From assembly GCA_963713825.1 (NCBI GenBank), contig CAVQNG010000005.1, positions 256,001 to 320,000 on the forward strand: a stretch of DNA of 64,000 bases. Reading direction: 5' to 3'. The notes below the pieces were generated by a model. It was not told the DNA's origin, did no database searches, and saw nothing but the letters and a program-made list of their open reading frames with translations. Positions within the stretch are counted from its first letter, which is position 1, and every line of letters starts with the position of its first letter. Shown piece by piece: positions 1 to 64,000 of the stretch. The position numbers were made by a program, and so were the translations under genes. The stretch is from an uncultured Acidobacteriota bacterium (GTDB lineage Bacteria; Acidobacteriota; Thermoanaerobaculia; Multivoradales; JAHEKO01).

Positions 1-1668
1 CTCGGAGACGCTCGGGCCATCGATCCTCTTCTGGGGGCAGCGGCTGACACGGACCTGGAAACGGGCCGCAGGGCAGTCGCCTCGCTGGCCAGCTTGAACA
101 CCGATCTCCAGCGGGTGATCGTAGCCATGAACGCACTACCAGCCGAGGAGACCTGGCGACGATTGCTGCCCTCCCTTTACAGGTTCCCCGGTTCCGACAC
201 TCTTTCGGTCGCGCAACAAGCGCTGACCCTGAGGGAGCCAGAGCTCCGGAAGCTGGCGTTCTACGCCCTGGCGCGCGATCCTCTCCCCGAGGCGGCCCCG
301 CTCATTCGTCCCTTTCTACAGGATCCTGATCCGTGGGTGAGTGGCTTGGCTGCGCGAGCGCTCGGGCAGGTGGGCGACAGACAAGATTTCGACCTCATCG
401 AACCGCTTCTGAACGATGAGACAACTCCGGTGGTCCAAGCCTTGCGAGCGGGCAGCAACCTGGTCGCACGAAGTGAAGACGCTGCGCCCGAGGATTGGAT
501 CCCGGAGCTCTTGCGGTTGATGCGGCATCCGGATCCAGGTGTGGCCATCACGGCTACAGAGACCGCCGCTGCCTGGCTGCCCAACGGTTCCCTGGCAGAC
601 GCAATCGTGGCGCTGGTTACCTCCGGTTCCGGGCGCCAGAAGGAGGTGGCCATCCTGTCCCTGGCCGCGGGTGGCGATTCACGGGGCGCGGCTCTTCTTC
701 CGCCCCTGTCGCGGGATGCCGATCCCCGGTGGCGAGCCGTGGCCGCGACAGCGGCAGCCGAGCTCGGGATGACTTCGACCCTGGTGACCCTGCTCGAGGA
801 CGGCGACCCTGGAGTTCGGCTCTCAGCCCTCACCGGTGTAGTAGACCTCGAGCAGGAGTGGGCTGGTGGATCCGTGGTCCAGATGCTGGAGGACTCTGAC
901 CCCGCCGTGCGGGGAAAAGCGCTCGAGTGGGCGGCAGAGAATCCAGAGATTCCGGTGGATCTTCTGGAGCAGGGATTGGCCGGTCCACCTCGTCAGCCGG
1001 TGGAGTTGTACCTGCACGGCACTGCCGCGTTGCTGGCCAGAGCTCTCGGCGAGCCTCTGGAAAGGGGAGAGATCGTCAGAATCCTCGAAGAGCTGGCCTC
1101 GCGGGCGGACTACCCGGTGCGGGTTCGGGCTGGCCTCGCACTGGAGGAGCTGGGACGCCCCCGACCGGCCGTGGGACCGGCGAGCGTCCGACGCACTGCG
1201 CCTACCTACCGAGAGTTGATCCGACGCTCCTCCAGGCCTCGATTCGTCGAGCTGCACACCCATCACGGCATCGTCAGATTGGAGCTCGATTGCCCGACGG
1301 CTCCTTTGACCTGTCTGAACTTCCTGCAGTTGGTCAATCAGGGGTTCTACGACGGTCTGGAGTTCCATCGCGTCGTGCCCGATTTCGTGGTTCAGGGAGG
1401 CGACCCCCGAGGGGATGGCTGGGGCGGCCCGGGGTACACGATCCGAGACGAGTTGAGCGGCAAGCCGTTCGGTAGAGGCGTCATCGGAATGGCCCTGGCC
1501 GGTCCTGATACGGGCGGCAGCCAGTTCTTCATCACGCTCTCTCCCCAGCCTCACCTGGACGCCGCTTTTACCGCCTTTGGGGAAGTGACCGACGGAATGG
1601 AGGTGCTCCTGCAGCTCGAGCAGGGCGATCGCATCGAGCGTCTCCTGGAGGTGCCGTTAAGGCACTGA
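1..1668 (+). CDS. HEAT-repeat protein with C-terminal cyclophilin-type peptidyl-prolyl isomerase (5' partial)
   Basis: Frame open from base 1 (LGDARAIDPLL...). HEAT-like repeats (D.DP.VR..A..AL) precede cyclophilin motifs FHRVVPDFVVQGGDP, GMALAGPDTGGSQFFIT and PHLD..FTAFG. Confidence 0.9.
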   Translation, partial: LGDARAIDPLLGAAADTDLETGRRAVASLASLNTDLQRVIVAMNALPAEETWRRLLPSLYRFPGSDTLSVAQQALTLREPELRKLAFYALARDPLPEAAPLIRPFLQDPDPWVSGLAARALGQVGDRQDFDLIEPLLNDETTPVVQALRAGSNLVARSEDAAPEDWIPELLRLMRHPDPGVAITATETAAAWLPNGSLADAIVALVTSGSGRQKEVAILSLAAGGDSRGAALLPPLSRDADPRWRAVAATAAAELGMTSTLVTLLEDGDPGVRLSALTGVVDLEQEWAGGSVVQMLEDSDPAVRGKALEWAAENPEIPVDLLEQGLAGPPRQPVELYLHGTAALLARALGEPLERGEIVRILEELASRADYPVRVRAGLALEELGRPRPAVGPASVRRTAPTYRELIRRSSRPRFVELHTHHGIVRLELDCPTAPLTCLNFLQLVNQGFYDGLEFHRVVPDFVVQGGDPRGDGWGGPGYTIRDELSGKPFGRGVIGMALAGPDTGGSQFFITLSPQPHLDAAFTAFGEVTDGMEVLLQLEQGDRIERLLEVPLRH

Positions 1669-1732
1669 TGCCCACCTCCACGGCAGCGGTGAAGCAAGGT
1701 CTGCCAAGGGGCTGAGGTACACTGCTTCGTTC

Positions 1733-2323
1733 ATGACGGTGAGGCGTCGAATCAACCGACTGGCCCTCGGTCGTGCTCTTCGTGGCACGATTCTGATCGG
1801 CGTTTGGACCCTTGTGATGGCCCTACCGACAACAGCCCAAGAATCGGACGAATCGATCCTCCTCGGCGCCGTGACCCGCGCTGAGATCGAAGCCGCGATA
1901 CCCGACTGGGTGAGCGAGGCGATGGCATCGCAGCCCGATCTGGAAGCGACGGATCGGCTCCTGCAGGCGATCGATGGCGCCGAAGTTGTGGTCTATCTGG
2001 GTTCCTGGTGCGACGATACCCGTCGGGAGTTGGGACGCTTCTGGTGGGCCCTGGATTCGTTGGGAGTGGAGGGGCCATCTCAAGTGACCTATGTGGCCGT
2101 TGATCGCAGCCTGACTAAGCCAGCCGACCAGGTCGCAGGAGTGGGCCTGATCAGGGTTCCCACGATCGTGGTGAGACGCGGCGGCGTCGAGCAGGGTCGC
2201 ATCGTGGAAGAGTCGCCCAATGGCATCGAGATCGACCTCCTCGGCCTCCTCGGCGGGGAGGTGAGCGGGACCATCACCGCTAGCGAAGACCTCTGGATCG
2301 AGGAGACCGACTCCCAGCCCTGA
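1733..2323 (+). CDS. exported thioredoxin-like protein (monothiol WCDD)
   Basis: Signal peptide, then YLGSWCDDT, cis-Pro motif RVPT and GRIVE, typical of a thioredoxin fold. Confidence 0.75.
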   Translation: MTVRRRINRLALGRALRGTILIGVWTLVMALPTTAQESDESILLGAVTRAEIEAAIPDWVSEAMASQPDLEATDRLLQAIDGAEVVVYLGSWCDDTRRELGRFWWALDSLGVEGPSQVTYVAVDRSLTKPADQVAGVGLIRVPTIVVRRGGVEQGRIVEESPNGIEIDLLGLLGGEVSGTITASEDLWIEETDSQP

Positions 2324-2351
2324 ACCTGCGGCTGGAGTAGGCACCGAAACG

Positions 2352-2513
2352 ATGAAGAACCTGGGGTGGGGCCTGCAGTTCCTGGCTCTCATTGTCGTCG
2401 GATGTGCCCTGCTCTTGGGGTTGGCCTATGAGTCCATGGCCGCCGAGCTGAGTCTCCTCGGGCTGGGTATCCTTCTCTTCATGCTGGGCAAGCGGATTCA
2501 GGACGACAGCTGA
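2352..2513 (+). CDS. small (53 aa) two-TM membrane protein
   Basis: Not in the ORF track. ATG at 2352 reads MKNLGWGLQFLALIVVGCALLLGLAYESMAAELSLLGLGILLFMLGKRIQDDS* and fills the gap between co-oriented genes. Confidence 0.7.
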   Translation: MKNLGWGLQFLALIVVGCALLLGLAYESMAAELSLLGLGILLFMLGKRIQDDS

Positions 2514-2561
2514 TGGGCCGTGAGGAACAGGTCTGACGAATTGCCAAGATCCGAGGAAGGT

Positions 2562-3545
2562 GTGAAAAGGCTACTGATTCTGGGAGATCTGCCGGGTGAC
2601 GGTGTTAGGCGGCTGCAAGGCAGTTGCGAGGTCGAAGTGCACGACGGTGAGGGGCTCGGCGAGGCCGAGCTGATCAGGCTCATTCCAGGGTTCCACGGCC
2701 TTCTGACCCTGCTGATCCACCCCGTGACCGAGCGCGTACTGGCGGCTGCCGATCGTCTACAGATCGTCGCCAACTGTGCCGTCGGAGTCGACAACATCGA
2801 CCTGGCTGCCGCCGAGCGCCACCGGGTCATCGTGACGAACACCCCGGATGTGCTGACGGCCGACACCGCCGATCTGACGTGGGGCCTGATCCTGGCCGTC
2901 TTGCGGGGCATTGTCAGTGGAGACAAGTATCTTCGCCGCGGGAGCTTTCACGGCTGGCGGCCGAAGCTCTTGATGGGTCGCTCGCTCGCCGCCGTGACCC
3001 TCGGTGTCGTCGGGCCGGGCCGAATCGGGCGAGCCGTTTTGGCCCGGGCCCCAGCCTTCGGAGTTCGGAGCCTCTATCATGGTCCTTCTCGACTCCCGGA
3101 ACAGACGGAGCGCGAACTGGAAACGGAATGGTGTGGGCTCGAAGACCTACTGATGGCGAGTGATGTGGTCTCTCTCCACGTGCCGCTGAACACTGACACC
3201 CGTCACCTCATGGACCGCCGAACGCTGCTAAGCATGAAGAAGGGGAGCTTCCTCATCAACACGGCCCGGGGCCCCCTGGTCGACGAGTCGGCTCTGGCGG
3301 ACGCCGTGGCCAGCGGCCACCTTGCCGGTGCCGGACTCGACGTCTATGAGGCCGAGCCCGAGGTGCATCCGCGGCTTCTGGAGCTCGACAACGTCGTTCT
3401 GGTACCCCATATCGGCTCAGCGACGATAGAAACCCGTACACGTATGGCAGACTGTTGCTTCGAGGACCTCTACACGGTTCTCGTGGAGGAGACGGTTCCA
3501 GAGAGGGCCCTGGTGAAACCAGCCCCTGAGGGCGAAAAGCCATAG
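2562..3545 (+). CDS. D-isomer-specific 2-hydroxyacid dehydrogenase (glyoxylate reductase / D-glycerate dehydrogenase)
   Basis: VGVDNID, NTPDVLT..TAD, GxGRIG, INTARG, GLDVYE.EP and PHIGSAT motifs. GTG start after GAGGAAGG. Confidence 0.9.
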   Translation: MKRLLILGDLPGDGVRRLQGSCEVEVHDGEGLGEAELIRLIPGFHGLLTLLIHPVTERVLAAADRLQIVANCAVGVDNIDLAAAERHRVIVTNTPDVLTADTADLTWGLILAVLRGIVSGDKYLRRGSFHGWRPKLLMGRSLAAVTLGVVGPGRIGRAVLARAPAFGVRSLYHGPSRLPEQTERELETEWCGLEDLLMASDVVSLHVPLNTDTRHLMDRRTLLSMKKGSFLINTARGPLVDESALADAVASGHLAGAGLDVYEAEPEVHPRLLELDNVVLVPHIGSATIETRTRMADCCFEDLYTVLVEETVPERALVKPAPEGEKP

Positions 3546-3603
3546 ACAGCAGGCACCAAGGGATGTCTCCGCAGGTCGATCGTTGAGGCCTTCACAGCCA
3601 TCC

Positions 3604-3629
3604 TGCAACCTTTCACGAATGAGCACGTA
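3604..3629 (+). promoter_or_regulatory. SigW-type ECF promoter (TGCAAC-N16-CGTA), probably autoregulatory
   Basis: Matches the SigW-like TGAAAC-N16-CGTA consensus with one mismatch. Ends 5 nt before the ECF sigma ATG. Confidence 0.65.
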
Positions 3630-3634
3630 ATGAG

Positions 3635-4222
3635 ATGACGACGGGATCGACGCAGCTTACGGACGCGGAATTGGTCGCGGCGATCCTCAAAGGAGAGCAG
3701 GAGCTTTTCAGTGATCTGGTTCAACGCTATCAAGGCCGTTTGGTCAATTACCTCTACCGCCTCCTCCGCAACGCGTCGGAGGCCGAGGACCTTGCCCAGG
3801 AGGTCTTTCTCAAGCTCTACCGAGCTCTGGACCGGTACGATCCGAGCTATAAGTTCTCAACGTGGCTTTTCCGCGTCGCTCAAAACGCCGCGATCGACCA
3901 GATTCGTAAGCGCCGCCTGCAGCTCGTCTCCATGGATCGAGCCGGCGACGGCACCAGCGGTTCGGGTACCTGGGAGTTTCCGAGCTCCGATCCGAGCCCA
4001 TACGGCGACTTGCGCAACACCGAGCGCGGAGAAGCGATCCAAGAAGCGATTGATGAACTACCCTGGGACTACCGAGAGTTGATTGTGTTACGCCATTTTG
4101 GTGAATTGTCCTACGACGAAATCGCGACTCTCAAAGGTATGCCTCTTGGAACGGTCAAGAACAAGCTCTTTCGGGGTCGCCAGATGATGAAGGACAAGCT
4201 ACGCGACTTCTTGACGGACTGA
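3635..4222 (+). CDS. ECF RNA polymerase sigma factor (SigW/RpoE-like)
   Basis: Region 2 AEDLAQEVFLK...FSTWLFRVA.N..ID; region 4 LSYDEIA...PLGTVKNKLFRGR. Confidence 0.95.
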   Translation: MTTGSTQLTDAELVAAILKGEQELFSDLVQRYQGRLVNYLYRLLRNASEAEDLAQEVFLKLYRALDRYDPSYKFSTWLFRVAQNAAIDQIRKRRLQLVSMDRAGDGTSGSGTWEFPSSDPSPYGDLRNTERGEAIQEAIDELPWDYRELIVLRHFGELSYDEIATLKGMPLGTVKNKLFRGRQMMKDKLRDFLTD

Positions 4223-4247
4223 GTCCGACAGTGAGGCAACGGCAGCC

Positions 4248-4850
4248 ATGAGGACAAGAGAACCCGACCACAGCACCTACCAGGAGTGGCTCCATTCGGA
4301 GCTCGATGGTGGACTGACGACCGGTGAGCGGTCGCAGCTGCGCGATCACCTCGCCTTCTGTGATCAGTGCAAGGCAGAGAAAGAGGAGTTGATCAAGCTC
4401 GAGCGTCTCCTGGCCGAGTCCCGCTTGCCGGTGCGAGCCGACTTCTGTGACGAGGTCATGGCGTCGCTTCCAGCCTCGGGTTGGGAGGCGCGTTTTCCAA
4501 GAAGCTGGATTGCCGCCCTGGTCGCGGTCGTAGTTCTGGTCGCAGGGGCCGCTGCCCTCATTTCGTCGGCCGGGCAGGGTGTCGAGCCGACAGTGCCGTT
4601 GGCAGGAGCCTTGGCGGCGATCCTCGGCATGCTTCAGTCCTCCGCCCTGGCCGGGGCTGGACTCCTGACCGCCTCCTGGAAGGGTCTGGGTCTGGCATTC
4701 CAGGAGCTGCTCGGCGGCTCGATCTGGAATCTCGTGGCCGTCAGCGTCCTGGTATTCGCCGTAGACTTCATGCTGATCCGCATGCTCCTTCGACAGGGCC
4801 AGCCCGCAGCGGAGCGCTCCGGTCGCTCCGCTTCCAACGACGATTCATAG
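4248..4850 (+). CDS. membrane-anchored zinc anti-sigma factor (zf-HC2/ZAS)
   Basis: HLAFCDQC (HxxxCxxC) followed by about 3 hydrophobic helices. Directly downstream of the ECF sigma gene. Confidence 0.85.
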   Translation: MRTREPDHSTYQEWLHSELDGGLTTGERSQLRDHLAFCDQCKAEKEELIKLERLLAESRLPVRADFCDEVMASLPASGWEARFPRSWIAALVAVVVLVAGAAALISSAGQGVEPTVPLAGALAAILGMLQSSALAGAGLLTASWKGLGLAFQELLGGSIWNLVAVSVLVFAVDFMLIRMLLRQGQPAAERSGRSASNDDS

Positions 4851-4866
4851 CGCTACCTGGCGCTCC

Positions 4867-5477
4867 GAGGGATGAGGCGCCCGGCTCACCGCCGGCCGTT
4901 CTTTGTGGGGTTGGGGTTGAGGCGGCTGTCGCTTGCTCCAGCCCGTCCCTGAGGGCTTGGAGCTGAGAGGCCCGTCCGGGTGGCCCGCCTGGGGGACGGC
5001 GTCGGCTACTCAGACTGCAACGGGCGGGCCGCCACCTTGTCACGTCATCGCGCCGGATCTGGTGTGCTCTTCGACGGCTCTTGCGCTGCGCTCGACGTGG
5101 CACCCCCTGACGAACCACCCGAACGATCCTCTGGCACCGACTGGCAGTGAGGCAGGCAGAGCAATAGGGGCGTAAGGGCGTAGGGGGCTAGGGCTTGAGC
5201 CTCTGTTCCCCCTAAGCCCTCAAAGACTGGCCGGAAGCAATGCCCGGCCACTTCACCCCCCACTGCCCCAAGGGCCGGCAGGGAGGTGCGACCGGACGCG
5301 CCTCAACCCCAGGCCGGGCGGGTGGGGGCCCAGGGGGTTCTTGCAGCGGTAGGGAGGATAAGCCCCCTGGGGGCCCCACGTCGGACCCCTCAGGATCAGT
5401 CTCTTTGCCCAGGACCCAGGACCCGGGTCCCAAGCCCCAAGGGTCGGCCGGGAGGCACGCGCGGGCGACTCAACCCG
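4867..5477. repeat. modular palindromic repeat mosaic (BIME/MITE-like), copy A
   Basis: About five ~50-nt units (GGGTTGAGGC-hairpin-CTTTGAGGGCTTGGGG or its reverse complement), a ~170-nt core at 4962-5135 and a long hairpin at ~5314-5390. All are homologous to 54781-55322. Confidence 0.8.
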
Positions 5478-5527
5478 CCGTGTCTGAGCTAAACTCTGCA
5501 GGAGCGCGCCGGGGAATAGAGCTTGCC

Positions 5528-7731
5528 GTGAAACGACTGATTCCAGATCGACACACTCTCTTGGGCGTCAGCCTGGCGGCGGCAGTGCTACTGGGGCTTT
5601 TCGGTTGCTCCAAGCCTGGTGGGCCGAAGATCGAAGGCGCTCAAGGGGCGCCGGTCATCCTGATCTCGATTGATACGCTGCGCTCCGATCGACTCCCGGT
5701 TTATGGCTACGACAAGGTCGAGACGCCCCATCTGGATGCCTTTGCTCGCGATGCGATCACCTTCGATCGGGCCTACAGCCACACGCCGCTGACCCTGCCC
5801 TCGCACGCCTCGATCCTGAGCGGCAAGCTGCCCGACCAGCACGGTGTTCGCGACAACGTCGGTTATGACGTGCCGGACGACCTGGTGGCCTTCCTGCCAC
5901 GAGATCTCGGGGCCGAAGGGTACAAGACGGGTGCGGCCGTCTCCGCCTACGTCCTGCGCGGCGAGACCGGCATCGCCAACGGCTTCGATTTCTTCGAGGA
6001 CGACATCCGATTTCAGGAGGGTGTCGCTGGGGGGCTCTCTCACGCCGTGGAGGCGAAACCCTGAATGCCGCGCGTGGCTGGCTGCGCTCGGTGGCGGCGG
6101 AGAAGTTCTTCTTCTTCTTTCATCTGTACGAGCCACATCTGCCCTGGGAGGCACCGGAACCGTACGCCTCACGATTCGAAGACCCCTACGATGCCGAGGT
6201 GGCAGCCGCCGACGCGGTGGTGGGGGAGCTGATCGCAGAGCTCAAGGAGCTGGAGGTCTACTCGAAGGCCATCATCATCGTGGTCTCGGATCACGGGGAA
6301 GGCCTCCGCAGTCATGGCTACATGGAGCATGGGTTCTTCCTGTACCGTGAGGACATTCAGGTGCCGCTGCTGTTGAAGCTGCCGAGTCAGCAACAGGGCG
6401 GTACGAGGCGGACAGCCGACGCGCAGCTCGTGGATCTCTACCCGACGATCGCAGGATTGGTCGGCCTGCCGACCGACGACAGCCTGCCGGGATGCTCCTT
6501 GCTGATGCTTCCCGAGTGCGGCGGCCCCGACCGGATCGTCTACTCCGAGAGCTTCTACGCTCGTCTGCATTTCGGCTGGAGTGATCTGGCCTCCTTGGTG
6601 CAGGGCAAGTATCACTACATCGATGGACCTCAACCCGAGCTCTACGACCTCGAAGAGGATCCCTTGGAGACGACGAACATTCTCAGGGATCAGAGGCACG
6701 TTTACGGCGCTCTGCACAAGAGGCTCGAGGAATTCAATCGGCAACTCGAGCCCCCGATGGAGGTGGACGAGGAGACCCGCAGCCGCTTGGAGGCGTTGGG
6801 CTACCTTGGTTCGAGCCCGGGCGATCTGGAAGGGCCGCTTCCCGACCCGAAGTCAGAGTTTCAGACTCTGCAAGAGCTGAACGAGGCGAGGACTCTCCTC
6901 GACAACGGTGAGTTCGAGCAGGCGGCGACGATCGCCAGGCAGGCGGTCGAGGCCAATCCCAGAATGATCGACGCCTGGGATGTTCTGGGCAATGCCCTCG
7001 AGCAGCAGGGACAACTCGACGGGGCTCTGGAAGCCTACAGACAGGGGATGGAGGTCTCGGGACCGCGGTCGGAGGTGATTCTGGCGATCTCGAGAGTGCA
7101 GTTGGAGCTCGGTCGGGTCGAGGAGGCAGTGGCAGGGATCGAAGCGGCGCGCCAGGCCGGGGTCATCAACCCCAATTCGATGCGACGCATCGGTCTGCAG
7201 CTCGTCGAGTGGGGGCGAACCGAAGAGGCTCTCTCCATCGTCGAGGAGGCGGCCGAGGACGGTACTGCCGAGTCGTTGGGAGCCCTGGGACGGGTGCTTT
7301 CCGAGCTCGATCGACAGCAGGATGCAATCGACGTCCTGAACCGAGCTCTGGCCGTCGATCCTGACCACGCACGAGCCCACGAATACCTGGGCCTGGTCTA
7401 TCTGCGTCTGAGCGAGAGCGCGCCATCTCGCGACTACTCGGAGAGGGCCGTGGAGTTGGATCCGACTCTGGCGGACGCCTGGAACAACCTCGGCGCCGCG
7501 CTCTATTTTCTGGGCCGGCCAGAAGAGGCTCTGCAGGCCTGGGAGACGGCGGTCGAGCAGGACCCCTCTCAGTACGAGACGCTGTTCAACATCGGCATCA
7601 AGGCTCCCGAGCTCGGCCGGCTCGACCAAGCCAGGGTGGCTCTGCGGCGCTTCATAGAAACCGCTCCAGAGCGGCGGTATGCGGCAGATATCGAGGAAGC
7701 GCAGCGCATCCTGCGTCAACTCGGCGGTTGA
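5528..7731 (+). CDS. sulfatase-like (alkaline phosphatase superfamily) lipoprotein with C-terminal TPRs; frameshifted near 6030-6043
   Basis: Lipobox LFGC, ISIDTLRSD and TPLTLPSH lie in one frame. ETLNAARGWLRSVAAEKFFFFFHLYEPH, SDHGE, LEALGY and the TPRs lie in the -1 frame. The joined protein aligns with paralog 28408-30618. Confidence 0.8.
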
Positions 7732-7742
7732 AAGGAGAGGTT

Positions 7743-8697
7743 TTGAAGATCCGGCGTAGCCGAAGGAGGATGGTCTTTTGGAGTATGGCAGTAGCGATGG
7801 GGTGCGACTGCTGCCGGCTCCAGTCAGGCGCAGAACCTACCGGCGATCGTCGTCGAGGAGGGGAGCGTGGCGCGACAAGAGGTCGTCGCACTGGGCCGCG
7901 ACCTGGTCGTGTCTGGCGAAGCGATGAGCGACGTGGTCTCCATCAGCGGCTCGACGCGGGTCGAGGGTCGAGTCGGCGGCGACGTCATCGTTTTGGGCGG
8001 TGACGGCCTGCTGAGCGAGACGGCTCGCATCGAGGGCGATGTCTTCGTTCTGGGTGGTCGGTTGGAGGCCGCGCCCGGAGCACGGATCGAGGGGCGCTCG
8101 GTGTCCTACCCGACCGTCAGCTCCGCCTGGCTGACCCTCATGGAAGGTCCTTCGCTCGGGCTGTCGGCCGCTTCGCCGGTGATTCTCGGCGCCAAGCTGG
8201 CCCTGATGGCCGCGTGGCTCGCCTTGACTTTGCTTCTTTTTGCCACCAGCGGACGGCAGTTGCTGGAAACCTCGGAGTCCGTGCAAGCGAATCCAGGTCG
8301 CAACTTCGTGACCGGGGTGGCGGCTGTCCTCGCGATGCTGTTGACCGCCTTGTTCTTCAGCGCCTTCGCCGCCGCCATCGTCGGCATTCCCCTGTTGATT
8401 CTCGTCGTGCTTCTGGCCCTGATGCTGAAGCTCTGGGGTATGGTGAGTGTCTTTCACGCCACCGGCTATTGGTTGGTTGCAAGGCTCTTCAAGAAGCGGG
8501 CTCTGCCGCTGAACTATGCGCTCGTCGGTCTTCTGGTCCTGGGTGCGGTCAAGCTCGTACCCTGGGTTGGGACCTGGGCTTGGACGGTGGCCACCTTCAT
8601 CGGGGTCGGCTCCACACTGACCACGAAGTTCGGGCGGCAGGAGCCCTGGTTCGATCTCGAAGTGACTGACCGACGAAGCTCTCCAGTACGACTCTGA
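7743..8697 (+). CDS. membrane protein with N-terminal bactofilin/polymer-forming-like beta repeats; probable frameshift near 7800
   Basis: V.GDV.V.GG repeats and about 5 TM helices in ORF 7867-8697. A signal-peptide-like start (TTG 7743 after AGGAGAGG) is in another frame. Confidence 0.7.
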
Positions 8698-8727
8698 AGC
8701 GTCCGTCGACCCCATCCGACGCTCTGC

Positions 8728-8756
8728 TTGACCCTTCCTGAGCGATCCCATACGCT
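8728..8756 (+). promoter_or_regulatory. sigma70-type promoter (TTGACC-N17-TACGCT)
   Basis: Near-consensus -35 and -10 boxes with 17-nt spacing, upstream of the hbd-TPR-proS operon. Confidence 0.6.
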
Positions 8757-8764
8757 GTCGATGT

Positions 8765-8852
8765 CTCCCCGGACCTCGGGGTCGCGCCTGCCCTGGCAGG
8801 GTGGCGAGATGGGAGCGACCGCGGCGAGGGCCTCCGAGCAGAGTCCGGGGAG
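8765..8852 (+). ncRNA. candidate structured 5' leader RNA
   Basis: Nested helices CTCCCCGGAC/GTCCGGGGAG, CTCGG/CCGAG and GGTCGC/GCGACC plus inner hairpins, starting at the predicted TSS. Confidence 0.4.
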
Positions 8853-8878
8853 GATCACGAAACAACAAGGAGGAACTC

Positions 8879-9775
8879 GTGGGACAGGTTGAGAAGCTTG
8901 GCGTTGTTGGAGCAGGAACGATGGGGCACGGAATCGCCCAGGTGGCGGCACAGGCCGGATTCGAAGTCACCCTGGTAGACGCCGTGAGCGAGGCTCTCGT
9001 GACCGGAGTCGGTCGCGTCGAGAAGTCGTTGGGCAAGCTCGTCAACAAAGGAAAGCTGGAAGAGGAGGACCGTCAGTCGGCACTTGCCAGGATTACGACC
9101 AGCACCGATCTGGGAGAGCTCGCCGATGCGGCGCTGGTGGTCGAGGCGGTGGTGGAGAAGCTGGAGGTCAAGTGCGAGATCCTGTCCGAATTGGATCGGA
9201 TCTGCACCCCGGAGACCATTCTGGCCTCCAATACCAGCTCGATCTCCATCACCCGACTTGCGGCGGCGACATCTCGTCCCGGCAAAGTGATCGGCATGCA
9301 CTTCATGAACCCGGTTCCCTTGATGAAGCTGGTGGAGATCATTCGGGGCCTGGCAACCGAGCCGGAAGTGTTGGCGCGGGTCGAGGAGCTCACCCGCCAG
9401 CTCGGCAAGACCCCTGTCGAGGTGCACGATGCGCCGGGCTTCGTGTCGAATCGTGTTCTCATGCCAATGATCAACGAGGCCATCTTCTGCCTTTATGAAG
9501 GAGTCGGAACGGTTCCGGCCATCGATGAGGTCATGAAGCTGGGAATGAACCATCCCATGGGCCCCCTGGCATTGGCCGATCTCATCGGGCTGGATGTCTG
9601 TCTCGACATTCTCCGCGTGCTGTACGATGGCTTCGTGGATCCGAAGTACCGACCATGCCCATTGCTGGTGAAGATGGTGGATGCCGGCTACCTGGGTCGC
9701 AAGACGGGCAGCGGCTTCTACACCTATGGTGAGGGTGAAGCCAGAGCCTTCGACCCTGCTCGAGGTTATCGATAG
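8879..9775 (+). CDS. hbd: 3-hydroxybutyryl-CoA / 3-hydroxyacyl-CoA dehydrogenase
   Basis: GAGTMGHGIA, ASNTSS, GMHFMNP, PGFVSNR and HPMGPL.LAD.IGLD motifs. GTG start after AAGGAGG. Confidence 0.9.
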   Translation: MGQVEKLGVVGAGTMGHGIAQVAAQAGFEVTLVDAVSEALVTGVGRVEKSLGKLVNKGKLEEEDRQSALARITTSTDLGELADAALVVEAVVEKLEVKCEILSELDRICTPETILASNTSSISITRLAAATSRPGKVIGMHFMNPVPLMKLVEIIRGLATEPEVLARVEELTRQLGKTPVEVHDAPGFVSNRVLMPMINEAIFCLYEGVGTVPAIDEVMKLGMNHPMGPLALADLIGLDVCLDILRVLYDGFVDPKYRPCPLLVKMVDAGYLGRKTGSGFYTYGEGEARAFDPARGYR

Positions 9776-11629
9776 ATGTTCTGTCAGGTCTGTGGGGCAG
9801 AGAACTCGGACGAGTTGGAGTACTGCTCCCGCTGTGATCAGAAGTTGTTGGTGCTGTCGGGTGTTCCTTCGCCCCCGGTCGAGGGCGATACCTTCGAGGA
9901 GGCTCCCGAAGAGGGTTTCTCGCTCGACGAGCACCTGCTGGAACGCATCTCCATCCTCGAGGAGGCGGTCAAACGGACGGCCGATACGGTGCGTCAGCTG
10001 CTGACTACCCTCCACAAGCAGGAGCGCAGCATTCTGATCAACCAGTCGGGGTTGGCAACGCTGCGTGAGATTCTGGAGGATCGGCGACTCATCGCGCGCG
10101 AGGAGTGGAGCGAGCTCTGGCAGTCGAAGGTGGACTATCAGATGCTGGCCCTGGAGAAGAGGGAGCGCTTTGTGGGACTTCGGGACCGGATCTCGGCCCT
10201 ACACAAGGGCAATCGTCGGACCCTCTTCAACAAGCTCCTCGAAGATGCGGAGTACGCCCTGTACGGCTTCGACATCGAGGCCGCGCTGCAGGCTCTCGAG
10301 GCGGCTCACCGACTCGATCGCGACAACTACGAGCTCAACTACTTTCTGGGCGAAACCTACTTCAACGAGGGGCAGGCCAGTGTCGCCCTGTCCTACTTCA
10401 GACGCGTTTTGGAGGTCAAGCCCGACCACTACGAGGGCCTGGTTTACAGTGGCGTCATCCATCATGAGCAGGGTGACAGCGAGAGGGCGATCGAGCAGCT
10501 ACAGCGGGCTGTGGCCCTGTTTCCCGATTCCTTCCTACCGCACTTCAGTCTGGGCGCCGTCTATGCGGGACAGGGTAACTTGTCCAAGGCGGTGGTCCTG
10601 CTCGAGAAGGCCGTCGAGATCGATCCCGTGCCCCAGGCTCTGTTTCTTCTCGGCAGCTCGCTGTATGAGATGGGGAAGGTCACCGCGGCGATCGGCTATC
10701 TACAGCAGGTCGTCCGGCACGATCCGGCCTACGAAGAGGCCTATCACCTCCTGGGACTGGCCTATTTGGATCGGCACTGGAACCGCAAGGCCCTCGAGGC
10801 CTTTCGCCAGGCACAGCGCCTCAACCCCACGAAGATGCGCTACCAGGATCTCGTGCGGTACCTGTCGGGCCAGGCTGACCGGCCCTTGCCGGAGATCTCG
10901 GCCGAGGCCCAGACCTGGATTCGGGAGGCCGAAGAGGAGATCGTCGAGGGACATTCCGGTCGCGCGGTCTCGCTGTACAGGCGAGCGATCGACAGCGATC
11001 CCGACAATCCGACCCTGCTGATGTCGTATGCCCTGCTCTGCCTGCAACTCGAGCGGGCCCAGGAGACCGAGAAGGTGACGCGGCGGATCCTGGACCTCGA
11101 GCCCGGCGAGATGCTCAAGGCGACAGCCTGCGCGACGCTCATCGAGGCTCTGCGCAGCGAAGGCCGCTACAGGGAAGGCAACCGCATAGGCCAACGTCTT
11201 CTCGACGAGGGCACCTCCGACTTTTCGCGCACCATCGCCTACTACGAGATGGCCTACAACATGGCCGAGATGGAGGAGGACCTGGACAAGGCGCTGGAGT
11301 TCGCCCAGCGCTCTCTGGAGCTGGCACCAGAAGAGCTGCGGCAGTTCCCCTTGGCCGCGCTGGGCTGGGTCCACTACAAGAGGAAGGAGTTCGATCAGGC
11401 GATCGACTTTCTCGACCGCTCGAGCCGTCTGGAAACGTCGGTCACCACCCTGACCCATTTGGGAATGGCGTTGCTGGCCTCGGGAGCCGAGGAGAGAGCC
11501 CGTACCGTCCTGGCTGAAGCCAGGAGTCTGGAGGGGGCTGAGACATCGGTCGAGCAGAAGATGATGGAGTGTCTGAAGACCAGCAATCGTCTTTTGGACA
11601 GAGTGCAGCAGGGTCGAGCCAAGAAGTAG
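9776..11629 (+). CDS. cytoplasmic TPR protein with N-terminal zinc ribbon and coiled coil
   Basis: CQVC...CSRC at the N-terminus, a helical linker and about 10 TPRs. No signal peptide. Confidence 0.85.
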   Translation: MFCQVCGAENSDELEYCSRCDQKLLVLSGVPSPPVEGDTFEEAPEEGFSLDEHLLERISILEEAVKRTADTVRQLLTTLHKQERSILINQSGLATLREILEDRRLIAREEWSELWQSKVDYQMLALEKRERFVGLRDRISALHKGNRRTLFNKLLEDAEYALYGFDIEAALQALEAAHRLDRDNYELNYFLGETYFNEGQASVALSYFRRVLEVKPDHYEGLVYSGVIHHEQGDSERAIEQLQRAVALFPDSFLPHFSLGAVYAGQGNLSKAVVLLEKAVEIDPVPQALFLLGSSLYEMGKVTAAIGYLQQVVRHDPAYEEAYHLLGLAYLDRHWNRKALEAFRQAQRLNPTKMRYQDLVRYLSGQADRPLPEISAEAQTWIREAEEEIVEGHSGRAVSLYRRAIDSDPDNPTLLMSYALLCLQLERAQETEKVTRRILDLEPGEMLKATACATLIEALRSEGRYREGNRIGQRLLDEGTSDFSRTIAYYEMAYNMAEMEEDLDKALEFAQRSLELAPEELRQFPLAALGWVHYKRKEFDQAIDFLDRSSRLETSVTTLTHLGMALLASGAEERARTVLAEARSLEGAETSVEQKMMECLKTSNRLLDRVQQGRAKK

Positions 11630-11661
11630 TCCCCACGCCTGAAAGAAAGAGAGAGTCGTCG

Positions 11662-13371
11662 ATGCGCTGGAGCAAGTTCTATCTGTTTACCACCAGAGAG
11701 GTGCCGAACGACGCCGAAGTCGTCAGTCACCAGCTCATGGTGCGAGCCGGGATGATCCGCAAGGCGGCTGCAGGCATCTACACCTATCTGCCGCTCGGAT
11801 GGCGGAGCATCCGCAAGATGATGGACATCGTGCGCCGCGAAATGGACGCGGCCGGCGCCGTGGAGCTGCTGATGCCGGCAGTCCACCCGGCCGAGCTCTG
11901 GAAGGAGACGGAGCGTTGGGACGTTTTCGGCGATCTGCTCTTGAAGATGAAGGACCGCAATCAGCGCGACTTCTGTTTGGGTCCGACGCATGAGGAAGTG
12001 GTGACCGATGCGGTGCGCCACGATGTGAAGAGCTATCGGCAGTTGCCCTTCAACCTCTACCAGATTCAGGACAAGTTTCGTGACGAGATTCGCCCGCGGT
12101 TCGGCCTCATGCGAGCCCGGGAGTTCTTCATGAAGGACGCCTACTCCTTCCATGCCGGCGCCGACAGCCTGGACGAAACCTACGAGGCGATGCGGCAGGC
12201 CTACTGCAAGGTGTTCGAGGACTGCAAACTGGAGTACTCCATGGTCGAGGCCCTGAGCGGCGCCATCGGCGGCTCGGCGTCGCACGAGTTCATGGTGCTT
12301 GCCGACACCGGCGAGGACGCGGTGGTCAGCTGCGCGAGCTGCGGATACGCCGCCAACGTGGAGAAGGCCGAAGCGCGCCCGTTGACTTCAGACTCCTCTG
12401 GCGGGGACCCCGAAGATCTGCTGGAGGTTTCGACCCCGGCAGCAACGACCATTGCCGACGTGACGGGGCTCCTGGAGGTCGGAGCCGAGCGCTTGGTGAA
12501 GACCCTGGTTTATGAAACGGAGGAGGGCCCTGTCCTGGCTCTTGTCCGGGGGGACCGGGACCTCAACGAGGCGAAGCTGGCGAGCTTCCTGGGTGCCCAA
12601 CACCTGAAGATGGCTGGTGACGAGCTCGTCGAGAGAGTCACCGGTGCGCCGGTCGGTTTCGCCGGGCCGGTCGGTCTGCCGCCAGCGGTTCGAATCGTCG
12701 CCGACGAGTCGATCCGGGAATCCACCAATTTCGTCGTTGGAGCCAACAAAGCCGATGCCCACTTCACCGGCGTCAACTGGGGTCGCGATGTCGATCTGAG
12801 CGAATGGACCGATCTGTTGCTGGTCACCGGAGGCGACGGCTGCCCACGGTGCGATGGCACCCTCGAGTTGCACCGCGGAATCGAGGTCGGTCACATTTTC
12901 AAGCTGGGTACGAAGTACTCGGAAGCCATGCACTGCACCTATCTGGACGACCAGGGGGCCTCGCATCCCATGACCATGGGGTGCTATGGGCTCGGTATCG
13001 GCCGCACCGTGGCGGCGGCCATCGAGCAGAATCACGACGAGAACGGCATCATCTGGCCGCTGCCGTTGGCACCGTTCGAAGTCCTGGTGATGGGTCTGAG
13101 CTCGAGGGACGAGCAGGTGGTGGAGACGGCCGACCGTCTCTACGGTCAGCTCGACGAGCAGGGCATCGAGGTGCTCTACGATGACCGCGACGAGCGACCG
13201 GGAGTCAAGTTCAAGGACGCCGACCTCATCGGCATTCCGGTGCGCTTGGTTGTCGGCGCCAAGAGCCTGGCCGAGGGGCAGGTGGAGCTTTCCCGGCGCC
13301 GCGACGGCGAGAAGATCCTCGTCCCGGTCGAGAACGCGATCGAGAAGATCAAAGAGCTGCTGGCTGGCTAG
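11662..13371 (+). CDS. proS: proline--tRNA ligase (bacterial type, with INS editing domain)
   Basis: SHQLMVRAGMI, LGPTHEE, FRDEIRPRFGLMRAREF, GIEVGHIFKLG and MGCYGLGIGR motifs. Confidence 0.98.
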   Translation: MRWSKFYLFTTREVPNDAEVVSHQLMVRAGMIRKAAAGIYTYLPLGWRSIRKMMDIVRREMDAAGAVELLMPAVHPAELWKETERWDVFGDLLLKMKDRNQRDFCLGPTHEEVVTDAVRHDVKSYRQLPFNLYQIQDKFRDEIRPRFGLMRAREFFMKDAYSFHAGADSLDETYEAMRQAYCKVFEDCKLEYSMVEALSGAIGGSASHEFMVLADTGEDAVVSCASCGYAANVEKAEARPLTSDSSGGDPEDLLEVSTPAATTIADVTGLLEVGAERLVKTLVYETEEGPVLALVRGDRDLNEAKLASFLGAQHLKMAGDELVERVTGAPVGFAGPVGLPPAVRIVADESIRESTNFVVGANKADAHFTGVNWGRDVDLSEWTDLLLVTGGDGCPRCDGTLELHRGIEVGHIFKLGTKYSEAMHCTYLDDQGASHPMTMGCYGLGIGRTVAAAIEQNHDENGIIWPLPLAPFEVLVMGLSSRDEQVVETADRLYGQLDEQGIEVLYDDRDERPGVKFKDADLIGIPVRLVVGAKSLAEGQVELSRRRDGEKILVPVENAIEKIKELLAG

Positions 13372-16092
13372 CTGTCGGCCAACTGGCTCAGTCGTTGGCG
13401 AACGAGGTTGGCTCGTGGGTCGCCTGGGGCGGCGCTCAGAAAAGCGCTCAAATGGTCCTTCGCCGCGTCGGGGCGATCGAGTGGTCCCGCATACAGATCC
13501 GCCAGCTCCAGATGGAGGTCGTGCTGCTCAGGGGCGATGCGCAGGGCCTCTTCCAGGTAGTCGGCCGCCTGCTGCCAGTCCTGCTGCCTTCCCGCCGAGA
13601 TGCCCAGGTTCACCATGGCTTGCCAGAGGCCGGGATCGACCTGCAGGGCCTTCTCATAGTGCTGGCGAGCCTCGGCGACGCGACCCTGCTGCTCGACGAT
13701 CAGCCCCAAATCGCTCCAGGTGTTCGCCTGTAGAGGGTCGATCTCGACAACCTGCCGCAGCCGTTCTTCCGCCCCAGCTAGATCCTGCCGCTGAATTTGG
13801 ATGGCCGCCAGCAGGGACAAGGCAGCCGTATTTCGAGGCTCGGTCATGAGTAGACCATCGAGCTCGGCCTGCGCTTCGTCGAGGCGGCCGGCCTGCAAGT
13901 GACCTGCGGCCTGCTGAACTGCCGGGCTTGGCGCTGCGGCCGTGGGTGGCGCTGCACCGCTCTTTTGCGACCGTGCGAAGTCGAGGGCGGCTTGGAGGTC
14001 TGGCCTGGGGTCCTCGGACAGGCTCAGCGCGCGGCTCAGGTGGGCCTCCGCAGCGTCGGCGTCGCGAAGTCGTATTGCTAGAAGACCGAGCCTGGAATGA
14101 AGCTCGAGGTCGTTCGGCCAGCGTTCGAGGGCCGCCCGTAGGGTGTTGGCGGCGGCCTGGAATTCCTCTGAGGTCTCCTCGGCCTCGGCGAGGAAAAGGT
14201 GGCCCTCGAGGATTGTCGGATCTTGGTCGAGGGCTCCCTGCAGGCGGTGGATGGCGCTCTCAGTCTCCGCGTCCACCATCTCTGCGAGTCGGGCGTAGTA
14301 GATGTTGATCCAGGGCTCGGCGGGCGATTGTTGTAGCGCTTCCTCAACCACCGCCCGGGCTCGATCGAGATCTCCGAGCTGCAGCAGTAGGATGGTCCGC
14401 TCCATCCATGCCTTCGTCAAGTCGGGATCGATCTCCAGTGCCTTCTCGGTCAGCTCGAGTGCCTCGGTCCTGTTGCCTTGCTGGTGCTCGATCGTCGCGT
14501 AGAGCAGGAGAATCGAGGCCGGATTGGCATCCAGAGCCAGGAGCCTCTGGATCACCGGCTCGATTTCCTCGTATCGACCGGCGTCGGCCAGGGCCTGCGG
14601 CAGCTCACGAAGAGCGGTCAGATTATCCGGGTCGAGGCGTAGAACTCGCTCTAGCTCGGCAACGGTTTCGGCCGCAGAGTGGGGCCCCCGATCGAAGAAG
14701 TCGAGCAGATCGTTGTGCAGGCCAATCATCTCGCTTGGATCGGGACGCTGGAGGTTCTCGAGTGCCCTGGGCTGGGTGGCCGCCATGTAGCCGAGGCTGC
14801 GCAGTGCCTCAGCGGTCTCGGTATCGAGCTCGATCTGCTGTTCACTCTCGACGATGAAGTTGGCTAGCTCCGCTGCCAGGGCAGCCACCATGTCAGGCTC
14901 CCGCGCGGCCAGATTGATGGCTTCTCCTGGGTCCTTTTCGAGGTTGTAGAGCTCGGGAGTTGTCGTTTGGATGAGCTTCCACGGCCAGCGCAGCAGGCTG
15001 TGCAGTCGGGCCCAGCCATAGGCGCTATAGCCCTGATAGCTCTCCGCATAGAGGGGGTCCGTCGATACCTCGCCTGCCGCAGTCAACTTGGGTCGAAGAC
15101 TGCGTCCCGTGGCCTGCGGTCGTGGATCGACCCCCAGGAAGTCGAGGAGAGTCGGGAGAATGTCGATCTGGCTGACGGGCGTCTCGTCTCGAAGTCCTTG
15201 CGGCCCTCCGGGGACAGTCAGGATCCAGGGAATCAGCAAGGTCGAATCGTAGACCAGGATGCCATGTGTCCCCTCACCGTGCTCGTCCAGGCTCTCTCCA
15301 TGGTCGCCGACGACGGCGATGACCACGTTGCCGCCAAGGCGCGGATGCTCCAGGAGTCGTCCGATCTGCGCGTCGACATAGGCCACCTCGCCGTCGTAGG
15401 GCCGGGGTCCGTAGCGCTCGGCGAACGGAGACGGAGGTGAGTAGGGGGCATGGGGGTCGAAGAGGTGCACCCAGGCGAAGAACCTCTCGTCGGCCCCGAG
15501 CCCGTCGAACCATTCTCTTGTCGATTCGACGACTACTGCGGCCGGTCGATCCGAGATGCCCCAGCGGGAGGTCGCGTTGGACCCACCGCCGATCTGATCG
15601 TCATAAGCCTCGAAGCCCTGGGCCAAGCCGTAGGAGCTGCCAAGGACGGCCGCGCCAACGAAGGCTGCAGTCCTGAAGCCCTCGCCTCCGAGGATCTCGG
15701 CCATGGTCTCGAAGTCTGCCTCGAGTCGGTTGATGCCGTTGTTTCGCACCCCGTGCTGCGGAGGGTAGAGGCCCGTCAGGATCGAAGCATGAGAGGGCAG
15801 GGTGATGGGGGCGACGGCATAGGCGCGATCGAAGACGATGCCGCTCGCCGCCAGACGGGCCAGGGTCGGAGTCTCTACGTCGATGGCACCGTAAGGCTCC
15901 AGCCGGTCGGGTCGAAGGGTGTCGATCGTGACCAGGAGCAGGGACAGCTCGCCAGACTCCAAGATCGGCAGCCGAGCTGGAGCCTTCCGACTCCGGTTGT
16001 CGACTGCAGCTGGAGCCGAAGTAGAGCGTTGTCAGGGCCATGAGAGCCACCAGTTGGCGCCACATTGACCGCTGTGTTGCCGCGGAGAACAT
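13368..16092 (-). CDS. sulfatase-like lipoprotein with long TPR tail; frameshift between signal peptide and catalytic domain
   Basis: Main ORF 13368-15962 has VTIDTLRPD, PITLPSH, GDHGESLDEHGEGTHG, LRSLGY and TPRs. The lipoprotein signal MFSAATQRSMWRQLVALMALTTLYFGSSC is upstream in a different frame. Confidence 0.8.
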
Positions 16093-16209
16093 GCTGGGAT
16101 CGTAGTGCAGAAAGAAACCTCGGTCCAGCCGCTGGCGCTTGATCGCTGCGAACCGATCCCGTACTCTCCAGCCGAGGCATCCGTTACTGAGTGATCCTGG
16201 AAAGAACCG

Positions 16210-17943
16210 ATGGCAAGCACGGCAAGTGAGAGGCATGGGCGATATCTCGTGCTGACTCTCGTGGCTGCGATGATCTCGACGCTTCCCGTGGTTGCGGGGC
16301 AGCCCCGTTTTGCCGAAGTGTCAGCCGAGATCGGGCTCGACTTCGTCCACTTCAACGGCATGTCGGGTGAGCTCTACTTCGTGGAGATGATGGGCCAGGG
16401 ACTGGCGATCCTGGACTACGACAACGATGGCGACCTCGATGTCTACTTCCTGCAGGGTCACATGCTCGGTGAAGGCAAGTCGGTGGAAGACGCCACCATA
16501 CCGCCCAAATACCCGCAGCCCTTCACGGATCGGCTCTATCGGAATGACCTGACAAGGGGAGTGGATGGAGAGTTGCAGGCCCATTTTGTCGACGTCACGG
16601 AGCAGATCGGTCTGGCGGCCCATGGCTACGGCATCGGTGTCGCCAGCGGTGACTACGACAACGATGGCTGGACGGACCTCTACCTCAACAACTGGGGGTC
16701 CAACCAGATGCTGAGAAACACCGGCGACGGGACGTTTGGCGACGCGACCGAGGAGACAGGAACCGATGATCCTCGTTACAGCGCTTCGTCGACGTTCCTC
16801 GACTTCGATCGAGACGGGTGGTTGGACCTGTTCGTCGCCAACTATGTCGATTGGACCCTGGCGAGACGCAAGGCCTGCACGGGCATGGGTGGGGCGCGGG
16901 ATTACTGCGCTCCATGGGCCTTCGAGCCGGTGCCGGACAGCCTCTTTCGCAATCGGGGCAACGGTCGTTTCGAAACTGCGACCCGTTCAGCGGGAGTGAG
17001 CAGCGAGTACGGCGCCGGTCTCGGCGTGGTGAGCGCCGACTTCAACGACGACGGCTGGCCGGACATCTACGTCGCCAACGATGCGTCCCCCAACCAGCTA
17101 TGGATGAACCAGCGCGACGGAACCTTCATCAACGATGGGCTGCTGGCCGGCTGCGCTGTCAATGACATGGGAATGCCCGAAGGCAGCATGGGTGTCGTGG
17201 CCGGCGACATCAACGGCGATGGCAGCTACGATCTGTTCATGTCGCACATTGTCGAGGAGACGAATACCCTCTATCTCAACGACGGCAGCGGCATGTTCAG
17301 CGAGACCACACGCGACAGTGGGTTGGCGTTGCCGAGCTTCAAGTACACAGGCTTCGGAACCGCTCTTTTCGACTTCGACAACGATGGCTGGCTCGACTTG
17401 TTCATTGCCAACGGTGCCGTGCATGAGATCGAGCACCTGGCGCGGGCAGGGGACATCTTTCCGATTCACCAGCCCGATACGCTCTATCACGGCCTCGGGA
17501 AGGGTCGCTTCGCCGAGGTGACCCAGGAGGCCGGAGCTTTCGTGTTCTCGGAAGTGGGGCGCGGAGTGGTCTTCGGCGACCTGGAGAATGATGGCGATTC
17601 CGACCTCCTGGTCGCCAACAATGGCGGTCGCGCTCGAGTGTTTCGCAACGAGGCGGGCAACAGCGTCAATTGGATGGGTCTGCGCTTCGTCAGTCCATCG
17701 CATCACCAGCCGCCGGGTGTGAAGGTCGAGGCCGTGCGCTCCGACGGATTCGAGATTTGGCGTCGCAATGGCACCGATGGCAGCTATGCTTCGGCGGGTG
17801 AGCCTCGGGTGCTGCTCGGCCTCGATGCGGCGAACGGACCCGTGCGGCTGCGAGTCCGCTGGCCAGGGGGGCGGGTCCAAGAGTTCCCTGGCTTGCCGCC
17901 GAACCACTACATCACGATCATGGACAAAGGAGATCACAAGTGA
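16210..17943 (+). CDS. CRTAC1-family FG-GAP repeat protein with ASPIC/UnbV domain
   Basis: Signal peptide, about seven DxDNDGxxD blades, C-terminal GSYASA..RVLLGL...VRWPGG. Confidence 0.92.
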   Translation: MASTASERHGRYLVLTLVAAMISTLPVVAGQPRFAEVSAEIGLDFVHFNGMSGELYFVEMMGQGLAILDYDNDGDLDVYFLQGHMLGEGKSVEDATIPPKYPQPFTDRLYRNDLTRGVDGELQAHFVDVTEQIGLAAHGYGIGVASGDYDNDGWTDLYLNNWGSNQMLRNTGDGTFGDATEETGTDDPRYSASSTFLDFDRDGWLDLFVANYVDWTLARRKACTGMGGARDYCAPWAFEPVPDSLFRNRGNGRFETATRSAGVSSEYGAGLGVVSADFNDDGWPDIYVANDASPNQLWMNQRDGTFINDGLLAGCAVNDMGMPEGSMGVVAGDINGDGSYDLFMSHIVEETNTLYLNDGSGMFSETTRDSGLALPSFKYTGFGTALFDFDNDGWLDLFIANGAVHEIEHLARAGDIFPIHQPDTLYHGLGKGRFAEVTQEAGAFVFSEVGRGVVFGDLENDGDSDLLVANNGGRARVFRNEAGNSVNWMGLRFVSPSHHQPPGVKVEAVRSDGFEIWRRNGTDGSYASAGEPRVLLGLDAANGPVRLRVRWPGGRVQEFPGLPPNHYITIMDKGDHK

Positions 17944-19877
17944 ATTACGGCGCTCTCAGCCGAGCCTCACGGGGACGATGGGGTGCTCACCGTTGGCTCA
18001 TAGCGGCCGTCGTCGTTCAGGTGCTGGCCTGTTCTGGTGCTCTGTGGAGCCAAGAACCCGATGCCTTCGATGCCCTGATCGAGGTCCCGGTACCGGCCCT
18101 GGACAAGTTCGAACAGGCGATCCAGGACCAGTTGCTGGAGCAGCGGGCCAGCCTCGACGGGCTCGTCTCCAGAACCGACGTGCCACGCCTGGAGCTGATG
18201 GAGTCCTTCGGCAAGACAGGGCAGCTGTACTTCCTCTATGAGGTCTACGAAGCCGCGCAGGCCTGTTTCATCAATGCGCGGACGCTCGCTCCCAGAGACT
18301 TCCGTTGGCACTACTACATAGGCGTCGTCTACAGCCGCCAGGGTGAGGCCGCGAAGGCTATCGACAGCCTCGAGCAGGCGGTTCCTCTGCGCCCTCAGAG
18401 TATCCCTGCTCACATGCGCCTGGGCCTCCTCGAGTTCGATCACGGTGACCTCGACAGAGCAGAACAGGAGTTTCTCGCCGCGCTCGAGATCAAGTCCGAT
18501 CTCGCAGCTGCTCACCACGGCCTTGGAATGGTCGCCCTCCGGCGTGGCGACCCGCAAATGGCGATCCAGCACCTCGAAAGGGCTCTGGAGCTGCAGCCGA
18601 AAGCAACGACCATTCATCAGCAGCTCGGTCTGGCCTATCGCGAGCTGGGAGATCTCGATCGGGCGCGCTATCACCTGCAACTCAACGAGCACGACCCGGT
18701 GATGTTCCCCGATCCACTCGTCTTTCGTCTGTCTGGCCTGATTCAGGGCAGCCGGTTCTACATCAAGCTGGGTAACGAAGCTCTCAAGGCAGGGCGACTC
18801 GGACAGGCGATCGACGACTTCAGCGAGGCGGTAGCCAGGGATCCCGAGGAGAAGCTCGCCCAATACAATCTCGGTCAGGCCCTGCTGCAAGCCCAACGCT
18901 TCGACGAAGCGATCCAGCACTTTGAACGAGCGCTCGACATCGATCCGGACTTTCGCGACGCTCACTACAATCTGGGTACAACGCTCAGCGAGCTCGAGCG
19001 CTTCGAAGAATCCGCGGCCCACTTCCAAAGAGCCCGCGAGATCGATCCCCAGGATCGGGAGGCGCGTTTGCAGTGGGCCATGGCAATGGGCCGGGCCGGA
19101 AAGGCTCGGGAGGCGGTCGAAGAGCTACAGGCACTGCGCGCCGAGAATCCTGACGATGCCGGAGTCGCCCTGAGCCTGGCGGCCATTCTGGGGCCCGTGG
19201 GGCAGGTCGATGCGGCCCGCGCAGAGTTGGACCGGGCCCTGTCCATCTCCCGCGAACCGGCGCTCGAGGCCGAGGCGCATTTCCAGCTCGGTCTACTGGA
19301 CCAGGGTGAAGGAGCAACAGCGTCGGCGATCGATCACTTCCTGACCGCTGGCGAGCTCAATCCGAAGTTGAGCGCTGCCAACACCGCCGCCGGTGCGCTA
19401 CAGGCCCAGCAAGGGGCCTTCGAGGCGGCCGCCGAGAGTTTCGAGCGGGTGGTCGAAGTCGATGCAACGAATGAGATAGCCCGATTCAGCAGGGCCATGG
19501 CCCTGCTGCTGGCAGGCAACTACCAGCTGGCGACCGACGAACTGGAAGAGGATCTCGAGATTCTGCCGCAGAGCCTTCCCCTGCGGCATCTGTTGGCCCG
19601 CCTGCTGGCCACGGTCCCGGACGAGTCAGTTCGTGATGGAGATCGAGCCCTGGTATTGGCGAAGGAGGTCTTCGGACTGGCTGTCAGCGCCGACCACGCC
19701 GAAACCCTGGCGATGGCCTGGGCGGAATCGGGCGATTTCGACACCGCCATCCAGTGGCAGGAGAGGGCTCTGGAGCTGTTGCCTGAAGGCGGAGGCCCCG
19801 GACAGGCCTCTGCAGCGCGCCTCCGCCTGGAGCAGTACCAGAGCGGGCAAGCCTGCAGGGAGCCGTGGAAGGACTGA
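17940..19877 (+). CDS. exported TPR protein
   Basis: Signal peptide and many TPRs. Overlaps the upstream CRTAC1 stop (GTGA). Paralog of 24546-26561. Confidence 0.88.
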   Translation: MNYGALSRASRGRWGAHRWLIAAVVVQVLACSGALWSQEPDAFDALIEVPVPALDKFEQAIQDQLLEQRASLDGLVSRTDVPRLELMESFGKTGQLYFLYEVYEAAQACFINARTLAPRDFRWHYYIGVVYSRQGEAAKAIDSLEQAVPLRPQSIPAHMRLGLLEFDHGDLDRAEQEFLAALEIKSDLAAAHHGLGMVALRRGDPQMAIQHLERALELQPKATTIHQQLGLAYRELGDLDRARYHLQLNEHDPVMFPDPLVFRLSGLIQGSRFYIKLGNEALKAGRLGQAIDDFSEAVARDPEEKLAQYNLGQALLQAQRFDEAIQHFERALDIDPDFRDAHYNLGTTLSELERFEESAAHFQRAREIDPQDREARLQWAMAMGRAGKAREAVEELQALRAENPDDAGVALSLAAILGPVGQVDAARAELDRALSISREPALEAEAHFQLGLLDQGEGATASAIDHFLTAGELNPKLSAANTAAGALQAQQGAFEAAAESFERVVEVDATNEIARFSRAMALLLAGNYQLATDELEEDLEILPQSLPLRHLLARLLATVPDESVRDGDRALVLAKEVFGLAVSADHAETLAMAWAESGDFDTAIQWQERALELLPEGGGPGQASAARLRLEQYQSGQACREPWKD

Positions 19878-19886
19878 TGTCCAGCC

Positions 19887-21515
19887 TCAGTCGGTTGTCG
19901 GCTCGCTCAGCGCCGCCAGGTTCTTGGCGGCGAGCGGATCGTCGGGCTGCAGCATCAGAACCTGCTCCAGGAGGAGCTTGGCCTCTTCGTTCTCGTCTTT
20001 GGCCATCAACAGCACCGCGAGGTCGTTCATGGCAGCGGTGTGCTGCGGTGCCATGGTGATGGTCTTGCGTAGATCTTCCTCGGCCGGGCCACTCAGTCCG
20101 ATGTCGAGCCGAACCACCCCTCGCATGTAGTAGGAATCGGCGATGTCGGGGGCCAGCTGCACTGCGGATTCCGCGACATCCAGGGCTTCCTGGAGGCGGC
20201 CCATCTCCGACAGCAGTCGCGCTTCGAAAAGCATGGGCCGGGGGTCCCCTGGTGCCAGGATTGCCTCTTGTCGCACAGTTCTCAGAGCGGCCTCGCGGTT
20301 GCCACCGCTCGACAGGTGCATGGCCCAGCGCAATCGAGCCCCGGTGGGGTCGTTGGCCAGCGTGCCCAGCGACAGAGCGGCACCTTCCGGGTCGGTACCT
20401 CTGAGAATCTGGCTGACCTGAAGCGCCGTTCGACTCTCCTCGTCCCGTCCCTCCGCCGCCAGCGCTGCGCTCAACCACTCCCAGGCTTCCGGATTGCTGG
20501 GATCGACAGCCGTCGCATATTCGAGAGGCGGCAGGGCATCGGAGCTCCGTCCCGCCTGGCTCAGCATCTGGCCGTAGTCCGCGGTGACCTCGGCCGCCAG
20601 AATCCGGTCGGAGTCCGGTGAGTCTGGTCCGATGCTGGATTGGAGGCTCTCGGCTACCGGTTGCAACGTCTGAATTGCTGCGTCTTGCTGCCCCATCGCG
20701 GCCTGGGCACGGGCTTGAAGTCGTACGAGGTCGGGATCGGTGCCGGCTTTTCCTTCGAGTGCCTGGAGCGCGGATTCAGGCTGACCCACCAAGAGATAGC
20801 TCTCTGCCAGGACACTCAGCACCTGGGGCTCGAGGCCGTCTGGCGGACTTTCCGACAGCGGCTGGATCACGGCGAGAGCACCCCAGCCATCCTCGTTCAG
20901 CAGCCCGACACGACCGCGGAGAATATTGGCGGCCGGCAGATCCAGGGGCAGGGTCATCAGCACGTCTTCGGCATCGGAGGCCCGCCCGAGAGCCACTGCA
21001 CAGGAGGTTGCGGCAAGCAGGGCACCGGTATCCTCGGGGTGAAGCCTGCTCCATGGGCGCAGGAGCAGGAAGGCGTCCATCAGGTTGCCTTGGCGCAGCC
21101 GGACGAATCCCAATTCCCGAGCGGCAGGGCTGACCGGCGTCATCGCTAGCGATCGCTCCAGATATCCCTTCGCCTTGTCGAGATCACCCACTCCAGCCGC
21201 CGCACGTCCGGCGTTGTAAAGCACTGCAGGCTCGGCCTCTGGTGAGTCGGCCAGGGGCGTCAGAATGGTCACGGCATCGGCGGCTCGGTCAGCTTCGAGA
21301 TAGAGCGCCCCAAGGGTTTGCGAGACTCGGGAGTCCTTCTCACCCTGGGCAAGGGCCTCTTCCAGCTCGGTGATCGCTGGGTCGAGCTCACCCGATTCGA
21401 GATGTTTCAACACCCGATTGAGAGTCTCGTCGGCCGCGGTCGGTTCCTGCTGGCCAGCCGCGGCAAGCGGTAGAAGAACAAGCAGTAGCAGTGAGAGGTG
21501 GATCGAATGTCTCAT
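19887..21515 (-). CDS. exported TPR protein
   Basis: Clear signal peptide MRHSIHLSLLLLVLLPLAAAG followed by TPRs. Confidence 0.88.
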   Translation of the reverse strand: MRHSIHLSLLLLVLLPLAAAGQQEPTAADETLNRVLKHLESGELDPAITELEEALAQGEKDSRVSQTLGALYLEADRAADAVTILTPLADSPEAEPAVLYNAGRAAAGVGDLDKAKGYLERSLAMTPVSPAARELGFVRLRQGNLMDAFLLLRPWSRLHPEDTGALLAATSCAVALGRASDAEDVLMTLPLDLPAANILRGRVGLLNEDGWGALAVIQPLSESPPDGLEPQVLSVLAESYLLVGQPESALQALEGKAGTDPDLVRLQARAQAAMGQQDAAIQTLQPVAESLQSSIGPDSPDSDRILAAEVTADYGQMLSQAGRSSDALPPLEYATAVDPSNPEAWEWLSAALAAEGRDEESRTALQVSQILRGTDPEGAALSLGTLANDPTGARLRWAMHLSSGGNREAALRTVRQEAILAPGDPRPMLFEARLLSEMGRLQEALDVAESAVQLAPDIADSYYMRGVVRLDIGLSGPAEEDLRKTITMAPQHTAAMNDLAVLLMAKDENEEAKLLLEQVLMLQPDDPLAAKNLAALSEPTTD

Positions 21516-21693
21516 AGTCGTCTCGATTCTGGTTGGGAAGGGTCACCCGTTCGCGCCAGGCAATACGGGTTAGAATTACGGTCGGAGCGGAAGTATGGAC
21601 CGAACTGCTCGCACGATTGAGCGGTCAAGGAGTTCTTTTAGCCGCACTTCCCACAGTATATACAAGTGTCGACAACCTCCAGGAAGCTCGAAG

Positions 21694-22860
21694 ATGACCA
21701 GGAATCTCTTGCATGGATCGGCCCCAGGGTCCGCCCTGGCTTCTGGCAATAGACCTCGACGGCTCCTCGTCCCATTTCTGGCAGGCGTGCTGGTGGCGCC
21801 ATTGTTCGGGCCGGCCATAGCTTCGACTCAGGCAGCAGCCTCGTCCGATGCCCAGAGCTCGATGCAAGCGGAGCTCGAGGTACGTCGGCGCTTGATGGCG
21901 CATCCCGAGCAGCCGGAGATCTATCTCGAACTGGCGGATCTGCAGGTCTCCCGAGGGGCTGAGGAGGAGGCGTTGGCGACGCTGGTGAGCAGTAGCAACC
22001 GTTTCCTGGGCGCGGACGAGCCCAAGAAGGCGGTCCTGGTGCTGAACAAAGCCGCCGAAATGCGTCCGGACGATGCCGAGCTGCAGTTTCTCCTGGGCAA
22101 GGCCCACACTCAGAATCGTGACTTCGAAGCCGCCGAGGCGCCGCTGCGTCGGTCCATCGAGCTGGGCTCGGAGGACCCCTCGGTCCTGGTCTATCTCGGT
22201 GCCATCCTCTGGGAGAGTGGCCGCATGGCGGAAGCCGAGCCGGTCTACCGGCAAGCGATCGAAGCCACGGACCGAGCCTTCATGCCACTGTCACAGTTGG
22301 GCCGGCTGCTCCTATGGCAAGGCCAGTTCGAAGATGCAGCACAGTTGCTGCAGGAGGCGGCCCAGAAGAACCCCCGAGATGTGGGCACGCTCTTCGATCT
22401 AGCCGAGGCTCTGCGAGGCTCGAACCAGGCCGAAGAGGCCATTGCTACTTATCGCCGCGTGGTTCTTCTCGCTCCCAAGCTGAACAAGGCGCACTACGGA
22501 CTGGCGATGTTGCTGGCCCGTCAGGGCGATCGTGAGGGCAGCAAAGCGGAGTTCGAGATCTACAACCAGCTCATTCTTGCCGCAGAGGAAGGCAACCGGA
22601 TGGCCGAGATCGAAGAAGGTGAGGTCGATCGGGCCGGATTGATGCTGCGACAGGGACAAGTCGAGGCGGCCATCGCCCATCTCGAGAGTCTCGAAGAGAC
22701 TGTCGAAGTGGATCTGGCGAAAGCACAGGCCTACCGGGCCGCAGGCAGGCTGGACGATGCGGTGGAGAGCCTGCAGCGCGCCGTTGCCTTCGATCCCAGC
22801 CGTCAGGATGTGCGCCAGATGTTGGCCAGCATTCGCATGGAAATGGCCCAGGGCCAATGA
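21694..22860 (+). CDS. exported TPR protein
   Basis: Hydrophobic N-terminal segment followed by TPRs. Start uncertain; the ORF is open from 21595. Confidence 0.85.
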   Translation: MTRNLLHGSAPGSALASGNRPRRLLVPFLAGVLVAPLFGPAIASTQAAASSDAQSSMQAELEVRRRLMAHPEQPEIYLELADLQVSRGAEEEALATLVSSSNRFLGADEPKKAVLVLNKAAEMRPDDAELQFLLGKAHTQNRDFEAAEAPLRRSIELGSEDPSVLVYLGAILWESGRMAEAEPVYRQAIEATDRAFMPLSQLGRLLLWQGQFEDAAQLLQEAAQKNPRDVGTLFDLAEALRGSNQAEEAIATYRRVVLLAPKLNKAHYGLAMLLARQGDREGSKAEFEIYNQLILAAEEGNRMAEIEEGEVDRAGLMLRQGQVEAAIAHLESLEETVEVDLAKAQAYRAAGRLDDAVESLQRAVAFDPSRQDVRQMLASIRMEMAQGQ

Positions 22861-24542
22861 GAAAGCCGACCTCCAGGCGCCCTTGGTCGTGGCTCGGCCT
22901 GACCTTGGCTGGTCTGCTGCTCGGCTCGGCGGTGACGGCCGTCGCCCAACAGGACTCGTGCCGTGGGACCGCGATGGCCGAGGCGGCAGAGGACGTCGGC
23001 ATCCACTTCGTGCACGCTCGGGGCGAGACGGGGAACTTCTACAACCCCGAGACGATGGGCTCCGGACTAGCCTGGTTCGACTACGACGGTGATGGTTGGT
23101 TGGACTGCTATCTCGTCCAGTCGGGCCCCTTTCCTCCGACCGCGGAGGGCAGCGACGCGGCCACCAACCAGATGTTTCGCAACACCGGCGACGGGCGCTT
23201 CGAGAACGTCACTGGGCGCACGGGCTCCGGCGAGCGGAGCTATGGACAGGGAGTCCTCGGTGCCGACTTCGACGGTGATCGGATGCCGGATATCTTCCTC
23301 GCCAACTGGGGCGTCGATCGCTTGCTGATGAATCGTGGTGATGGGACTTTCGAAGACCGCACGGCCGAGTCGGGTGTGGATGTCGAGGGCGCCAACGGTT
23401 GGAGCTCCGGTGCGGCTCTCGGCGACGCCGATCGGGACGGCGATCTGGATCTCTATCTGGTGATCTATGTGGAGCACGATCCCGAGCACGAGCCCTTTTG
23501 CCTCCACCCCTCGACAGGTGAGCGTTGGTACTGTGGTCCGTCACCATTCGAGCCCAAGATGGACATCTTCTTCCGCAACCAGGGTGGTGCGGTGTTCAAG
23601 GACGAGACTCTGGAGGCGGGCTTCGAGACTGCCAACGGCAAGGGGCTGGGTGTGCTGTTCGTCGATCTCAATGGCGACAACTGGCCCGATGTCTACGTTG
23701 CCAACGACATGACCTTCAACCTTCTGTTCGTCAACAAAGGTGATGGAACCTTCGAGGACCTGTCGTTGATGTCGGGGGTGGCGGTGAGCCGTGACGGGAT
23801 GCCCGAGGCGGGAATGGGAGTGGCGATCGGCGATGTGGATGGCGACGGTGATGCCGACATGGCGGTGGCCAACTTCGACGTCCAGACCAACACCCTCTAC
23901 ACCAATCAGGGGGACCTCTTCTTCGAAGATACCTCCGCTGCCAGCGGTTTCGGCGCCGCTTCGTTCAACTACGTCGGGTTCGGCCTCGTCATGGCCGACT
24001 TCAACCGTGACGGCCATATGGACTTCTTCAACGGTACCGGGCACACCGTCGAGATCTCGCCACGCGCCAACGTCTTCTACGAGCAGCCGGATGTCCTGCT
24101 GCTCGGCGACGGCAAAGGAAATTTCGCCGAGCCCGACTGCCCGCTGCCGAATAAGCTCCCCTCGGTCTCGCGTGGCGTGGCCTACGCCGACTATGACAAC
24201 GACGGCGACCCGGACATCGGAATCCAACGCAGCGGCCGGGCCTTTTCCCTGCTTCGCAACGACACGCAGGCCGGCAGCTGGCTGGGTCTGCGTCTGTGGA
24301 GTAACACGGCCAACAGCGAAGGTGTTGGCGCGGTGGCAACACTCACAACGAGCCAGGGCGTTCAGAAACGCTGGGTGATCGCCGGCAGCAGCTACCAGTC
24401 CTCGTCGGACATCCGCGTCCTCTTCGGCTTCGACGAGAAGGCGGAGATTCACGAAGTCGAGATCCTCTGGCAATCCGGTAAGGTGCAGCGGATTCTTCAA
24501 CCTCCTCTCGAGAGTTATCTCACGGTGCGGGAGCCCCTGTGA
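22857..24542 (+). CDS. CRTAC1-family FG-GAP repeat protein with ASPIC/UnbV domain
   Basis: Signal peptide, ETMGSG.AWFDYDGDG, repeated DxDxDG motifs, GSSYQSSSD.RVLFG. ATGA overlap with the upstream TPR gene. Confidence 0.92.
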   Translation: MRKPTSRRPWSWLGLTLAGLLLGSAVTAVAQQDSCRGTAMAEAAEDVGIHFVHARGETGNFYNPETMGSGLAWFDYDGDGWLDCYLVQSGPFPPTAEGSDAATNQMFRNTGDGRFENVTGRTGSGERSYGQGVLGADFDGDRMPDIFLANWGVDRLLMNRGDGTFEDRTAESGVDVEGANGWSSGAALGDADRDGDLDLYLVIYVEHDPEHEPFCLHPSTGERWYCGPSPFEPKMDIFFRNQGGAVFKDETLEAGFETANGKGLGVLFVDLNGDNWPDVYVANDMTFNLLFVNKGDGTFEDLSLMSGVAVSRDGMPEAGMGVAIGDVDGDGDADMAVANFDVQTNTLYTNQGDLFFEDTSAASGFGAASFNYVGFGLVMADFNRDGHMDFFNGTGHTVEISPRANVFYEQPDVLLLGDGKGNFAEPDCPLPNKLPSVSRGVAYADYDNDGDPDIGIQRSGRAFSLLRNDTQAGSWLGLRLWSNTANSEGVGAVATLTTSQGVQKRWVIAGSSYQSSSDIRVLFGFDEKAEIHEVEILWQSGKVQRILQPPLESYLTVREPL

Positions 24543-24545
24543 GTC

Positions 24546-26561
24546 GTGGGAATGACCATGCATAGACGAATCGAAATCTCATTCACCAATCGAGCTGGTT
24601 TGCTGGCTCTCGCTGTCCTGGGGCTCGCCTTGGGCCTGACGTCGTCCGCTGCCGCTCAGCTACCCGATCTGTTGCCGATACCAGATGTCGAGCTCACCGA
24701 AGACGTGGAATCCGGTGTGCAGGAGGTCTTTCCGCAACTGCGTCAGGCGATCGATCAGCTGGAGGCGAACAGTGGCACGACCGCGTCTCAGCTTGCCGAG
24801 GCCTATGGTGAGCTGGGTCGCGCGGCCCTCTACTATGAGACATCGGCGGTGATCGAGCCGGCGCTGAAGAATGCGCAGCGACTGGATCCCGAGGACTCCC
24901 GTTGGCCCTACTATCTGGGTGCCTACTACCAGGATCAGCGGCGACTCGAAGAGGCCACGGATCAGCTGGTGATAGCACATCAGCTGCAACCAGACAACGC
25001 GGCGATCAATGTACGCCTCGGGCAGCTGGCCTTGCTGTCGGATCGGCCGGAGCAGGCGCCAGAGTACTTCGAGAAGGCGACGGGCAGCGACGGTTTCGCG
25101 GCCCTGGCGCTGTATGGTCTGGGGCGGAGCGCCGGTCTGCGGGGTGACGACGCGGCCGCCCTGGAGCTCTACAAAGCGGCCCTGGAGCTGCAGCCTGAAG
25201 CGGCCGAGATCCATCAACAGATGGGACTCGCCTATCGCAAGCTGGGTGACATGGACGCGGCGCGGGAGCACCTGTCAAAGCAGGCTTCGGGCAGCCTCTC
25301 TTTCCCGGACCCCTTGATGGACTCGTTGAAAAGCGATTTTTCGCGCAGTCATCTCTTTGCCGGTCTCGAGGCCCAATCCACAGGTCGTTGGGAGGCGGCC
25401 GTTGCCGAGTACCGCAAGGCGGTGAATGAGGATCCGACCAATGGTGTCAACCACCAGATTCTGGCCGACGCTCTGGAGAAGAGTGGCGATCTGGATTCAG
25501 CCATCGAAGAGTTTCGGCTGGCTGCCTCCTTGCTGCCGAGTGATGGGATGGTCCGTGTGCAGCTGGCGAAGGCTCTGGTCACTAGAGATGGCGTCAGCGA
25601 CGAGGCGATCGATATGTTCCGTCGAGCGGTCGAACTGACTCCGGGCCTCGTGGAGGCGAGAAGGGGACTGGCATCCGTTCTGCTGCACCAGCAACGCTAC
25701 GAGGAGGCGCTCGAGCACCTCGATGCGACCCTCGAGATCGATTCGACTGATCCTGGAGCCAGATTGATGCGCGCTCGAGCCCTGGCTGCAGTGGGCAGAG
25801 AGACCGAGGCCAAGTTGGACCTCGAGTCGATCGTCGCGGCACAACCGGAAGCGCTCGAAGCGACACTCGACTTAGCAGCGCTCGAGGCCCGTCAAGGCAA
25901 GTTCGGTGCCGCCATCACGAGGCTCGAAGGCCTCCTCGTAAGCGCCGACGACGACAACTCGAGAGCGATTCTGAATTTCGAGATCGGCGGGCTGAAGCAA
26001 CTGGCCGGCGATGACGAGGCAGCGCTCCAATACTACGAGGCGGCAATCGAACAAGCGCCTGAGCTCAGGGACGCTCAGTTCAACCGGGCCGTCTCGCTGG
26101 GCCGACTCGGCAGGCAGGCAGAGGCGGAAGAGCAGCTGCGGCAGGTCCTCGAGATCGACCCGCAGGATGAGAAGAGCTACCTCGCATTGGCACAGACCTT
26201 GGCAGGCCGCGGGCAGTTCGCGGATTCTCGGCAAGTCCTACAGGATGGACTGGATGAGGTCGTGGAGAGCAAGCTGCTCATGGCTGCCATGGTGCAGTTG
26301 CTGCTCGCCAGCCCCGATCCGGAGACCCGTGACGCGGCGGCCGCGGTACCCTTGGCCACCCGACTGCACGAGATCGACCCGTCGGTCCAGAACGGTGCCA
26401 TGGTCGCGGCGGCCCTCGGCGCGTCTGGCCGCTCTGCAGAGGCGGCGGAGTGGCAGGCCAGAGTTCTGCGCCAGGCCGAAGCGGCTGGTTGGCCCCAGGA
26501 ACAGCTGCAGCGCATGCGATCCGACCTGGCGCTGTACCGGCAGCGGGCCGGGGGAGGCTGA
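24546..26561 (+). CDS. exported TPR protein
   Basis: Signal peptide and TPRs. Shares RW.YY.G, FPDPL and LLA..PD...RD motifs with 17940-19877. Confidence 0.88.
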   Translation: MGMTMHRRIEISFTNRAGLLALAVLGLALGLTSSAAAQLPDLLPIPDVELTEDVESGVQEVFPQLRQAIDQLEANSGTTASQLAEAYGELGRAALYYETSAVIEPALKNAQRLDPEDSRWPYYLGAYYQDQRRLEEATDQLVIAHQLQPDNAAINVRLGQLALLSDRPEQAPEYFEKATGSDGFAALALYGLGRSAGLRGDDAAALELYKAALELQPEAAEIHQQMGLAYRKLGDMDAAREHLSKQASGSLSFPDPLMDSLKSDFSRSHLFAGLEAQSTGRWEAAVAEYRKAVNEDPTNGVNHQILADALEKSGDLDSAIEEFRLAASLLPSDGMVRVQLAKALVTRDGVSDEAIDMFRRAVELTPGLVEARRGLASVLLHQQRYEEALEHLDATLEIDSTDPGARLMRARALAAVGRETEAKLDLESIVAAQPEALEATLDLAALEARQGKFGAAITRLEGLLVSADDDNSRAILNFEIGGLKQLAGDDEAALQYYEAAIEQAPELRDAQFNRAVSLGRLGRQAEAEEQLRQVLEIDPQDEKSYLALAQTLAGRGQFADSRQVLQDGLDEVVESKLLMAAMVQLLLASPDPETRDAAAAVPLATRLHEIDPSVQNGAMVAAALGASGRSAEAAEWQARVLRQAEAAGWPQEQLQRMRSDLALYRQRAGGG

Positions 26562-28369
26562 TGAGCCCGCAGAGAGGCGCTCGGGAGGTGTCGACCTGGC
26601 GCATTGCCATCAGGCGTTGGCGCCTGCTGAGACTCACCCTGCTCGCCTGTTTCGCCTTGGTGCCTCTGGAGCATCTTCACGCCCAGACTCCGTCACCGGA
26701 CGATTCGACAGGAGATGCGAGTCCCGGTTTCATCTTCTCGGATGCAAGTCTTCCTGCCGGGTTTGATTTTCACCTGTTCAACGGTGCGTCGGGCGAGATC
26801 TACTTCCTCGAGATCATGGGTTCGGGGGGCGGATTGATCGACTTCGACGCCGATGGGGATCTCGATCTCTACGCGGTGCAGGGCACGATGCTGGCGCCGG
26901 GCAAAGGCGTCGAAGACGCCGAGATTCCCCCGCAGCATCCAATCCCCTTGACCGACCGGCTGTATCGCAATGACCTGGAGGTCGATCCCCAGGGGCGTCG
27001 GTCGCTGCACTTCACCGACGTGACGGAGAAAGCGGGCCTGACTCGATCCGAGTACGGCTTTGGTGTGGCGACCGGGGACTACGACAACGATGGCTGGACC
27101 GACCTCTATGTGACGAACTTCGGCTCGAATCAGCTGCTTCGCAACAATGGGGACGGCACGTTCGCCGATGTCACCGAGGTTTCGGGAAGCGATGACAAGG
27201 GTTGGAGTGTCAGCGCCAGCTTTGTGGACTTCGATCGCGATGGGTGGCTGGATCTCTACGTCACGAACTATGTGGACTTCAGCGTCGAAAAGCGGCGCCA
27301 CTGCCTGAACCCGATGGGCGCCGCCGACTACTGCGATCCGGATGCCTATCCTTCGGGTGATGATCGTTTGTTTCGCAATCGCGGCGATGGAACTTTCGAG
27401 GATGTCTCGATCCAGGCCGGCATCCGAGTCGAGCCGAGGACAGGCCTGGGTGTCGCTTCGGCCGACTTCGACCTCGATGGCTGGCCCGATCTCTACGTCG
27501 CCAACGACGGCATGTCCAATCTGCTGTTCATGAACAATCGGGACGGCACCTTTCGTGACGACACCCTGCTGGCCGGTTGTGCGGTCAACTCGGAAGGCCA
27601 GCGAGAGGCTTCCATGGGCATCGATGTCGCCGATGTGGACAACGATGGCGACGAAGACATCTTTCTGACCCACTACGCGCGGGAGACCAATACTCTCTAC
27701 ATCAACGACGGCACAGCGATGTTCGACGATGTGACGCAAGTCAGCGGCCTGGCGACACCGAGCTGGAATTTCACCAGCTTCGGGACCCACCTTTTCGACT
27801 ACGACAACGACGGTCTGCTCGACATCATGACGGTGAGCGGCGCCGTGACGATCTTCTCCAATGGCAGTCGGGAGAACCTGGCGCAGAGGAATCAACTGTT
27901 TCGCAACCTCGATGGCAGGCATTTCGAAGACATGAGCGACCAGGCAAGCGAAGCCTTCCTCCTGGAGGAGGTGAGCCGGGGCGCGGCCTTCGGCGACATC
28001 GACAACGATGGGGACACCGACGTCGTGGTCTTCAACAACTCGGAGCCCTCCCGCCTGCTGGTCAACCAGGTTGGCTCCGATCGTCAATGGCTGGGACTTC
28101 GACTGGTGGGGAAGGGCACGCCCCGCGACATGCAAGGGGCCTGGGTAGAGCTCAGGCAGCCGCCTGGGCCGACGCTATGGCGCCGCGTTCATACCGATGG
28201 CAGCTACGCCTCGGCGAGCGACCCTCGACTGCTCTTCGGGCTGGCCGACCGGACTTCGCCGGGCACGGCGCGAGTCTCCTGGCCGAGCGGTCTGGTCGAG
28301 GAGTTCACCGATCTGCCGGTGGGGCAGTACACGGAGTTGAAGGAAGGCACCGGTCGAGCCCTGGAGTAG
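26561..28369 (+). CDS. CRTAC1-family FG-GAP repeat protein with ASPIC/UnbV domain
   Basis: TGATG coupling to the upstream gene, EIMGSG, DxDxDG blades, TDGSYASASDPRLLFGL. Closest to 16210-17943. Confidence 0.92.
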   Translation: MSPQRGAREVSTWRIAIRRWRLLRLTLLACFALVPLEHLHAQTPSPDDSTGDASPGFIFSDASLPAGFDFHLFNGASGEIYFLEIMGSGGGLIDFDADGDLDLYAVQGTMLAPGKGVEDAEIPPQHPIPLTDRLYRNDLEVDPQGRRSLHFTDVTEKAGLTRSEYGFGVATGDYDNDGWTDLYVTNFGSNQLLRNNGDGTFADVTEVSGSDDKGWSVSASFVDFDRDGWLDLYVTNYVDFSVEKRRHCLNPMGAADYCDPDAYPSGDDRLFRNRGDGTFEDVSIQAGIRVEPRTGLGVASADFDLDGWPDLYVANDGMSNLLFMNNRDGTFRDDTLLAGCAVNSEGQREASMGIDVADVDNDGDEDIFLTHYARETNTLYINDGTAMFDDVTQVSGLATPSWNFTSFGTHLFDYDNDGLLDIMTVSGAVTIFSNGSRENLAQRNQLFRNLDGRHFEDMSDQASEAFLLEEVSRGAAFGDIDNDGDTDVVVFNNSEPSRLLVNQVGSDRQWLGLRLVGKGTPRDMQGAWVELRQPPGPTLWRRVHTDGSYASASDPRLLFGLADRTSPGTARVSWPSGLVEEFTDLPVGQYTELKEGTGRALE

Positions 28370-28407
28370 GTGGCCCCTCGCGCAGCTCGATCGGTCGGGA
28401 GGGTCGA

Positions 28408-30618
28408 TCAACCCAGCTCGCGAAGAGCTGGGTCCTGCGGCCAACGGCGAAGAGCATCCTGTAACACGCTGTTGGCGACTGCCGGTTGACCGATACGGCG
28501 GAGGGTCTGGACGGCCTTGGCATGGGCCACCGCGGTGGGATTCTCCTCGACCATTCGTTGGAGGCTGGCTCGAGCCTGTTGCGAGTCGCCCTGCATGGTG
28601 TAGACCACGGCAAGACTGGTGAAGGCGTCCAGCTCTGTAGGGAACAGATCGGTCTCCTTGGCGTAGGCCTCGGTGGCCTTGTCGAGCTCTTCGAGTCGGG
28701 CGAAGCAGCTGCCTCGTAGGTAGTACGCACCACGAATCGACGGCCAGTCGGTCCGGTCACCGAACTCCGAGAGAAGCTCATCGGTGAGGTCCAGCGCCTC
28801 CCTGAAGCGGTTCTGGCTGAAGCGCAGCTCGGCGGCAGTGAGGAGTGGCCCCAGCCGGGAGCCACGGCGGGCTAGAGCCTCCTCGACGATCGGCGCAGCA
28901 CTGCCCAGGTCACCCTGGCGAATTCGAATCTGGGCCAGCACGTCGCGACTCTGCTCGTGACCGTCGACCGCCAGCTCGGCGTACTGCGCTGCCTCGTCGA
29001 GTCGCCCCAGACCGAGGAGCGCGGAAGCCATCGCGCCTGCTACCGGCGGAGAACCTCCTGATAGCTCCATGGCTCGTTCGAAGGCTTCGAGAGCCGCCTG
29101 TGTCTGTCCCATCGCCATACGCGCGTGGCCGAGCTGCTCCCAGGCATCGATCAGCTGCGGTTGTTTGTCGGCCACTGCCTGGAAGGCCTCCGCGGCCGCT
29201 TCGTAGCTACCCTGGGCGTAGGCCTCGAATGCGACCTTCAGCTCTTCGACGGTTGCCAGCTGGCTCTTGGGGTCGGCGAGATCGCCGCTGTCGCTGCCGA
29301 CGGTCGACCCCAGATACCCCAGAGCGGCCAGCCGGGCGCGAGTTTCGGCATCTTCCTCGGAAGGGGGAGCGAAACTCTGCTCGTAGGCGTCGAGATGCTG
29401 GCGCATCCTGCCGAGAGCACGGCGGTCGTCACGCAGGATGTTGTTGGTTTCTCCCGGATCCTGGTCGAGATGGTAGAGCTCCGGGTCGGGTCCCTGAATG
29501 TAGTGGTAGGGCGGGTCGACAACCGAGAAGAGCTCGCTCCACCCGAAGTGAAACCGCGGGAAGAAGGTCTCGGAGTAGATGGGGCGAGGCTCTCCCTCAT
29601 CCTCGCCGGCCAGCAGAGATCGGCCAGGCAGGTCTTGGGGAATGTCGATGTCGAGTAGAGCCGCGATTGTCGGGACGACGTCGATGAGGCCGACGGCCCG
29701 CTCGACCGTGGTTCCACCCTTGTCCGCAGAAGGCAATTTGAGAAGAAGCGGGATCTGCAGGGACTCTCGATAGAGCAACAGGCCATGCTCGTAGTCGCCA
29801 TGGTCGTACAGCCCCTCGCCGTGGTCGGAGGTAAGGATGATGATGGACGAGTCGTAGATGTCGAGCTTTTGGAGCTCATCGAGGAGCGCGCCGATCACCG
29901 CGTCGGCGGCCGCCACCTCGCCATCGTAGGCCGACTCGTAGCGTGAGGCGAAGGGCTCCGGAGGATCATGGGGAGCATGAGGCTCATAGATGTGAAAGAA
30001 GAAGAAGAAGGGCTCGCCGGCCACCGATTGAAGCCAGTCTCGCGCCGCAGCGAGGGTGTCGTGGCCGTCGCGCTGGACGTCGCTGAGCAGCGTCTTGGCG
30101 CCGATCACCAGGTGGTCGTCGTAGAAGTCGAATCCGGCATCGAGACCCGCCGTGGCTCGCAGAACGAAGGCCGACACTGCAGCACCCGTGCGGTAGCCGA
30201 GCTTCTCGAGCATCCTGGGAAGGTATGGCAGGCCTTCGGTCCTGAGGCGGTAGCCGGCATTGTCGCGCACTCCGTGCTCGGGCGGGTAGAGGCCCGTGAG
30301 CATGGAAACGTGTGCCGGCAGGGTAAGGGGTACTTGTGTATAGGCCTGGCGAAAGAGGATCGAGTCGGCCCTCAGGCGGTCGATCGCCGGCGTCGCGACC
30401 CGATCGTAGCCGTAGGCGGGGAGCCGGTCGGAGCGCAGGGTATCAATCGAGATCAGGATAACGGGGGTGCCCGATGCAGCCGACGGCCCTGCCGCCTGCC
30501 GGTCGCAGGAGAGAAGGCTGAGCCCCAACAGCGCGAGCCAACAAACAACCAGCCCGCGCTCGGTGATCGAGCGCAGGGCCGGAAGGGAACGACTTCGAAC
30601 GGTTTTCGTGGTGGCCAA
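28408..30618 (-). CDS. sulfatase-like lipoprotein with C-terminal TPRs
   Basis: Lipobox LLSC, ISIDTLRSD, PLTLPAH, HIYEPH, SDHGEGLYDHGDYEHG, LAALGY and TPRs. Confidence 0.9.
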   Translation of the reverse strand: MATTKTVRSRSLPALRSITERGLVVCWLALLGLSLLSCDRQAAGPSAASGTPVILISIDTLRSDRLPAYGYDRVATPAIDRLRADSILFRQAYTQVPLTLPAHVSMLTGLYPPEHGVRDNAGYRLRTEGLPYLPRMLEKLGYRTGAAVSAFVLRATAGLDAGFDFYDDHLVIGAKTLLSDVQRDGHDTLAAARDWLQSVAGEPFFFFFHIYEPHAPHDPPEPFASRYESAYDGEVAAADAVIGALLDELQKLDIYDSSIIILTSDHGEGLYDHGDYEHGLLLYRESLQIPLLLKLPSADKGGTTVERAVGLIDVVPTIAALLDIDIPQDLPGRSLLAGEDEGEPRPIYSETFFPRFHFGWSELFSVVDPPYHYIQGPDPELYHLDQDPGETNNILRDDRRALGRMRQHLDAYEQSFAPPSEEDAETRARLAALGYLGSTVGSDSGDLADPKSQLATVEELKVAFEAYAQGSYEAAAEAFQAVADKQPQLIDAWEQLGHARMAMGQTQAALEAFERAMELSGGSPPVAGAMASALLGLGRLDEAAQYAELAVDGHEQSRDVLAQIRIRQGDLGSAAPIVEEALARRGSRLGPLLTAAELRFSQNRFREALDLTDELLSEFGDRTDWPSIRGAYYLRGSCFARLEELDKATEAYAKETDLFPTELDAFTSLAVVYTMQGDSQQARASLQRMVEENPTAVAHAKAVQTLRRIGQPAVANSVLQDALRRWPQDPALRELG

Positions 30619-30650
30619 GAGCGCGACAGCTCGGAAGAGCTGCGGTCCTC

Positions 30651-31595
30651 CTATTCACCCTGCTGCAGATACTCCAGGAAGTCCCTGGCCTCGGTCGCGC
30701 GTGGCGTGTCGGGAGCGAGCTCGATGAGCTTCTCGAAATCGGCCGCTGCGGCATCGTTCTCACCCTTGTTGAGCAGCACCAGACCTCGGTAGTAGTAGGC
30801 GGCCGCGAGGTCGGGGAAGTTCCCGACGACTCTCTCGAACTCCACCAGCGCCTCGTCCAGATTACCGTCGTTGTAGAGATCGATGCCGACGTTCAAATAG
30901 GCATCGGCGTCGAGTAGCTCGCCTTCCGGGAGCTGATCCATGAAGACTTTTGCCTCGTCTGGGCGCCCCTGTGCCACCAACATGCTGCTCAGGAGCTTCA
31001 GAGCATCGATGTTGTCGGGCTCGATCTCCACGATCCGCCTCAGGGTTGCTTCGGCCTGTTCCAGGTTGTCTTCCTGGTAGTAGGTGCGGGCGATGCCCAT
31101 CAGCACGGGAGGGTGATTCTCCACGTCGAGCTCGGCCAGCGCGTTCTCATACTCGGCCCGAGCCTCGGTGGTCTTGCCTTCCTGCAGGAGCTGATTCCCT
31201 TGTTCGAGGAGCTCCACCGACAACTCGGCTGCGGCCTCGGCCAGCACTTCCGGCGGGATGGGTCGCAGAGTGACATTGACGGTGGCGGATCTACCGAACT
31301 CATTCGCCCCCACTGTTCCCTCTGAAGGGACATAGCCCGGAAACTCGATGCTGACGGTCCACATGCCGTTGGTCAGCCCAAGAAAACTCCACTTGCCCTT
31401 CGCGTTGGTGAAGAAGGGCTCGGGCCCCTCGCCGGCCCGGATGAGAGTGATCCTGGCGCCTTCGATGGGTTCGCCGTTTTCGTCCTTTACGGTGCCTTGT
31501 AAGCGGCCTCGCCCGGCCCAGCCCTGTGCCAGCACAGGGGTTGCCGCGACAGCCAGAAGTAGAGCTATCACTACCAGGGTTGCAACGTGTCGCAT
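30651..31595 (-). CDS. exported protein with carboxypeptidase-regulatory-like (prealbumin fold) domain and TPRs
   Basis: Signal peptide, GRLQGTVKDENGEPIEGA...T...GKW...GL..G.W, then TPRs. GAGGAG RBS. Confidence 0.88.
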   Translation of the reverse strand: MRHVATLVVIALLLAVAATPVLAQGWAGRGRLQGTVKDENGEPIEGARITLIRAGEGPEPFFTNAKGKWSFLGLTNGMWTVSIEFPGYVPSEGTVGANEFGRSATVNVTLRPIPPEVLAEAAAELSVELLEQGNQLLQEGKTTEARAEYENALAELDVENHPPVLMGIARTYYQEDNLEQAEATLRRIVEIEPDNIDALKLLSSMLVAQGRPDEAKVFMDQLPEGELLDADAYLNVGIDLYNDGNLDEALVEFERVVGNFPDLAAAYYYRGLVLLNKGENDAAAADFEKLIELAPDTPRATEARDFLEYLQQGE

Positions 31596-31680
31596 GCTGA
31601 TCTCCTCATGGAATGTGGGCCGACGATCTGCCTCCAGCGGGGGGAGTGCCGCCGGCCAAAGACGGGCCGAGTTTAGCAGA

Positions 31681-31711
31681 AAAAAAAGCCGGGGGCTCGA
31701 GGCCCCCGGCG
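31681..31711 (-). terminator. Rho-independent terminator after the TonB-dependent receptor gene
   Basis: Minus strand reads GCCGGGGGC-CTCGA-GCCCCCGGC followed by T7. Confidence 0.85.
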
Positions 31712-31739
31712 GGAAAAACAAGTGCTGCAGTACTAGGAC

Positions 31740-34700
31740 TTACCGCCAGTTCAAGCGGACACCGAGTCGGAAGACCCGAGGTGCCAGCGAGGTACTGATC
31801 CACCCCACGTTGCTGGAGGTGGTGTTGCGGAAGCGATCCAGTACGACACCGTCGTTGAAGATATTGAAGGCATCGATCGAGAAGGTCAGGCCGAGGTTAC
31901 CCGTCGTCCTGAACTCTTTTTCGAGCCGCATATCCATGGAGAACAGATCCTCCATTCGGTAGTCGTCGATGCTCGGAGCACCCTGAATCGACCGTGAAAT
32001 TCCGTCCAGGCCGGTTCTGTTCCGGTAGTACGGAATCGGATAGCCCTGACGGCCGGTCATGTTGGCGGCGACGTTGAAGCCCCACGGGCGATCCGGCGCC
32101 ACCTGGTACATGCCATTCAAGTTCCAACCCCATTCGGACTGCAGCCAGGACTCGTTGCGGCCGGAACCAGTCGACTGAATGACATAGGTCGAGCCGTCGA
32201 TCACGGCACCAGCAGCCACGCCAGGCAGCACGCGGTTGGGATCGTTGTTGTTGAAGTAGCTCGTCGGCACACTCCAGGTCTCGTCGAAGTTGTACTGGAC
32301 GTAACCACGCATCATCCACTGGTTCGCCAGTCGCTTCGTGAAGCCGATGGTGCCACCGAGGTAGTCGATCTCACGGTCACCGTTGGTGAACAGCTGACCA
32401 CCCGTGTAGTTCCATTTCGACGGATCCGCCGAAAAGGTGTTATACGAGTAGGTCCCCGCAGGTCCACCAATGCCCGGAATCGTGATGTCGAGTTGGGTCG
32501 GGTCCGTGATGTACTCACTGGCCGGAATCGTCTGCGGTGTCGCGTTGTCGTTGCCGACAGGTGTGAACAGCCGCTGGAAGTCCTGTACATCCGTGACCTT
32601 ACGCCAGGTGAGAGTACCGCTGACCACGAACTCAGGCAGGAAGGCATGCTCGGCACCAAGGATCAACTCGTTGGTGAGCGGTGCATCCATGCCCGGGTCG
32701 TTCTTGTTGGATGACGACAGGGCTGTCGGGTCATTGGGGTTGAAGCCCCAGTATCCCGCCGCTACCTCGTACTGCTCGCCGTCATCGTAGAAGCCCGGGA
32801 AACCACCCGGATCGTCGACGAAGACGATGTACGCTAGTTGCGCGGACAAGGGACTCGTGCGGCTGATATTGCCCAGCGACATGACATCCGGGAACTGCGA
32901 GAAGCTACCGCGCAGCAGCGTTTTGCGCTCCTCACCGAGGGCGTAAGTAACACCCAGGCGGGGAGTGATGCTCGACCAATTGAGCCCGTCGGCGTCGTTA
33001 CCGGCGAAGTCGATGGCAGGCATTTCATTCGGGAAGCCGATGTTGGCATCCACGACACCAGCCGTGTTCTCACCGGACTGGTCGTCCCAACGGAAGCCGA
33101 CGTTGAATGTCCATGAGCCCATCGTCATCGTGTCCTGGACCCACAACGAATCGTAATTCGTGATGTTAGGTACGGGACCCTGACGGTAGGCGTAGACCGC
33201 AGCGTAGTCGTCCGCACGGTTCACAGGCAGTCCAAGCGAGGCACCCAGAGCGACATCGCCCGCCACGCCGGCATAGGTGCCGTCGTAGTGGAAGATGTTC
33301 CGGCCGGGGTACGACCAGGCACTCTCGGTGGAAGCTTCACGCGTCCGGCCACCGAACTTGAGCTCGTGGTTCAAGTTCGACGTGGTGAAGAAGTAGGAGC
33401 CGTCGATCTTGATCTCCTCGGTCGGACGGCTGTTGCCGCCGGAAGCGTTGTTGGTCGTGAAACCGTTGCCGTCGGTGTACTTCTCACCGCCGGGGAACGG
33501 ATTTGCAGCGTTGCCCGAACCGGCACCACCCTGCGCCGTCAGCGAGAAACCGCCATCGACAAAGGAGTACTGACCGGTCAGGAAGAGGTTCGAGCCGAAG
33601 ACGTGCGTGTCCTCGATCTTGGTGATCCCCGTCGGACCACGCTGGTTCCAGGTCGCCGAGGGGTCGCTGTCCGGCGACGCGCCACGGCCGATCTTCCGTT
33701 TGTCACCGTTGTTGAAGGAGGCGACGAACGAGTTGGCCGCGGTGAACTGGGCGTTCAACTTGATCGCGGTGCCTTCGAGGATCGTGCGGTCGGACTGGCC
33801 ACCACCGGTGATCCGGTTGATGTCGTTCTGACCCCACGAAGCCCACAGCCAGACGCGATCCCGCCACGCCGGACCACCAGCCTCGAAGCCGAATTCCTGG
33901 ATACGATCCACCGTGTCACCTTGATAGTTCGTCTGGCCCGGTCCGAGATCGCTCTGGCTGAAGCCAGGATCAGCGGCTTCGAGCGCGCCGAAGTAACCAC
34001 CAGCGTCGGTCAGCAGGAAGCGGGCCGTGCCGCGGAACTCGTTGGTACCACGCTTGGTCACCATGTTGACCGAGACACCGGCTGCGCCCTTGCTTACATC
34101 GGGACCACCGGTTGCCAGCTGAATCTCGGAGAACTGGTCGAAATCGTAGTAGGTCGGTGAGGAGCCGATGGCGGACATGTCCGTGATCTGGACACCGTCG
34201 ACAAGAAAGTCGTTCTCGTCGCCGTTGTTGGCCTGGCCACGGAAGACGGCCTGCTGGCCGCTCTCGTTACCACCGACGTTGATGCGGTCGGTCATGACAC
34301 CGGGAGCCTGCTGCACGATGGCCCACGGGTCACGCGCGCTCGGAATGCTCTCGAGCTCGACCTGACTGATCGTGGTACCGGCAGTGAGCTTGCGCTCATC
34401 CAACAGCGGGCTCTCGGAAGTCACCGTGATCACCTCACCAATGGCAGCACTGAGCTGCACCTGGATCGTGGTGCTCTTACCGACTCTGACGCTGACGTTC
34501 GGGTACTCAACGGTGGAGAAACCGTCCAGGGTGGCCTTCAGGCTGTAATTGCCTGGGGCCAGACCGAGGAAACGTGTTTCACCCTGTGCGTTGGTAATCC
34601 CGAGTCTGGGCGCTCCGCCACCCACCATTTCAACATTGACGCCTGGCAGAGTTTGTCCTGCGGTGTCGGTGACCTGAACATAAATGTTCCCGGTCTCCTC

Positions 34701-34775
34701 CTGCGCTACTGCCATGGTGCTCAGCAGGAGCGCAACACCGAAGACAACGTACTTTCGCCACATGCTTCGGTTCAT
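31740..34775 (-). CDS. TonB-dependent receptor-like outer-membrane protein (Oar type, N-terminal carboxypeptidase-regulatory domain)
   Basis: Signal peptide, prealbumin-like domain, plug (ARDPW...PGV; VTKRGTNEFRG) and beta-barrel ending DAFNIFN...PRVFRLGVRLNW. AAGGAGG RBS before ATG 34775. Confidence 0.92.
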   Translation of the reverse strand: MNRSMWRKYVVFGVALLLSTMAVAQEETGNIYVQVTDTAGQTLPGVNVEMVGGGAPRLGITNAQGETRFLGLAPGNYSLKATLDGFSTVEYPNVSVRVGKSTTIQVQLSAAIGEVITVTSESPLLDERKLTAGTTISQVELESIPSARDPWAIVQQAPGVMTDRINVGGNESGQQAVFRGQANNGDENDFLVDGVQITDMSAIGSSPTYYDFDQFSEIQLATGGPDVSKGAAGVSVNMVTKRGTNEFRGTARFLLTDAGGYFGALEAADPGFSQSDLGPGQTNYQGDTVDRIQEFGFEAGGPAWRDRVWLWASWGQNDINRITGGGQSDRTILEGTAIKLNAQFTAANSFVASFNNGDKRKIGRGASPDSDPSATWNQRGPTGITKIEDTHVFGSNLFLTGQYSFVDGGFSLTAQGGAGSGNAANPFPGGEKYTDGNGFTTNNASGGNSRPTEEIKIDGSYFFTTSNLNHELKFGGRTREASTESAWSYPGRNIFHYDGTYAGVAGDVALGASLGLPVNRADDYAAVYAYRQGPVPNITNYDSLWVQDTMTMGSWTFNVGFRWDDQSGENTAGVVDANIGFPNEMPAIDFAGNDADGLNWSSITPRLGVTYALGEERKTLLRGSFSQFPDVMSLGNISRTSPLSAQLAYIVFVDDPGGFPGFYDDGEQYEVAAGYWGFNPNDPTALSSSNKNDPGMDAPLTNELILGAEHAFLPEFVVSGTLTWRKVTDVQDFQRLFTPVGNDNATPQTIPASEYITDPTQLDITIPGIGGPAGTYSYNTFSADPSKWNYTGGQLFTNGDREIDYLGGTIGFTKRLANQWMMRGYVQYNFDETWSVPTSYFNNNDPNRVLPGVAAGAVIDGSTYVIQSTGSGRNESWLQSEWGWNLNGMYQVAPDRPWGFNVAANMTGRQGYPIPYYRNRTGLDGISRSIQGAPSIDDYRMEDLFSMDMRLEKEFRTTGNLGLTFSIDAFNIFNDGVVLDRFRNTTSSNVGWISTSLAPRVFRLGVRLNWR

Positions 34776-34946
34776 ACGAAAAACCTCCTTGGTCATTCGT
34801 GTTTGGAGCTTTCGCACGCTGCCAAAGCTCCGCTTACGTTGTTATAAAAGAACGAGGACATGACATCCTCGAATGCACACGCTGGATAAAGCCTCACCGA
34901 ATTGTCCGAACTCGAAAACTCTATAGAAACCATCACTACCAAGTCA

Positions 34947-34963
34947 AGCAAAGTCGCTGCCAA
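34947..34963 (-). promoter_or_regulatory. sigma54 (-24/-12) promoter of the TonB-dependent receptor gene
   Basis: Minus strand TTGGCAGCGACTTTGCT is GG-N10-GC, close to the TGGCAC-N5-TTGCW consensus. Confidence 0.6.
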
Positions 34964-34990
34964 CTTTTTTGGCGACTTGTTTGAGACTAC

Positions 34991-35003
34991 TAAATGTTTG
35001 ATA
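34991..35003 (-). promoter_or_regulatory. IHF binding site
   Basis: Minus strand TATCAAACATTTA matches WATCAANNNNTTR exactly, about 55-67 nt upstream of the predicted sigma54 TSS. Confidence 0.55.
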
Positions 35004-35257
35004 AGTATAGGCTTAGGGCTTTCCACAAGGGGTGTGGACTGAGGTGGGGAAGGGGTCGATTCGGTCCTTTGAACTCGTCCAATCCAATTTTCTGGATTCT
35101 GGCCCCGTAAGGCCCTGGGAAGCCTTGGGTGCAGGGCTGGATCTGCTGGCAATCGGGACGGAGTATGATGATGCGACCGACCGGCGCTGCGGCCCAGCAA
35201 ACCTTTCCGCAGGGCTCGACGTATGGGAAGGATGGGAGATCAGTGAAACACGGCACC

Positions 35258-36388
35258 ATGAAGGCAAGATCAGGTTTTCAGATTCTCTCGCTGGCCGTGC
35301 TGTGCACGGCGGTTGCGGGCTGCTCGGGATACGAGCCGATCGATCCTCAGGAGCTCTTGTACGACGATTTGGCGGCGAGAGTTGGAGCCGAGAGAGCCCG
35401 GAGCATTGCAGTGCCCTTCCAGATCAATGATGAGATCCGCCAGGCAATGCGTGGGCGCGCCATGCCGATCGGCCGCGAGAAGACGCGCACCAGTGCGATT
35501 CTGGACTTTGTCTTCGAATCGCTCGATTTGCAGTACTCGCTGTCGCCGACGCGCGACGCGATCGGTACCTATCGGGCCAGGAGTGGGAACTGTCTGTCGT
35601 TCGTCAATCTGTTCGTTGGCATGGCCCGTGAAGTCCACCTGAACCCCTTCTATGTCGAGGTCACCGACTTCCAGCGCTGGAACTACCGGGATGGGGTCGT
35701 CGTCAGCCAGGGTCACATCGTCGCTGGCATGTCTGTCGATGGCAGCCTTTCGACTTTCGACTTTCTACCCTACGAAGCAAAAGCCTACCGGGACTTCAAG
35801 CCGATCGACGACATGACGGCGATCGCGCACTACTACAACAACATCGGCGCCGAGGCTCTGCTCGATGACAATCTGGAGCAAGCGGAGCAGGCCCTGACGC
35901 TGGCGGTCGACCTGGATCCGGACTTCAACAAGGCGCTCAACAACCTGGGAGTCTTCTTCTTACGGTCGGGTCAAGCTGACGAGGCCGTGCAAATGTTTCG
36001 CGGTGCGTTGGAGAGAGATCCGGCGGATGTGGCTCTGATGACGAACCTGGCGCGAGCTTTGCAGACGAAAGGTGATGTACAGGAGGCCAAAAAACTGTTG
36101 GCGCAGCTCGACGAGGTCAGCCAGACGAGCCCGTTCTTCTTCATCTACCGAGGGGAGATGGCTCTGGGCGATGGAGATACAGCGCAGGCTCTCGAATTCA
36201 TGCGAGAAGCCCTGCGGCGGGACAGTGAGGTGCCGGAAGTGCATGTCGGCCTGGTGAAGGTGTACCTGGCGCTCGGTGACATGGACAAAGCCCGCCACCA
36301 TCTCGAGCGGGCTCTGCGCCTCGATGCCACCAATCAGGAGGCGCGTCGGTTCGCAGTCATGTTGCAGGCGAAAGAAGTCGAGAACTAG
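35258..36388 (+). CDS. transglutaminase-like + TPR lipoprotein
   Basis: Lipobox VAGC; GNCLSF (Cys), GHIV (His), FDF (Asp); C-terminal TPRs. Confidence 0.8.
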   Translation: MKARSGFQILSLAVLCTAVAGCSGYEPIDPQELLYDDLAARVGAERARSIAVPFQINDEIRQAMRGRAMPIGREKTRTSAILDFVFESLDLQYSLSPTRDAIGTYRARSGNCLSFVNLFVGMAREVHLNPFYVEVTDFQRWNYRDGVVVSQGHIVAGMSVDGSLSTFDFLPYEAKAYRDFKPIDDMTAIAHYYNNIGAEALLDDNLEQAEQALTLAVDLDPDFNKALNNLGVFFLRSGQADEAVQMFRGALERDPADVALMTNLARALQTKGDVQEAKKLLAQLDEVSQTSPFFFIYRGEMALGDGDTAQALEFMREALRRDSEVPEVHVGLVKVYLALGDMDKARHHLERALRLDATNQEARRFAVMLQAKEVEN

Positions 36389-36447
36389 GTTGCGGGCGAA
36401 GAACCTCAGTCTCGTCCTGTTGCAGAGGAGTCGAACAGGGAGCTAGG

Positions 36448-38679
36448 ATGAAGGTAGCCGTTTCTCCGAGGAGGTCGAGCATGTCGCAGCTATCCTTGCC
36501 TCCAGGCCATCGAGCCGCTGCTCTGATCGTGGCTGCCCTGGGTCTGGTTACCGTCCCGCCCCCAATCCAAAGCCAAACCGTTGAAGAGGTCTTCAGGGAC
36601 ACCGTCGAGGTCGTCGAGATTCAGGTGCCGGTCAACGTGGTCGGCAAGGATGGTGAGCCGGTTCGAGGCCTCACCGCCGAGAGCTTCGAGGTCTTCGACG
36701 GCAAGAAACAGCAACAGATCACTGGCTTCAGGGTGGTCGATCTGGATGTGATCGAGAGCAGCATGACCCGGCGGGAGATGGAGCTGGCGGTTCCCGCCGC
36801 GGCCCGGCGCCACTTTCTGCTGCTCTTCGATCTCTCGTTTTCCACGCCCACCTCCATTCTCAGGGCCCGCGAGGCGGCGCGGCAGTTCGTCCTGGATTCT
36901 CTGCATCCGACCGATCTGGCGGCGGTCATGGTCTTCGAAGCGGAGTGGGGTCCACGATTGATCATCACCTTCACACCCGACCGGGTGCAGCTGGCCCGCG
37001 CGATCGACACGCTGGGTGGCGCGCGATGGATGATGGCAGGCCGCAACAACATCGATCCGCTGCGTTTCATGGTGCCGGATCTCTTGCCGGGTAGGGGGCC
37101 GGGTGGTATCGGCGACCCGTTGCCGATGAGCCCCTCCGATCCGAACTCTCGGGACGACGCGCTGGCCGCGGCGACATTTCGCGCCGTCGGGAAAATGATG
37201 AGCGACACCGAAAAAAGTTACGAGGCCGGCCGTGTCGCCTCCTGGGCGTCATCGATGGAGACCCTGGCCAAGCTGCTGGAGAGTGTCCAAGGCCGCAAGC
37301 ATGTCATTCACTTCTCTGAAGGCTTCGATGGTCGGCACTTCCTGGGGCGCAATCCCGATCCCAACGATCCGTCCTTCCAGGAGGACCGCAGCAACATCGA
37401 ATGGGGACAATACTGGATGGTGGACTCCAACGATCTCTACGGCGATACAGGGTTGCAGAACGCCATGGTCGAGATGGTCGAGGAGTTTCGGCGCGCCGAC
37501 GCCGTGATCCAGGCGGTCGACATCTCGGGGCTGGGCAGCGAATCGGAGGCAGCCGCGCGCGCCAAGGGCACCACGAAGAGCGCCATGTTCTACGTTGCCA
37601 ACGAGACCGGCGGTGAGTTGTTCGACAATGCGAACAACTTCGGGCCGGAGCTCGAAGAGGTGCTGCGGCACACAGCGGTGACGTACGTGCTGACCTTCCA
37701 GCCAGAGGAAATGGACTTCGATGGCACGTTTCACAAACTGCGGGTCAAGGCCGATCTGCCGGAGGGTGGGCGGGTCTTTTACCGCCGCGGCTACTACTCC
37801 CCTCGTCCCTTTAGCGACCTCGATCCGATGGAGAAGCAGCTGCTCGCTTCCGATGCCATCGCGGCCGCCGAGCCCCGAAGGGATGTTGGTGTACAGATCC
37901 TCGCCGCCCCCTTCAAGGCTTCGGCCGAGGCGGCCTATGTGCCGATCATCATCGAAGTCGATGGTGGCAGCCTGATCCGTGGCCAGGACGGAGATGATGT
38001 CGCGGCCGAGATCTACACCTATGTCAGCGACAGCCAGGGGCAGATGCTCGACTTTTTCACGCAGCTTGTGAGTCTCGATGTGTCGCGCGGCAAGGAGTCC
38101 TTTGTCCGCGGCGGAGTGAAGTACTACGGGCAGCTGTTTCTCCCGCCGGGTGACTACATGGTTCGGGTGCTGGTTCGCAATAGCTTGACTGGCCGCACCG
38201 GCGTAGAAACCGTGAGCGTCCCCGTGCCGAGCTACGAAGACCAACCGGCCGTGCTCCTGCCACCGCTATTCCTGGAATCGCAGGAGCGGTGGGTTCTGGT
38301 TCGGGAGAACCGGGAAGGACCTGACCAGGGCACGGTGGTGTATCCGTTCACGGTCCGCGGTGAGCCCTTCATTCCGGCGGCCAAACCGTCGGTGCGCCAG
38401 CGTGGGCAGATCGATGTGTGCCTGGTGGGGTACAACCTGGGCGATAGCTCTCTGGAGTTCGACACGATGGTCTTCGATTCCGACCATCAGCGGATCGAAG
38501 GCGGCGCCTTCGATCTGGTGGAGAGGACCATTACGGGCATTGCCGGCCAGGACAAGTTGCTGGGCCGATTCCGACCCGAAGGCCTGGACGCAGGTGAGTA
38601 CACCGTGCAGTTCTTCCTCAACAACCCTGAGCTCGGCGCTGTCGAATCGTCCTCCGTACCGATCACCGTTTTGAATTGA
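36448..38679 (+). CDS. exported VWA-domain protein (Acidobacteria VWFA-related type)
   Basis: V.VPVNVVGKDGEPVRGLT..F.V.DG, LLFDLS.S, GRKHVI.FSEG, ANETGG, DG.FHKLRVK, R.GYY, then a C-terminal Ig-like region. Start may be 36481. Confidence 0.85.
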   Translation: MKVAVSPRRSSMSQLSLPPGHRAAALIVAALGLVTVPPPIQSQTVEEVFRDTVEVVEIQVPVNVVGKDGEPVRGLTAESFEVFDGKKQQQITGFRVVDLDVIESSMTRREMELAVPAAARRHFLLLFDLSFSTPTSILRAREAARQFVLDSLHPTDLAAVMVFEAEWGPRLIITFTPDRVQLARAIDTLGGARWMMAGRNNIDPLRFMVPDLLPGRGPGGIGDPLPMSPSDPNSRDDALAAATFRAVGKMMSDTEKSYEAGRVASWASSMETLAKLLESVQGRKHVIHFSEGFDGRHFLGRNPDPNDPSFQEDRSNIEWGQYWMVDSNDLYGDTGLQNAMVEMVEEFRRADAVIQAVDISGLGSESEAAARAKGTTKSAMFYVANETGGELFDNANNFGPELEEVLRHTAVTYVLTFQPEEMDFDGTFHKLRVKADLPEGGRVFYRRGYYSPRPFSDLDPMEKQLLASDAIAAAEPRRDVGVQILAAPFKASAEAAYVPIIIEVDGGSLIRGQDGDDVAAEIYTYVSDSQGQMLDFFTQLVSLDVSRGKESFVRGGVKYYGQLFLPPGDYMVRVLVRNSLTGRTGVETVSVPVPSYEDQPAVLLPPLFLESQERWVLVRENREGPDQGTVVYPFTVRGEPFIPAAKPSVRQRGQIDVCLVGYNLGDSSLEFDTMVFDSDHQRIEGGAFDLVERTITGIAGQDKLLGRFRPEGLDAGEYTVQFFLNNPELGAVESSSVPITVLN

Positions 38680-38739
38680 TAGGCCGTGATTGATGGGCGA
38701 CGGCTCTCGATTCGGTCCATTTCGGTTCGTTTTCAGGAG

Positions 38740-38769
38740 TTGACACTCGTGGGAGGCCTTTGCTAGCGT
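38740..38769 (+). promoter_or_regulatory. sigma70 promoter of the tRNA-Val/thrS unit
   Basis: TTGACA-N18-TAGCGT with extended -10 TG. Confidence 0.55.
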
Positions 38770-38819
38770 CGCAGGTCCTCAGCGGGGCAGCTGCGCTGAG
38801 GATTTGCTATTGGAACGAT

Positions 38820-38897
38820 AGGCCCGTAGCTCAGCTTGGTTAGAGCGCTACGTTGACATCGTAGAGGTCAGCGGTTCAAGTCCGCTCGGGCCTACCA
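38820..38897 (+). tRNA. tRNA-Val(GAC)
   Basis: Cloverleaf with acceptor AGGCCCG/CGGGCCT, anticodon arm CTACG-TTGACAT-CGTAG, T loop GGTTCAAGTCC and encoded CCA. Confidence 0.97.
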
Positions 38898-38930
38898 GGC
38901 TTCTTACCAGTCGCCGGACTGGATTCGACC

Positions 38931-39007
38931 AGGCGCTTAGCTCAGCTGGTTAGAGCGCTACCTTCACACGGTAGAGGTCAGCGGTTCAAGTCCGCTAGCG
39001 CCTACCA
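38931..39007 (+). tRNA. tRNA-Val(CAC)
   Basis: Cloverleaf with acceptor AGGCGCT/AGCGCCT, anticodon arm CTACC-TTCACAC-GGTAG and encoded CCA. Confidence 0.97.
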
Positions 39008-39104
39008 TTTCTTTCGAGAAGCGAGATGACAACTGACCCTCCCAGGCTCGAACCTCGAGTCGCGACGGTCGGCATCTAGCCGCAGCGAGAAATCGAGAAC
39101 CATC

Positions 39105-41060
39105 ATGTCCGACAACAGGTCCCAGATCGCCCTGACTCTTCCCGATGGCTCCGTGCGCGAGGTGCCGGCGGGCACGACCGCCCTCGAGGTGGCGGCTGGC
39201 ATCGGCCCTGGTCTGGCCAAGGCCGCGATCGGCGCCGAGCTCGACGGCGAGTTGGTGGACCTACGCTTGCCGCTTGGTCGAAGTGGTGACTTTCGATTGC
39301 TCACCGCCAAGAACGAAGAGGCCGGTGACTTCATTCGCCACAGCGCCGAGCACGTCATGGCCGACGCGGTCCAGCGTCTGTGGCCTGGAACCGAGATCGA
39401 TGCGGGCCGCAAGGATCACTCGGAGAAGTTCCAGTACGATTTTCGCTTCCCCCGGGCCTTCACTCCCGAAGACCTCGAGAAGATCGAGGAGACGATGCGG
39501 GAGATCCTCCGGGAGGACAGCACTTTCGAGCGCCTCGAGGTCGATCGGGAGGCGGCCGCAGAGCTCTTCGACGGCCTGGGCGAGAGCCTCAAGGTCGAGC
39601 GCTTGAAGGACATTCCCGAGGGCGACGCCATCACGATCTACAAGGACGGTGAGTTCACCGACCTGTGCCGCGGACCTCACGTCCAGCGGCTGTCGCAGAT
39701 CGGTGCGGTCAAGCTCCTGGAGGCTTCAGGCGTGTATTGGAAGGGCGACGAGTCCAACGAGATGCTGCAACGCATCTACGGCACCGCCTTCGCCACCAAG
39801 GAGGAGCTGGCGCAGTATCTGGAGCGTCTCGAGCAGGCGAAACTGCGTGACCACCGTCGGCTCGGACCGGAGTTGGATCTGTTCAGCTTCAACGAGCATG
39901 CGCCGGCCAGCCCCTTCTTCCACCCCAAGGGAGCGCAGCTCTACAACAGTCTGGTGGACTACATTCGCGAGCTGCTGGTCGAACATGGCTATCAGGAGGT
40001 CATCACGCCCCAGATCATGGATCTGGAGCTCTGGCATACCTCGGGTCACTACGACAACTATCGCGACGCCATGTACTTCACCGAGGTGGATGAGCGTCAG
40101 TACGCGGTCAAGCCGATGAACTGCCCGGGTCATTGCCTGGTCTACGACACCCGCAAGCGCTCCTATCGGGACCTGCCGGTGCGCTACGCCGACTTTGGAA
40201 GGTTGCATCGTTACGAGCGCAGCGGCGTTACCTCAGGCCTGACCCGGGTACGGACGTTCGCCCAGGACGATGGCCACGTGTTCTGCACCGAAGACCAGAT
40301 CGGCGCCGAAGTCATCGATGTCGTGCAGACGATTCTGGAGCTCTACCAGACCTTCGGGTTCGAGGACGTCGCAATCGAGCTCTCCACCCGGCCGACGAAG
40401 TCGATGGGGACTGCCGAGATGTGGGCGAGAGCCGAAACCGCTCTGGATGGAGCGCTGCGCGAGAACGACATCGATTTCACGGTGAACCCCGGCGAGGGCG
40501 CGTTCTACGGACCCAAGATCGACTTCCACGTCAACGACGCCCTGGGCCGCGAGTGGCAGCTGGGTACCGTGCAGCTGGACTACCAGATGCCCGAACGGTT
40601 CGACCTGTCGTACGTCGGGAGTGACAGCGCCGAGCACCGTCCGGTGATGATCCACCGGGCCATGTTGGGCTCGGTCGAGCGCTTCCTCGGCATCTTGATC
40701 GAGCATGTCGCCGGTAGCTTTCCTGTCTGGCTGGCCCCCGTGCAGGCGGTGGTGCTGCCGGTGTCAGAGAAGTTCGCGGATTATGGTGAGGAGGTTCGGC
40801 GACAGCTGGCTGCCAGTGGGGTCCGCGTCGAGCTCGACAGTCGCAACGAAAAGCTGGGATACAGGATCCGTGAGGCGCAGATGCAGAAGGTCCCCTTCAT
40901 GCTGGTGGTGGGTGCACGCGAGGAGGAAGCCAGCCAGGTCGCGGTGCGACTGAGAACCGGAGACGACCTGGGCGCAGCTAGCGTCGAAGCGGTGGCGGAG
41001 CGGATCGCAGAGCTCACCAAGAGCCGGGCCAAGGAGTTGCCGAGCGCGGCACTTGCTTGA
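39105..41060 (+). CDS. thrS: threonine--tRNA ligase
   Basis: TGS domain, DLCRGPH, RDHR.LG, KPMNCPGH, GEGAFYGPK and HRA.LGS.ERF motifs. Confidence 0.98.
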   Translation: MSDNRSQIALTLPDGSVREVPAGTTALEVAAGIGPGLAKAAIGAELDGELVDLRLPLGRSGDFRLLTAKNEEAGDFIRHSAEHVMADAVQRLWPGTEIDAGRKDHSEKFQYDFRFPRAFTPEDLEKIEETMREILREDSTFERLEVDREAAAELFDGLGESLKVERLKDIPEGDAITIYKDGEFTDLCRGPHVQRLSQIGAVKLLEASGVYWKGDESNEMLQRIYGTAFATKEELAQYLERLEQAKLRDHRRLGPELDLFSFNEHAPASPFFHPKGAQLYNSLVDYIRELLVEHGYQEVITPQIMDLELWHTSGHYDNYRDAMYFTEVDERQYAVKPMNCPGHCLVYDTRKRSYRDLPVRYADFGRLHRYERSGVTSGLTRVRTFAQDDGHVFCTEDQIGAEVIDVVQTILELYQTFGFEDVAIELSTRPTKSMGTAEMWARAETALDGALRENDIDFTVNPGEGAFYGPKIDFHVNDALGREWQLGTVQLDYQMPERFDLSYVGSDSAEHRPVMIHRAMLGSVERFLGILIEHVAGSFPVWLAPVQAVVLPVSEKFADYGEEVRRQLAASGVRVELDSRNEKLGYRIREAQMQKVPFMLVVGAREEEASQVAVRLRTGDDLGAASVEAVAERIAELTKSRAKELPSAALA

Positions 41061-41074
41061 GCGAGGCCTGACGG

Positions 41075-41083
41075 TGCTACAAT
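41075..41083 (+). promoter_or_regulatory. extended -10 promoter upstream of rpmI
   Basis: TGCTACAAT just after the thrS stop codon. Confidence 0.45.
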
Positions 41084-41166
41084 AGCCAGCTGTTTTGCGG
41101 AGCGGATGCTCGAACGTCGGTCGGCGGCACGGAATCGACCAGAGAAGAGACGCAGGAGAGAAGACC

Positions 41167-41361
41167 TTGCCTAAGCAGAAGACCCATCGTGGCGCCAAGA
41201 AGCGCTTCAAGATCACCAGCGGTGGCAAAGTGTTGCGCCACCACTCGATGCGTAGTCACATCCTGACGAAAAAGACCACCAAGAGAAAGCGCAAGCTGCG
41301 AAAATCGACCGAGGTCCAGGGTAAGTTCGCAGCCAGCGTCAAGCAGATGATTCAAGGCTAG
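41167..41361 (+). CDS. rpmI: 50S ribosomal protein L35
   Basis: [21 protein letters not shown]...HILTKK. TTG start after AGGAGAG. Confidence 0.96.
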
Positions 41362-41503
41362 TCGGGCTGCTCGGCCTCCGGCCGAATGCCCGCGAAATAC
41401 TAACGGCTACCGCTGGATCGAACCTGTCCACCGGGGCCACGCATCGAGCTGGTGCTCGATGCCCGACACGCTCCCCTGGGGGAGCCGAAACGAGGTTCTC
41501 GAG

Positions 41504-41875
41504 ATGTCTAGAGTCAAGCGAGGCAGTCGCCGAGCGCAGCGCCGCAAGAAAATACTCAAACAGACCAGGGGCTACTACGGCACCAAGTCGAGAGCCCACC
41601 GGATCGCCAAGCAGGCGGTGGATCGTTCGCTGAAGTTCGCCTATCGCGACCGGCGGCAGAAGAAGCGCAACTTCCGCTCCCTGTGGATCGTTCGAATCAA
41701 CGCCGCTGCACGGCTCAATGGTCTGAGCTACAACCGTCTGATCGAAGGCCTGAAGAAGGCCGACAGCGAGATCAACCGTAAGATGCTGGCCGATCTGGCC
41801 GTGAAGGACCCCAAGGCCTTCGCCAACCTGGTCGAAGTGGCCAAGGGAGCTCTGGAGCCAGCTTCGAGCTCGTAG
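41504..41875 (+). CDS. rplT: 50S ribosomal protein L20
   Basis: MSRVKRG...[22 protein letters not shown]...NRKMLADLA. Confidence 0.97.
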
Positions 41876-41878
41876 GCC

Positions 41879-42934
41879 GTGGCCAGCGAGGAACCGGGGG
41901 CTGGAGCCCCTCCGCCGAGCATCACCGAGCAGATCGAACTGTTCCGGGACGAGGCCGCCCAGGTCGCGGACCGGGAGTCGTGGCAGCTGCTGCGGGTCCG
42001 ATGGATAGGACGCAAGCAGGGCATCGTGCGCTCGCTGCTCGGGCAGCTGAAGGACATTCCACCGGCTGACAAGAAGGACTTTGGGCAGGCGGTCAATCAG
42101 CTCAAGGTGCTGGTGGAGGAGAGGCTCGCGTGCCTCGATGAAGAGCTCTCCGAGCGGGAGCGCCAGCAGGCCGCAAGCTCGGCGTCGGTCGATGTGACGT
42201 TGCCCGGCCGACAACCGGTTCTGGGGAGTGTTCATCCTGTGAACCTGGTGACCCAGAAGATCATCGAGATCTTCTCGGGGCTGGGCTACAGCGTTGCCGA
42301 AGGGCCGGAAGTCGAGGACGACTATCACAACTTCGAGGCGCTGAATTTCCCCCCCGACCACCCGGCTCGCGACACCCAGGACACCTTCTTTCTCGAGGAC
42401 GGACGGCTACTTCGGACCCACACATCGCCGGTGCAGATTCGCACCATGCTGGCGCGCACTCCACCGATTCGCATCCTCTGCCCGGGGCGGGTCTATCGGC
42501 ACGACAATGATCTGCGGCACTCGCCGATGTTCCACCAGGTGGAGGGCCTGGCCGTGGCTGAAGGCATCACCATGGGCCATCTGAAGGGCACTCTGGAGGC
42601 TTTCATCCAGCAGCTCTTCTCGCCTGATACCGGAGTGCGCCTGCGACCGAGCTACTTCCCCTTCACCGAGCCTTCGGCCGAGGTGGATATCACGTGCCCG
42701 TTCTGCAGCGGCGGCGGATGTCAGGTCTGCTCGCAGACCGGTTGGATGGAGATCCTCGGTGCCGGCATGGTCGATCCCAGGGTACTGTCCGGTTGTGGCA
42801 TCGATCCGAAGATCTACTCGGGTTTTGCCTTCGGACTCGGGATCGATCGAGTGGCCATGATTCGCTACGGGATTCCGAATATCCGCCTGCTGTTCGACAA
42901 CGACGAGCGTCTTCTCCGGCAGGTGAAAATCTGA
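41879..42934 (+). CDS. pheS: phenylalanine--tRNA ligase alpha subunit
   Basis: HPARDTQDTF, LRTHTSPVQ, RPSYFPFTEPS and GFAFGLGIDR motifs. Confidence 0.97.
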   Translation: MASEEPGAGAPPPSITEQIELFRDEAAQVADRESWQLLRVRWIGRKQGIVRSLLGQLKDIPPADKKDFGQAVNQLKVLVEERLACLDEELSERERQQAASSASVDVTLPGRQPVLGSVHPVNLVTQKIIEIFSGLGYSVAEGPEVEDDYHNFEALNFPPDHPARDTQDTFFLEDGRLLRTHTSPVQIRTMLARTPPIRILCPGRVYRHDNDLRHSPMFHQVEGLAVAEGITMGHLKGTLEAFIQQLFSPDTGVRLRPSYFPFTEPSAEVDITCPFCSGGGCQVCSQTGWMEILGAGMVDPRVLSGCGIDPKIYSGFAFGLGIDRVAMIRYGIPNIRLLFDNDERLLRQVKI

Positions 42935-45000
42935 TGCTCTTCTCCTTCGACTGGCTGTGTCGGTATGTCGATCCGCAAGCCGATGTTTCGACGGTTGCGG
43001 ATCGGTTGACAGCGGCTGGCCTGGCCGTGGAAGGTCTCGAGCCACGTGGTGACGATGTCCTCATGGATGTCGACGTGACGACCAACCGTCCCGACTGCAT
43101 GAACCATCTGGGACTGGCGCGCGAAGTTGCAGTTGCACTCGCCAAGCCCCTGGAGGTTCCTGTTGGGAAGGCCACGGAGTCCGAGAGAGCGACCTCCGAG
43201 GTGGCCGCGGTAGAGCTCGAGGACGCGGTGGGTTGCCCGCGCTACGTAGCTCGTGTGATCGAAGGGGTCGAGGTCGGTCCCAGCCCCGACTGGCTGGTGG
43301 CGCATCTCGAAGGGTTGGGGATGCGATCGATCAACAACGTCGTCGACGTCTCCAATTTTGTTCTCTGGGAGCTCGGGCAGCCAACCCATGCCTTCGACCT
43401 GGACAAGCTCGCCGAGCGGCGAATTGTCGTGCGGCGGGGCATTGGAGGCGAGACGCTGGTGACGCTGGATGGCGAGCGTCGGGAGCTGGAGCCGGAAATG
43501 CTGGTCATCGCCGATGCCGAGCGCGCCGTGGCGCTGGCAGGTGTGATGGGTGGGCTGGACTCGGAAGTCACCGGGGAGACCGTCAACATCCTCCTCGAAA
43601 GCGCCCACTTCGATCCGACACGGGTCCGGGAGACAGCCAATCGGTTGGGGATGCACACGGACGCCAGCCACCGGTTCGAGCGCGGCGCCGACCCGCAAGT
43701 CTGTCGTCGCGCGGCCGACAGGGTTGTGGCACTCATCCAGGAGCTGGCCGGGGGTGAGCTTCTGAACGGCGCCGTAGACGTCCGCAACGACAAGCTCGAC
43801 TGGGAGCTGTCTGGGGAGCTCGATCTCGAGCGACTCGTGCGCTTCGCTGGCACAGAGATCACCGCGGACCAGGTCGAAGGCTGGATGGGCGGACTGGGCT
43901 TCGAGCTGCATTCCGAAGGTACGGGCCGGTGGCAAGTGAACGTCCCCTCCTGGCGCTACTACGACTTCAAGCCCCTTCCTGGCCGACCTGCCGGGCGAGA
44001 TCAACCGCAGGTCTGGGAAGCCGATCTGTTCGAAGAGGTCTTGCGTCTGCACGGTTTTGACGACATCCCTGCGCAACTCCCTGCACTGGCAGGTCCTGAC
44101 GCCGGCTCGAGCGCGGGCCACGAGCGCCGCGAGGCAATTCGGTGGCACCTGGCGGCCTGCGGTTTCGTCGAGGCGATCACTTACTCGTTCCACGAAGCCG
44201 AGCTCGAAGGCACGGTCCCGGTGCTGAGCAGGAATGGCGAGGCCCTGAAGCTGTCGAATCCACTATCCGAGCTCTATTCGGTCATGCGGCGATCGATGCT
44301 GCCAGGCCTGGAAGCGACGGCTGCCTACAACCAGCGCCGTGGAGCCGGGTCGATTCGCTTGTTCGAGATCGGTCATGTCTTTCCTGGGGGAGCCGCGAGC
44401 GAGGTCGAGGCTGTCGGCCTGATTGCCGGTGGCAGCTCGGAGACGCCCTGGAACCGGCGCCAGGACTTCGATCTCTTCGATTTGAAGGGTGTCGTGGAGA
44501 GTCTGGGTGCGAGGTTCAATGTGCGACTCACCGCCCGCCCGGCCGAGCTCCCAGGGTTGGTCAAAGGTACCGGTAGCGAGCTGGTCTGGGAGGAGACCGA
44601 CGAGGTGGTGGGATTCACGGGTCAGTTGGCTGACGAGAGCTTTCCGTTTCCCCTCTTTGTTGCCGAGCTGAAGACCTCGGTTCTGGGTGTCTCGGAGGTC
44701 CTTGTGGTTCACCCACCGTCGCGATTCCCATCCGTCGAGGCCGACCTGACACTGACCCACGACCTGGAGATTCCCTGGCGAGAGATCGAACTGGAGATCA
44801 CCAAGACGCGGCCGGTGGATCTGATGTCTTTCGGCTTGAAGGACCGCTATCTTGGTGCAGGGGTGCCCGAGGGAGCGGTTAACACGACCCTCTATTTCCT
44901 CTACAATGCCAGCGACCGCTCACTCACCCAGGAAGAGGTGAATCAACAAACCGAGGCGATTCGACAGCAGCTGGAAGGTCGATTCGGCTGGGAGGGGTAG
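42934..45000 (+). CDS. pheT: phenylalanine--tRNA ligase beta subunit (short form lacking the B2 OB domain)
   Basis: TGATG coupling to pheS; TNRPDC, INNVVD..N, GQP.HAFD, ESAHF, RFERG, SRFP..DL; 688 aa. Confidence 0.95.
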   Translation: MLFSFDWLCRYVDPQADVSTVADRLTAAGLAVEGLEPRGDDVLMDVDVTTNRPDCMNHLGLAREVAVALAKPLEVPVGKATESERATSEVAAVELEDAVGCPRYVARVIEGVEVGPSPDWLVAHLEGLGMRSINNVVDVSNFVLWELGQPTHAFDLDKLAERRIVVRRGIGGETLVTLDGERRELEPEMLVIADAERAVALAGVMGGLDSEVTGETVNILLESAHFDPTRVRETANRLGMHTDASHRFERGADPQVCRRAADRVVALIQELAGGELLNGAVDVRNDKLDWELSGELDLERLVRFAGTEITADQVEGWMGGLGFELHSEGTGRWQVNVPSWRYYDFKPLPGRPAGRDQPQVWEADLFEEVLRLHGFDDIPAQLPALAGPDAGSSAGHERREAIRWHLAACGFVEAITYSFHEAELEGTVPVLSRNGEALKLSNPLSELYSVMRRSMLPGLEATAAYNQRRGAGSIRLFEIGHVFPGGAASEVEAVGLIAGGSSETPWNRRQDFDLFDLKGVVESLGARFNVRLTARPAELPGLVKGTGSELVWEETDEVVGFTGQLADESFPFPLFVAELKTSVLGVSEVLVVHPPSRFPSVEADLTLTHDLEIPWREIELEITKTRPVDLMSFGLKDRYLGAGVPEGAVNTTLYFLYNASDRSLTQEEVNQQTEAIRQQLEGRFGWEG

Positions 45001-45005
45001 GCACC

Positions 45006-45236
45006 ATGGATCTGAACTGGCTGAAGAACCTCGAAAAGCAGGTGCAGGCCGCCACAGATGAGATCGAGGCCCTGCGCAAAGAGAACTCCGCGTGCAAGTC
45101 GAAGGTCAAGCAGCTCGAGCAGAAGCTGACCGAAGCGCGCCGCGCCGACCAGTCCGCGGGTGACTGGGAAAAGGAGCGGCAGGCGGTGCGGGAGCGGGTC
45201 GAAACACTCGCCGCGGGCCTCGAGAAGCTCCTCTGA
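45006..45236 (+). CDS. zapB: coiled-coil protein, ZapB-like cell division factor
   Basis: 76-aa coiled coil LEKQVQAATDEIEALRKEN in the pheT-zapB-zapA context. Confidence 0.7.
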   Translation: MDLNWLKNLEKQVQAATDEIEALRKENSACKSKVKQLEQKLTEARRADQSAGDWEKERQAVRERVETLAAGLEKLL

Positions 45237-45325
45237 ACCCCTCCTCCCTGTGGTATAGTCCCTGCAAGTAAGCCCTTGGGAAGGCACGACTTGTCCTCCG
45301 TAGAGGGCTGTCTGGGAACGGTCTG

Positions 45326-45622
45326 ATGGCTGCCAAAACCACCACCGCAACCGAAGTGGAGATCTTTGGTGCCGTCTACCATGTTCGAGGAGACAAGAAT
45401 CCGGAGTACCTCCGGGAGCTGGCCGCAGTTGTCGACGCGAGAATGCGCGATATTTCGCAGCAAGTCACGACGATCGATACGGCCAAAATAGCGATCCTGG
45501 CGGCGCTCAACGTAACAGACGAACTTTTCCAGTGCCGGAAGCAACAAGAAGGGGATCGGGTCGAGATCAAGGAGAAGGTGACGGAGCTGGCAGGACGACT
45601 GGAAGAAAAACTACAGAAGTAA
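45326..45622 (+). CDS. zapA: cell division protein ZapA
   Basis: VEIFG..Y.V, LA..VD.RM and AILAALN motifs. Confidence 0.92.
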   Translation: MAAKTTTATEVEIFGAVYHVRGDKNPEYLRELAAVVDARMRDISQQVTTIDTAKIAILAALNVTDELFQCRKQQEGDRVEIKEKVTELAGRLEEKLQK

Positions 45623-45679
45623 GTACTGAGGTAGTCGTTCTTCGGTTTCGCCCATCTTTGACAAGCATATGAATTTGGT

Positions 45680-45863
45680 ATCCCCTGTGTGGTTTGTGAT
45701 GGGTCCTGCAGTTGTAGAACCAACAGCATATTCGAGGGAGTCTTTCTTCCATGGCGCCTGTGCCAGCCCCGACACGACGGGGACGCTAACGGCTCATAGA
45801 GCGGACACCCACCTGGTGAGGGCCAGGTTCTAAACGAACGACCCACACGGCTTCGCGGGGGAT
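45680..45863 (+). ncRNA. ssrS: 6S RNA
   Basis: Canonical zapA-6S-rny location. About 184 nt, closing stem ATCCCCTGTG/CGCGGGGGAT, GAACC...GGGAG and CCCACC...GGTTC conserved-type segments. Confidence 0.85.
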
Positions 45864-45943
45864 GCTGATTCCCTTCCCTTGAAAAGGGAAGGGAGGCGGA
45901 TCTTCCCCGTACCCACCTTGACTTCCGCACAGGGGGTCCAACG

Positions 45944-47506
45944 GTGGATACAACCATGACAGTTTTTGCGGTTGCCGTGGTGGCAATAGCCGCCATGGCT
46001 ATCTGGTGGTTTGGCCTGCGGCGGGCGGCGCGACGGACGACCGCCCAGGCGCGGCGCCAAGCGGCGAAGGTCCTGGAAGAAGCCGAGCGCGAGAAGGAAA
46101 CGAAGCTCCGCGAGGCCGACCTCGCGGCAAAAGAAAAGCTGTTGCAGGCGCGAGGCGAGTTCGAGAAGGTCTCTCGCAAGCACCGCTCCGAGCTCGAGGC
46201 TCTCGAGAGGCGCCTGTCTCAAAAAGAAGACAATCTGGAGAAGCGGCTCGATGAGCTGGTCGCCAAGGAGAAGGACTTCACGACTCGCGAACGGTCGCTG
46301 GCCGAGCGTGATCAGACCCTGACCCGCAAGCAGGAGGAGCTCGATCAGGTCCTTTCGACAGGTCGTCAACGGTTGGAGCAGATTGCCGGACTGACGGCTC
46401 AGCAGGCCGTCGACGAGCTGAAGAAAATGATGGAGGAAGAGGCGAGGATGCAGGCGGCCCACATGGTCAAGCGCATCGAGGACGAGGCTCGGGAGCAGGC
46501 TAGCAAACAGGCTCAACGGATCATCGGTATGGCGGTCCAGCGAGGTGCCTCCGACTATGTCGCCGAGGCCACCGTATCGGTGGTGATGCTGCCGGGCGAC
46601 GAGATGAAGGGCCGCATTATCGGTCGTGAGGGGCGCAATATCCGAGCCCTGGAGATGGCGACCGGGGTGGACCTCATCGTCGACGACACACCCGAGGCCG
46701 TCATCCTCTCCGGATTCGATCCCTACCGGCGGGAGGTGGCCCGGGTCTCGCTCGAACGGCTGATCGCCGACGGCCGCATTCACCCGGCGCGGATCGAGGA
46801 GGTTGTCGAGAAGGTCAAGGCGGAGTTCGAAGTAAGGGTGCAGCAAGAGGGTGAGGCAGCCCTGCTCGAGCTCAACATCCCGAACGTGCATCCCGAGCTG
46901 CAGAAGCTACTAGGGCGCCTGCGCTATCGGACCTCCTACGGTCAGAATGTGTTGCAGCACAGCAAGGAAGTGTCTTTTCTCGCCTCGACCATGGCGGCCG
47001 AGCTCAAGGTCAACATCCCGGTGGCGCGCCGCGCCGGCCTGATGCACGACATCGGCAAAGCGGTGGACCGCGAGATGGAAGGAACTCACGTCGAGATCGG
47101 CATCGATCTGCTGCGTCGGTATGGTGAAAGCGAAGAGGTCATCCACGCCATGGCCTGTCACCACGGCGACTACGATCCGGACACCGTGGAGGCAGTCCTC
47201 GTGACGGCTTCCGATGCCCTGTCCGCAGCTCGGCCGGGAGCCCGCAGGGAGGTGCTGGAAACCTACGTCAAGCGTCTCGAAAAGCTGGAGGAGATCGCGG
47301 CCGGCTTCAAGGGGGTGCAGAAGAGCTTCGCGATCCAGGCCGGCAGAGAGATCAGGGTTATCGTCGACTCGAAGCGTCTGAGCGACGAGAAGGCCACCTG
47401 GTTGTCGAGGGACATCGCGCAGAAGGTCGAGAACGAGCTGACCTACCCGGGGCAGATCAAGGTGACGGTGATTCGGGAGACTCGATCCATCGAGTACGCC
47501 AAGTGA
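45944..47506 (+). CDS. rny: ribonuclease Y
   Basis: N-terminal TM, coiled coil, KH (KGRIIGREGRNIR), HD (HDIGK) and AIQAGREIRV. Confidence 0.97.
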   Translation: MDTTMTVFAVAVVAIAAMAIWWFGLRRAARRTTAQARRQAAKVLEEAEREKETKLREADLAAKEKLLQARGEFEKVSRKHRSELEALERRLSQKEDNLEKRLDELVAKEKDFTTRERSLAERDQTLTRKQEELDQVLSTGRQRLEQIAGLTAQQAVDELKKMMEEEARMQAAHMVKRIEDEAREQASKQAQRIIGMAVQRGASDYVAEATVSVVMLPGDEMKGRIIGREGRNIRALEMATGVDLIVDDTPEAVILSGFDPYRREVARVSLERLIADGRIHPARIEEVVEKVKAEFEVRVQQEGEAALLELNIPNVHPELQKLLGRLRYRTSYGQNVLQHSKEVSFLASTMAAELKVNIPVARRAGLMHDIGKAVDREMEGTHVEIGIDLLRRYGESEEVIHAMACHHGDYDPDTVEAVLVTASDALSAARPGARREVLETYVKRLEKLEEIAAGFKGVQKSFAIQAGREIRVIVDSKRLSDEKATWLSRDIAQKVENELTYPGQIKVTVIRETRSIEYAK

Positions 47507-48291
47507 AACTTCTATTCGTAGGCGACGTCGTGGGCAAGCCGGGGAGGGTGGCCCTGCTGCATCTGTTGCCATCCCTCGTCGATAAGCACAAAGCAGACTA
47601 TGTGGTGGTCAACGTCGAGAACGCGGCTGGCGGTTTCGGAGTCACGCCCGAGGTGCTCTTGGAGCTCGAGGACTTGCCCGTCGACTGCTGCACGAGCGGC
47701 AATCACATCTGGGACAAGAAGGAAGGCCTGACGCTGCTCGAGGAGAATCCGCGGTTGCTGCGGCCGGCGAACTACCCGGAGGGCAATCCGGGAAGCGGAG
47801 TCTATGTCGGGGAGACCGCCGCGGGCATTCCTGTAGCCACCCTCAATCTCGAGGGCCAGGTCTTCATGAAGCCTCTGGAGTCACCGTTCAAGGTGGCCGA
47901 TCGACTTCTGGCCGCGCTCGACCCGGAAGTCAGGGTCATTCTGGTCGACTTTCATGCCGAAGCGACGAGCGAGAAGCAAGCTCTCGGTTTCTACCTGGAT
48001 GGCCGGGTATCGGGAGTTGTCGGAACCCACACGCACGTGCCGACGGCGGACGAGCGGTTGCTACCAGCCGGCACGGCGTTCATTACGGACGTCGGAATGA
48101 CAGGGCCCTATGAATCCATCATCGGCATGCGCTCGGAGAAGGTCTTGAAGCGCTTCCTGCTGCAGAGTCGGGTGGCATTCGAGGTGGCGAAGAGAGACGT
48201 TCGCCTGGCAGGTGTCGTCATCGATGTCGATGAGACCACGGGCAGGGCCCGAAGCATCGAACGGATACTGATCGAACATGACAAACAGTGA
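47503..48291 (+). CDS. ymdB: YmdB-like metallophosphoesterase (TIGR00282)
   Basis: GDVVGKPG, ENAAGG, GNH, DFHAEATSEK, GTHTHV and TDVGMTG motifs. Confidence 0.93.
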   Translation: MKLLFVGDVVGKPGRVALLHLLPSLVDKHKADYVVVNVENAAGGFGVTPEVLLELEDLPVDCCTSGNHIWDKKEGLTLLEENPRLLRPANYPEGNPGSGVYVGETAAGIPVATLNLEGQVFMKPLESPFKVADRLLAALDPEVRVILVDFHAEATSEKQALGFYLDGRVSGVVGTHTHVPTADERLLPAGTAFITDVGMTGPYESIIGMRSEKVLKRFLLQSRVAFEVAKRDVRLAGVVIDVDETTGRARSIERILIEHDKQ

Positions 48292-49177
48292 TGCCAGGTC
48301 CATTGGGTCTCTCGAGGCCCTCTGTGAGACGCCCGGTAGGTTGCCGTTGTCTGTCGTCATCACGACCTACAACGAAGAGGTCAACATCGCGGACTGCCTG
48401 CGATCGGTGCTGTGGGCCGATGAGATCTTGCTGGTGGACTCCTTATCGACCGACCGCACCCTGGAATACGCTCGCGAGTTCCCTATCGAGATTCTCGAGC
48501 GCGAGTACTTCGGCTCGGCCGCCCAGAAGAACTGGTCGTTGGACAAGATCCAGCACGACTGGGTCTTGATCCTCGACGCCGACGAGCGCGTCACGGAACC
48601 ACTGGCCAGGGAGATCCTGCAGCTACTGATCGAGGGGCCGAGCGCCAAGGGCTACTACCTTCGCCGGCAGAACATCGTTCTGGGTAAGGCGATTCGGCAC
48701 TCCGGCTGGTCGACCGACAAAGTCATCCGCTTGTTCGACAAAGCACACGGTCGCTATCCCAATCGCCGGGTGCATGCCGATCTCGACATCGAGCCACCCA
48801 CTCCGACGCTGCGCAATCCACTGGACCACTATACGTACCGCTCTGTCCAGCAGTACTTCGAGAAATTCCTCAACTATGCCGAGTGGGGGGCCGCACAGGG
48901 CTATCGGGAAGGCAAGAAGGCCGGGTTCCTCGAAATCGGTGGCCGCCCGTCCTGGCGGTTCTTTCGCACCTATTTCCTGCAGGGCGGCTTTCTCGACGGT
49001 CTGCACGGGCTCGTGGTCTGCGGCTTGCAGGCATTCGGCGTTTTCTTGAAATATGCCTGGCTATGGGAGCTCCGAATCAAAGAGAGCCTGGGTGAAGAGG
49101 TCAAGCTCCCGGCCTTCGATGACGATGCCGCCACCTGGGAGCGCCCGCCGGGTTCCGAGCCCGACGATGCTGACTGA
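48278..49177 (+). CDS. family 2 glycosyltransferase (WaaE/KdtX-like)
   Basis: TYNEE.NI, VDS.STD.T, LDADE, VH and GFLDG..G motifs. Confidence 0.9.
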   Translation: MTNSDARSIGSLEALCETPGRLPLSVVITTYNEEVNIADCLRSVLWADEILLVDSLSTDRTLEYAREFPIEILEREYFGSAAQKNWSLDKIQHDWVLILDADERVTEPLAREILQLLIEGPSAKGYYLRRQNIVLGKAIRHSGWSTDKVIRLFDKAHGRYPNRRVHADLDIEPPTPTLRNPLDHYTYRSVQQYFEKFLNYAEWGAAQGYREGKKAGFLEIGGRPSWRFFRTYFLQGGFLDGLHGLVVCGLQAFGVFLKYAWLWELRIKESLGEEVKLPAFDDDAATWERPPGSEPDDAD

Positions 49178-49183
49178 GAAGCC

Positions 49184-52100
49184 TCAATCCGGCTCGACCG
49201 CAGCCGACTGTGTATCCCAGATCGCCTCGTTGGCGAGGCTGAGGGAGAAGATCCTCACATCTTCGGCTTCTGGCAGCTCGATGGCCTGGGTGGGCTGCCG
49301 CACATCGAGCACATGATGGTACAGGTAGCAGAAGACGTAGGGTTCGTCCGAGCCCCGGGCGTCGTGTCGATGCGTGGCATACCAGGCGACACTCGGCGCC
49401 TGCGGCCGCACCGAGCCCGGAACCAGAGTCGGCAGGCGGAGCGGCCATCCTGACGACTCCAGCCAGGTCTCCAGCCACCCGGAGTAGGGGTGGAATCGCA
49501 CGCCCGCTTCGCCTGGTCCGAGGCGCAAGACATGGTCCTGGATGCCGCCGACTGAAGCGGCCAGAAGGTGGATTCGGTTGAAGTCTCCCCGTGGTACCTC
49601 GATCTTCTGGCCACGGCAGACCAGAGTATTCAGCGCGCCACCGGCGGCCGGACCGAGCTGAAACTCGATGCCGCCGGAAGAGAGGCTAGCTGGGAACAGC
49701 TCGGCGGGAATCGAATGTCCCCTGCGGTCCAACCCCGGGCCGTTGGGTTGATCCTGGGCGCTCGTCGCGGCCAGATTCCAAGGCAAGGGGACGGGTCTGC
49801 ACAGGGGTGCCATCAGGGTCGAATCGGGTGGCCCGATCTCGAGGGCGAAGGCTCTCGGTTGAAAGGGCCGCAGCTCGGTCAGTAACCGACCCTTGTGAAG
49901 CCGAACCGTTCCAAGCTCCTCTTCGCAACCGTCGACCTCTTTGGCTCTCTGAATCTCTGCCGGAAAGGTGAGTTGAACCGCATCGTGCTCGACGCCCGAG
50001 ATTTCCTGGACTCGGACGACAGTCCGTTGGCCAGCCTCCGCCCTCTTTATCGAGCCAACGGCGACGCCGTGATTGTTCGTCTCCAGAAATGTGAGGCTTC
50101 TGCCTAGCGGCCCTGAGTGAGAGCGAGTGCTGAAGGCTAGCAGTGGCTGGTTCAGACGGGCTGCCTGCCAGACGGTGTCGGCCTCGTTCCAGTCCCCTTC
50201 GTGAGCGTACAGAGCGTAGGTGAAGCGATGCCGGCCGAGGTCTTGAAAGCCCTGATGACGGAATTTGCGAACCACCCTTGGAGAGCGCAGCAATGACAGG
50301 CGGAGCGTCGAGTCGTCAGGTTTGTCCCAGCCGTACTTCGAGTCGCTGAGCACCGAAAGCCCACCGCCGGCGTCAACCGACGAGAGATCGGCCCACTGCT
50401 GGGCCGGTACTTCGTAACGCTCGCGACAATTGTTTCCTCGCGCGATGACGCCGAGGCCAAGGTCGTAGGTCGCCTCGGGATTCGGACTCGTGACCGGGAA
50501 CACGGCCTTGAGGAGCCTGCCGCGGGCCCCCCAGGTCACATCGTTGAAGACTTCCAACCTCCTACCGGCATCGCCATGGGTCAGCCGATAACGCTGGGTA
50601 AAGACGGAGCCAGCTGCCTGCCGGCGAACTTCGAGGCTGCACCTGACGGGTCCAGTCTCCAGAATGCGGCAGGAGGCCGGTGTGGAAATGCGCTGCGCTG
50701 CCGGGCTCGAGATATCTTCGAACAACACCTCCCAGGCGGGCCAACGAGCGGCACGGTCGGGCAGCAGCTCGAGGCCGGCCGGAGCCGAGAGGAGCTGACG
50801 CCGGAGGGTCTTGTCGAAGAGCTCGGCCAGGTCTCCGTTGGCATCGATCTCGACTCTGTAGAAGGTGTTTTCGAGACTTCTGTCGCTCGTTCGAAGAACG
50901 TCTTCGAGGACTCCGTCCGCTTCACCCTCGAGAATCTCGAACACCTGCACCGACAGCGGTGGTACTCGGGCCAGAAACGCCACCACCAGGTCTTTGCCGC
51001 TCGTAGTGATGATCTGAGCGGCACTCTCCTCTCCGTCAGTCGATCTGACCCGGAGTGCCGAGGGTGGCTCGCCGGCCCAGGGTAGCCGCGCCTCCACGAC
51101 GTCCTGACGCTCCACGGACAGGGGGTTGAAGACGATCAGGGGCAGGCCGTCCGTTTGGGTGTCCAGACCTGCTGCGATGGCGCCGATCGATTGGGTCAGC
51201 ACCGATTCGAACTGATTCAGGGCCAGCAACTCGTCGTTCCAGGAGAATCGATAGGCGGCCGGAATGCTGGTGCCGGTGAGATCGTCGTGCATCTGATGCC
51301 AGAGGAACCGCAGCCAGGCCTCGCGCAGACGCTCACTCGGATAGGGCAGGGCCCCCAGCCAGTCGGCGATGACGGCGGCCTTCTCGGCCGCTTCGGCCAT
51401 CTGCTCGTTGCGGCGGTTCCAGCCCTTGAGTGCTGCCTGAGAGGTCAGGCACCCAGTACCGTGCGTCGGGAGGAGAAGCTCCCCTCTATGTCGTGGTAGC
51501 CGCTCGACCTGCTCCGGCTGGAGGTCGCGAAACAGCTGATCCGAGCCGTCGACTCGCACCTGAATCGGTGCTCGACCCTCGACGCTGCGTTGGAGCCACT
51601 CCATGGAGGTCGCATCGAGACCACCGCCGCGATCGCCGACCCCGACGTACATGAGACCTAGGAAGGCGCCGCACTGTCGGCCCGTCTCATCGAGCCTCTC
51701 GATCCACCGCTGGGCCTGGCTGAGGTCCTCCCGCAGACCTTCCCCGTAGCCTTCGGGTCGGATGGCGGCGATGACACCGGTGCCATCAGGACCTTCCCAG
51801 CAACCGATGTCGAAGGGAATGGTGGCCGGTGCCATCCAGTTGCCGAACTTCTGGGCGGAGAAGCCCCGGAGGCCGCAGTGAGCGGCTATGGAAGGCAACG
51901 CGAACCCGAATCCGAAGCAATCGGGCAGGAACAGGTCACAGCTTCGGCGGCCGAACTCGCGCCCGAAGAATCCGTTGCCGTAAAGAACGTGGCGGATGAG
52001 CGACTCCGGGGACACGACGTTGACGTCGGGCGCGTCGAGCATGCTGCCGGCCAGCCGCCAGCGACCTCGCTCGATCAGACCCTTCAGACGCTCGTACTCC

Positions 52101-52333
52101 TCGGGGTAGTACTCCTTCATCAGCATGTAGCGAAAGGCCCCTTCGAAGCTCACCACGAAGAAGGGGTGGTTCTCGAGAAGCGAGAAGTTCTGCTCGAGAG
52201 TCGCCGGCAAGAAGTCGCGAATCGTGTCCTGAATCGTCCAGCGCCACTGCGTATCCAAGTGCACGGTGGCGACGACGTACAGGATCCGCTCGCCGTGGGA
52301 AGCCGGCGGATCGTTTCGTGTGGAGTCAGTCAT
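49184..52333 (-). CDS. alpha-mannosidase, glycoside hydrolase family 38
   Basis: HLDTQWRW, LPDCFG (nucleophile Asp), GVGD.GGG, Q.HDDLTGTS, YEVPAQQWAD and SKYGWD motifs. No signal peptide. Confidence 0.92.
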   Translation of the reverse strand: MTDSTRNDPPASHGERILYVVATVHLDTQWRWTIQDTIRDFLPATLEQNFSLLENHPFFVVSFEGAFRYMLMKEYYPEEYERLKGLIERGRWRLAGSMLDAPDVNVVSPESLIRHVLYGNGFFGREFGRRSCDLFLPDCFGFGFALPSIAAHCGLRGFSAQKFGNWMAPATIPFDIGCWEGPDGTGVIAAIRPEGYGEGLREDLSQAQRWIERLDETGRQCGAFLGLMYVGVGDRGGGLDATSMEWLQRSVEGRAPIQVRVDGSDQLFRDLQPEQVERLPRHRGELLLPTHGTGCLTSQAALKGWNRRNEQMAEAAEKAAVIADWLGALPYPSERLREAWLRFLWHQMHDDLTGTSIPAAYRFSWNDELLALNQFESVLTQSIGAIAAGLDTQTDGLPLIVFNPLSVERQDVVEARLPWAGEPPSALRVRSTDGEESAAQIITTSGKDLVVAFLARVPPLSVQVFEILEGEADGVLEDVLRTSDRSLENTFYRVEIDANGDLAELFDKTLRRQLLSAPAGLELLPDRAARWPAWEVLFEDISSPAAQRISTPASCRILETGPVRCSLEVRRQAAGSVFTQRYRLTHGDAGRRLEVFNDVTWGARGRLLKAVFPVTSPNPEATYDLGLGVIARGNNCRERYEVPAQQWADLSSVDAGGGLSVLSDSKYGWDKPDDSTLRLSLLRSPRVVRKFRHQGFQDLGRHRFTYALYAHEGDWNEADTVWQAARLNQPLLAFSTRSHSGPLGRSLTFLETNNHGVAVGSIKRAEAGQRTVVRVQEISGVEHDAVQLTFPAEIQRAKEVDGCEEELGTVRLHKGRLLTELRPFQPRAFALEIGPPDSTLMAPLCRPVPLPWNLAATSAQDQPNGPGLDRRGHSIPAELFPASLSSGGIEFQLGPAAGGALNTLVCRGQKIEVPRGDFNRIHLLAASVGGIQDHVLRLGPGEAGVRFHPYSGWLETWLESSGWPLRLPTLVPGSVRPQAPSVAWYATHRHDARGSDEPYVFCYLYHHVLDVRQPTQAIELPEAEDVRIFSLSLANEAIWDTQSAAVEPD

Positions 52334-54035
52334 CGGTCGCCCGATCCGAAAGAGACCCAGTGGACTCTGACGGTGTGGATCCGGAGGCCCCCTCGTCGGG
52401 GCCCAGCAGTGACCATCCATCTCTGAGGGCATGGTCGCGATAGATCTCGACCAGCGGCAGCGGTTGCTCTAGATCGGACAGGCTACGCCTGCGGGCGACC
52501 AGGAGAAGATGAGGGTCCTCCTCCAGTAGGTTCAGAAGCTCTCCTTCACTCACAGCCAAGTGCGCAAGATGATGAGTGTAGAACAGGACCCCGGGCTCGA
52601 GGCGTGGGTACATTGCGAAGGTCTGATCGGGGCCCAGGTGCGCCAGGACGCTCGAGGCCAGTGGGCGGGCTGACTTGAAGGTGTCGAGTCGTGGCGCGAC
52701 GATCAAGGCTGCGCCCAGAATCAGTATTCCCATGCCCATGGCCGTGGCATCGACGCCAGCGCGAAGGCGCCCGACCCAGAACCATCGGCTACCGACGAGA
52801 ACGCCAGCGGCACCGAGGACCAGAATCACCGCGATCGAGCGGGCCAAAGAGGGGTCCAGGTCCGCGAGCTCGGGCCGCGCCTGCAGGAGTGGCACCGAGA
52901 TTCCCGCAGCCGCGATCAGTACGCTGGTGAGGAGTGCCGGACCGGCGGTGGCGGACCTGAATCGGGGCCACGCCTCCTGGGCCCGATCCAGTCCGAAGCC
53001 GACCAGCAGAGCCAGAGCGGGGAACATGGTCAGCACGTTGACCGAGCGTTTGGCGGGCGACAGGGTGAAGAGGACGAGTGTTACGGCAATCCAGGTCAAC
53101 AGAAAGAGCATCCAGCGCCTGGCCTCGCCACGGGCTCGATTCCAGACGATCCATACCGCCGCGGGGAAGAGAAAGGACCATGGCAGGAAGTCCATTGGCA
53201 CGGTCCCAAGGTAGTAGTGCCAGGGCTTCGGCACGATGGGTGGAAAAGAGCTCGATCCGAACGCGACGAATGGCTGCAAGGGTTCTGTTGTCAGGAGATT
53301 TGCCAGTCCGGCCCGACCAACGATCGCGCCGGCCGGTAGTATCCAAGCGAGCACGGTGGCGAGCCAGAGCCACGGTCCCGGCCCCAGGAACAGACGTCGC
53401 AACTCGCGGCTCTGTCTTGTCACTACCAAAAAGACGACGACCGACAGTAGCGGCGGTAGCAGGCCCTCCAGACCTCTGGTCAGAGTAGCCAGACCGAGAG
53501 CCAGGAAGAACAGTACGGTGTATCCGGAACGGTCTTCGACAAGGCCTCGGACCCAGGCATAGATAGCCAGGGTCGTCCACAGGGTCAGCAGCATTCCAAC
53601 CTGCCCTGCCCTGCCTTGCCAGAGCACCTTGTAGCTACTCATGAACACCAGGGCAGCGAACCAGGCGACCCGAGGGGAAAACAATCGCATTCCTATCGAG
53701 AAGACGAGGAGTGATGCGGCGATGGCGGCCAGGGCCGAGGGCAATCGGACGGCGGTCTCGTCGAGTTGGCCCAACAGGAGGTTCATCGAGTTGATCGCCC
53801 AGAAGTGGAGCGGTGGCTCCCCAGTGGGCAGGTCGCCGTTCAGCTGTGGCACCAGGTAGTTGGCCGTTTCCGCCATCTCCCTGGCGATCTCGGCACAACG
53901 AGGCTCGTCTGGGTTCCACAGGTCATGTCGGCCCAGGCCCGGCAGGAACAGGATCAGCCCCAGAATCAGCAGCAGGATCCTCTCGCGGTCGAGGAACGCG
54001 AGCGGTCCATCAAGGTCTCGATTGCCGCTGGTCAC
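52326..54035 (-). CDS. ArnT/GT39-like (GT-C fold) membrane glycosyltransferase
   Basis: LWNPDEPR.AEIAREM, P.LNG...PPL.FW, RLPSA, PWHYY and FLPWS motifs; about 12 TM. Start uncertain; the ORF is open to 54128. Confidence 0.85.
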   Translation of the reverse strand: MTSGNRDLDGPLAFLDRERILLLILGLILFLPGLGRHDLWNPDEPRCAEIAREMAETANYLVPQLNGDLPTGEPPLHFWAINSMNLLLGQLDETAVRLPSALAAIAASLLVFSIGMRLFSPRVAWFAALVFMSSYKVLWQGRAGQVGMLLTLWTTLAIYAWVRGLVEDRSGYTVLFFLALGLATLTRGLEGLLPPLLSVVVFLVVTRQSRELRRLFLGPGPWLWLATVLAWILPAGAIVGRAGLANLLTTEPLQPFVAFGSSSFPPIVPKPWHYYLGTVPMDFLPWSFLFPAAVWIVWNRARGEARRWMLFLLTWIAVTLVLFTLSPAKRSVNVLTMFPALALLVGFGLDRAQEAWPRFRSATAGPALLTSVLIAAAGISVPLLQARPELADLDPSLARSIAVILVLGAAGVLVGSRWFWVGRLRAGVDATAMGMGILILGAALIVAPRLDTFKSARPLASSVLAHLGPDQTFAMYPRLEPGVLFYTHHLAHLAVSEGELLNLLEEDPHLLLVARRRSLSDLEQPLPLVEIYRDHALRDGWSLLGPDEGASGSTPSESTGSLSDRATDD

Positions 54036-54283
54036 TGTTCGTGGCCCTACAAGGTTTCGAGCGACTCTTCGATACCGGCCACCGTGATTCGACTTGGCAG
54101 CCTGGAGGCGAACCTGCGGAAACCTCAAGGATATCCCAGGGGCAAACGGGGTAGAAGTCTCCGCTTCCCAGGCACAGGACCCCTGCGGTCTCGATGTGGA
54201 AGCTGGCCTACGCCGTAGGCCTGGGGACCGGGTACAATCCCGTCCGTCGAAGAGCTCGCGGTGGACAGAGAGGTTCTCAATTG

Positions 54284-54766
54284 ATGCGATCCATCCTCCG
54301 AATCTGGGTAGTCCTGGCTCTCGTCTGCCTACCCGCTGCGGCGCAGGAGCCGCGCTCGCTGGCCGTCAGCGTCGGCATGTTCAACTTCAACAAGAGTCCA
54401 TCCCCGATCGAAGGGGGATTCGAATATCGGCATCCGACGGGAGTGTGGAAGATGGCGGCCGTGGGAGCGCTCTATGCCAACGCGGATGGCGCTATCTGGG
54501 TCTACGGGGCTCTCCGACGGGACTTCTCACTGGCTGAACGCTGGTATGTCACGCCGGCAATAGGGATGTCTCTCTACTCGCAGGGCAATAGCAAGAATCT
54601 GGGCGGCCCCGTCGAGTTCCGCTCTGCCATCGAGCTGGGGCATGAATTCAGGAACCGAACCCGGCTCGCTTTCGGCATCTATCACCTGTCCAACGCTGGC
54701 ATCTACTTTCCGAATCCCGGCAGCAACTCGCTGTTCTTCACCTACAGCTGGCCGCTGGGCCAGTAG
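54284..54766 (+). CDS. pagL: PagL-like lipid A 3-O-deacylase (acyloxyacyl hydrolase), outer-membrane beta-barrel
   Basis: Signal peptide; LGG.VEFRS; catalytic HLSNAG...NPG.N motif. Confidence 0.8.
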   Translation: MRSILRIWVVLALVCLPAAAQEPRSLAVSVGMFNFNKSPSPIEGGFEYRHPTGVWKMAAVGALYANADGAIWVYGALRRDFSLAERWYVTPAIGMSLYSQGNSKNLGGPVEFRSAIELGHEFRNRTRLAFGIYHLSNAGIYFPNPGSNSLFFTYSWPLGQ

Positions 54767-54780
54767 GGGCCCAGCGGCCA

Positions 54781-55322
54781 GAGGGTTGAGGCATCCGGTG
54801 CTTTGCACCGGCTGACCTTTGAGGGCTTGGGGTTGAGGAGCCCAGCCCCGCCCTCCCTCCCGTCCTGGGGCTTGAGCCCTGGGCAGAGGACCTTGATCTT
54901 GTGGCGGTCCGTCCGGGTGGTTCGCAGGCGGACGGCGACGGCTACTCAGACTATGACGGGCAGGCCGCCACCTCGTCTCGTCATCGCGCCCCGTCTCCAG
55001 TGACCTATCGAGGTCCTTGCGCCGCGCTCGACTCGGCGCCCCCTGTCGAACCACCCGAACGAACCTCTGGCACCGCAGTGAATGAAGCGCCACATCGACC
55101 TCCACCGGGCGTGCAGGGTTCGGCGTGGGGACCTTCAGGGGGTTGGTTACTGTCGAAGGGATGATAGCCCCCTGGGGGCCCCGCGTCGGACCCCCTCCAA
55201 CCACGGTCCCGTGCCCAGGTCCCAGGACTCAGGCCCCAAAGGCTGGCCGCGACGAAGTGCGGACAGTTCATCCCCCAAGCCCTCATAGGTCGGCCGGAGG
55301 TACGACGGACGCCTCAACCCCC
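54781..55322. repeat. modular palindromic repeat mosaic (BIME/MITE-like), copy B
   Basis: About 50-nt imperfect terminal inverted repeats (54781-54832 vs 55273-55321). Core 54901-55074 and hairpin 55116-55194 are homologous to 4867-5477. Confidence 0.8.
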
Positions 55323-55336
55323 AATGCCCCAGTACC

Positions 55337-55360
55337 CTGTGACCGCCCGGGCGGTCACAG
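55337..55360. repeat. perfect 24-bp palindrome upstream of algI
   Basis: CTGTGACCGCCCGGGCGGTCACAG, extended by CCCCAGT/ACTGGGG. Confidence 0.7.
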
Positions 55361-55390
55361 TAGACTGGGGAGTGCCAACGAGCCAGTCAA

Positions 55391-56848
55391 ATGGTTTTCA
55401 GCTCCCATCTCTTCGTCTTCTACTTCCTGCCCCTGGCGCTGGCGCTCTACTACCTTCTGCCAAGGCGGGCCAAGCATCTCGGCCTGACGCTGACGAGCTA
55501 CCTCTTCTATGGCTGGGCCAATCCGGCCTTCATGGGACTCATGTTGGCTTCCACCGTGGTGGACTACTTCTGCGGTCTGACCATCGCGAATCAGCCTGGG
55601 GGATCGTTCTGGCAACCACCAAAACCACTGGAAAGAAAGGGCTTGCGGACTCGGCGCCAGAAAGCGGCTGTCGCTGTATCGGTCGTCACCAATCTGTCGT
55701 TGCTGGGGTTCTTCAAGTACTTCAACTTCGGGGTCGACAACCTCGGTGGTCTGGTCACCATGCTCGGGTTGGAGATCGAAGGACTGGACACCGTGATGCG
55801 GGTGGCGCTGCCGCTCGGCATCAGTTTCTACACCTTCCAGTCCATGAGCTACACCATCGATGTCTATCGTGGGGACGCCGGTGCTCTGAGGAACTTCGTG
55901 GACTTCGCCTGCTACGTGTCGCTTTTCCCCCAGTTGGTTGCCGGTCCGATCATTCGCTTTGCCGAGATCGACGATCAGCTGGCGAGTCGCAGTCACACCG
56001 TGGCGAAGTTTGCGCGAGGTGTCGCCTTCTTCAGCCTGGGGATGGCCAAGAAGATCCTGGTGGCGAATCCCTGTGGCAAGGTTGCCGACTCGGTATTCGA
56101 TGCTGGTTCGGCGCTACCTCTCGATGCCTGGCTCGGGGCTCTGGCCTACAGCTTCCAGATCTACTTCGATTTCAGCGGCTACTCGGACATGGCGATCGGT
56201 CTTGGCCTGATGTTGGGATTCGTCTTCCCCAAGAACTTCGACTCGCCTTACAAGGCCGACTCCATTACCGATTTCTGGCGTCGGTGGCACATCTCGCTTT
56301 CCACCTGGCTGCGGGACTATCTCTACATCCCACTCGGGGGCAATCGACAGGGGCCGAGTCGCACCTACGTCAATCTGTTCGTTGTCATGCTCTTGGGTGG
56401 CCTCTGGCACGGCGCGGCCTGGCACTTTGTTCTCTGGGGCGGCTTCCACGGGCTGTTGCTGGCCTGGGAGCGGATGCGAGGTCGTCGTGGGCTGTTCGCG
56501 GCACTGCCGAGACCCTTGAGGGTCGCCGGGACGTTTCTGCTGGTGTTGCTGTCGTGGGTTCTGTTTCGCGCCGAGAGCCTGGACCGCTCGATTTCCCACT
56601 TCTCCAACATGGTGGGCCTGGGGACGCGCTTCGATGGAGCGGGGCTGCTGGGGGGTGTCGTCTATCAGCCCTTCTACGTGCTCACCATCCTGAGTGCGGC
56701 GTCGATAGTGTGGCTGGCGCCGCAGACCTGGGACTGGACCCGGCGCCTGGGCCCGGTCAAGGTGTCGATTTGTCTCGTCTTGCTCTGGGCGGCGCTGGCC
56801 ATGATGACCGCTCAGGAGTACAACCCTTTCATCTACTTCATTTTCTAA
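55391..56848 (+). CDS. algI: MBOAT O-acyltransferase (AlgI/PatA-like)
   Basis: LPLGISFYTFQ.MSY, FPQLVAGPI, QIYFDFSGYSDMA, FWRRWHISLS.W.RDYLY, GLWHGA and C-terminal PFIYF motifs. Confidence 0.92.
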   Translation: MVFSSHLFVFYFLPLALALYYLLPRRAKHLGLTLTSYLFYGWANPAFMGLMLASTVVDYFCGLTIANQPGGSFWQPPKPLERKGLRTRRQKAAVAVSVVTNLSLLGFFKYFNFGVDNLGGLVTMLGLEIEGLDTVMRVALPLGISFYTFQSMSYTIDVYRGDAGALRNFVDFACYVSLFPQLVAGPIIRFAEIDDQLASRSHTVAKFARGVAFFSLGMAKKILVANPCGKVADSVFDAGSALPLDAWLGALAYSFQIYFDFSGYSDMAIGLGLMLGFVFPKNFDSPYKADSITDFWRRWHISLSTWLRDYLYIPLGGNRQGPSRTYVNLFVVMLLGGLWHGAAWHFVLWGGFHGLLLAWERMRGRRGLFAALPRPLRVAGTFLLVLLSWVLFRAESLDRSISHFSNMVGLGTRFDGAGLLGGVVYQPFYVLTILSAASIVWLAPQTWDWTRRLGPVKVSICLVLLWAALAMMTAQEYNPFIYFIF

Positions 56849-56850
56849 TC

Positions 56851-58179
56851 ATGACGATGCTTCCAGACAGAGAAAGACAGGCCCTGAGAGAGGTCGGGCG
56901 CACCGCCATTTCGGCCCCGATGAGCTGGGCGCTGGTGTTGCTGTTTCTGCTGACCATAGCGTCCGTAGGTCTTCTGGAGCCTGTGGTCGACGACTTCCAT
57001 GACAGAGACGTGGCCGATGAGGAGCCGGCTGCGGAGGACACGTCGGGCTTGTGGCGGCAGTTCGCGGCGAGTGTCTCGGAGAGCTTCCGGAGCTTCGAGA
57101 GCGAGGGCCTGAACAGAGCCAACCACCAACTGCAGCTGGTCATGGACGAGTTCGAGGTGCGGTTGGAGGAGGAGTCGTTCCTGCGACGACTCGTCCTGCC
57201 GCCATTGCAAGGATTCCTCTCCAGCCGTCTCGGTGTCGGCAATGAGCAGGCCTACCTGGGAAGGGCGGATTGGCTGTTCTACCGGCCCGATGTGGACTAT
57301 GTGACGGGTCGAGGCTTCCTCGAGGAGGACGTTCTGTGGGCCAGGGTCCTGCAAAGCGATCCCTGGGCTGATCCGCCTCGGCCCGATCCCATGGCCGCCC
57401 TGCGTGAGTTGGATGCTGGGCTGCGGGCCAAGGGTATTCACCTGCTCCTGCTGCCGACCCCGGTGAAGCCAATGCTGGAGCCGGCCTCTTTTTCGGGTCG
57501 GTTCACTCGACAATCTCCACCGCTCCAGAATCCGTCCTTCGACGAGTTTTGCCGTCGACTCGAAGAGCATGGGATCGACTTCTTGGACGTGACTACGGAC
57601 CTCTGGCGGCACGGCCAGTCGAGCCCCGAGCCTCTGTACCTGCGGACAGATACGCATTGGGCCCCAGCTGCCGTCGAACACGTAGCTCAATCTCTCAGTC
57701 GAACTCTGATCGCTCTCGATCTGGCCCAGCAGTCGGAAGCCGGTGTGTTCTTCCAGCGTCCGTCCGAGGTCGAGAATCTGGGTGATATTGCCCGCATGCT
57801 CACTCCGACACCTGGTCAGGCCGAACGATGGCGCCAACGAGTCGTGAGTCACCGTGTTGTCGATGCTTCCGGCAGGCCCTGGAAAAGCGATCCGCAAGCG
57901 GAGGTGCTATTGCTCGGTGACAGCTTCAGCAACATCTACTCCGACTCGAGCCTGGGCTGGGGCGTCGGATCCGGTCTCGCCGAGCAGCTGAGCTTCTACC
58001 TCCAGAGGCCGGTGGACAAGATCGCCCTGAATGCGGGAGGGGCGCTGGCCGCGCGGCGAGCCTTGCGACGACACTGGGCCAGCTCGAGTGGGCGACTCGA
58101 AAGCAAACGGGTCGTGATCTACCAGTTTGCCGTGCGCGAGCTGAAGCAGGGCGATTGGAGCCTCGTGGGTCTGGACTAA
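56851..58179 (+). CDS. AlgJ/AlgX-like SGNH periplasmic O-acetyltransferase
   Basis: N-terminal TM; G..DWLF, TDTHW, GDI..ML and LGDSFS motifs. ATG lies 2 nt after the algI stop. Confidence 0.85.
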   Translation: MTMLPDRERQALREVGRTAISAPMSWALVLLFLLTIASVGLLEPVVDDFHDRDVADEEPAAEDTSGLWRQFAASVSESFRSFESEGLNRANHQLQLVMDEFEVRLEEESFLRRLVLPPLQGFLSSRLGVGNEQAYLGRADWLFYRPDVDYVTGRGFLEEDVLWARVLQSDPWADPPRPDPMAALRELDAGLRAKGIHLLLLPTPVKPMLEPASFSGRFTRQSPPLQNPSFDEFCRRLEEHGIDFLDVTTDLWRHGQSSPEPLYLRTDTHWAPAAVEHVAQSLSRTLIALDLAQQSEAGVFFQRPSEVENLGDIARMLTPTPGQAERWRQRVVSHRVVDASGRPWKSDPQAEVLLLGDSFSNIYSDSSLGWGVGSGLAEQLSFYLQRPVDKIALNAGGALAARRALRRHWASSSGRLESKRVVIYQFAVRELKQGDWSLVGLD

Positions 58180-58189
58180 CATAGATCTC

Positions 58190-59875
58190 ATGCGGCGAAC
58201 GACGAAACGGCTGCCTCGCATCGGAGCGCTGCTGGTCTGGTCGACCGCGGTCGTGCTGCTGAACGGATGCAGTCCTCGCCAACCAGCGTCATCCGGCGGT
58301 TTCGATCCTCAGCCGACTCGGGGCTACATTCTGATCTCGATCGACACGCTGCGGGCCGATCACCTCGGGGCCTATGGCTATGGGCGAGACACCAGCCCCT
58401 TCCTGGACTCCCTCGCCGCCCGGGGTACTTTGTTCGAACGTGCTGTCGTCCAGTACCCGTCGACGCTCACCTCCCACATGTCCATCTTCACGGGTCTCTA
58501 TCCGCAGGAGCACGAAGTGCTGCCTCCCTCGACCGTGCTCTCAGCAGAGATCGAGACCCTGCCCGAGATCTTCCAGAGACAGGGATTCAGGACCGCTGGC
58601 CACACCGAGGGTGGATTCATGGCGGCGGGGTACGGTTTCGGTCGGGGCTTCGATGAGTTCACCGATACCGCCTACAGCTCCGACACCGATGTCGAGCGGA
58701 CCTTCCGGCGGGGCCTCGACTTTTTGCGCTCACTCGAGGTGGACGACTCGTTCTTCCTGTTCCTCCACACCTACGCCGTCCACGATCCGTACGAGCCGCC
58801 CGAACGCTTCCGGTCGCTGTTTTGGCCAGGGGACGCCCCGGCGGCCGCCGACTCGAGCGGCGAGCTCCTGCGCCAGATCAACCAGGGAAGCCAATCGGTG
58901 TCAGCGGAGACCCTGCGCTACTACGAGGCGCAGTACGACGCCACAATTCGCTATGTAGACGAGGTGCTGCAGGAGTTCGTGACCGAGCTGCAGAACTTGG
59001 GGCTGCTTGGGGAGACAACGCTGGTCATCACCTCGGACCATGGCGAGGAGTTTGGCGAGCACGGCAAGGTAGCCCATACCCAGGTCTACCCGGAATGTCT
59101 GGTGGTGCCCTTGCTCTTCGTGCATCCTCGACAGAGCGAAGGATTGCGGGTGCCCGACCTGGTAGAAACGGTAGACCTCGCGCCGACCCTGCTCGAACTG
59201 GCAGGAATCGAAGCCTCGGACTCTTTCTCTGGCAGCAGTCTGGTCGGCGACTTGCGAGGCGCCAGGCGCGAGGACCCGACCAGTCAGGCCTACGCCGAGG
59301 TGCTCGAAGAAGAGAAGGTGAGAACCCTGATGGCGCGCGCCCCCGGGGCCTTCTTGCAGCTCCTGTTGGTCGAGCCAGAGCCAGATCCCGTCGGCCCCTG
59401 GATCCGCGATGCTTTCACCTTCGACACCGAAGAAAGCAGCCTGGAGTTCGAGGCCCACAGCTTTCACCACCCACGCCGCGTTGACGTCACCGTCGACGGC
59501 TCGCCTCTCTCCGTCATCGAGCTTGGGCCCGACTGGCAGCCGATAGTGCTCGAGCTGCCGAGCGGGCGAGGAACGATCCGGCGCGTCGGCCTCCAAGCTG
59601 ACGGTTGCATCTCGCCTGCAGCGGTGGGAGAGAGCACCGACGATCGCTGTCTGGCCTTCCAAACCAGGGGCCTCGAGCCGATGCGACACGAGTTGTATGA
59701 CCTGGGCGACGACCCGGGAGCGCAGACGGACCTGTTCAGGGAGCGCGCGAAGCTACGGCGCAGGCTGAGCGAGCGTCTGGCCGCCATGCAGTGGGAATCC
59801 CGAGCCGAGCCCGGTCAGCAGGAGCTGTCGGCAGAAGACGAGGCCGCTCTTCGAGCCCTTGGCTACCTGGACTGA
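58190..59875 (+). CDS. sulfatase-like (alkaline phosphatase superfamily) lipoprotein
   Basis: Lipobox LNGC, ISIDTLRAD, PSTLTSH, HDPY, SDHGEEFGEHG, an inserted beta-rich domain and a terminal LRALGY. Confidence 0.88.
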   Translation: MRRTTKRLPRIGALLVWSTAVVLLNGCSPRQPASSGGFDPQPTRGYILISIDTLRADHLGAYGYGRDTSPFLDSLAARGTLFERAVVQYPSTLTSHMSIFTGLYPQEHEVLPPSTVLSAEIETLPEIFQRQGFRTAGHTEGGFMAAGYGFGRGFDEFTDTAYSSDTDVERTFRRGLDFLRSLEVDDSFFLFLHTYAVHDPYEPPERFRSLFWPGDAPAAADSSGELLRQINQGSQSVSAETLRYYEAQYDATIRYVDEVLQEFVTELQNLGLLGETTLVITSDHGEEFGEHGKVAHTQVYPECLVVPLLFVHPRQSEGLRVPDLVETVDLAPTLLELAGIEASDSFSGSSLVGDLRGARREDPTSQAYAEVLEEEKVRTLMARAPGAFLQLLLVEPEPDPVGPWIRDAFTFDTEESSLEFEAHSFHHPRRVDVTVDGSPLSVIELGPDWQPIVLELPSGRGTIRRVGLQADGCISPAAVGESTDDRCLAFQTRGLEPMRHELYDLGDDPGAQTDLFRERAKLRRRLSERLAAMQWESRAEPGQQELSAEDEAALRALGYLD

Positions 59876-61710
59876 GCGGCTCCTGTGCTGCTTTCCGAGG
59901 GTGGCTCCTGGCCGGCTGCGCCGGGGCGCATCTTCGGCGGTAGCCTGCGGCCGAAGTACCGGATGTCTGCAACGGCCTCGGAGCCGGAAGGTTCTACGAG
60001 CTTCAGGCGAAGGCTGCGAACGTCGTAGCTCGCCTCGCTATCCCACCAGAATCCATGCCGCCTCCAGGCCGGTGAGAGGCTGATCTGCAGCACACCGGGA
60101 GCGACATCGACCGAGCCGTCGAGGGGATAGACATCGCTTCTCTGCCAATCTGTGACCTCTAGGACGGCCTGAGGCGAGCTCGTTTGGACGGCAATCTTCA
60201 AGGACTCCCCCGACCACGAGGTGGCGACGACGAGCTCTGCGGCTGGCATCTCCGAGCTCAGGCGGAAGCTCTGGGTGCCAATGTCGCTGAAGGGATCGAC
60301 AAAGCGGACGAAGTCCCGCCGCCAGTAGCGCGACTCGATGCCATCGATGTTCTTGGCCGTCGACTCGAAGGGTAGAAGTCGGAAGAGACCGGCGTGAGCA
60401 TGGCTCTGGCTGGAGGAGCCCATGTCTCGAGTGAGGGCCATCGAAGACACCCCCGAGCTCCAGAATCCCAAGGCCAGCAACCATGCCACCGCCAGAAGGC
60501 GGGGTGACGGCAGCTGCCGCACCGCGAGCAGAATCGCCGGCAGCACCACCACGAAGTATCGATTGCCCAGGAAGGTCGAGCCGCCGAAGTAGTTCTCCGG
60601 CATCCAGAGCAGGTAGAACCCCACGACAAGGCCAGCGGCGCCGAGTAGCGACAGGGTCACCCAGTTCGGTCGCCTGGAGGCCTGGAGAAGGAGCACCAAA
60701 GCGACCGGGAAATAGGCCAGAAGGCCCGTATGTCGGCCGCAGAAGAAGTAGAAGAGAGAGTAGGCCGAGCGCTTCGGCTCGAAGTGTGGGATCCAGGAAG
60801 CGGACTGTGTCGCTGGGCTGGTCGAGAAGCGCTCCGCGGCCGCCTCAGCTTCGACTCCAGTCGGGTAGCCGGTCCGGGCATTGAAGCTGGAGCGAACTGC
60901 CTTGTAGGGATTCGCAGTCCCCAGGAAGTGCTGGGTGGCGCCGCTGACCAGTCCGAACGCCACCAGGGCCAGAGCCGCGACGACCATGGAATGGCGGTAT
61001 CGGCGATGGAGGAAGGCGATCAGCACCGGCGCCGCGACCAATGCCGCGGTGCTGAATCGCATCGATACAGCTGCCCCAAGGAGAAGCCCTCCAACGGCCG
61101 GCGACAGGAGTGGACGGCCCAGAATCTTGGCTGGGAGGACCTTGTCGGCGATCGGCAGCCCTTCGAGTGCAAGGACCAATCCCGCCAGAACCATCGCAGC
61201 CTGGGCGAGGTCGCTCATCCGCCAACCCAGGTAGGGAAGCAACGCACTGCAACCAAGGAAGGTGGCCAGGGTCCAGAAAGTGTGTGCTGCGGAGCCGAGC
61301 CGTCGCAGGTGGATCCATGCCACGAGCAATGCGATGCCGAGAAGCACAGCATTGGTGGCCAGCATTCCCGCCTCACCGAAAAGCCAGAAAAGAGGCGTCG
61401 CCATGAGCGGGTAGAGGATCGGCTTCGAGAATGTGACCCCCCGCTCGGTGCGTTGCAGGATGACGGCCGGTGGCGGCCCGTCCTGGCGATCCTGGAGCCT
61501 TTGCAGGTCACCTTCGTCGAAGGTCAGGTCTGCGTCGATGGCGAGGCTCGAGGTCATGGCCACGAATGTCCCTTCATCACCCCAGAGACGGTCGGACGAA
61601 GGGCGCAGCACCTGCATTGCCGCCAGGACGGAAAGCACAGCGACGATGCCTACGCCGCCGATTGTGGTGGCTACAGACCAGGAGCGGGTACCTGTTGGCG
61701 AGGAGCGCAC
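59863..61710 (-). CDS. multi-pass membrane protein, probable GT-C glycosyltransferase
   Basis: GDE in the first periplasmic loop, about 10 TM and a GG...GNRYF motif. Confidence 0.65.
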   Translation of the reverse strand: MRSSPTGTRSWSVATTIGGVGIVAVLSVLAAMQVLRPSSDRLWGDEGTFVAMTSSLAIDADLTFDEGDLQRLQDRQDGPPPAVILQRTERGVTFSKPILYPLMATPLFWLFGEAGMLATNAVLLGIALLVAWIHLRRLGSAAHTFWTLATFLGCSALLPYLGWRMSDLAQAAMVLAGLVLALEGLPIADKVLPAKILGRPLLSPAVGGLLLGAAVSMRFSTAALVAAPVLIAFLHRRYRHSMVVAALALVAFGLVSGATQHFLGTANPYKAVRSSFNARTGYPTGVEAEAAAERFSTSPATQSASWIPHFEPKRSAYSLFYFFCGRHTGLLAYFPVALVLLLQASRRPNWVTLSLLGAAGLVVGFYLLWMPENYFGGSTFLGNRYFVVVLPAILLAVRQLPSPRLLAVAWLLALGFWSSGVSSMALTRDMGSSSQSHAHAGLFRLLPFESTAKNIDGIESRYWRRDFVRFVDPFSDIGTQSFRLSSEMPAAELVVATSWSGESLKIAVQTSSPQAVLEVTDWQRSDVYPLDGSVDVAPGVLQISLSPAWRRHGFWWDSEASYDVRSLRLKLVEPSGSEAVADIRYFGRRLPPKMRPGAAGQEPPSESSTGAAQSR

Positions 61711-61875
61711 GTCGGTAGGGATACGGCTAGATCGGCACGAGTCTACCGGGAATGACGAGCCTTGTTAATTGGCAGTGACTGCGCAGCCCGAGCCTGACAG
61801 AGGAAGAATCGGGTGCCTTCGACCCCACGTCGACCGCAGGGGCTTGTGCTATTCTGGCTCCCCAGGTGAATGAAG

Positions 61876-62127
61876 ATGGCTATTGACCCGGATCTCCTCG
61901 AAATTCTCGTCTGCCCGAAGACCAAAGGCGACCTCGAGCTGGTGGACTTGCCGGCTGAGCTCTGCCGCAGCCTCGTGGCGAAGTACCAGGAGCACTTCCG
62001 GGACGAAGAGCCCGTGGTGGAGAAGGGGCTCTACTCTCCGGATTCGCAGCTGGTCTACCCGATCGTCTCCGACATTCCCATCATGCTGGTGGACGAAGCC
62101 CTGCCGGCCTCGGCAATTGGGCGCTGA
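61876..62127 (+). CDS. Trm112-like (UPF0434/YcaR) protein
   Basis: LLEILVCPKTKG.L ... YPI..DIPIMLVDEA, with a central insertion. Confidence 0.85.
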   Translation: MAIDPDLLEILVCPKTKGDLELVDLPAELCRSLVAKYQEHFRDEEPVVEKGLYSPDSQLVYPIVSDIPIMLVDEALPASAIGR

Positions 62128-62195
62128 GCTCGCCAATGCGGGATCGAAGCCCGCAAACACCCCACAACCCACCGTCCAGATCGGGCCCATGAATC

Positions 62196-62927
62196 ATGCG
62201 GGCTAGGTTGGACCAGCTGTTGGTGGACCAGGGGCTCTTCGAGAGCCGAGAGCGCGCCCGTCGAGCGGTGATGGCCGGCAGCGTGACGGTCGACGGGGTG
62301 TCGGTGGACAAGCCTGGCACCTCGGTTCCCGACGCAGCAAAGCTGGAAGTGATCGGACCGAAGGAGCCCTTCGTGTCTCGGGGCGGTCGCAAGCTCTCGC
62401 ATGCCCTGGACCACTTCGGGATCGATCCGACGGGTTGGACCTGCCTGGATGTCGGGGCCTCGACGGGAGGATTCACCGATTGCCTGTTGCAGAGAGGCGC
62501 CGAGCGGGTCTATGCACTGGATGTGGGTCGAGGACAGCTCGATTACCGCTTGCGCAGTGATCGCCGAGTCGTCACCCTGGAGGGCATCAACGCGCGGTAT
62601 CTCGAATTGGATGACATCCCGGAGCCCTGCCAGCTCGTTACAGTTGATGTCTCCTTCATCTCACTCCTCAAGGTGGTGCCCGCCCTGCTGCCCGTTCTGC
62701 CGGTCGGCGGGTATCTCCTGACACTGATCAAGCCGCAGTTCGAAGTGGGCCGGGAGCTGGTCGGAAAGGGTGGCATTGTGCGGCATGAGCCTCTCCGGCA
62801 GGAAGTCATTCGGCAGCGCGGCGAGGATCTCGCTTCCCTGGGCCTGGCGCTCATGGGTATAGTTGACTCGGAGGTGGTTGGGGCCAAGGGCAATCGTGAG
62901 GCCCTGGCGCTGTTCCGGAAAAGCTGA
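62196..62927 (+). CDS. tlyA: TlyA family rRNA 2'-O-methyltransferase / hemolysin A
   Basis: S4 domain RLDQLLV, FVSRGG.KL, DVGASTGGFTD, DVSFISL, KPQFE and GNRE motifs. Confidence 0.95.
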   Translation: MRARLDQLLVDQGLFESRERARRAVMAGSVTVDGVSVDKPGTSVPDAAKLEVIGPKEPFVSRGGRKLSHALDHFGIDPTGWTCLDVGASTGGFTDCLLQRGAERVYALDVGRGQLDYRLRSDRRVVTLEGINARYLELDDIPEPCQLVTVDVSFISLLKVVPALLPVLPVGGYLLTLIKPQFEVGRELVGKGGIVRHEPLRQEVIRQRGEDLASLGLALMGIVDSEVVGAKGNREALALFRKS

Positions 62928-63790
62928 TGACAAGTCCCTCCGAGACCCGCAAGATCGCCGTCGTCGCCAAGCGCGTCAGTCAGGAAGCTCTGGAAACCGC
63001 GGTCGAGCTGGCCCATTGGCTGCGTCGCAGGCAGCTGGGCGTGGCGTTGGAAGAGACCATTCTGGAGGCCGACCCGGAAGTTCAGGCGGAGGCCTTCGAC
63101 CGGTCGGAGATCTACGATCTCGTCGTCGTCCTGGGTGGCGACGGAACGTTGCTTTCCGTCGCCCGAAGTCTCGCCGATTCGATCCCGATACTGGGGGTCA
63201 ACATGGGGAACCTGGGCTTCCTCACCGAAGTTCCGAGATCCGAGCTCTACCCCTCCATTATGAAGTTCCTGGAAGGGGACTATGAAGTCGATGAACGCGC
63301 CCTGTTGGATGTGAGTCTGCGGCGGGCCACCGGCGAAGAGGTGTCGTATCGGGTGCTCAACGATGCCGTCATCAACAAGAGCGCCCTGGCCAGGATCATC
63401 GAGCTGGTGGTGACCGTGGATGGTCACCGCGTCGCCACCTATCGTTCGGACGGTCTGATCATCTCGACGCCGACCGGCTCCACGGCCTACAACCTGGCAG
63501 CGGGCGGTCCGATTCTGAATCCCCAGCTGCCGGTTGTGGTGGTAACGCCCATCTGCCCTCATACTCTGACCCTGCGGCCCATCGTGGTCCCCGATTCGGC
63601 GAGTGTCGAGCTCCGGTTGGAAACCCCGCATGAAGAGGTCTACCTGACCCTGGATGGTCAGGAGGGGACCCAGATCGAATGCGGAGTTACGATCCGTCTG
63701 CGTCGATCGAATGACGTGGTCCGGCTCGTCAAGACCAGCGACCGCACGTTCTACGACAGTCTGCGCGATAAACTCAGGTGGGGCCACTAG
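62927..63790 (+). CDS. nadK: NAD kinase
   Basis: GGDGT, GNLGFL, LND and DG..ISTPTGSTAY.L.AGGP motifs. Confidence 0.96.
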   Translation: MTSPSETRKIAVVAKRVSQEALETAVELAHWLRRRQLGVALEETILEADPEVQAEAFDRSEIYDLVVVLGGDGTLLSVARSLADSIPILGVNMGNLGFLTEVPRSELYPSIMKFLEGDYEVDERALLDVSLRRATGEEVSYRVLNDAVINKSALARIIELVVTVDGHRVATYRSDGLIISTPTGSTAYNLAAGGPILNPQLPVVVVTPICPHTLTLRPIVVPDSASVELRLETPHEEVYLTLDGQEGTQIECGVTIRLRRSNDVVRLVKTSDRTFYDSLRDKLRWGH

Positions 63791-63893
63791 TCAGCGGCTC
63801 CGCTCCGGAGCCCGCACTGTCGGGCCCGTGCAGTGAAGCTTCGAGAGCACTGCCTTTGGGGAGAGTGCTTCTATAGGGCGGGTCTGCCGGTCG

Positions 63894-64000
63894 ATGTCAG
63901 CCGAACAATCCAGGAACAACGCCGAGGAAACCGAGGCTCCCAAGGGGCGTCGGCGCCGGCACGGCCGTGTCCGTCGCTGGATGGTCCGACCGGCCATGTG
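63894..64000 (+). CDS. start of an unidentified gene (3' partial)
   Basis: ATG 63894 reads MSAEQSRNNAEETEAPKGRRRRHGRVRRWMVRPAM and stays open to the window end. Resembles the cytoplasmic tail of a membrane-anchored protein. Confidence 0.4.
   Translation, partial: MSAEQSRNNAEETEAPKGRRRRHGRVRRWMVRPAM

Follow-up and report, generated by a model that had tools for sequence, protein, structure and literature searches.

A two-layered cluster of exported proteins around an Oar-class receptor in a sediment acidobacterium, possibly a nutrient capture-and-import locus

The 13-gene cluster described here, from a sediment acidobacterium of the class Thermoanaerobaculia, is two-layered: a conserved core built around an Oar-class TonB-dependent receptor is accompanied by a variable array of CRTAC1-like propellers and TPR proteins. 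We tentatively read the block as a PUL-like outer-membrane nutrient capture-and-import locus that lacks SusD, an interpretation held with slightly less than even confidence. Thermoanaerobaculia are common in sediments and their envelope roles are largely unknown; the locus provides a conserved, testable unit of receptor, two enzymes and VWA proteins. A full-text literature search returned no published description of such a locus.

The genes (Table 1) are consecutive ORFs with coding-type GC3 that fill positions 13368–38679 of the window, the whole 64 000 nucleotide stretch of DNA that was analysed. They are flanked by proS (11569–13371) and by two tRNA-Val genes (38820–38897 and 38931–39007) followed by thrS; the initial annotation had placed them between proS and tRNA-Val. 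It had also counted eight TPR genes and no transporter ATPase, regulator or mobile gene, and Pfam searches agreed, detecting TPRs in g1, g3, g4, g5, g7, g9, g10 and g12 and no match to ATPase, regulator or mobile-element families among the 13 proteins. Export of all 13 products held for the 12 that have a signal or lipoprotein peptide as called, judged by eye at the N-termini without a predictor. The exception is g1, where the ORF (13368–15962) starts, as encoded, eight residues ahead of the catalytic domain, and a lipoprotein signal (...LYFGSSC), whose ATG is at 16092, is encoded further upstream but one base out of frame. The break reflects a frameshift or else a misassembly.

Table 1. Cluster features and their positions in the window
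Feature	Position	Strand	Description
g1	13368–16092	-	Sulfatase-like (TLPSH) with long TPR tail; PF00884 (4.4e-35), TPRs
g2	16210–17943	+	CRTAC1-like propeller, FG-GAP_3 and UnbV_ASPIC; 52% identical to g8
g3	17940–19877	+	645 aa TPR-only protein; g7 paralog (29% identity, full length)
g4	19887–21515	-	542 aa TPR-only protein, signal peptide; no paralog in genome
g5	21595–22860	+	TPR-only protein, probable start M34; predicted g6 partner
g6	22857–24542	+	CRTAC1-like propeller, FG-GAP_3 and UnbV_ASPIC
g7	24546–26561	+	671 aa TPR-only protein
g8	~26558–28369	+	CRTAC1-like propeller, FG-GAP_3 and UnbV_ASPIC
g9	28408–30618	-	Lipoprotein (LLSC), sulfatase-like domain with TLPAH, TPRs
g10	30651–31595	-	Exported CarboxypepD_reg beta-sandwich with TPR; probable start M43
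GC-rich hairpin	31688–31710	-	9 G-C pairs then T8 run; between g11 stop and g10 start
g11	31740–34817	-	Oar-class TonB-dependent receptor: CarboxypepD_reg extension, Plug, large barrel
g12	35129–36388	+	Lipoprotein (VAGC), Transglut_core fold with TPR tail
g13	36448–38679	+	TIGR03436 acidobact_VWFA, 160.8 bits (cut-off 81.25)

Gene order was compared across 47 Thermoanaerobaculia loci with full 10 kb flanks. A g11-type receptor is divergent from, and adjoins, g12 in all 47; a VWA gene lies downstream of g12 in 46 (at least two copies in 42), g10 is present in 42, and a sulfatase-TPR gene is found upstream in 36. The core order was also identical in 10/10 contiguous relatives, although this set overlaps the first, as seven of the 10 genomes are in both. 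Order and orientation are maintained at only 40–60% protein identity. The synteny that the initial annotation had proposed as a check is therefore seen for g9–g13 plus the second sulfatase-TPR gene. That all 13 genes form one machine, as it had suggested, is not borne out, because the set is not fixed: in only 19 of the 47 loci is the CRTAC1/TPR array found 10 kb or less from the core. As judged from sequence comparison, the core is an old, conserved module and the CRTAC1/TPR pairs are an inserted, variable add-on.

These genes belong to families that are expanded in Acidobacteriota, and they might simply lie side by side with no joint function, which we consider quite improbable. The genome contains 11 UnbV_ASPIC matches, 19 TIGR03436 matches (18 above the cut-off) and approximately 39 sulfatase-like BLAST matches, and an expansion of paralogs in these families has been published for Solibacter (available text of PMC3174227). 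CRTAC1 copies elsewhere in the genome lie in clearly different gene contexts (beside CHAT-TPR, multiheme cytochromes or an ABC system), and a TPR gene is downstream in only 2 of 28 CRTAC1 loci surveyed across the phylum. However, chance adjacency fits poorly with the retention of core order and orientation over such protein divergence, and CRTAC1 near the core in 19/47 loci compares with an estimated chance expectation of a few percent (approximately 10 copies in a 5 Mb genome). Overlapping gene pairs and a predicted partnership within the array also argue against it.

The propellers g2, g6 and g8 match PF13517 (1e-42 to 1e-45) and PF07593 (5e-10 to 2e-15) and have the conserved DxDxDG loops of CRTAC1 proteins, a family present in 64/121 sampled Acidobacteriota genomes with up to 36 copies each. 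Stop and start codons overlap by 4 nt in g2/g3 and g5/g6. The probable g8 start, an ATG at 26558, shares the bases ATGA with the g7 stop; the longest g8 ORF opens at 26450. The CRTAC1 then 645 aa-type TPR order of g2-g3 recurs in relatives, and g4 orthologs are near the core in many of them. Complex prediction for g5/g6 gave an ipSAE of 0.77 (best control 0.15), a mark reached by 116/157 solved complexes and 2/215 mismatched pairs, with at least 91% of contacts common to three runs and a partner pLDDT of 89. The predicted interface involves g6 residues 213–232, 286–316, 355–371 and 402–405, and two relatives have TPR-CRTAC1 fusions, 1245 and 869 aa long. We conclude that g5 and g6 are a predicted heterodimer. 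The confident interface anticipated in the initial annotation was thus obtained, with clean controls, for one TPR-propeller pair; its picture of TPR proteins scaffolding the other parts around the barrel was not supported, and the multi-component machine it envisaged, which its proposed refuting conditions did not overturn, is partly supported overall. No TPR-type partner of CRTAC1 was described in the literature searched, and this predicted, fusion-supported partner is the first concrete handle found for the bacterial CRTAC1 family. If TPR proteins were dedicated docking partners of CRTAC1, they might, with MIDAS-bearing VWA-Ig proteins, make up a Ca-dependent, integrin-like capture system handing cargo to, or displayed through, the Oar-class barrel, with a g12-type processing enzyme. 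We regard this as quite unlikely, and if true it would amount to an outer-membrane machine of a new kind, so far seen in Thermoanaerobaculia.

The receptor g11 contains PF13620, PF07715 (28.2 bits; cut-off 23.9) and a PF25183 (OMP_b-brl_4) call for the barrel. The CarboxypepD_reg N-terminal extension, plug and barrel place it in the Oar class, and a TonB-dependent barrel with such an extension and plug is also SusC-like. Two g11 paralogs in this genome are 91% identical, with differences spread evenly along the chain; one lies ahead of genes for an M29 aminopeptidase and an OPT oligopeptide transporter, the other ahead of those for an amidohydrolase and a Glu/Leu/Phe/Val dehydrogenase. When 33 of 65 candidate neighbours were scanned, 11 of 13 extra g11-type copies in family-level relatives had a Trans_reg_C regulator no more than three genes away, and one copy adjoins M13 and Zn peptidases. 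A search for the M29 gene at E 1e-30 found it in none of five relatives, and the link between receptor and peptide catabolism is confined to the paralogs in this genome and one relative. From these sequence contexts, g11 looks like an importer of a peptide-type substrate.

The position directly downstream of g11, where SusD would be expected, is occupied by g10, which matches only CarboxypepD_reg and TPR in Pfam. Its longest ORF runs to 31721, and M43 of that ORF is the probable start. It has a type-I signal peptide rather than a lipoprotein signal, and a lipobox-like string was seen in 5/50 orthologs. The hairpin between the two genes is terminator-like. Pfam searches of the 13 proteins found no SusD family member and no CAZyme (glycoside hydrolase, lyase or esterase family), so that of the SusCD/PUL analogy in the initial annotation the SusC-like barrel stands and the SusD-family protein and CAZymes do not.

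In an alignment with 7oz8, TLPSH (g1) and TLPAH (g9) fall on the formylglycine motif (C/S)xPxR, which confirms the description of the two as 'Thr-sulfatases'. Both match PF00884 (1e-35 to 1e-42), sharing overall fold and sequence with S1 sulfatases and with the NPP, EptA and LtaS phosphoesterases. Because TxPxH replaces (C/S)xPxR, with Thr in place of the formylglycine Cys/Ser and His in place of Arg, formylglycine cannot form, and an S1 formylglycine sulfatase was ruled out for both. The metal-site motifs IDTLRxD and (S/G/A)DHG are retained in proteins of this type, and PF01663 (Phosphodiest) scores above its cut-off (54.9 and 62.2 bits; cut-off 23). Phosphoryl-transfer members of the superfamily typically have Thr as the nucleophile, and TxPxH appears to resemble the NPP motif 'TFPNH'. 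With Thr, metal ligands and PF01663 all in place, g1 and g9 are putative Thr-nucleophile phosphoesterases of the alkaline-phosphatase superfamily. Among 43 sulfatase-TPR sequences, 38 have TxPxH and one TxPxY, and four were unmatched by the search pattern. Since 39 of the 43 have another motif in place of the formylglycine one, such 'sulfatases' should not be counted as sulfatases in metagenome surveys.

Enzymes of this type could instead serve envelope maintenance, as phosphotransferases or phosphatases acting on envelope lipids or glycans in the manner of EptA, LtaS and YejM; TPR proteins would then assist assembly, and the barrel would be part of the envelope. A Thr nucleophile, as in the phosphoryl-transfer members, suits this role, g9 is weakly similar to MCR-type and YejM enzymes (NCBIfam, E 4e-6, far below cut-offs), and the neighbours of the locus are housekeeping genes (proS, tRNA-Val, thrS, pheT), a position by thrS/proS that recurs in several relatives. 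We nonetheless find it quite doubtful. EptA, LtaS and YejM have membrane anchor domains that g1 and g9 lack, these being lipoproteins or soluble proteins that carry TPR tails, and the VWA, transglutaminase and CRTAC1 parts are left unexplained. Furthermore, ortholog-level g12 was found in 26/40 relatives and is missing from 14, including several genomes that are 98–99% complete. Such patchiness is more in keeping with a niche function than with housekeeping.

On the divergent arm, Transglut_core (PF01841) matches 6/6 N-terminal domains of the g12 type, four above the 23-bit cut-off, and C155, H196 and D211, invariant in 17 sequences, probably constitute a catalytic triad. The enzyme could crosslink instead of cleaving. 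The g13 protein had no Pfam match. In its predicted model a beta-sandwich at the N-terminus is joined to a VWA domain, which contains a helical insert, and to three Ig-like domains. The nearest folds are the VWA pilus-tip adhesins PitA, Mfa5 and SpaC and the RbmA scaffold, with TM of no more than 0.2 over the whole chain. In the DxSxS motif D128 never varies among 48 sequences, and F131 and S132 are at least 90% conserved; as S130 falls short of the 90% level, a MIDAS site is only partly supported.

These features suit a role in surface adhesion or display, which we consider unlikely, though deserving of weight. The TonB-powered barrel would export VWA-Ig proteins, and possibly CRTAC1-TPR heterodimers, or retain them on the cell surface, while the g12-type lipoprotein processes, releases or crosslinks them and TPR proteins form an outer-membrane platform. 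VWA genes follow g12 in tandem sets of 2–5, and the conserved DxDxDG loops fit Ca-dependent binding. In Myxococcus xanthus the TonB-dependent transporter Oar is needed for PopC secretion (available text of PMC6434023), and in Myxococcus the Glt outer-membrane platform, which includes barrels, the TPR protein GltC and the lipoprotein GltK, keeps hold of CglB, a VWA lipoprotein (available text of PMC9946355; 10.1101/2023.10.19.562135). However, only 13/68 g13 orthologs have a lipobox, no motor, TonB-like or secretion genes were found in the cluster by Pfam, and none of the other 17 TIGR03436 genes in the genome has cluster-type neighbours. The near-identical g11 paralogs in catabolic loci and the pairing of extra receptor copies with regulators, in the fashion of nutrient receptors, also run counter to it.

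Under the import reading, layer 1, whose conservation the synteny shows, comprises the Oar-class transporter g11, the co-directional g10 (periplasmic or at the surface) and one or two putative lipoprotein esterases (g9 and g1), with g12, a lipoprotein of transglutaminase/cysteine-peptidase fold, and VWA-Ig proteins (g13) as its divergent arm. Layer 2, variable between loci, is the set of Ca-loop propellers, each translationally coupled to a TPR protein. Exported binders (VWA/MIDAS and CRTAC1-TPR) may hold a macromolecular substrate at the envelope, where the Thr-esterase would strip phosphoester groups and the Cys-His-Asp enzyme g12 would cut peptide, before the TonB-energised barrel imports the fragments, most likely peptides. 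TPR tails could act as docking modules. RNA-library contigs of two studies that cover g11, g10, g3, g4, g5/g6 and g8 at 95% identity or above hint weakly at expression of cluster genes, though DNA carry-over or paralogs could account for them. Against import stand the missing SusD and CAZymes, the lack of a classical secreted peptidase family or inner-membrane transporter in the cluster (Pfam), the best matches of the g13 VWA domain and Ig-like stalk, which are to adhesins, and the documented part of an Oar-class receptor in protein export.

Other known systems were compared. Bat/MoxR-VWA-TPR operons have a MoxR AAA ATPase and DUF58 beside VWA and TPR genes, and were rejected as neither AAA nor DUF58 was matched by Pfam in the 13 proteins. 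The Agl-Glt gliding apparatus was also rejected, with AglRQS, GltG/J and the VWA lipoprotein adhesin families absent from the 13 genes and the GltE and Tgl matches being generic TPR matches far below cut-offs. The likeness to Myxococcus Glt lies in the combination of barrel, TPR, lipoprotein and VWA/MIDAS proteins with Ca-dependent integrin-like parts, CglD being a Ca-dependent integrin-like VWA lipoprotein (available text of PMC9946355; 10.1101/2023.10.19.562135). It differs in that Agl motor and TonB-like Glt genes are absent here and g13 is mostly not a lipoprotein, and sequence similarity to the Glt proteins went no further than those generic TPR matches. Oar itself is of the identical domain class to g11, with a PF13620 extension, Plug and large barrel (available text of PMC6434023), but there is no PopC-like protease or dedicated Ton gene near g11, and the g11 paralogs are in catabolic loci. 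Within TIGR03436, the g13 subgroup alone is tied to the receptor-transglutaminase core.

The SusC/SusD PULs of Bacteroidota likewise have a TonB barrel with a CarboxypepD_reg-type extension; the gene directly behind it encodes an all-helical TPR-type protein, and exported lipoprotein enzymes and binders are encoded around the two. Unlike SusD, g10 lacks the SusD Pfam family and a lipobox; glycoside hydrolases or lyases and a hybrid two-component or ECF regulator are absent, and the enzymes here are Thr-type phosphoesterase-like and transglutaminase-fold proteins. Finally, g2, g6 and g8 share FG-GAP_3, DxDxDG loops and a C-terminal UnbV_ASPIC with vertebrate CRTAC1 (ASPIC) and integrin alpha propellers. 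The EGF tail of vertebrate CRTAC1 was not matched by Pfam in the bacterial copies, which here are coupled or fused to TPR partners.

The block bounded by proS on one side and, on the other, by a pair of tRNA-Val genes with thrS beyond them is filled by thirteen ORFs (g1 to g13) with coding-type codon GC. GC content across the block is 0.58–0.65, and the base composition gives no sign of a foreign island. Families were assigned with Pfam and NCBIfam. The Pfam matches were Sulfatase and TPR in g1 and g9, FG-GAP_3 and UnbV_ASPIC in the CRTAC1-like g2, g6 and g8, TPR alone in g3, g4, g5 and g7, CarboxypepD_reg and TPR in g10, and Transglut_core and TPR in g12. The g11 product is a TonB-dependent receptor with the N-terminal extension, plug and barrel (Pfam) that make up the Oar-class architecture (PMC6434023). 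No Pfam family matched g13, which scored far over the cut-off of NCBIfam TIGR03436 (acidobact_VWFA). The initial annotation had counted eight genes with TPRs and had seen no transporter ATPase, regulator or mobile gene; TPRs were indeed found in eight of the 13 proteins, and Pfam and NCBIfam returned none of the other three classes among them. Its statement that all 13 proteins are exported holds for 12, in which signal or lipoprotein peptides were judged by eye from the N-termini, without a predictor; g1 as encoded does not have one. The coordinates of the features discussed here are collected in the table.

Coordinates of features in the window, in the source genome (G000) and in related loci (L numbers)
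Feature	Position	Strand	Remarks
Thirteen-gene block (g1 to g13)	13368-38679		
Third sulfatase(TLPSH)-TPR gene	5240-7731	+	Split: ORFs 5240-6064 and 6091-7731
Lipoprotein signal upstream of g1	15963-16092	-	One base out of frame with the catalytic domain
Hairpin between g11 and g10	31688-31710	-	Nine G-C pairs then T8; strong, terminator-like
6S/SsrS RNA	45679-45865	+	66.9 bits (Rfam gathering score 46.4)
Two g11 paralogs	G000 C3:413862-416906 and C3:613551-616790		Loci L009, L010
g4/g5-like TPR protein	L078:916-3222		Similar in L074, L079, L080, L101, L106 and others
DUF3179 gene, two relatives	L024:5216-6694; L042:5161-6765		Between the g12 and g13 orthologs

The g12 ortholog was placed in ten contiguous relatives and the 40 kb around each was inspected. 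Species-representative genomes were also scanned with a g12 alignment; of 240 pattern matches, 216 encode a relative, and the best 80 of these loci were retained. The two sets overlap, seven of the ten genomes being represented among the 80 loci, and kin are not independent. Among these best 80 of 216, 47 loci have full 10-kb flanks, and in all 47 a g11-type receptor gene is divergent from g12 and adjoins it. In the same 47, a g13-type VWA gene follows g12 in 46 (at least two copies in 42), 42 have g10, and 36 have a sulfatase-TPR gene upstream; sulfatase-TPR, g10 and receptor stand in exactly that order in 32; five have at least two receptors, and 26 include TPR genes of the g3, g4, g5 or g7 types. 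Over the best 80 of 216 as a whole, the receptor was found at 59 of 60 evaluable loci and the VWA gene at 62 of 65. Two sulfatase-TPR genes occur upstream in 7/47 of the full-flank loci and within 10 kb on either side in 21/47, so that both g1 and g9 count as members of the old set. In the window g2 to g8 sit between g1 and g9, and the core accordingly consists of g1, g9, g10, g11, g12 and g13. The 13 genes had been proposed to form a single machine; the adjacent, divergent receptor and g12 genes were kept in all 47 loci, but CRTAC1 genes were present in only 19 of these (among the best 80 of 216). The CRTAC1/TPR array g2 to g8 is a lineage-variable neighbour of the core. The core itself is not universal among relatives: an ortholog-level g12 match (E 1e-117 or better) was obtained in 26 of 40, comprising 18/24 in the same family and 8/16 in other families of the order, and the relatives without one include genomes that are 98–99% complete. 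That the genes are simply co-located is, in our judgement, improbable. The DUF3179 genes that two relatives carry between g12 and g13 offered no clue to function.

Within the array, the genes of the pairs g2/g3 and g5/g6 share 4 nt, and g7 and g8 share an ATGA, where g8 probably starts. In relatives, CRTAC1 is again followed by TPR645 (the g3-type TPR protein), and g5 by g6. Complexes of mature g6 with g5 were predicted in three runs, each chain with its own alignment, and gave ipSAE values of 0.77, 0.78 and 0.76 against 0.15 for the best control, with at least 91% of contacts in common and a partner pLDDT of 89. The pass mark is reached by 116/157 solved complexes and 2/215 mismatched pairs, rates that are only rough here because own alignments were used. 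The models support g5–g6 binding, and the initial expectation of confident interfaces is thereby borne out for this TPR/CRTAC1 pair, the sole pair modelled. Two relatives encode TPR-CRTAC1 fusions (1245 and 869 aa), which lend independent support to the pairing. 'Multivorans'-type genomes encode a 750–820-aa TPR protein after a g6-like CRTAC1; its first part matches g4 and its second g5, and it may be a fusion of the two types.

Pairing with TPR proteins is confined to a subfamily of CRTAC1. Elsewhere in the source genome, CRTAC1 genes have as neighbours CHAT-TPR proteins, multiheme cytochromes, one of which has TPRs, or unrelated genes. A phylum survey of 28 loci found a same-strand ORF of at least 150 aa downstream of CRTAC1 in 20, namely two TPR, four cytochrome c554-like, two CRTAC1 and the rest mixed; the accompanying genome tallies include unpublished genomes G062 and G087, the latter providing one surveyed locus. 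A multiheme cytochrome c554-like gene lies directly before or after CRTAC1 at L001 and L005 in the source genome and at L137, L138, L144 and L154 in other Acidobacteriota, one with TPRs and another with a beta-propeller, making the CRTAC1-cytochrome pair recurrent across the phylum. Three further source-genome loci (L002, L003 and L006, on contigs C13, C14 and C16) are alike, with a 980-aa CHAT-TPR protein and unknown proteins followed by CRTAC1; C14 and C16 have a split CRTAC1 gene with a TPR gene after it, and within 35 kb C14 also has an M14 peptidase, an Oar-like receptor and a pair of sulfatase-TPR genes. These three loci may in part be duplicated assembly.

In g9 and g1, alignment to 7oz8 placed Thr and His at the Cys/Ser and Arg positions of the formylglycine motif, in agreement with the initial description of Thr-'sulfatases', and TxPxH is found in 38/43 sulfatase-TPR sequences. 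As the metal-site motifs are retained and Pfam Phosphodiest is also over cut-off, we read both as putative phosphoesterases, not sulfatases. An S1 sulfatase system was rejected, (C/S)xPxR being replaced by the Thr/His motif. The frame shift upstream of g1 is either a real frameshift or an assembly indel; the DNA contigs, whose coverage may not extend to the exact place, list no indel there. The ortholog of the third, split sulfatase-TPR gene is a single gene adjoining g10 in some relatives. Several copies of these families look broken in this assembly, which makes indels introduced during assembly and true pseudogenes equally likely explanations.

C155, H196 and D211 of the transglutaminase-fold lipoprotein g12 are invariant in a 17-sequence alignment (one row is from unpublished genome G006), and its N-terminal domain matched Transglut_core in all six orthologs tested, over cut-off in four. 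Foldseek with the g12 model (pLDDT 74.8) and a PDB search with its profile returned TPR proteins only, the former leaving the catalytic domain uninformed. A weak g12 paralog on contig C4 of the source genome has no receptor or VWA neighbours. In the g13 model (pLDDT 78.9, pTM 0.77), a small sandwich at the N-terminus is joined by a VWA domain, into which a long helical segment is inserted, and by three Ig-like domains. Structurally it comes nearest to RbmA and VWA pilus-tip adhesins, with TM scores that are low over the whole chain; a PDB sequence search gave no matches, and the 17 other TIGR03436 genes of the source genome have no cluster-type neighbours within four genes. An adhesion or export system draws some support from this predicted VWA-Ig architecture, from the Oar/PopC precedent (PMC6434023) and from the Myxococcus Glt/CglB/CglD repertoire (PMC9946355 and 10.1101/2023.10.19.562135). 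We nevertheless consider adhesion or export unlikely.

The source genome has two further receptors that are 91% identical to g11, the differences being spread evenly over the chain. Downstream of one are an M29 aminopeptidase and an OPT oligopeptide transporter, with a Glu/Leu dehydrogenase also beside it; downstream of the other are an amidohydrolase and a Glu/Leu/Phe/Val dehydrogenase. The M29 gene was not found in five relatives at E 1e-30, so a conserved receptor-M29-OPT link is not shown. The g11-type gene is single in two genomes of other families, where it lies in the core; three genomes from the same family carry 3, 6 and 7 copies. Among 33 of 65 candidate neighbours scanned, 11 of the 13 extra copies lie at most three genes from a Trans_reg_C regulator and one adjoins M13 and Zn peptidases. 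On contig C8 of G015 (L130), an extra receptor has two small ORFs after it in the same orientation, and beyond them a CRTAC1–TPR645 pair, which is a second, independent receptor-CRTAC1-TPR neighbourhood. A TonB-powered capture-and-import locus, with peptide-rich or phosphorylated organic matter as its probable substrate, is the best fit to the paralog contexts, the expansion of the receptor beside regulators, the patchy distribution and the two hydrolase-type lipoproteins, and we favour this reading tentatively. A role in envelope maintenance appears improbable.

RNA-library contigs from two studies give a weak hint of expression, matching g11, g10, g3, g4, g5/g6 and g8 at ≥95% identity, though they cannot rank genes and DNA carry-over and the 91% paralogs are possible sources. 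One spans the g11/g10 hairpin, and g9 and most of g7 have none. Rfam found two tRNAs and the 6S RNA only, with no regulatory RNA within the cluster, and a promoter scan found one promoter, below the 2.3 expected from shuffled sequence.

Of the alternatives first offered, a SusCD/PUL analogue or an adhesion machine, uptake is thus retained as the tentative preference, but not as a SusCD PUL, since SusD and CAZymes were sought in the cluster and neither was found. The Glt and Bat systems were likewise rejected as its identity. A full-text literature search (bioRxiv supplements lay outside its scope) turned up no account of this cluster and none of any partner for bacterial CRTAC1, and a study of expanded paralogs in Solibacter (PMC3174227) only lists these families. 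New here are the two-layer anatomy of core and variable array, the arm of the core made up of sulfatase-TPR and g10, the genomic contexts of the receptor paralogs, and the predicted CRTAC1-TPR heterodimer with its natural fusions.
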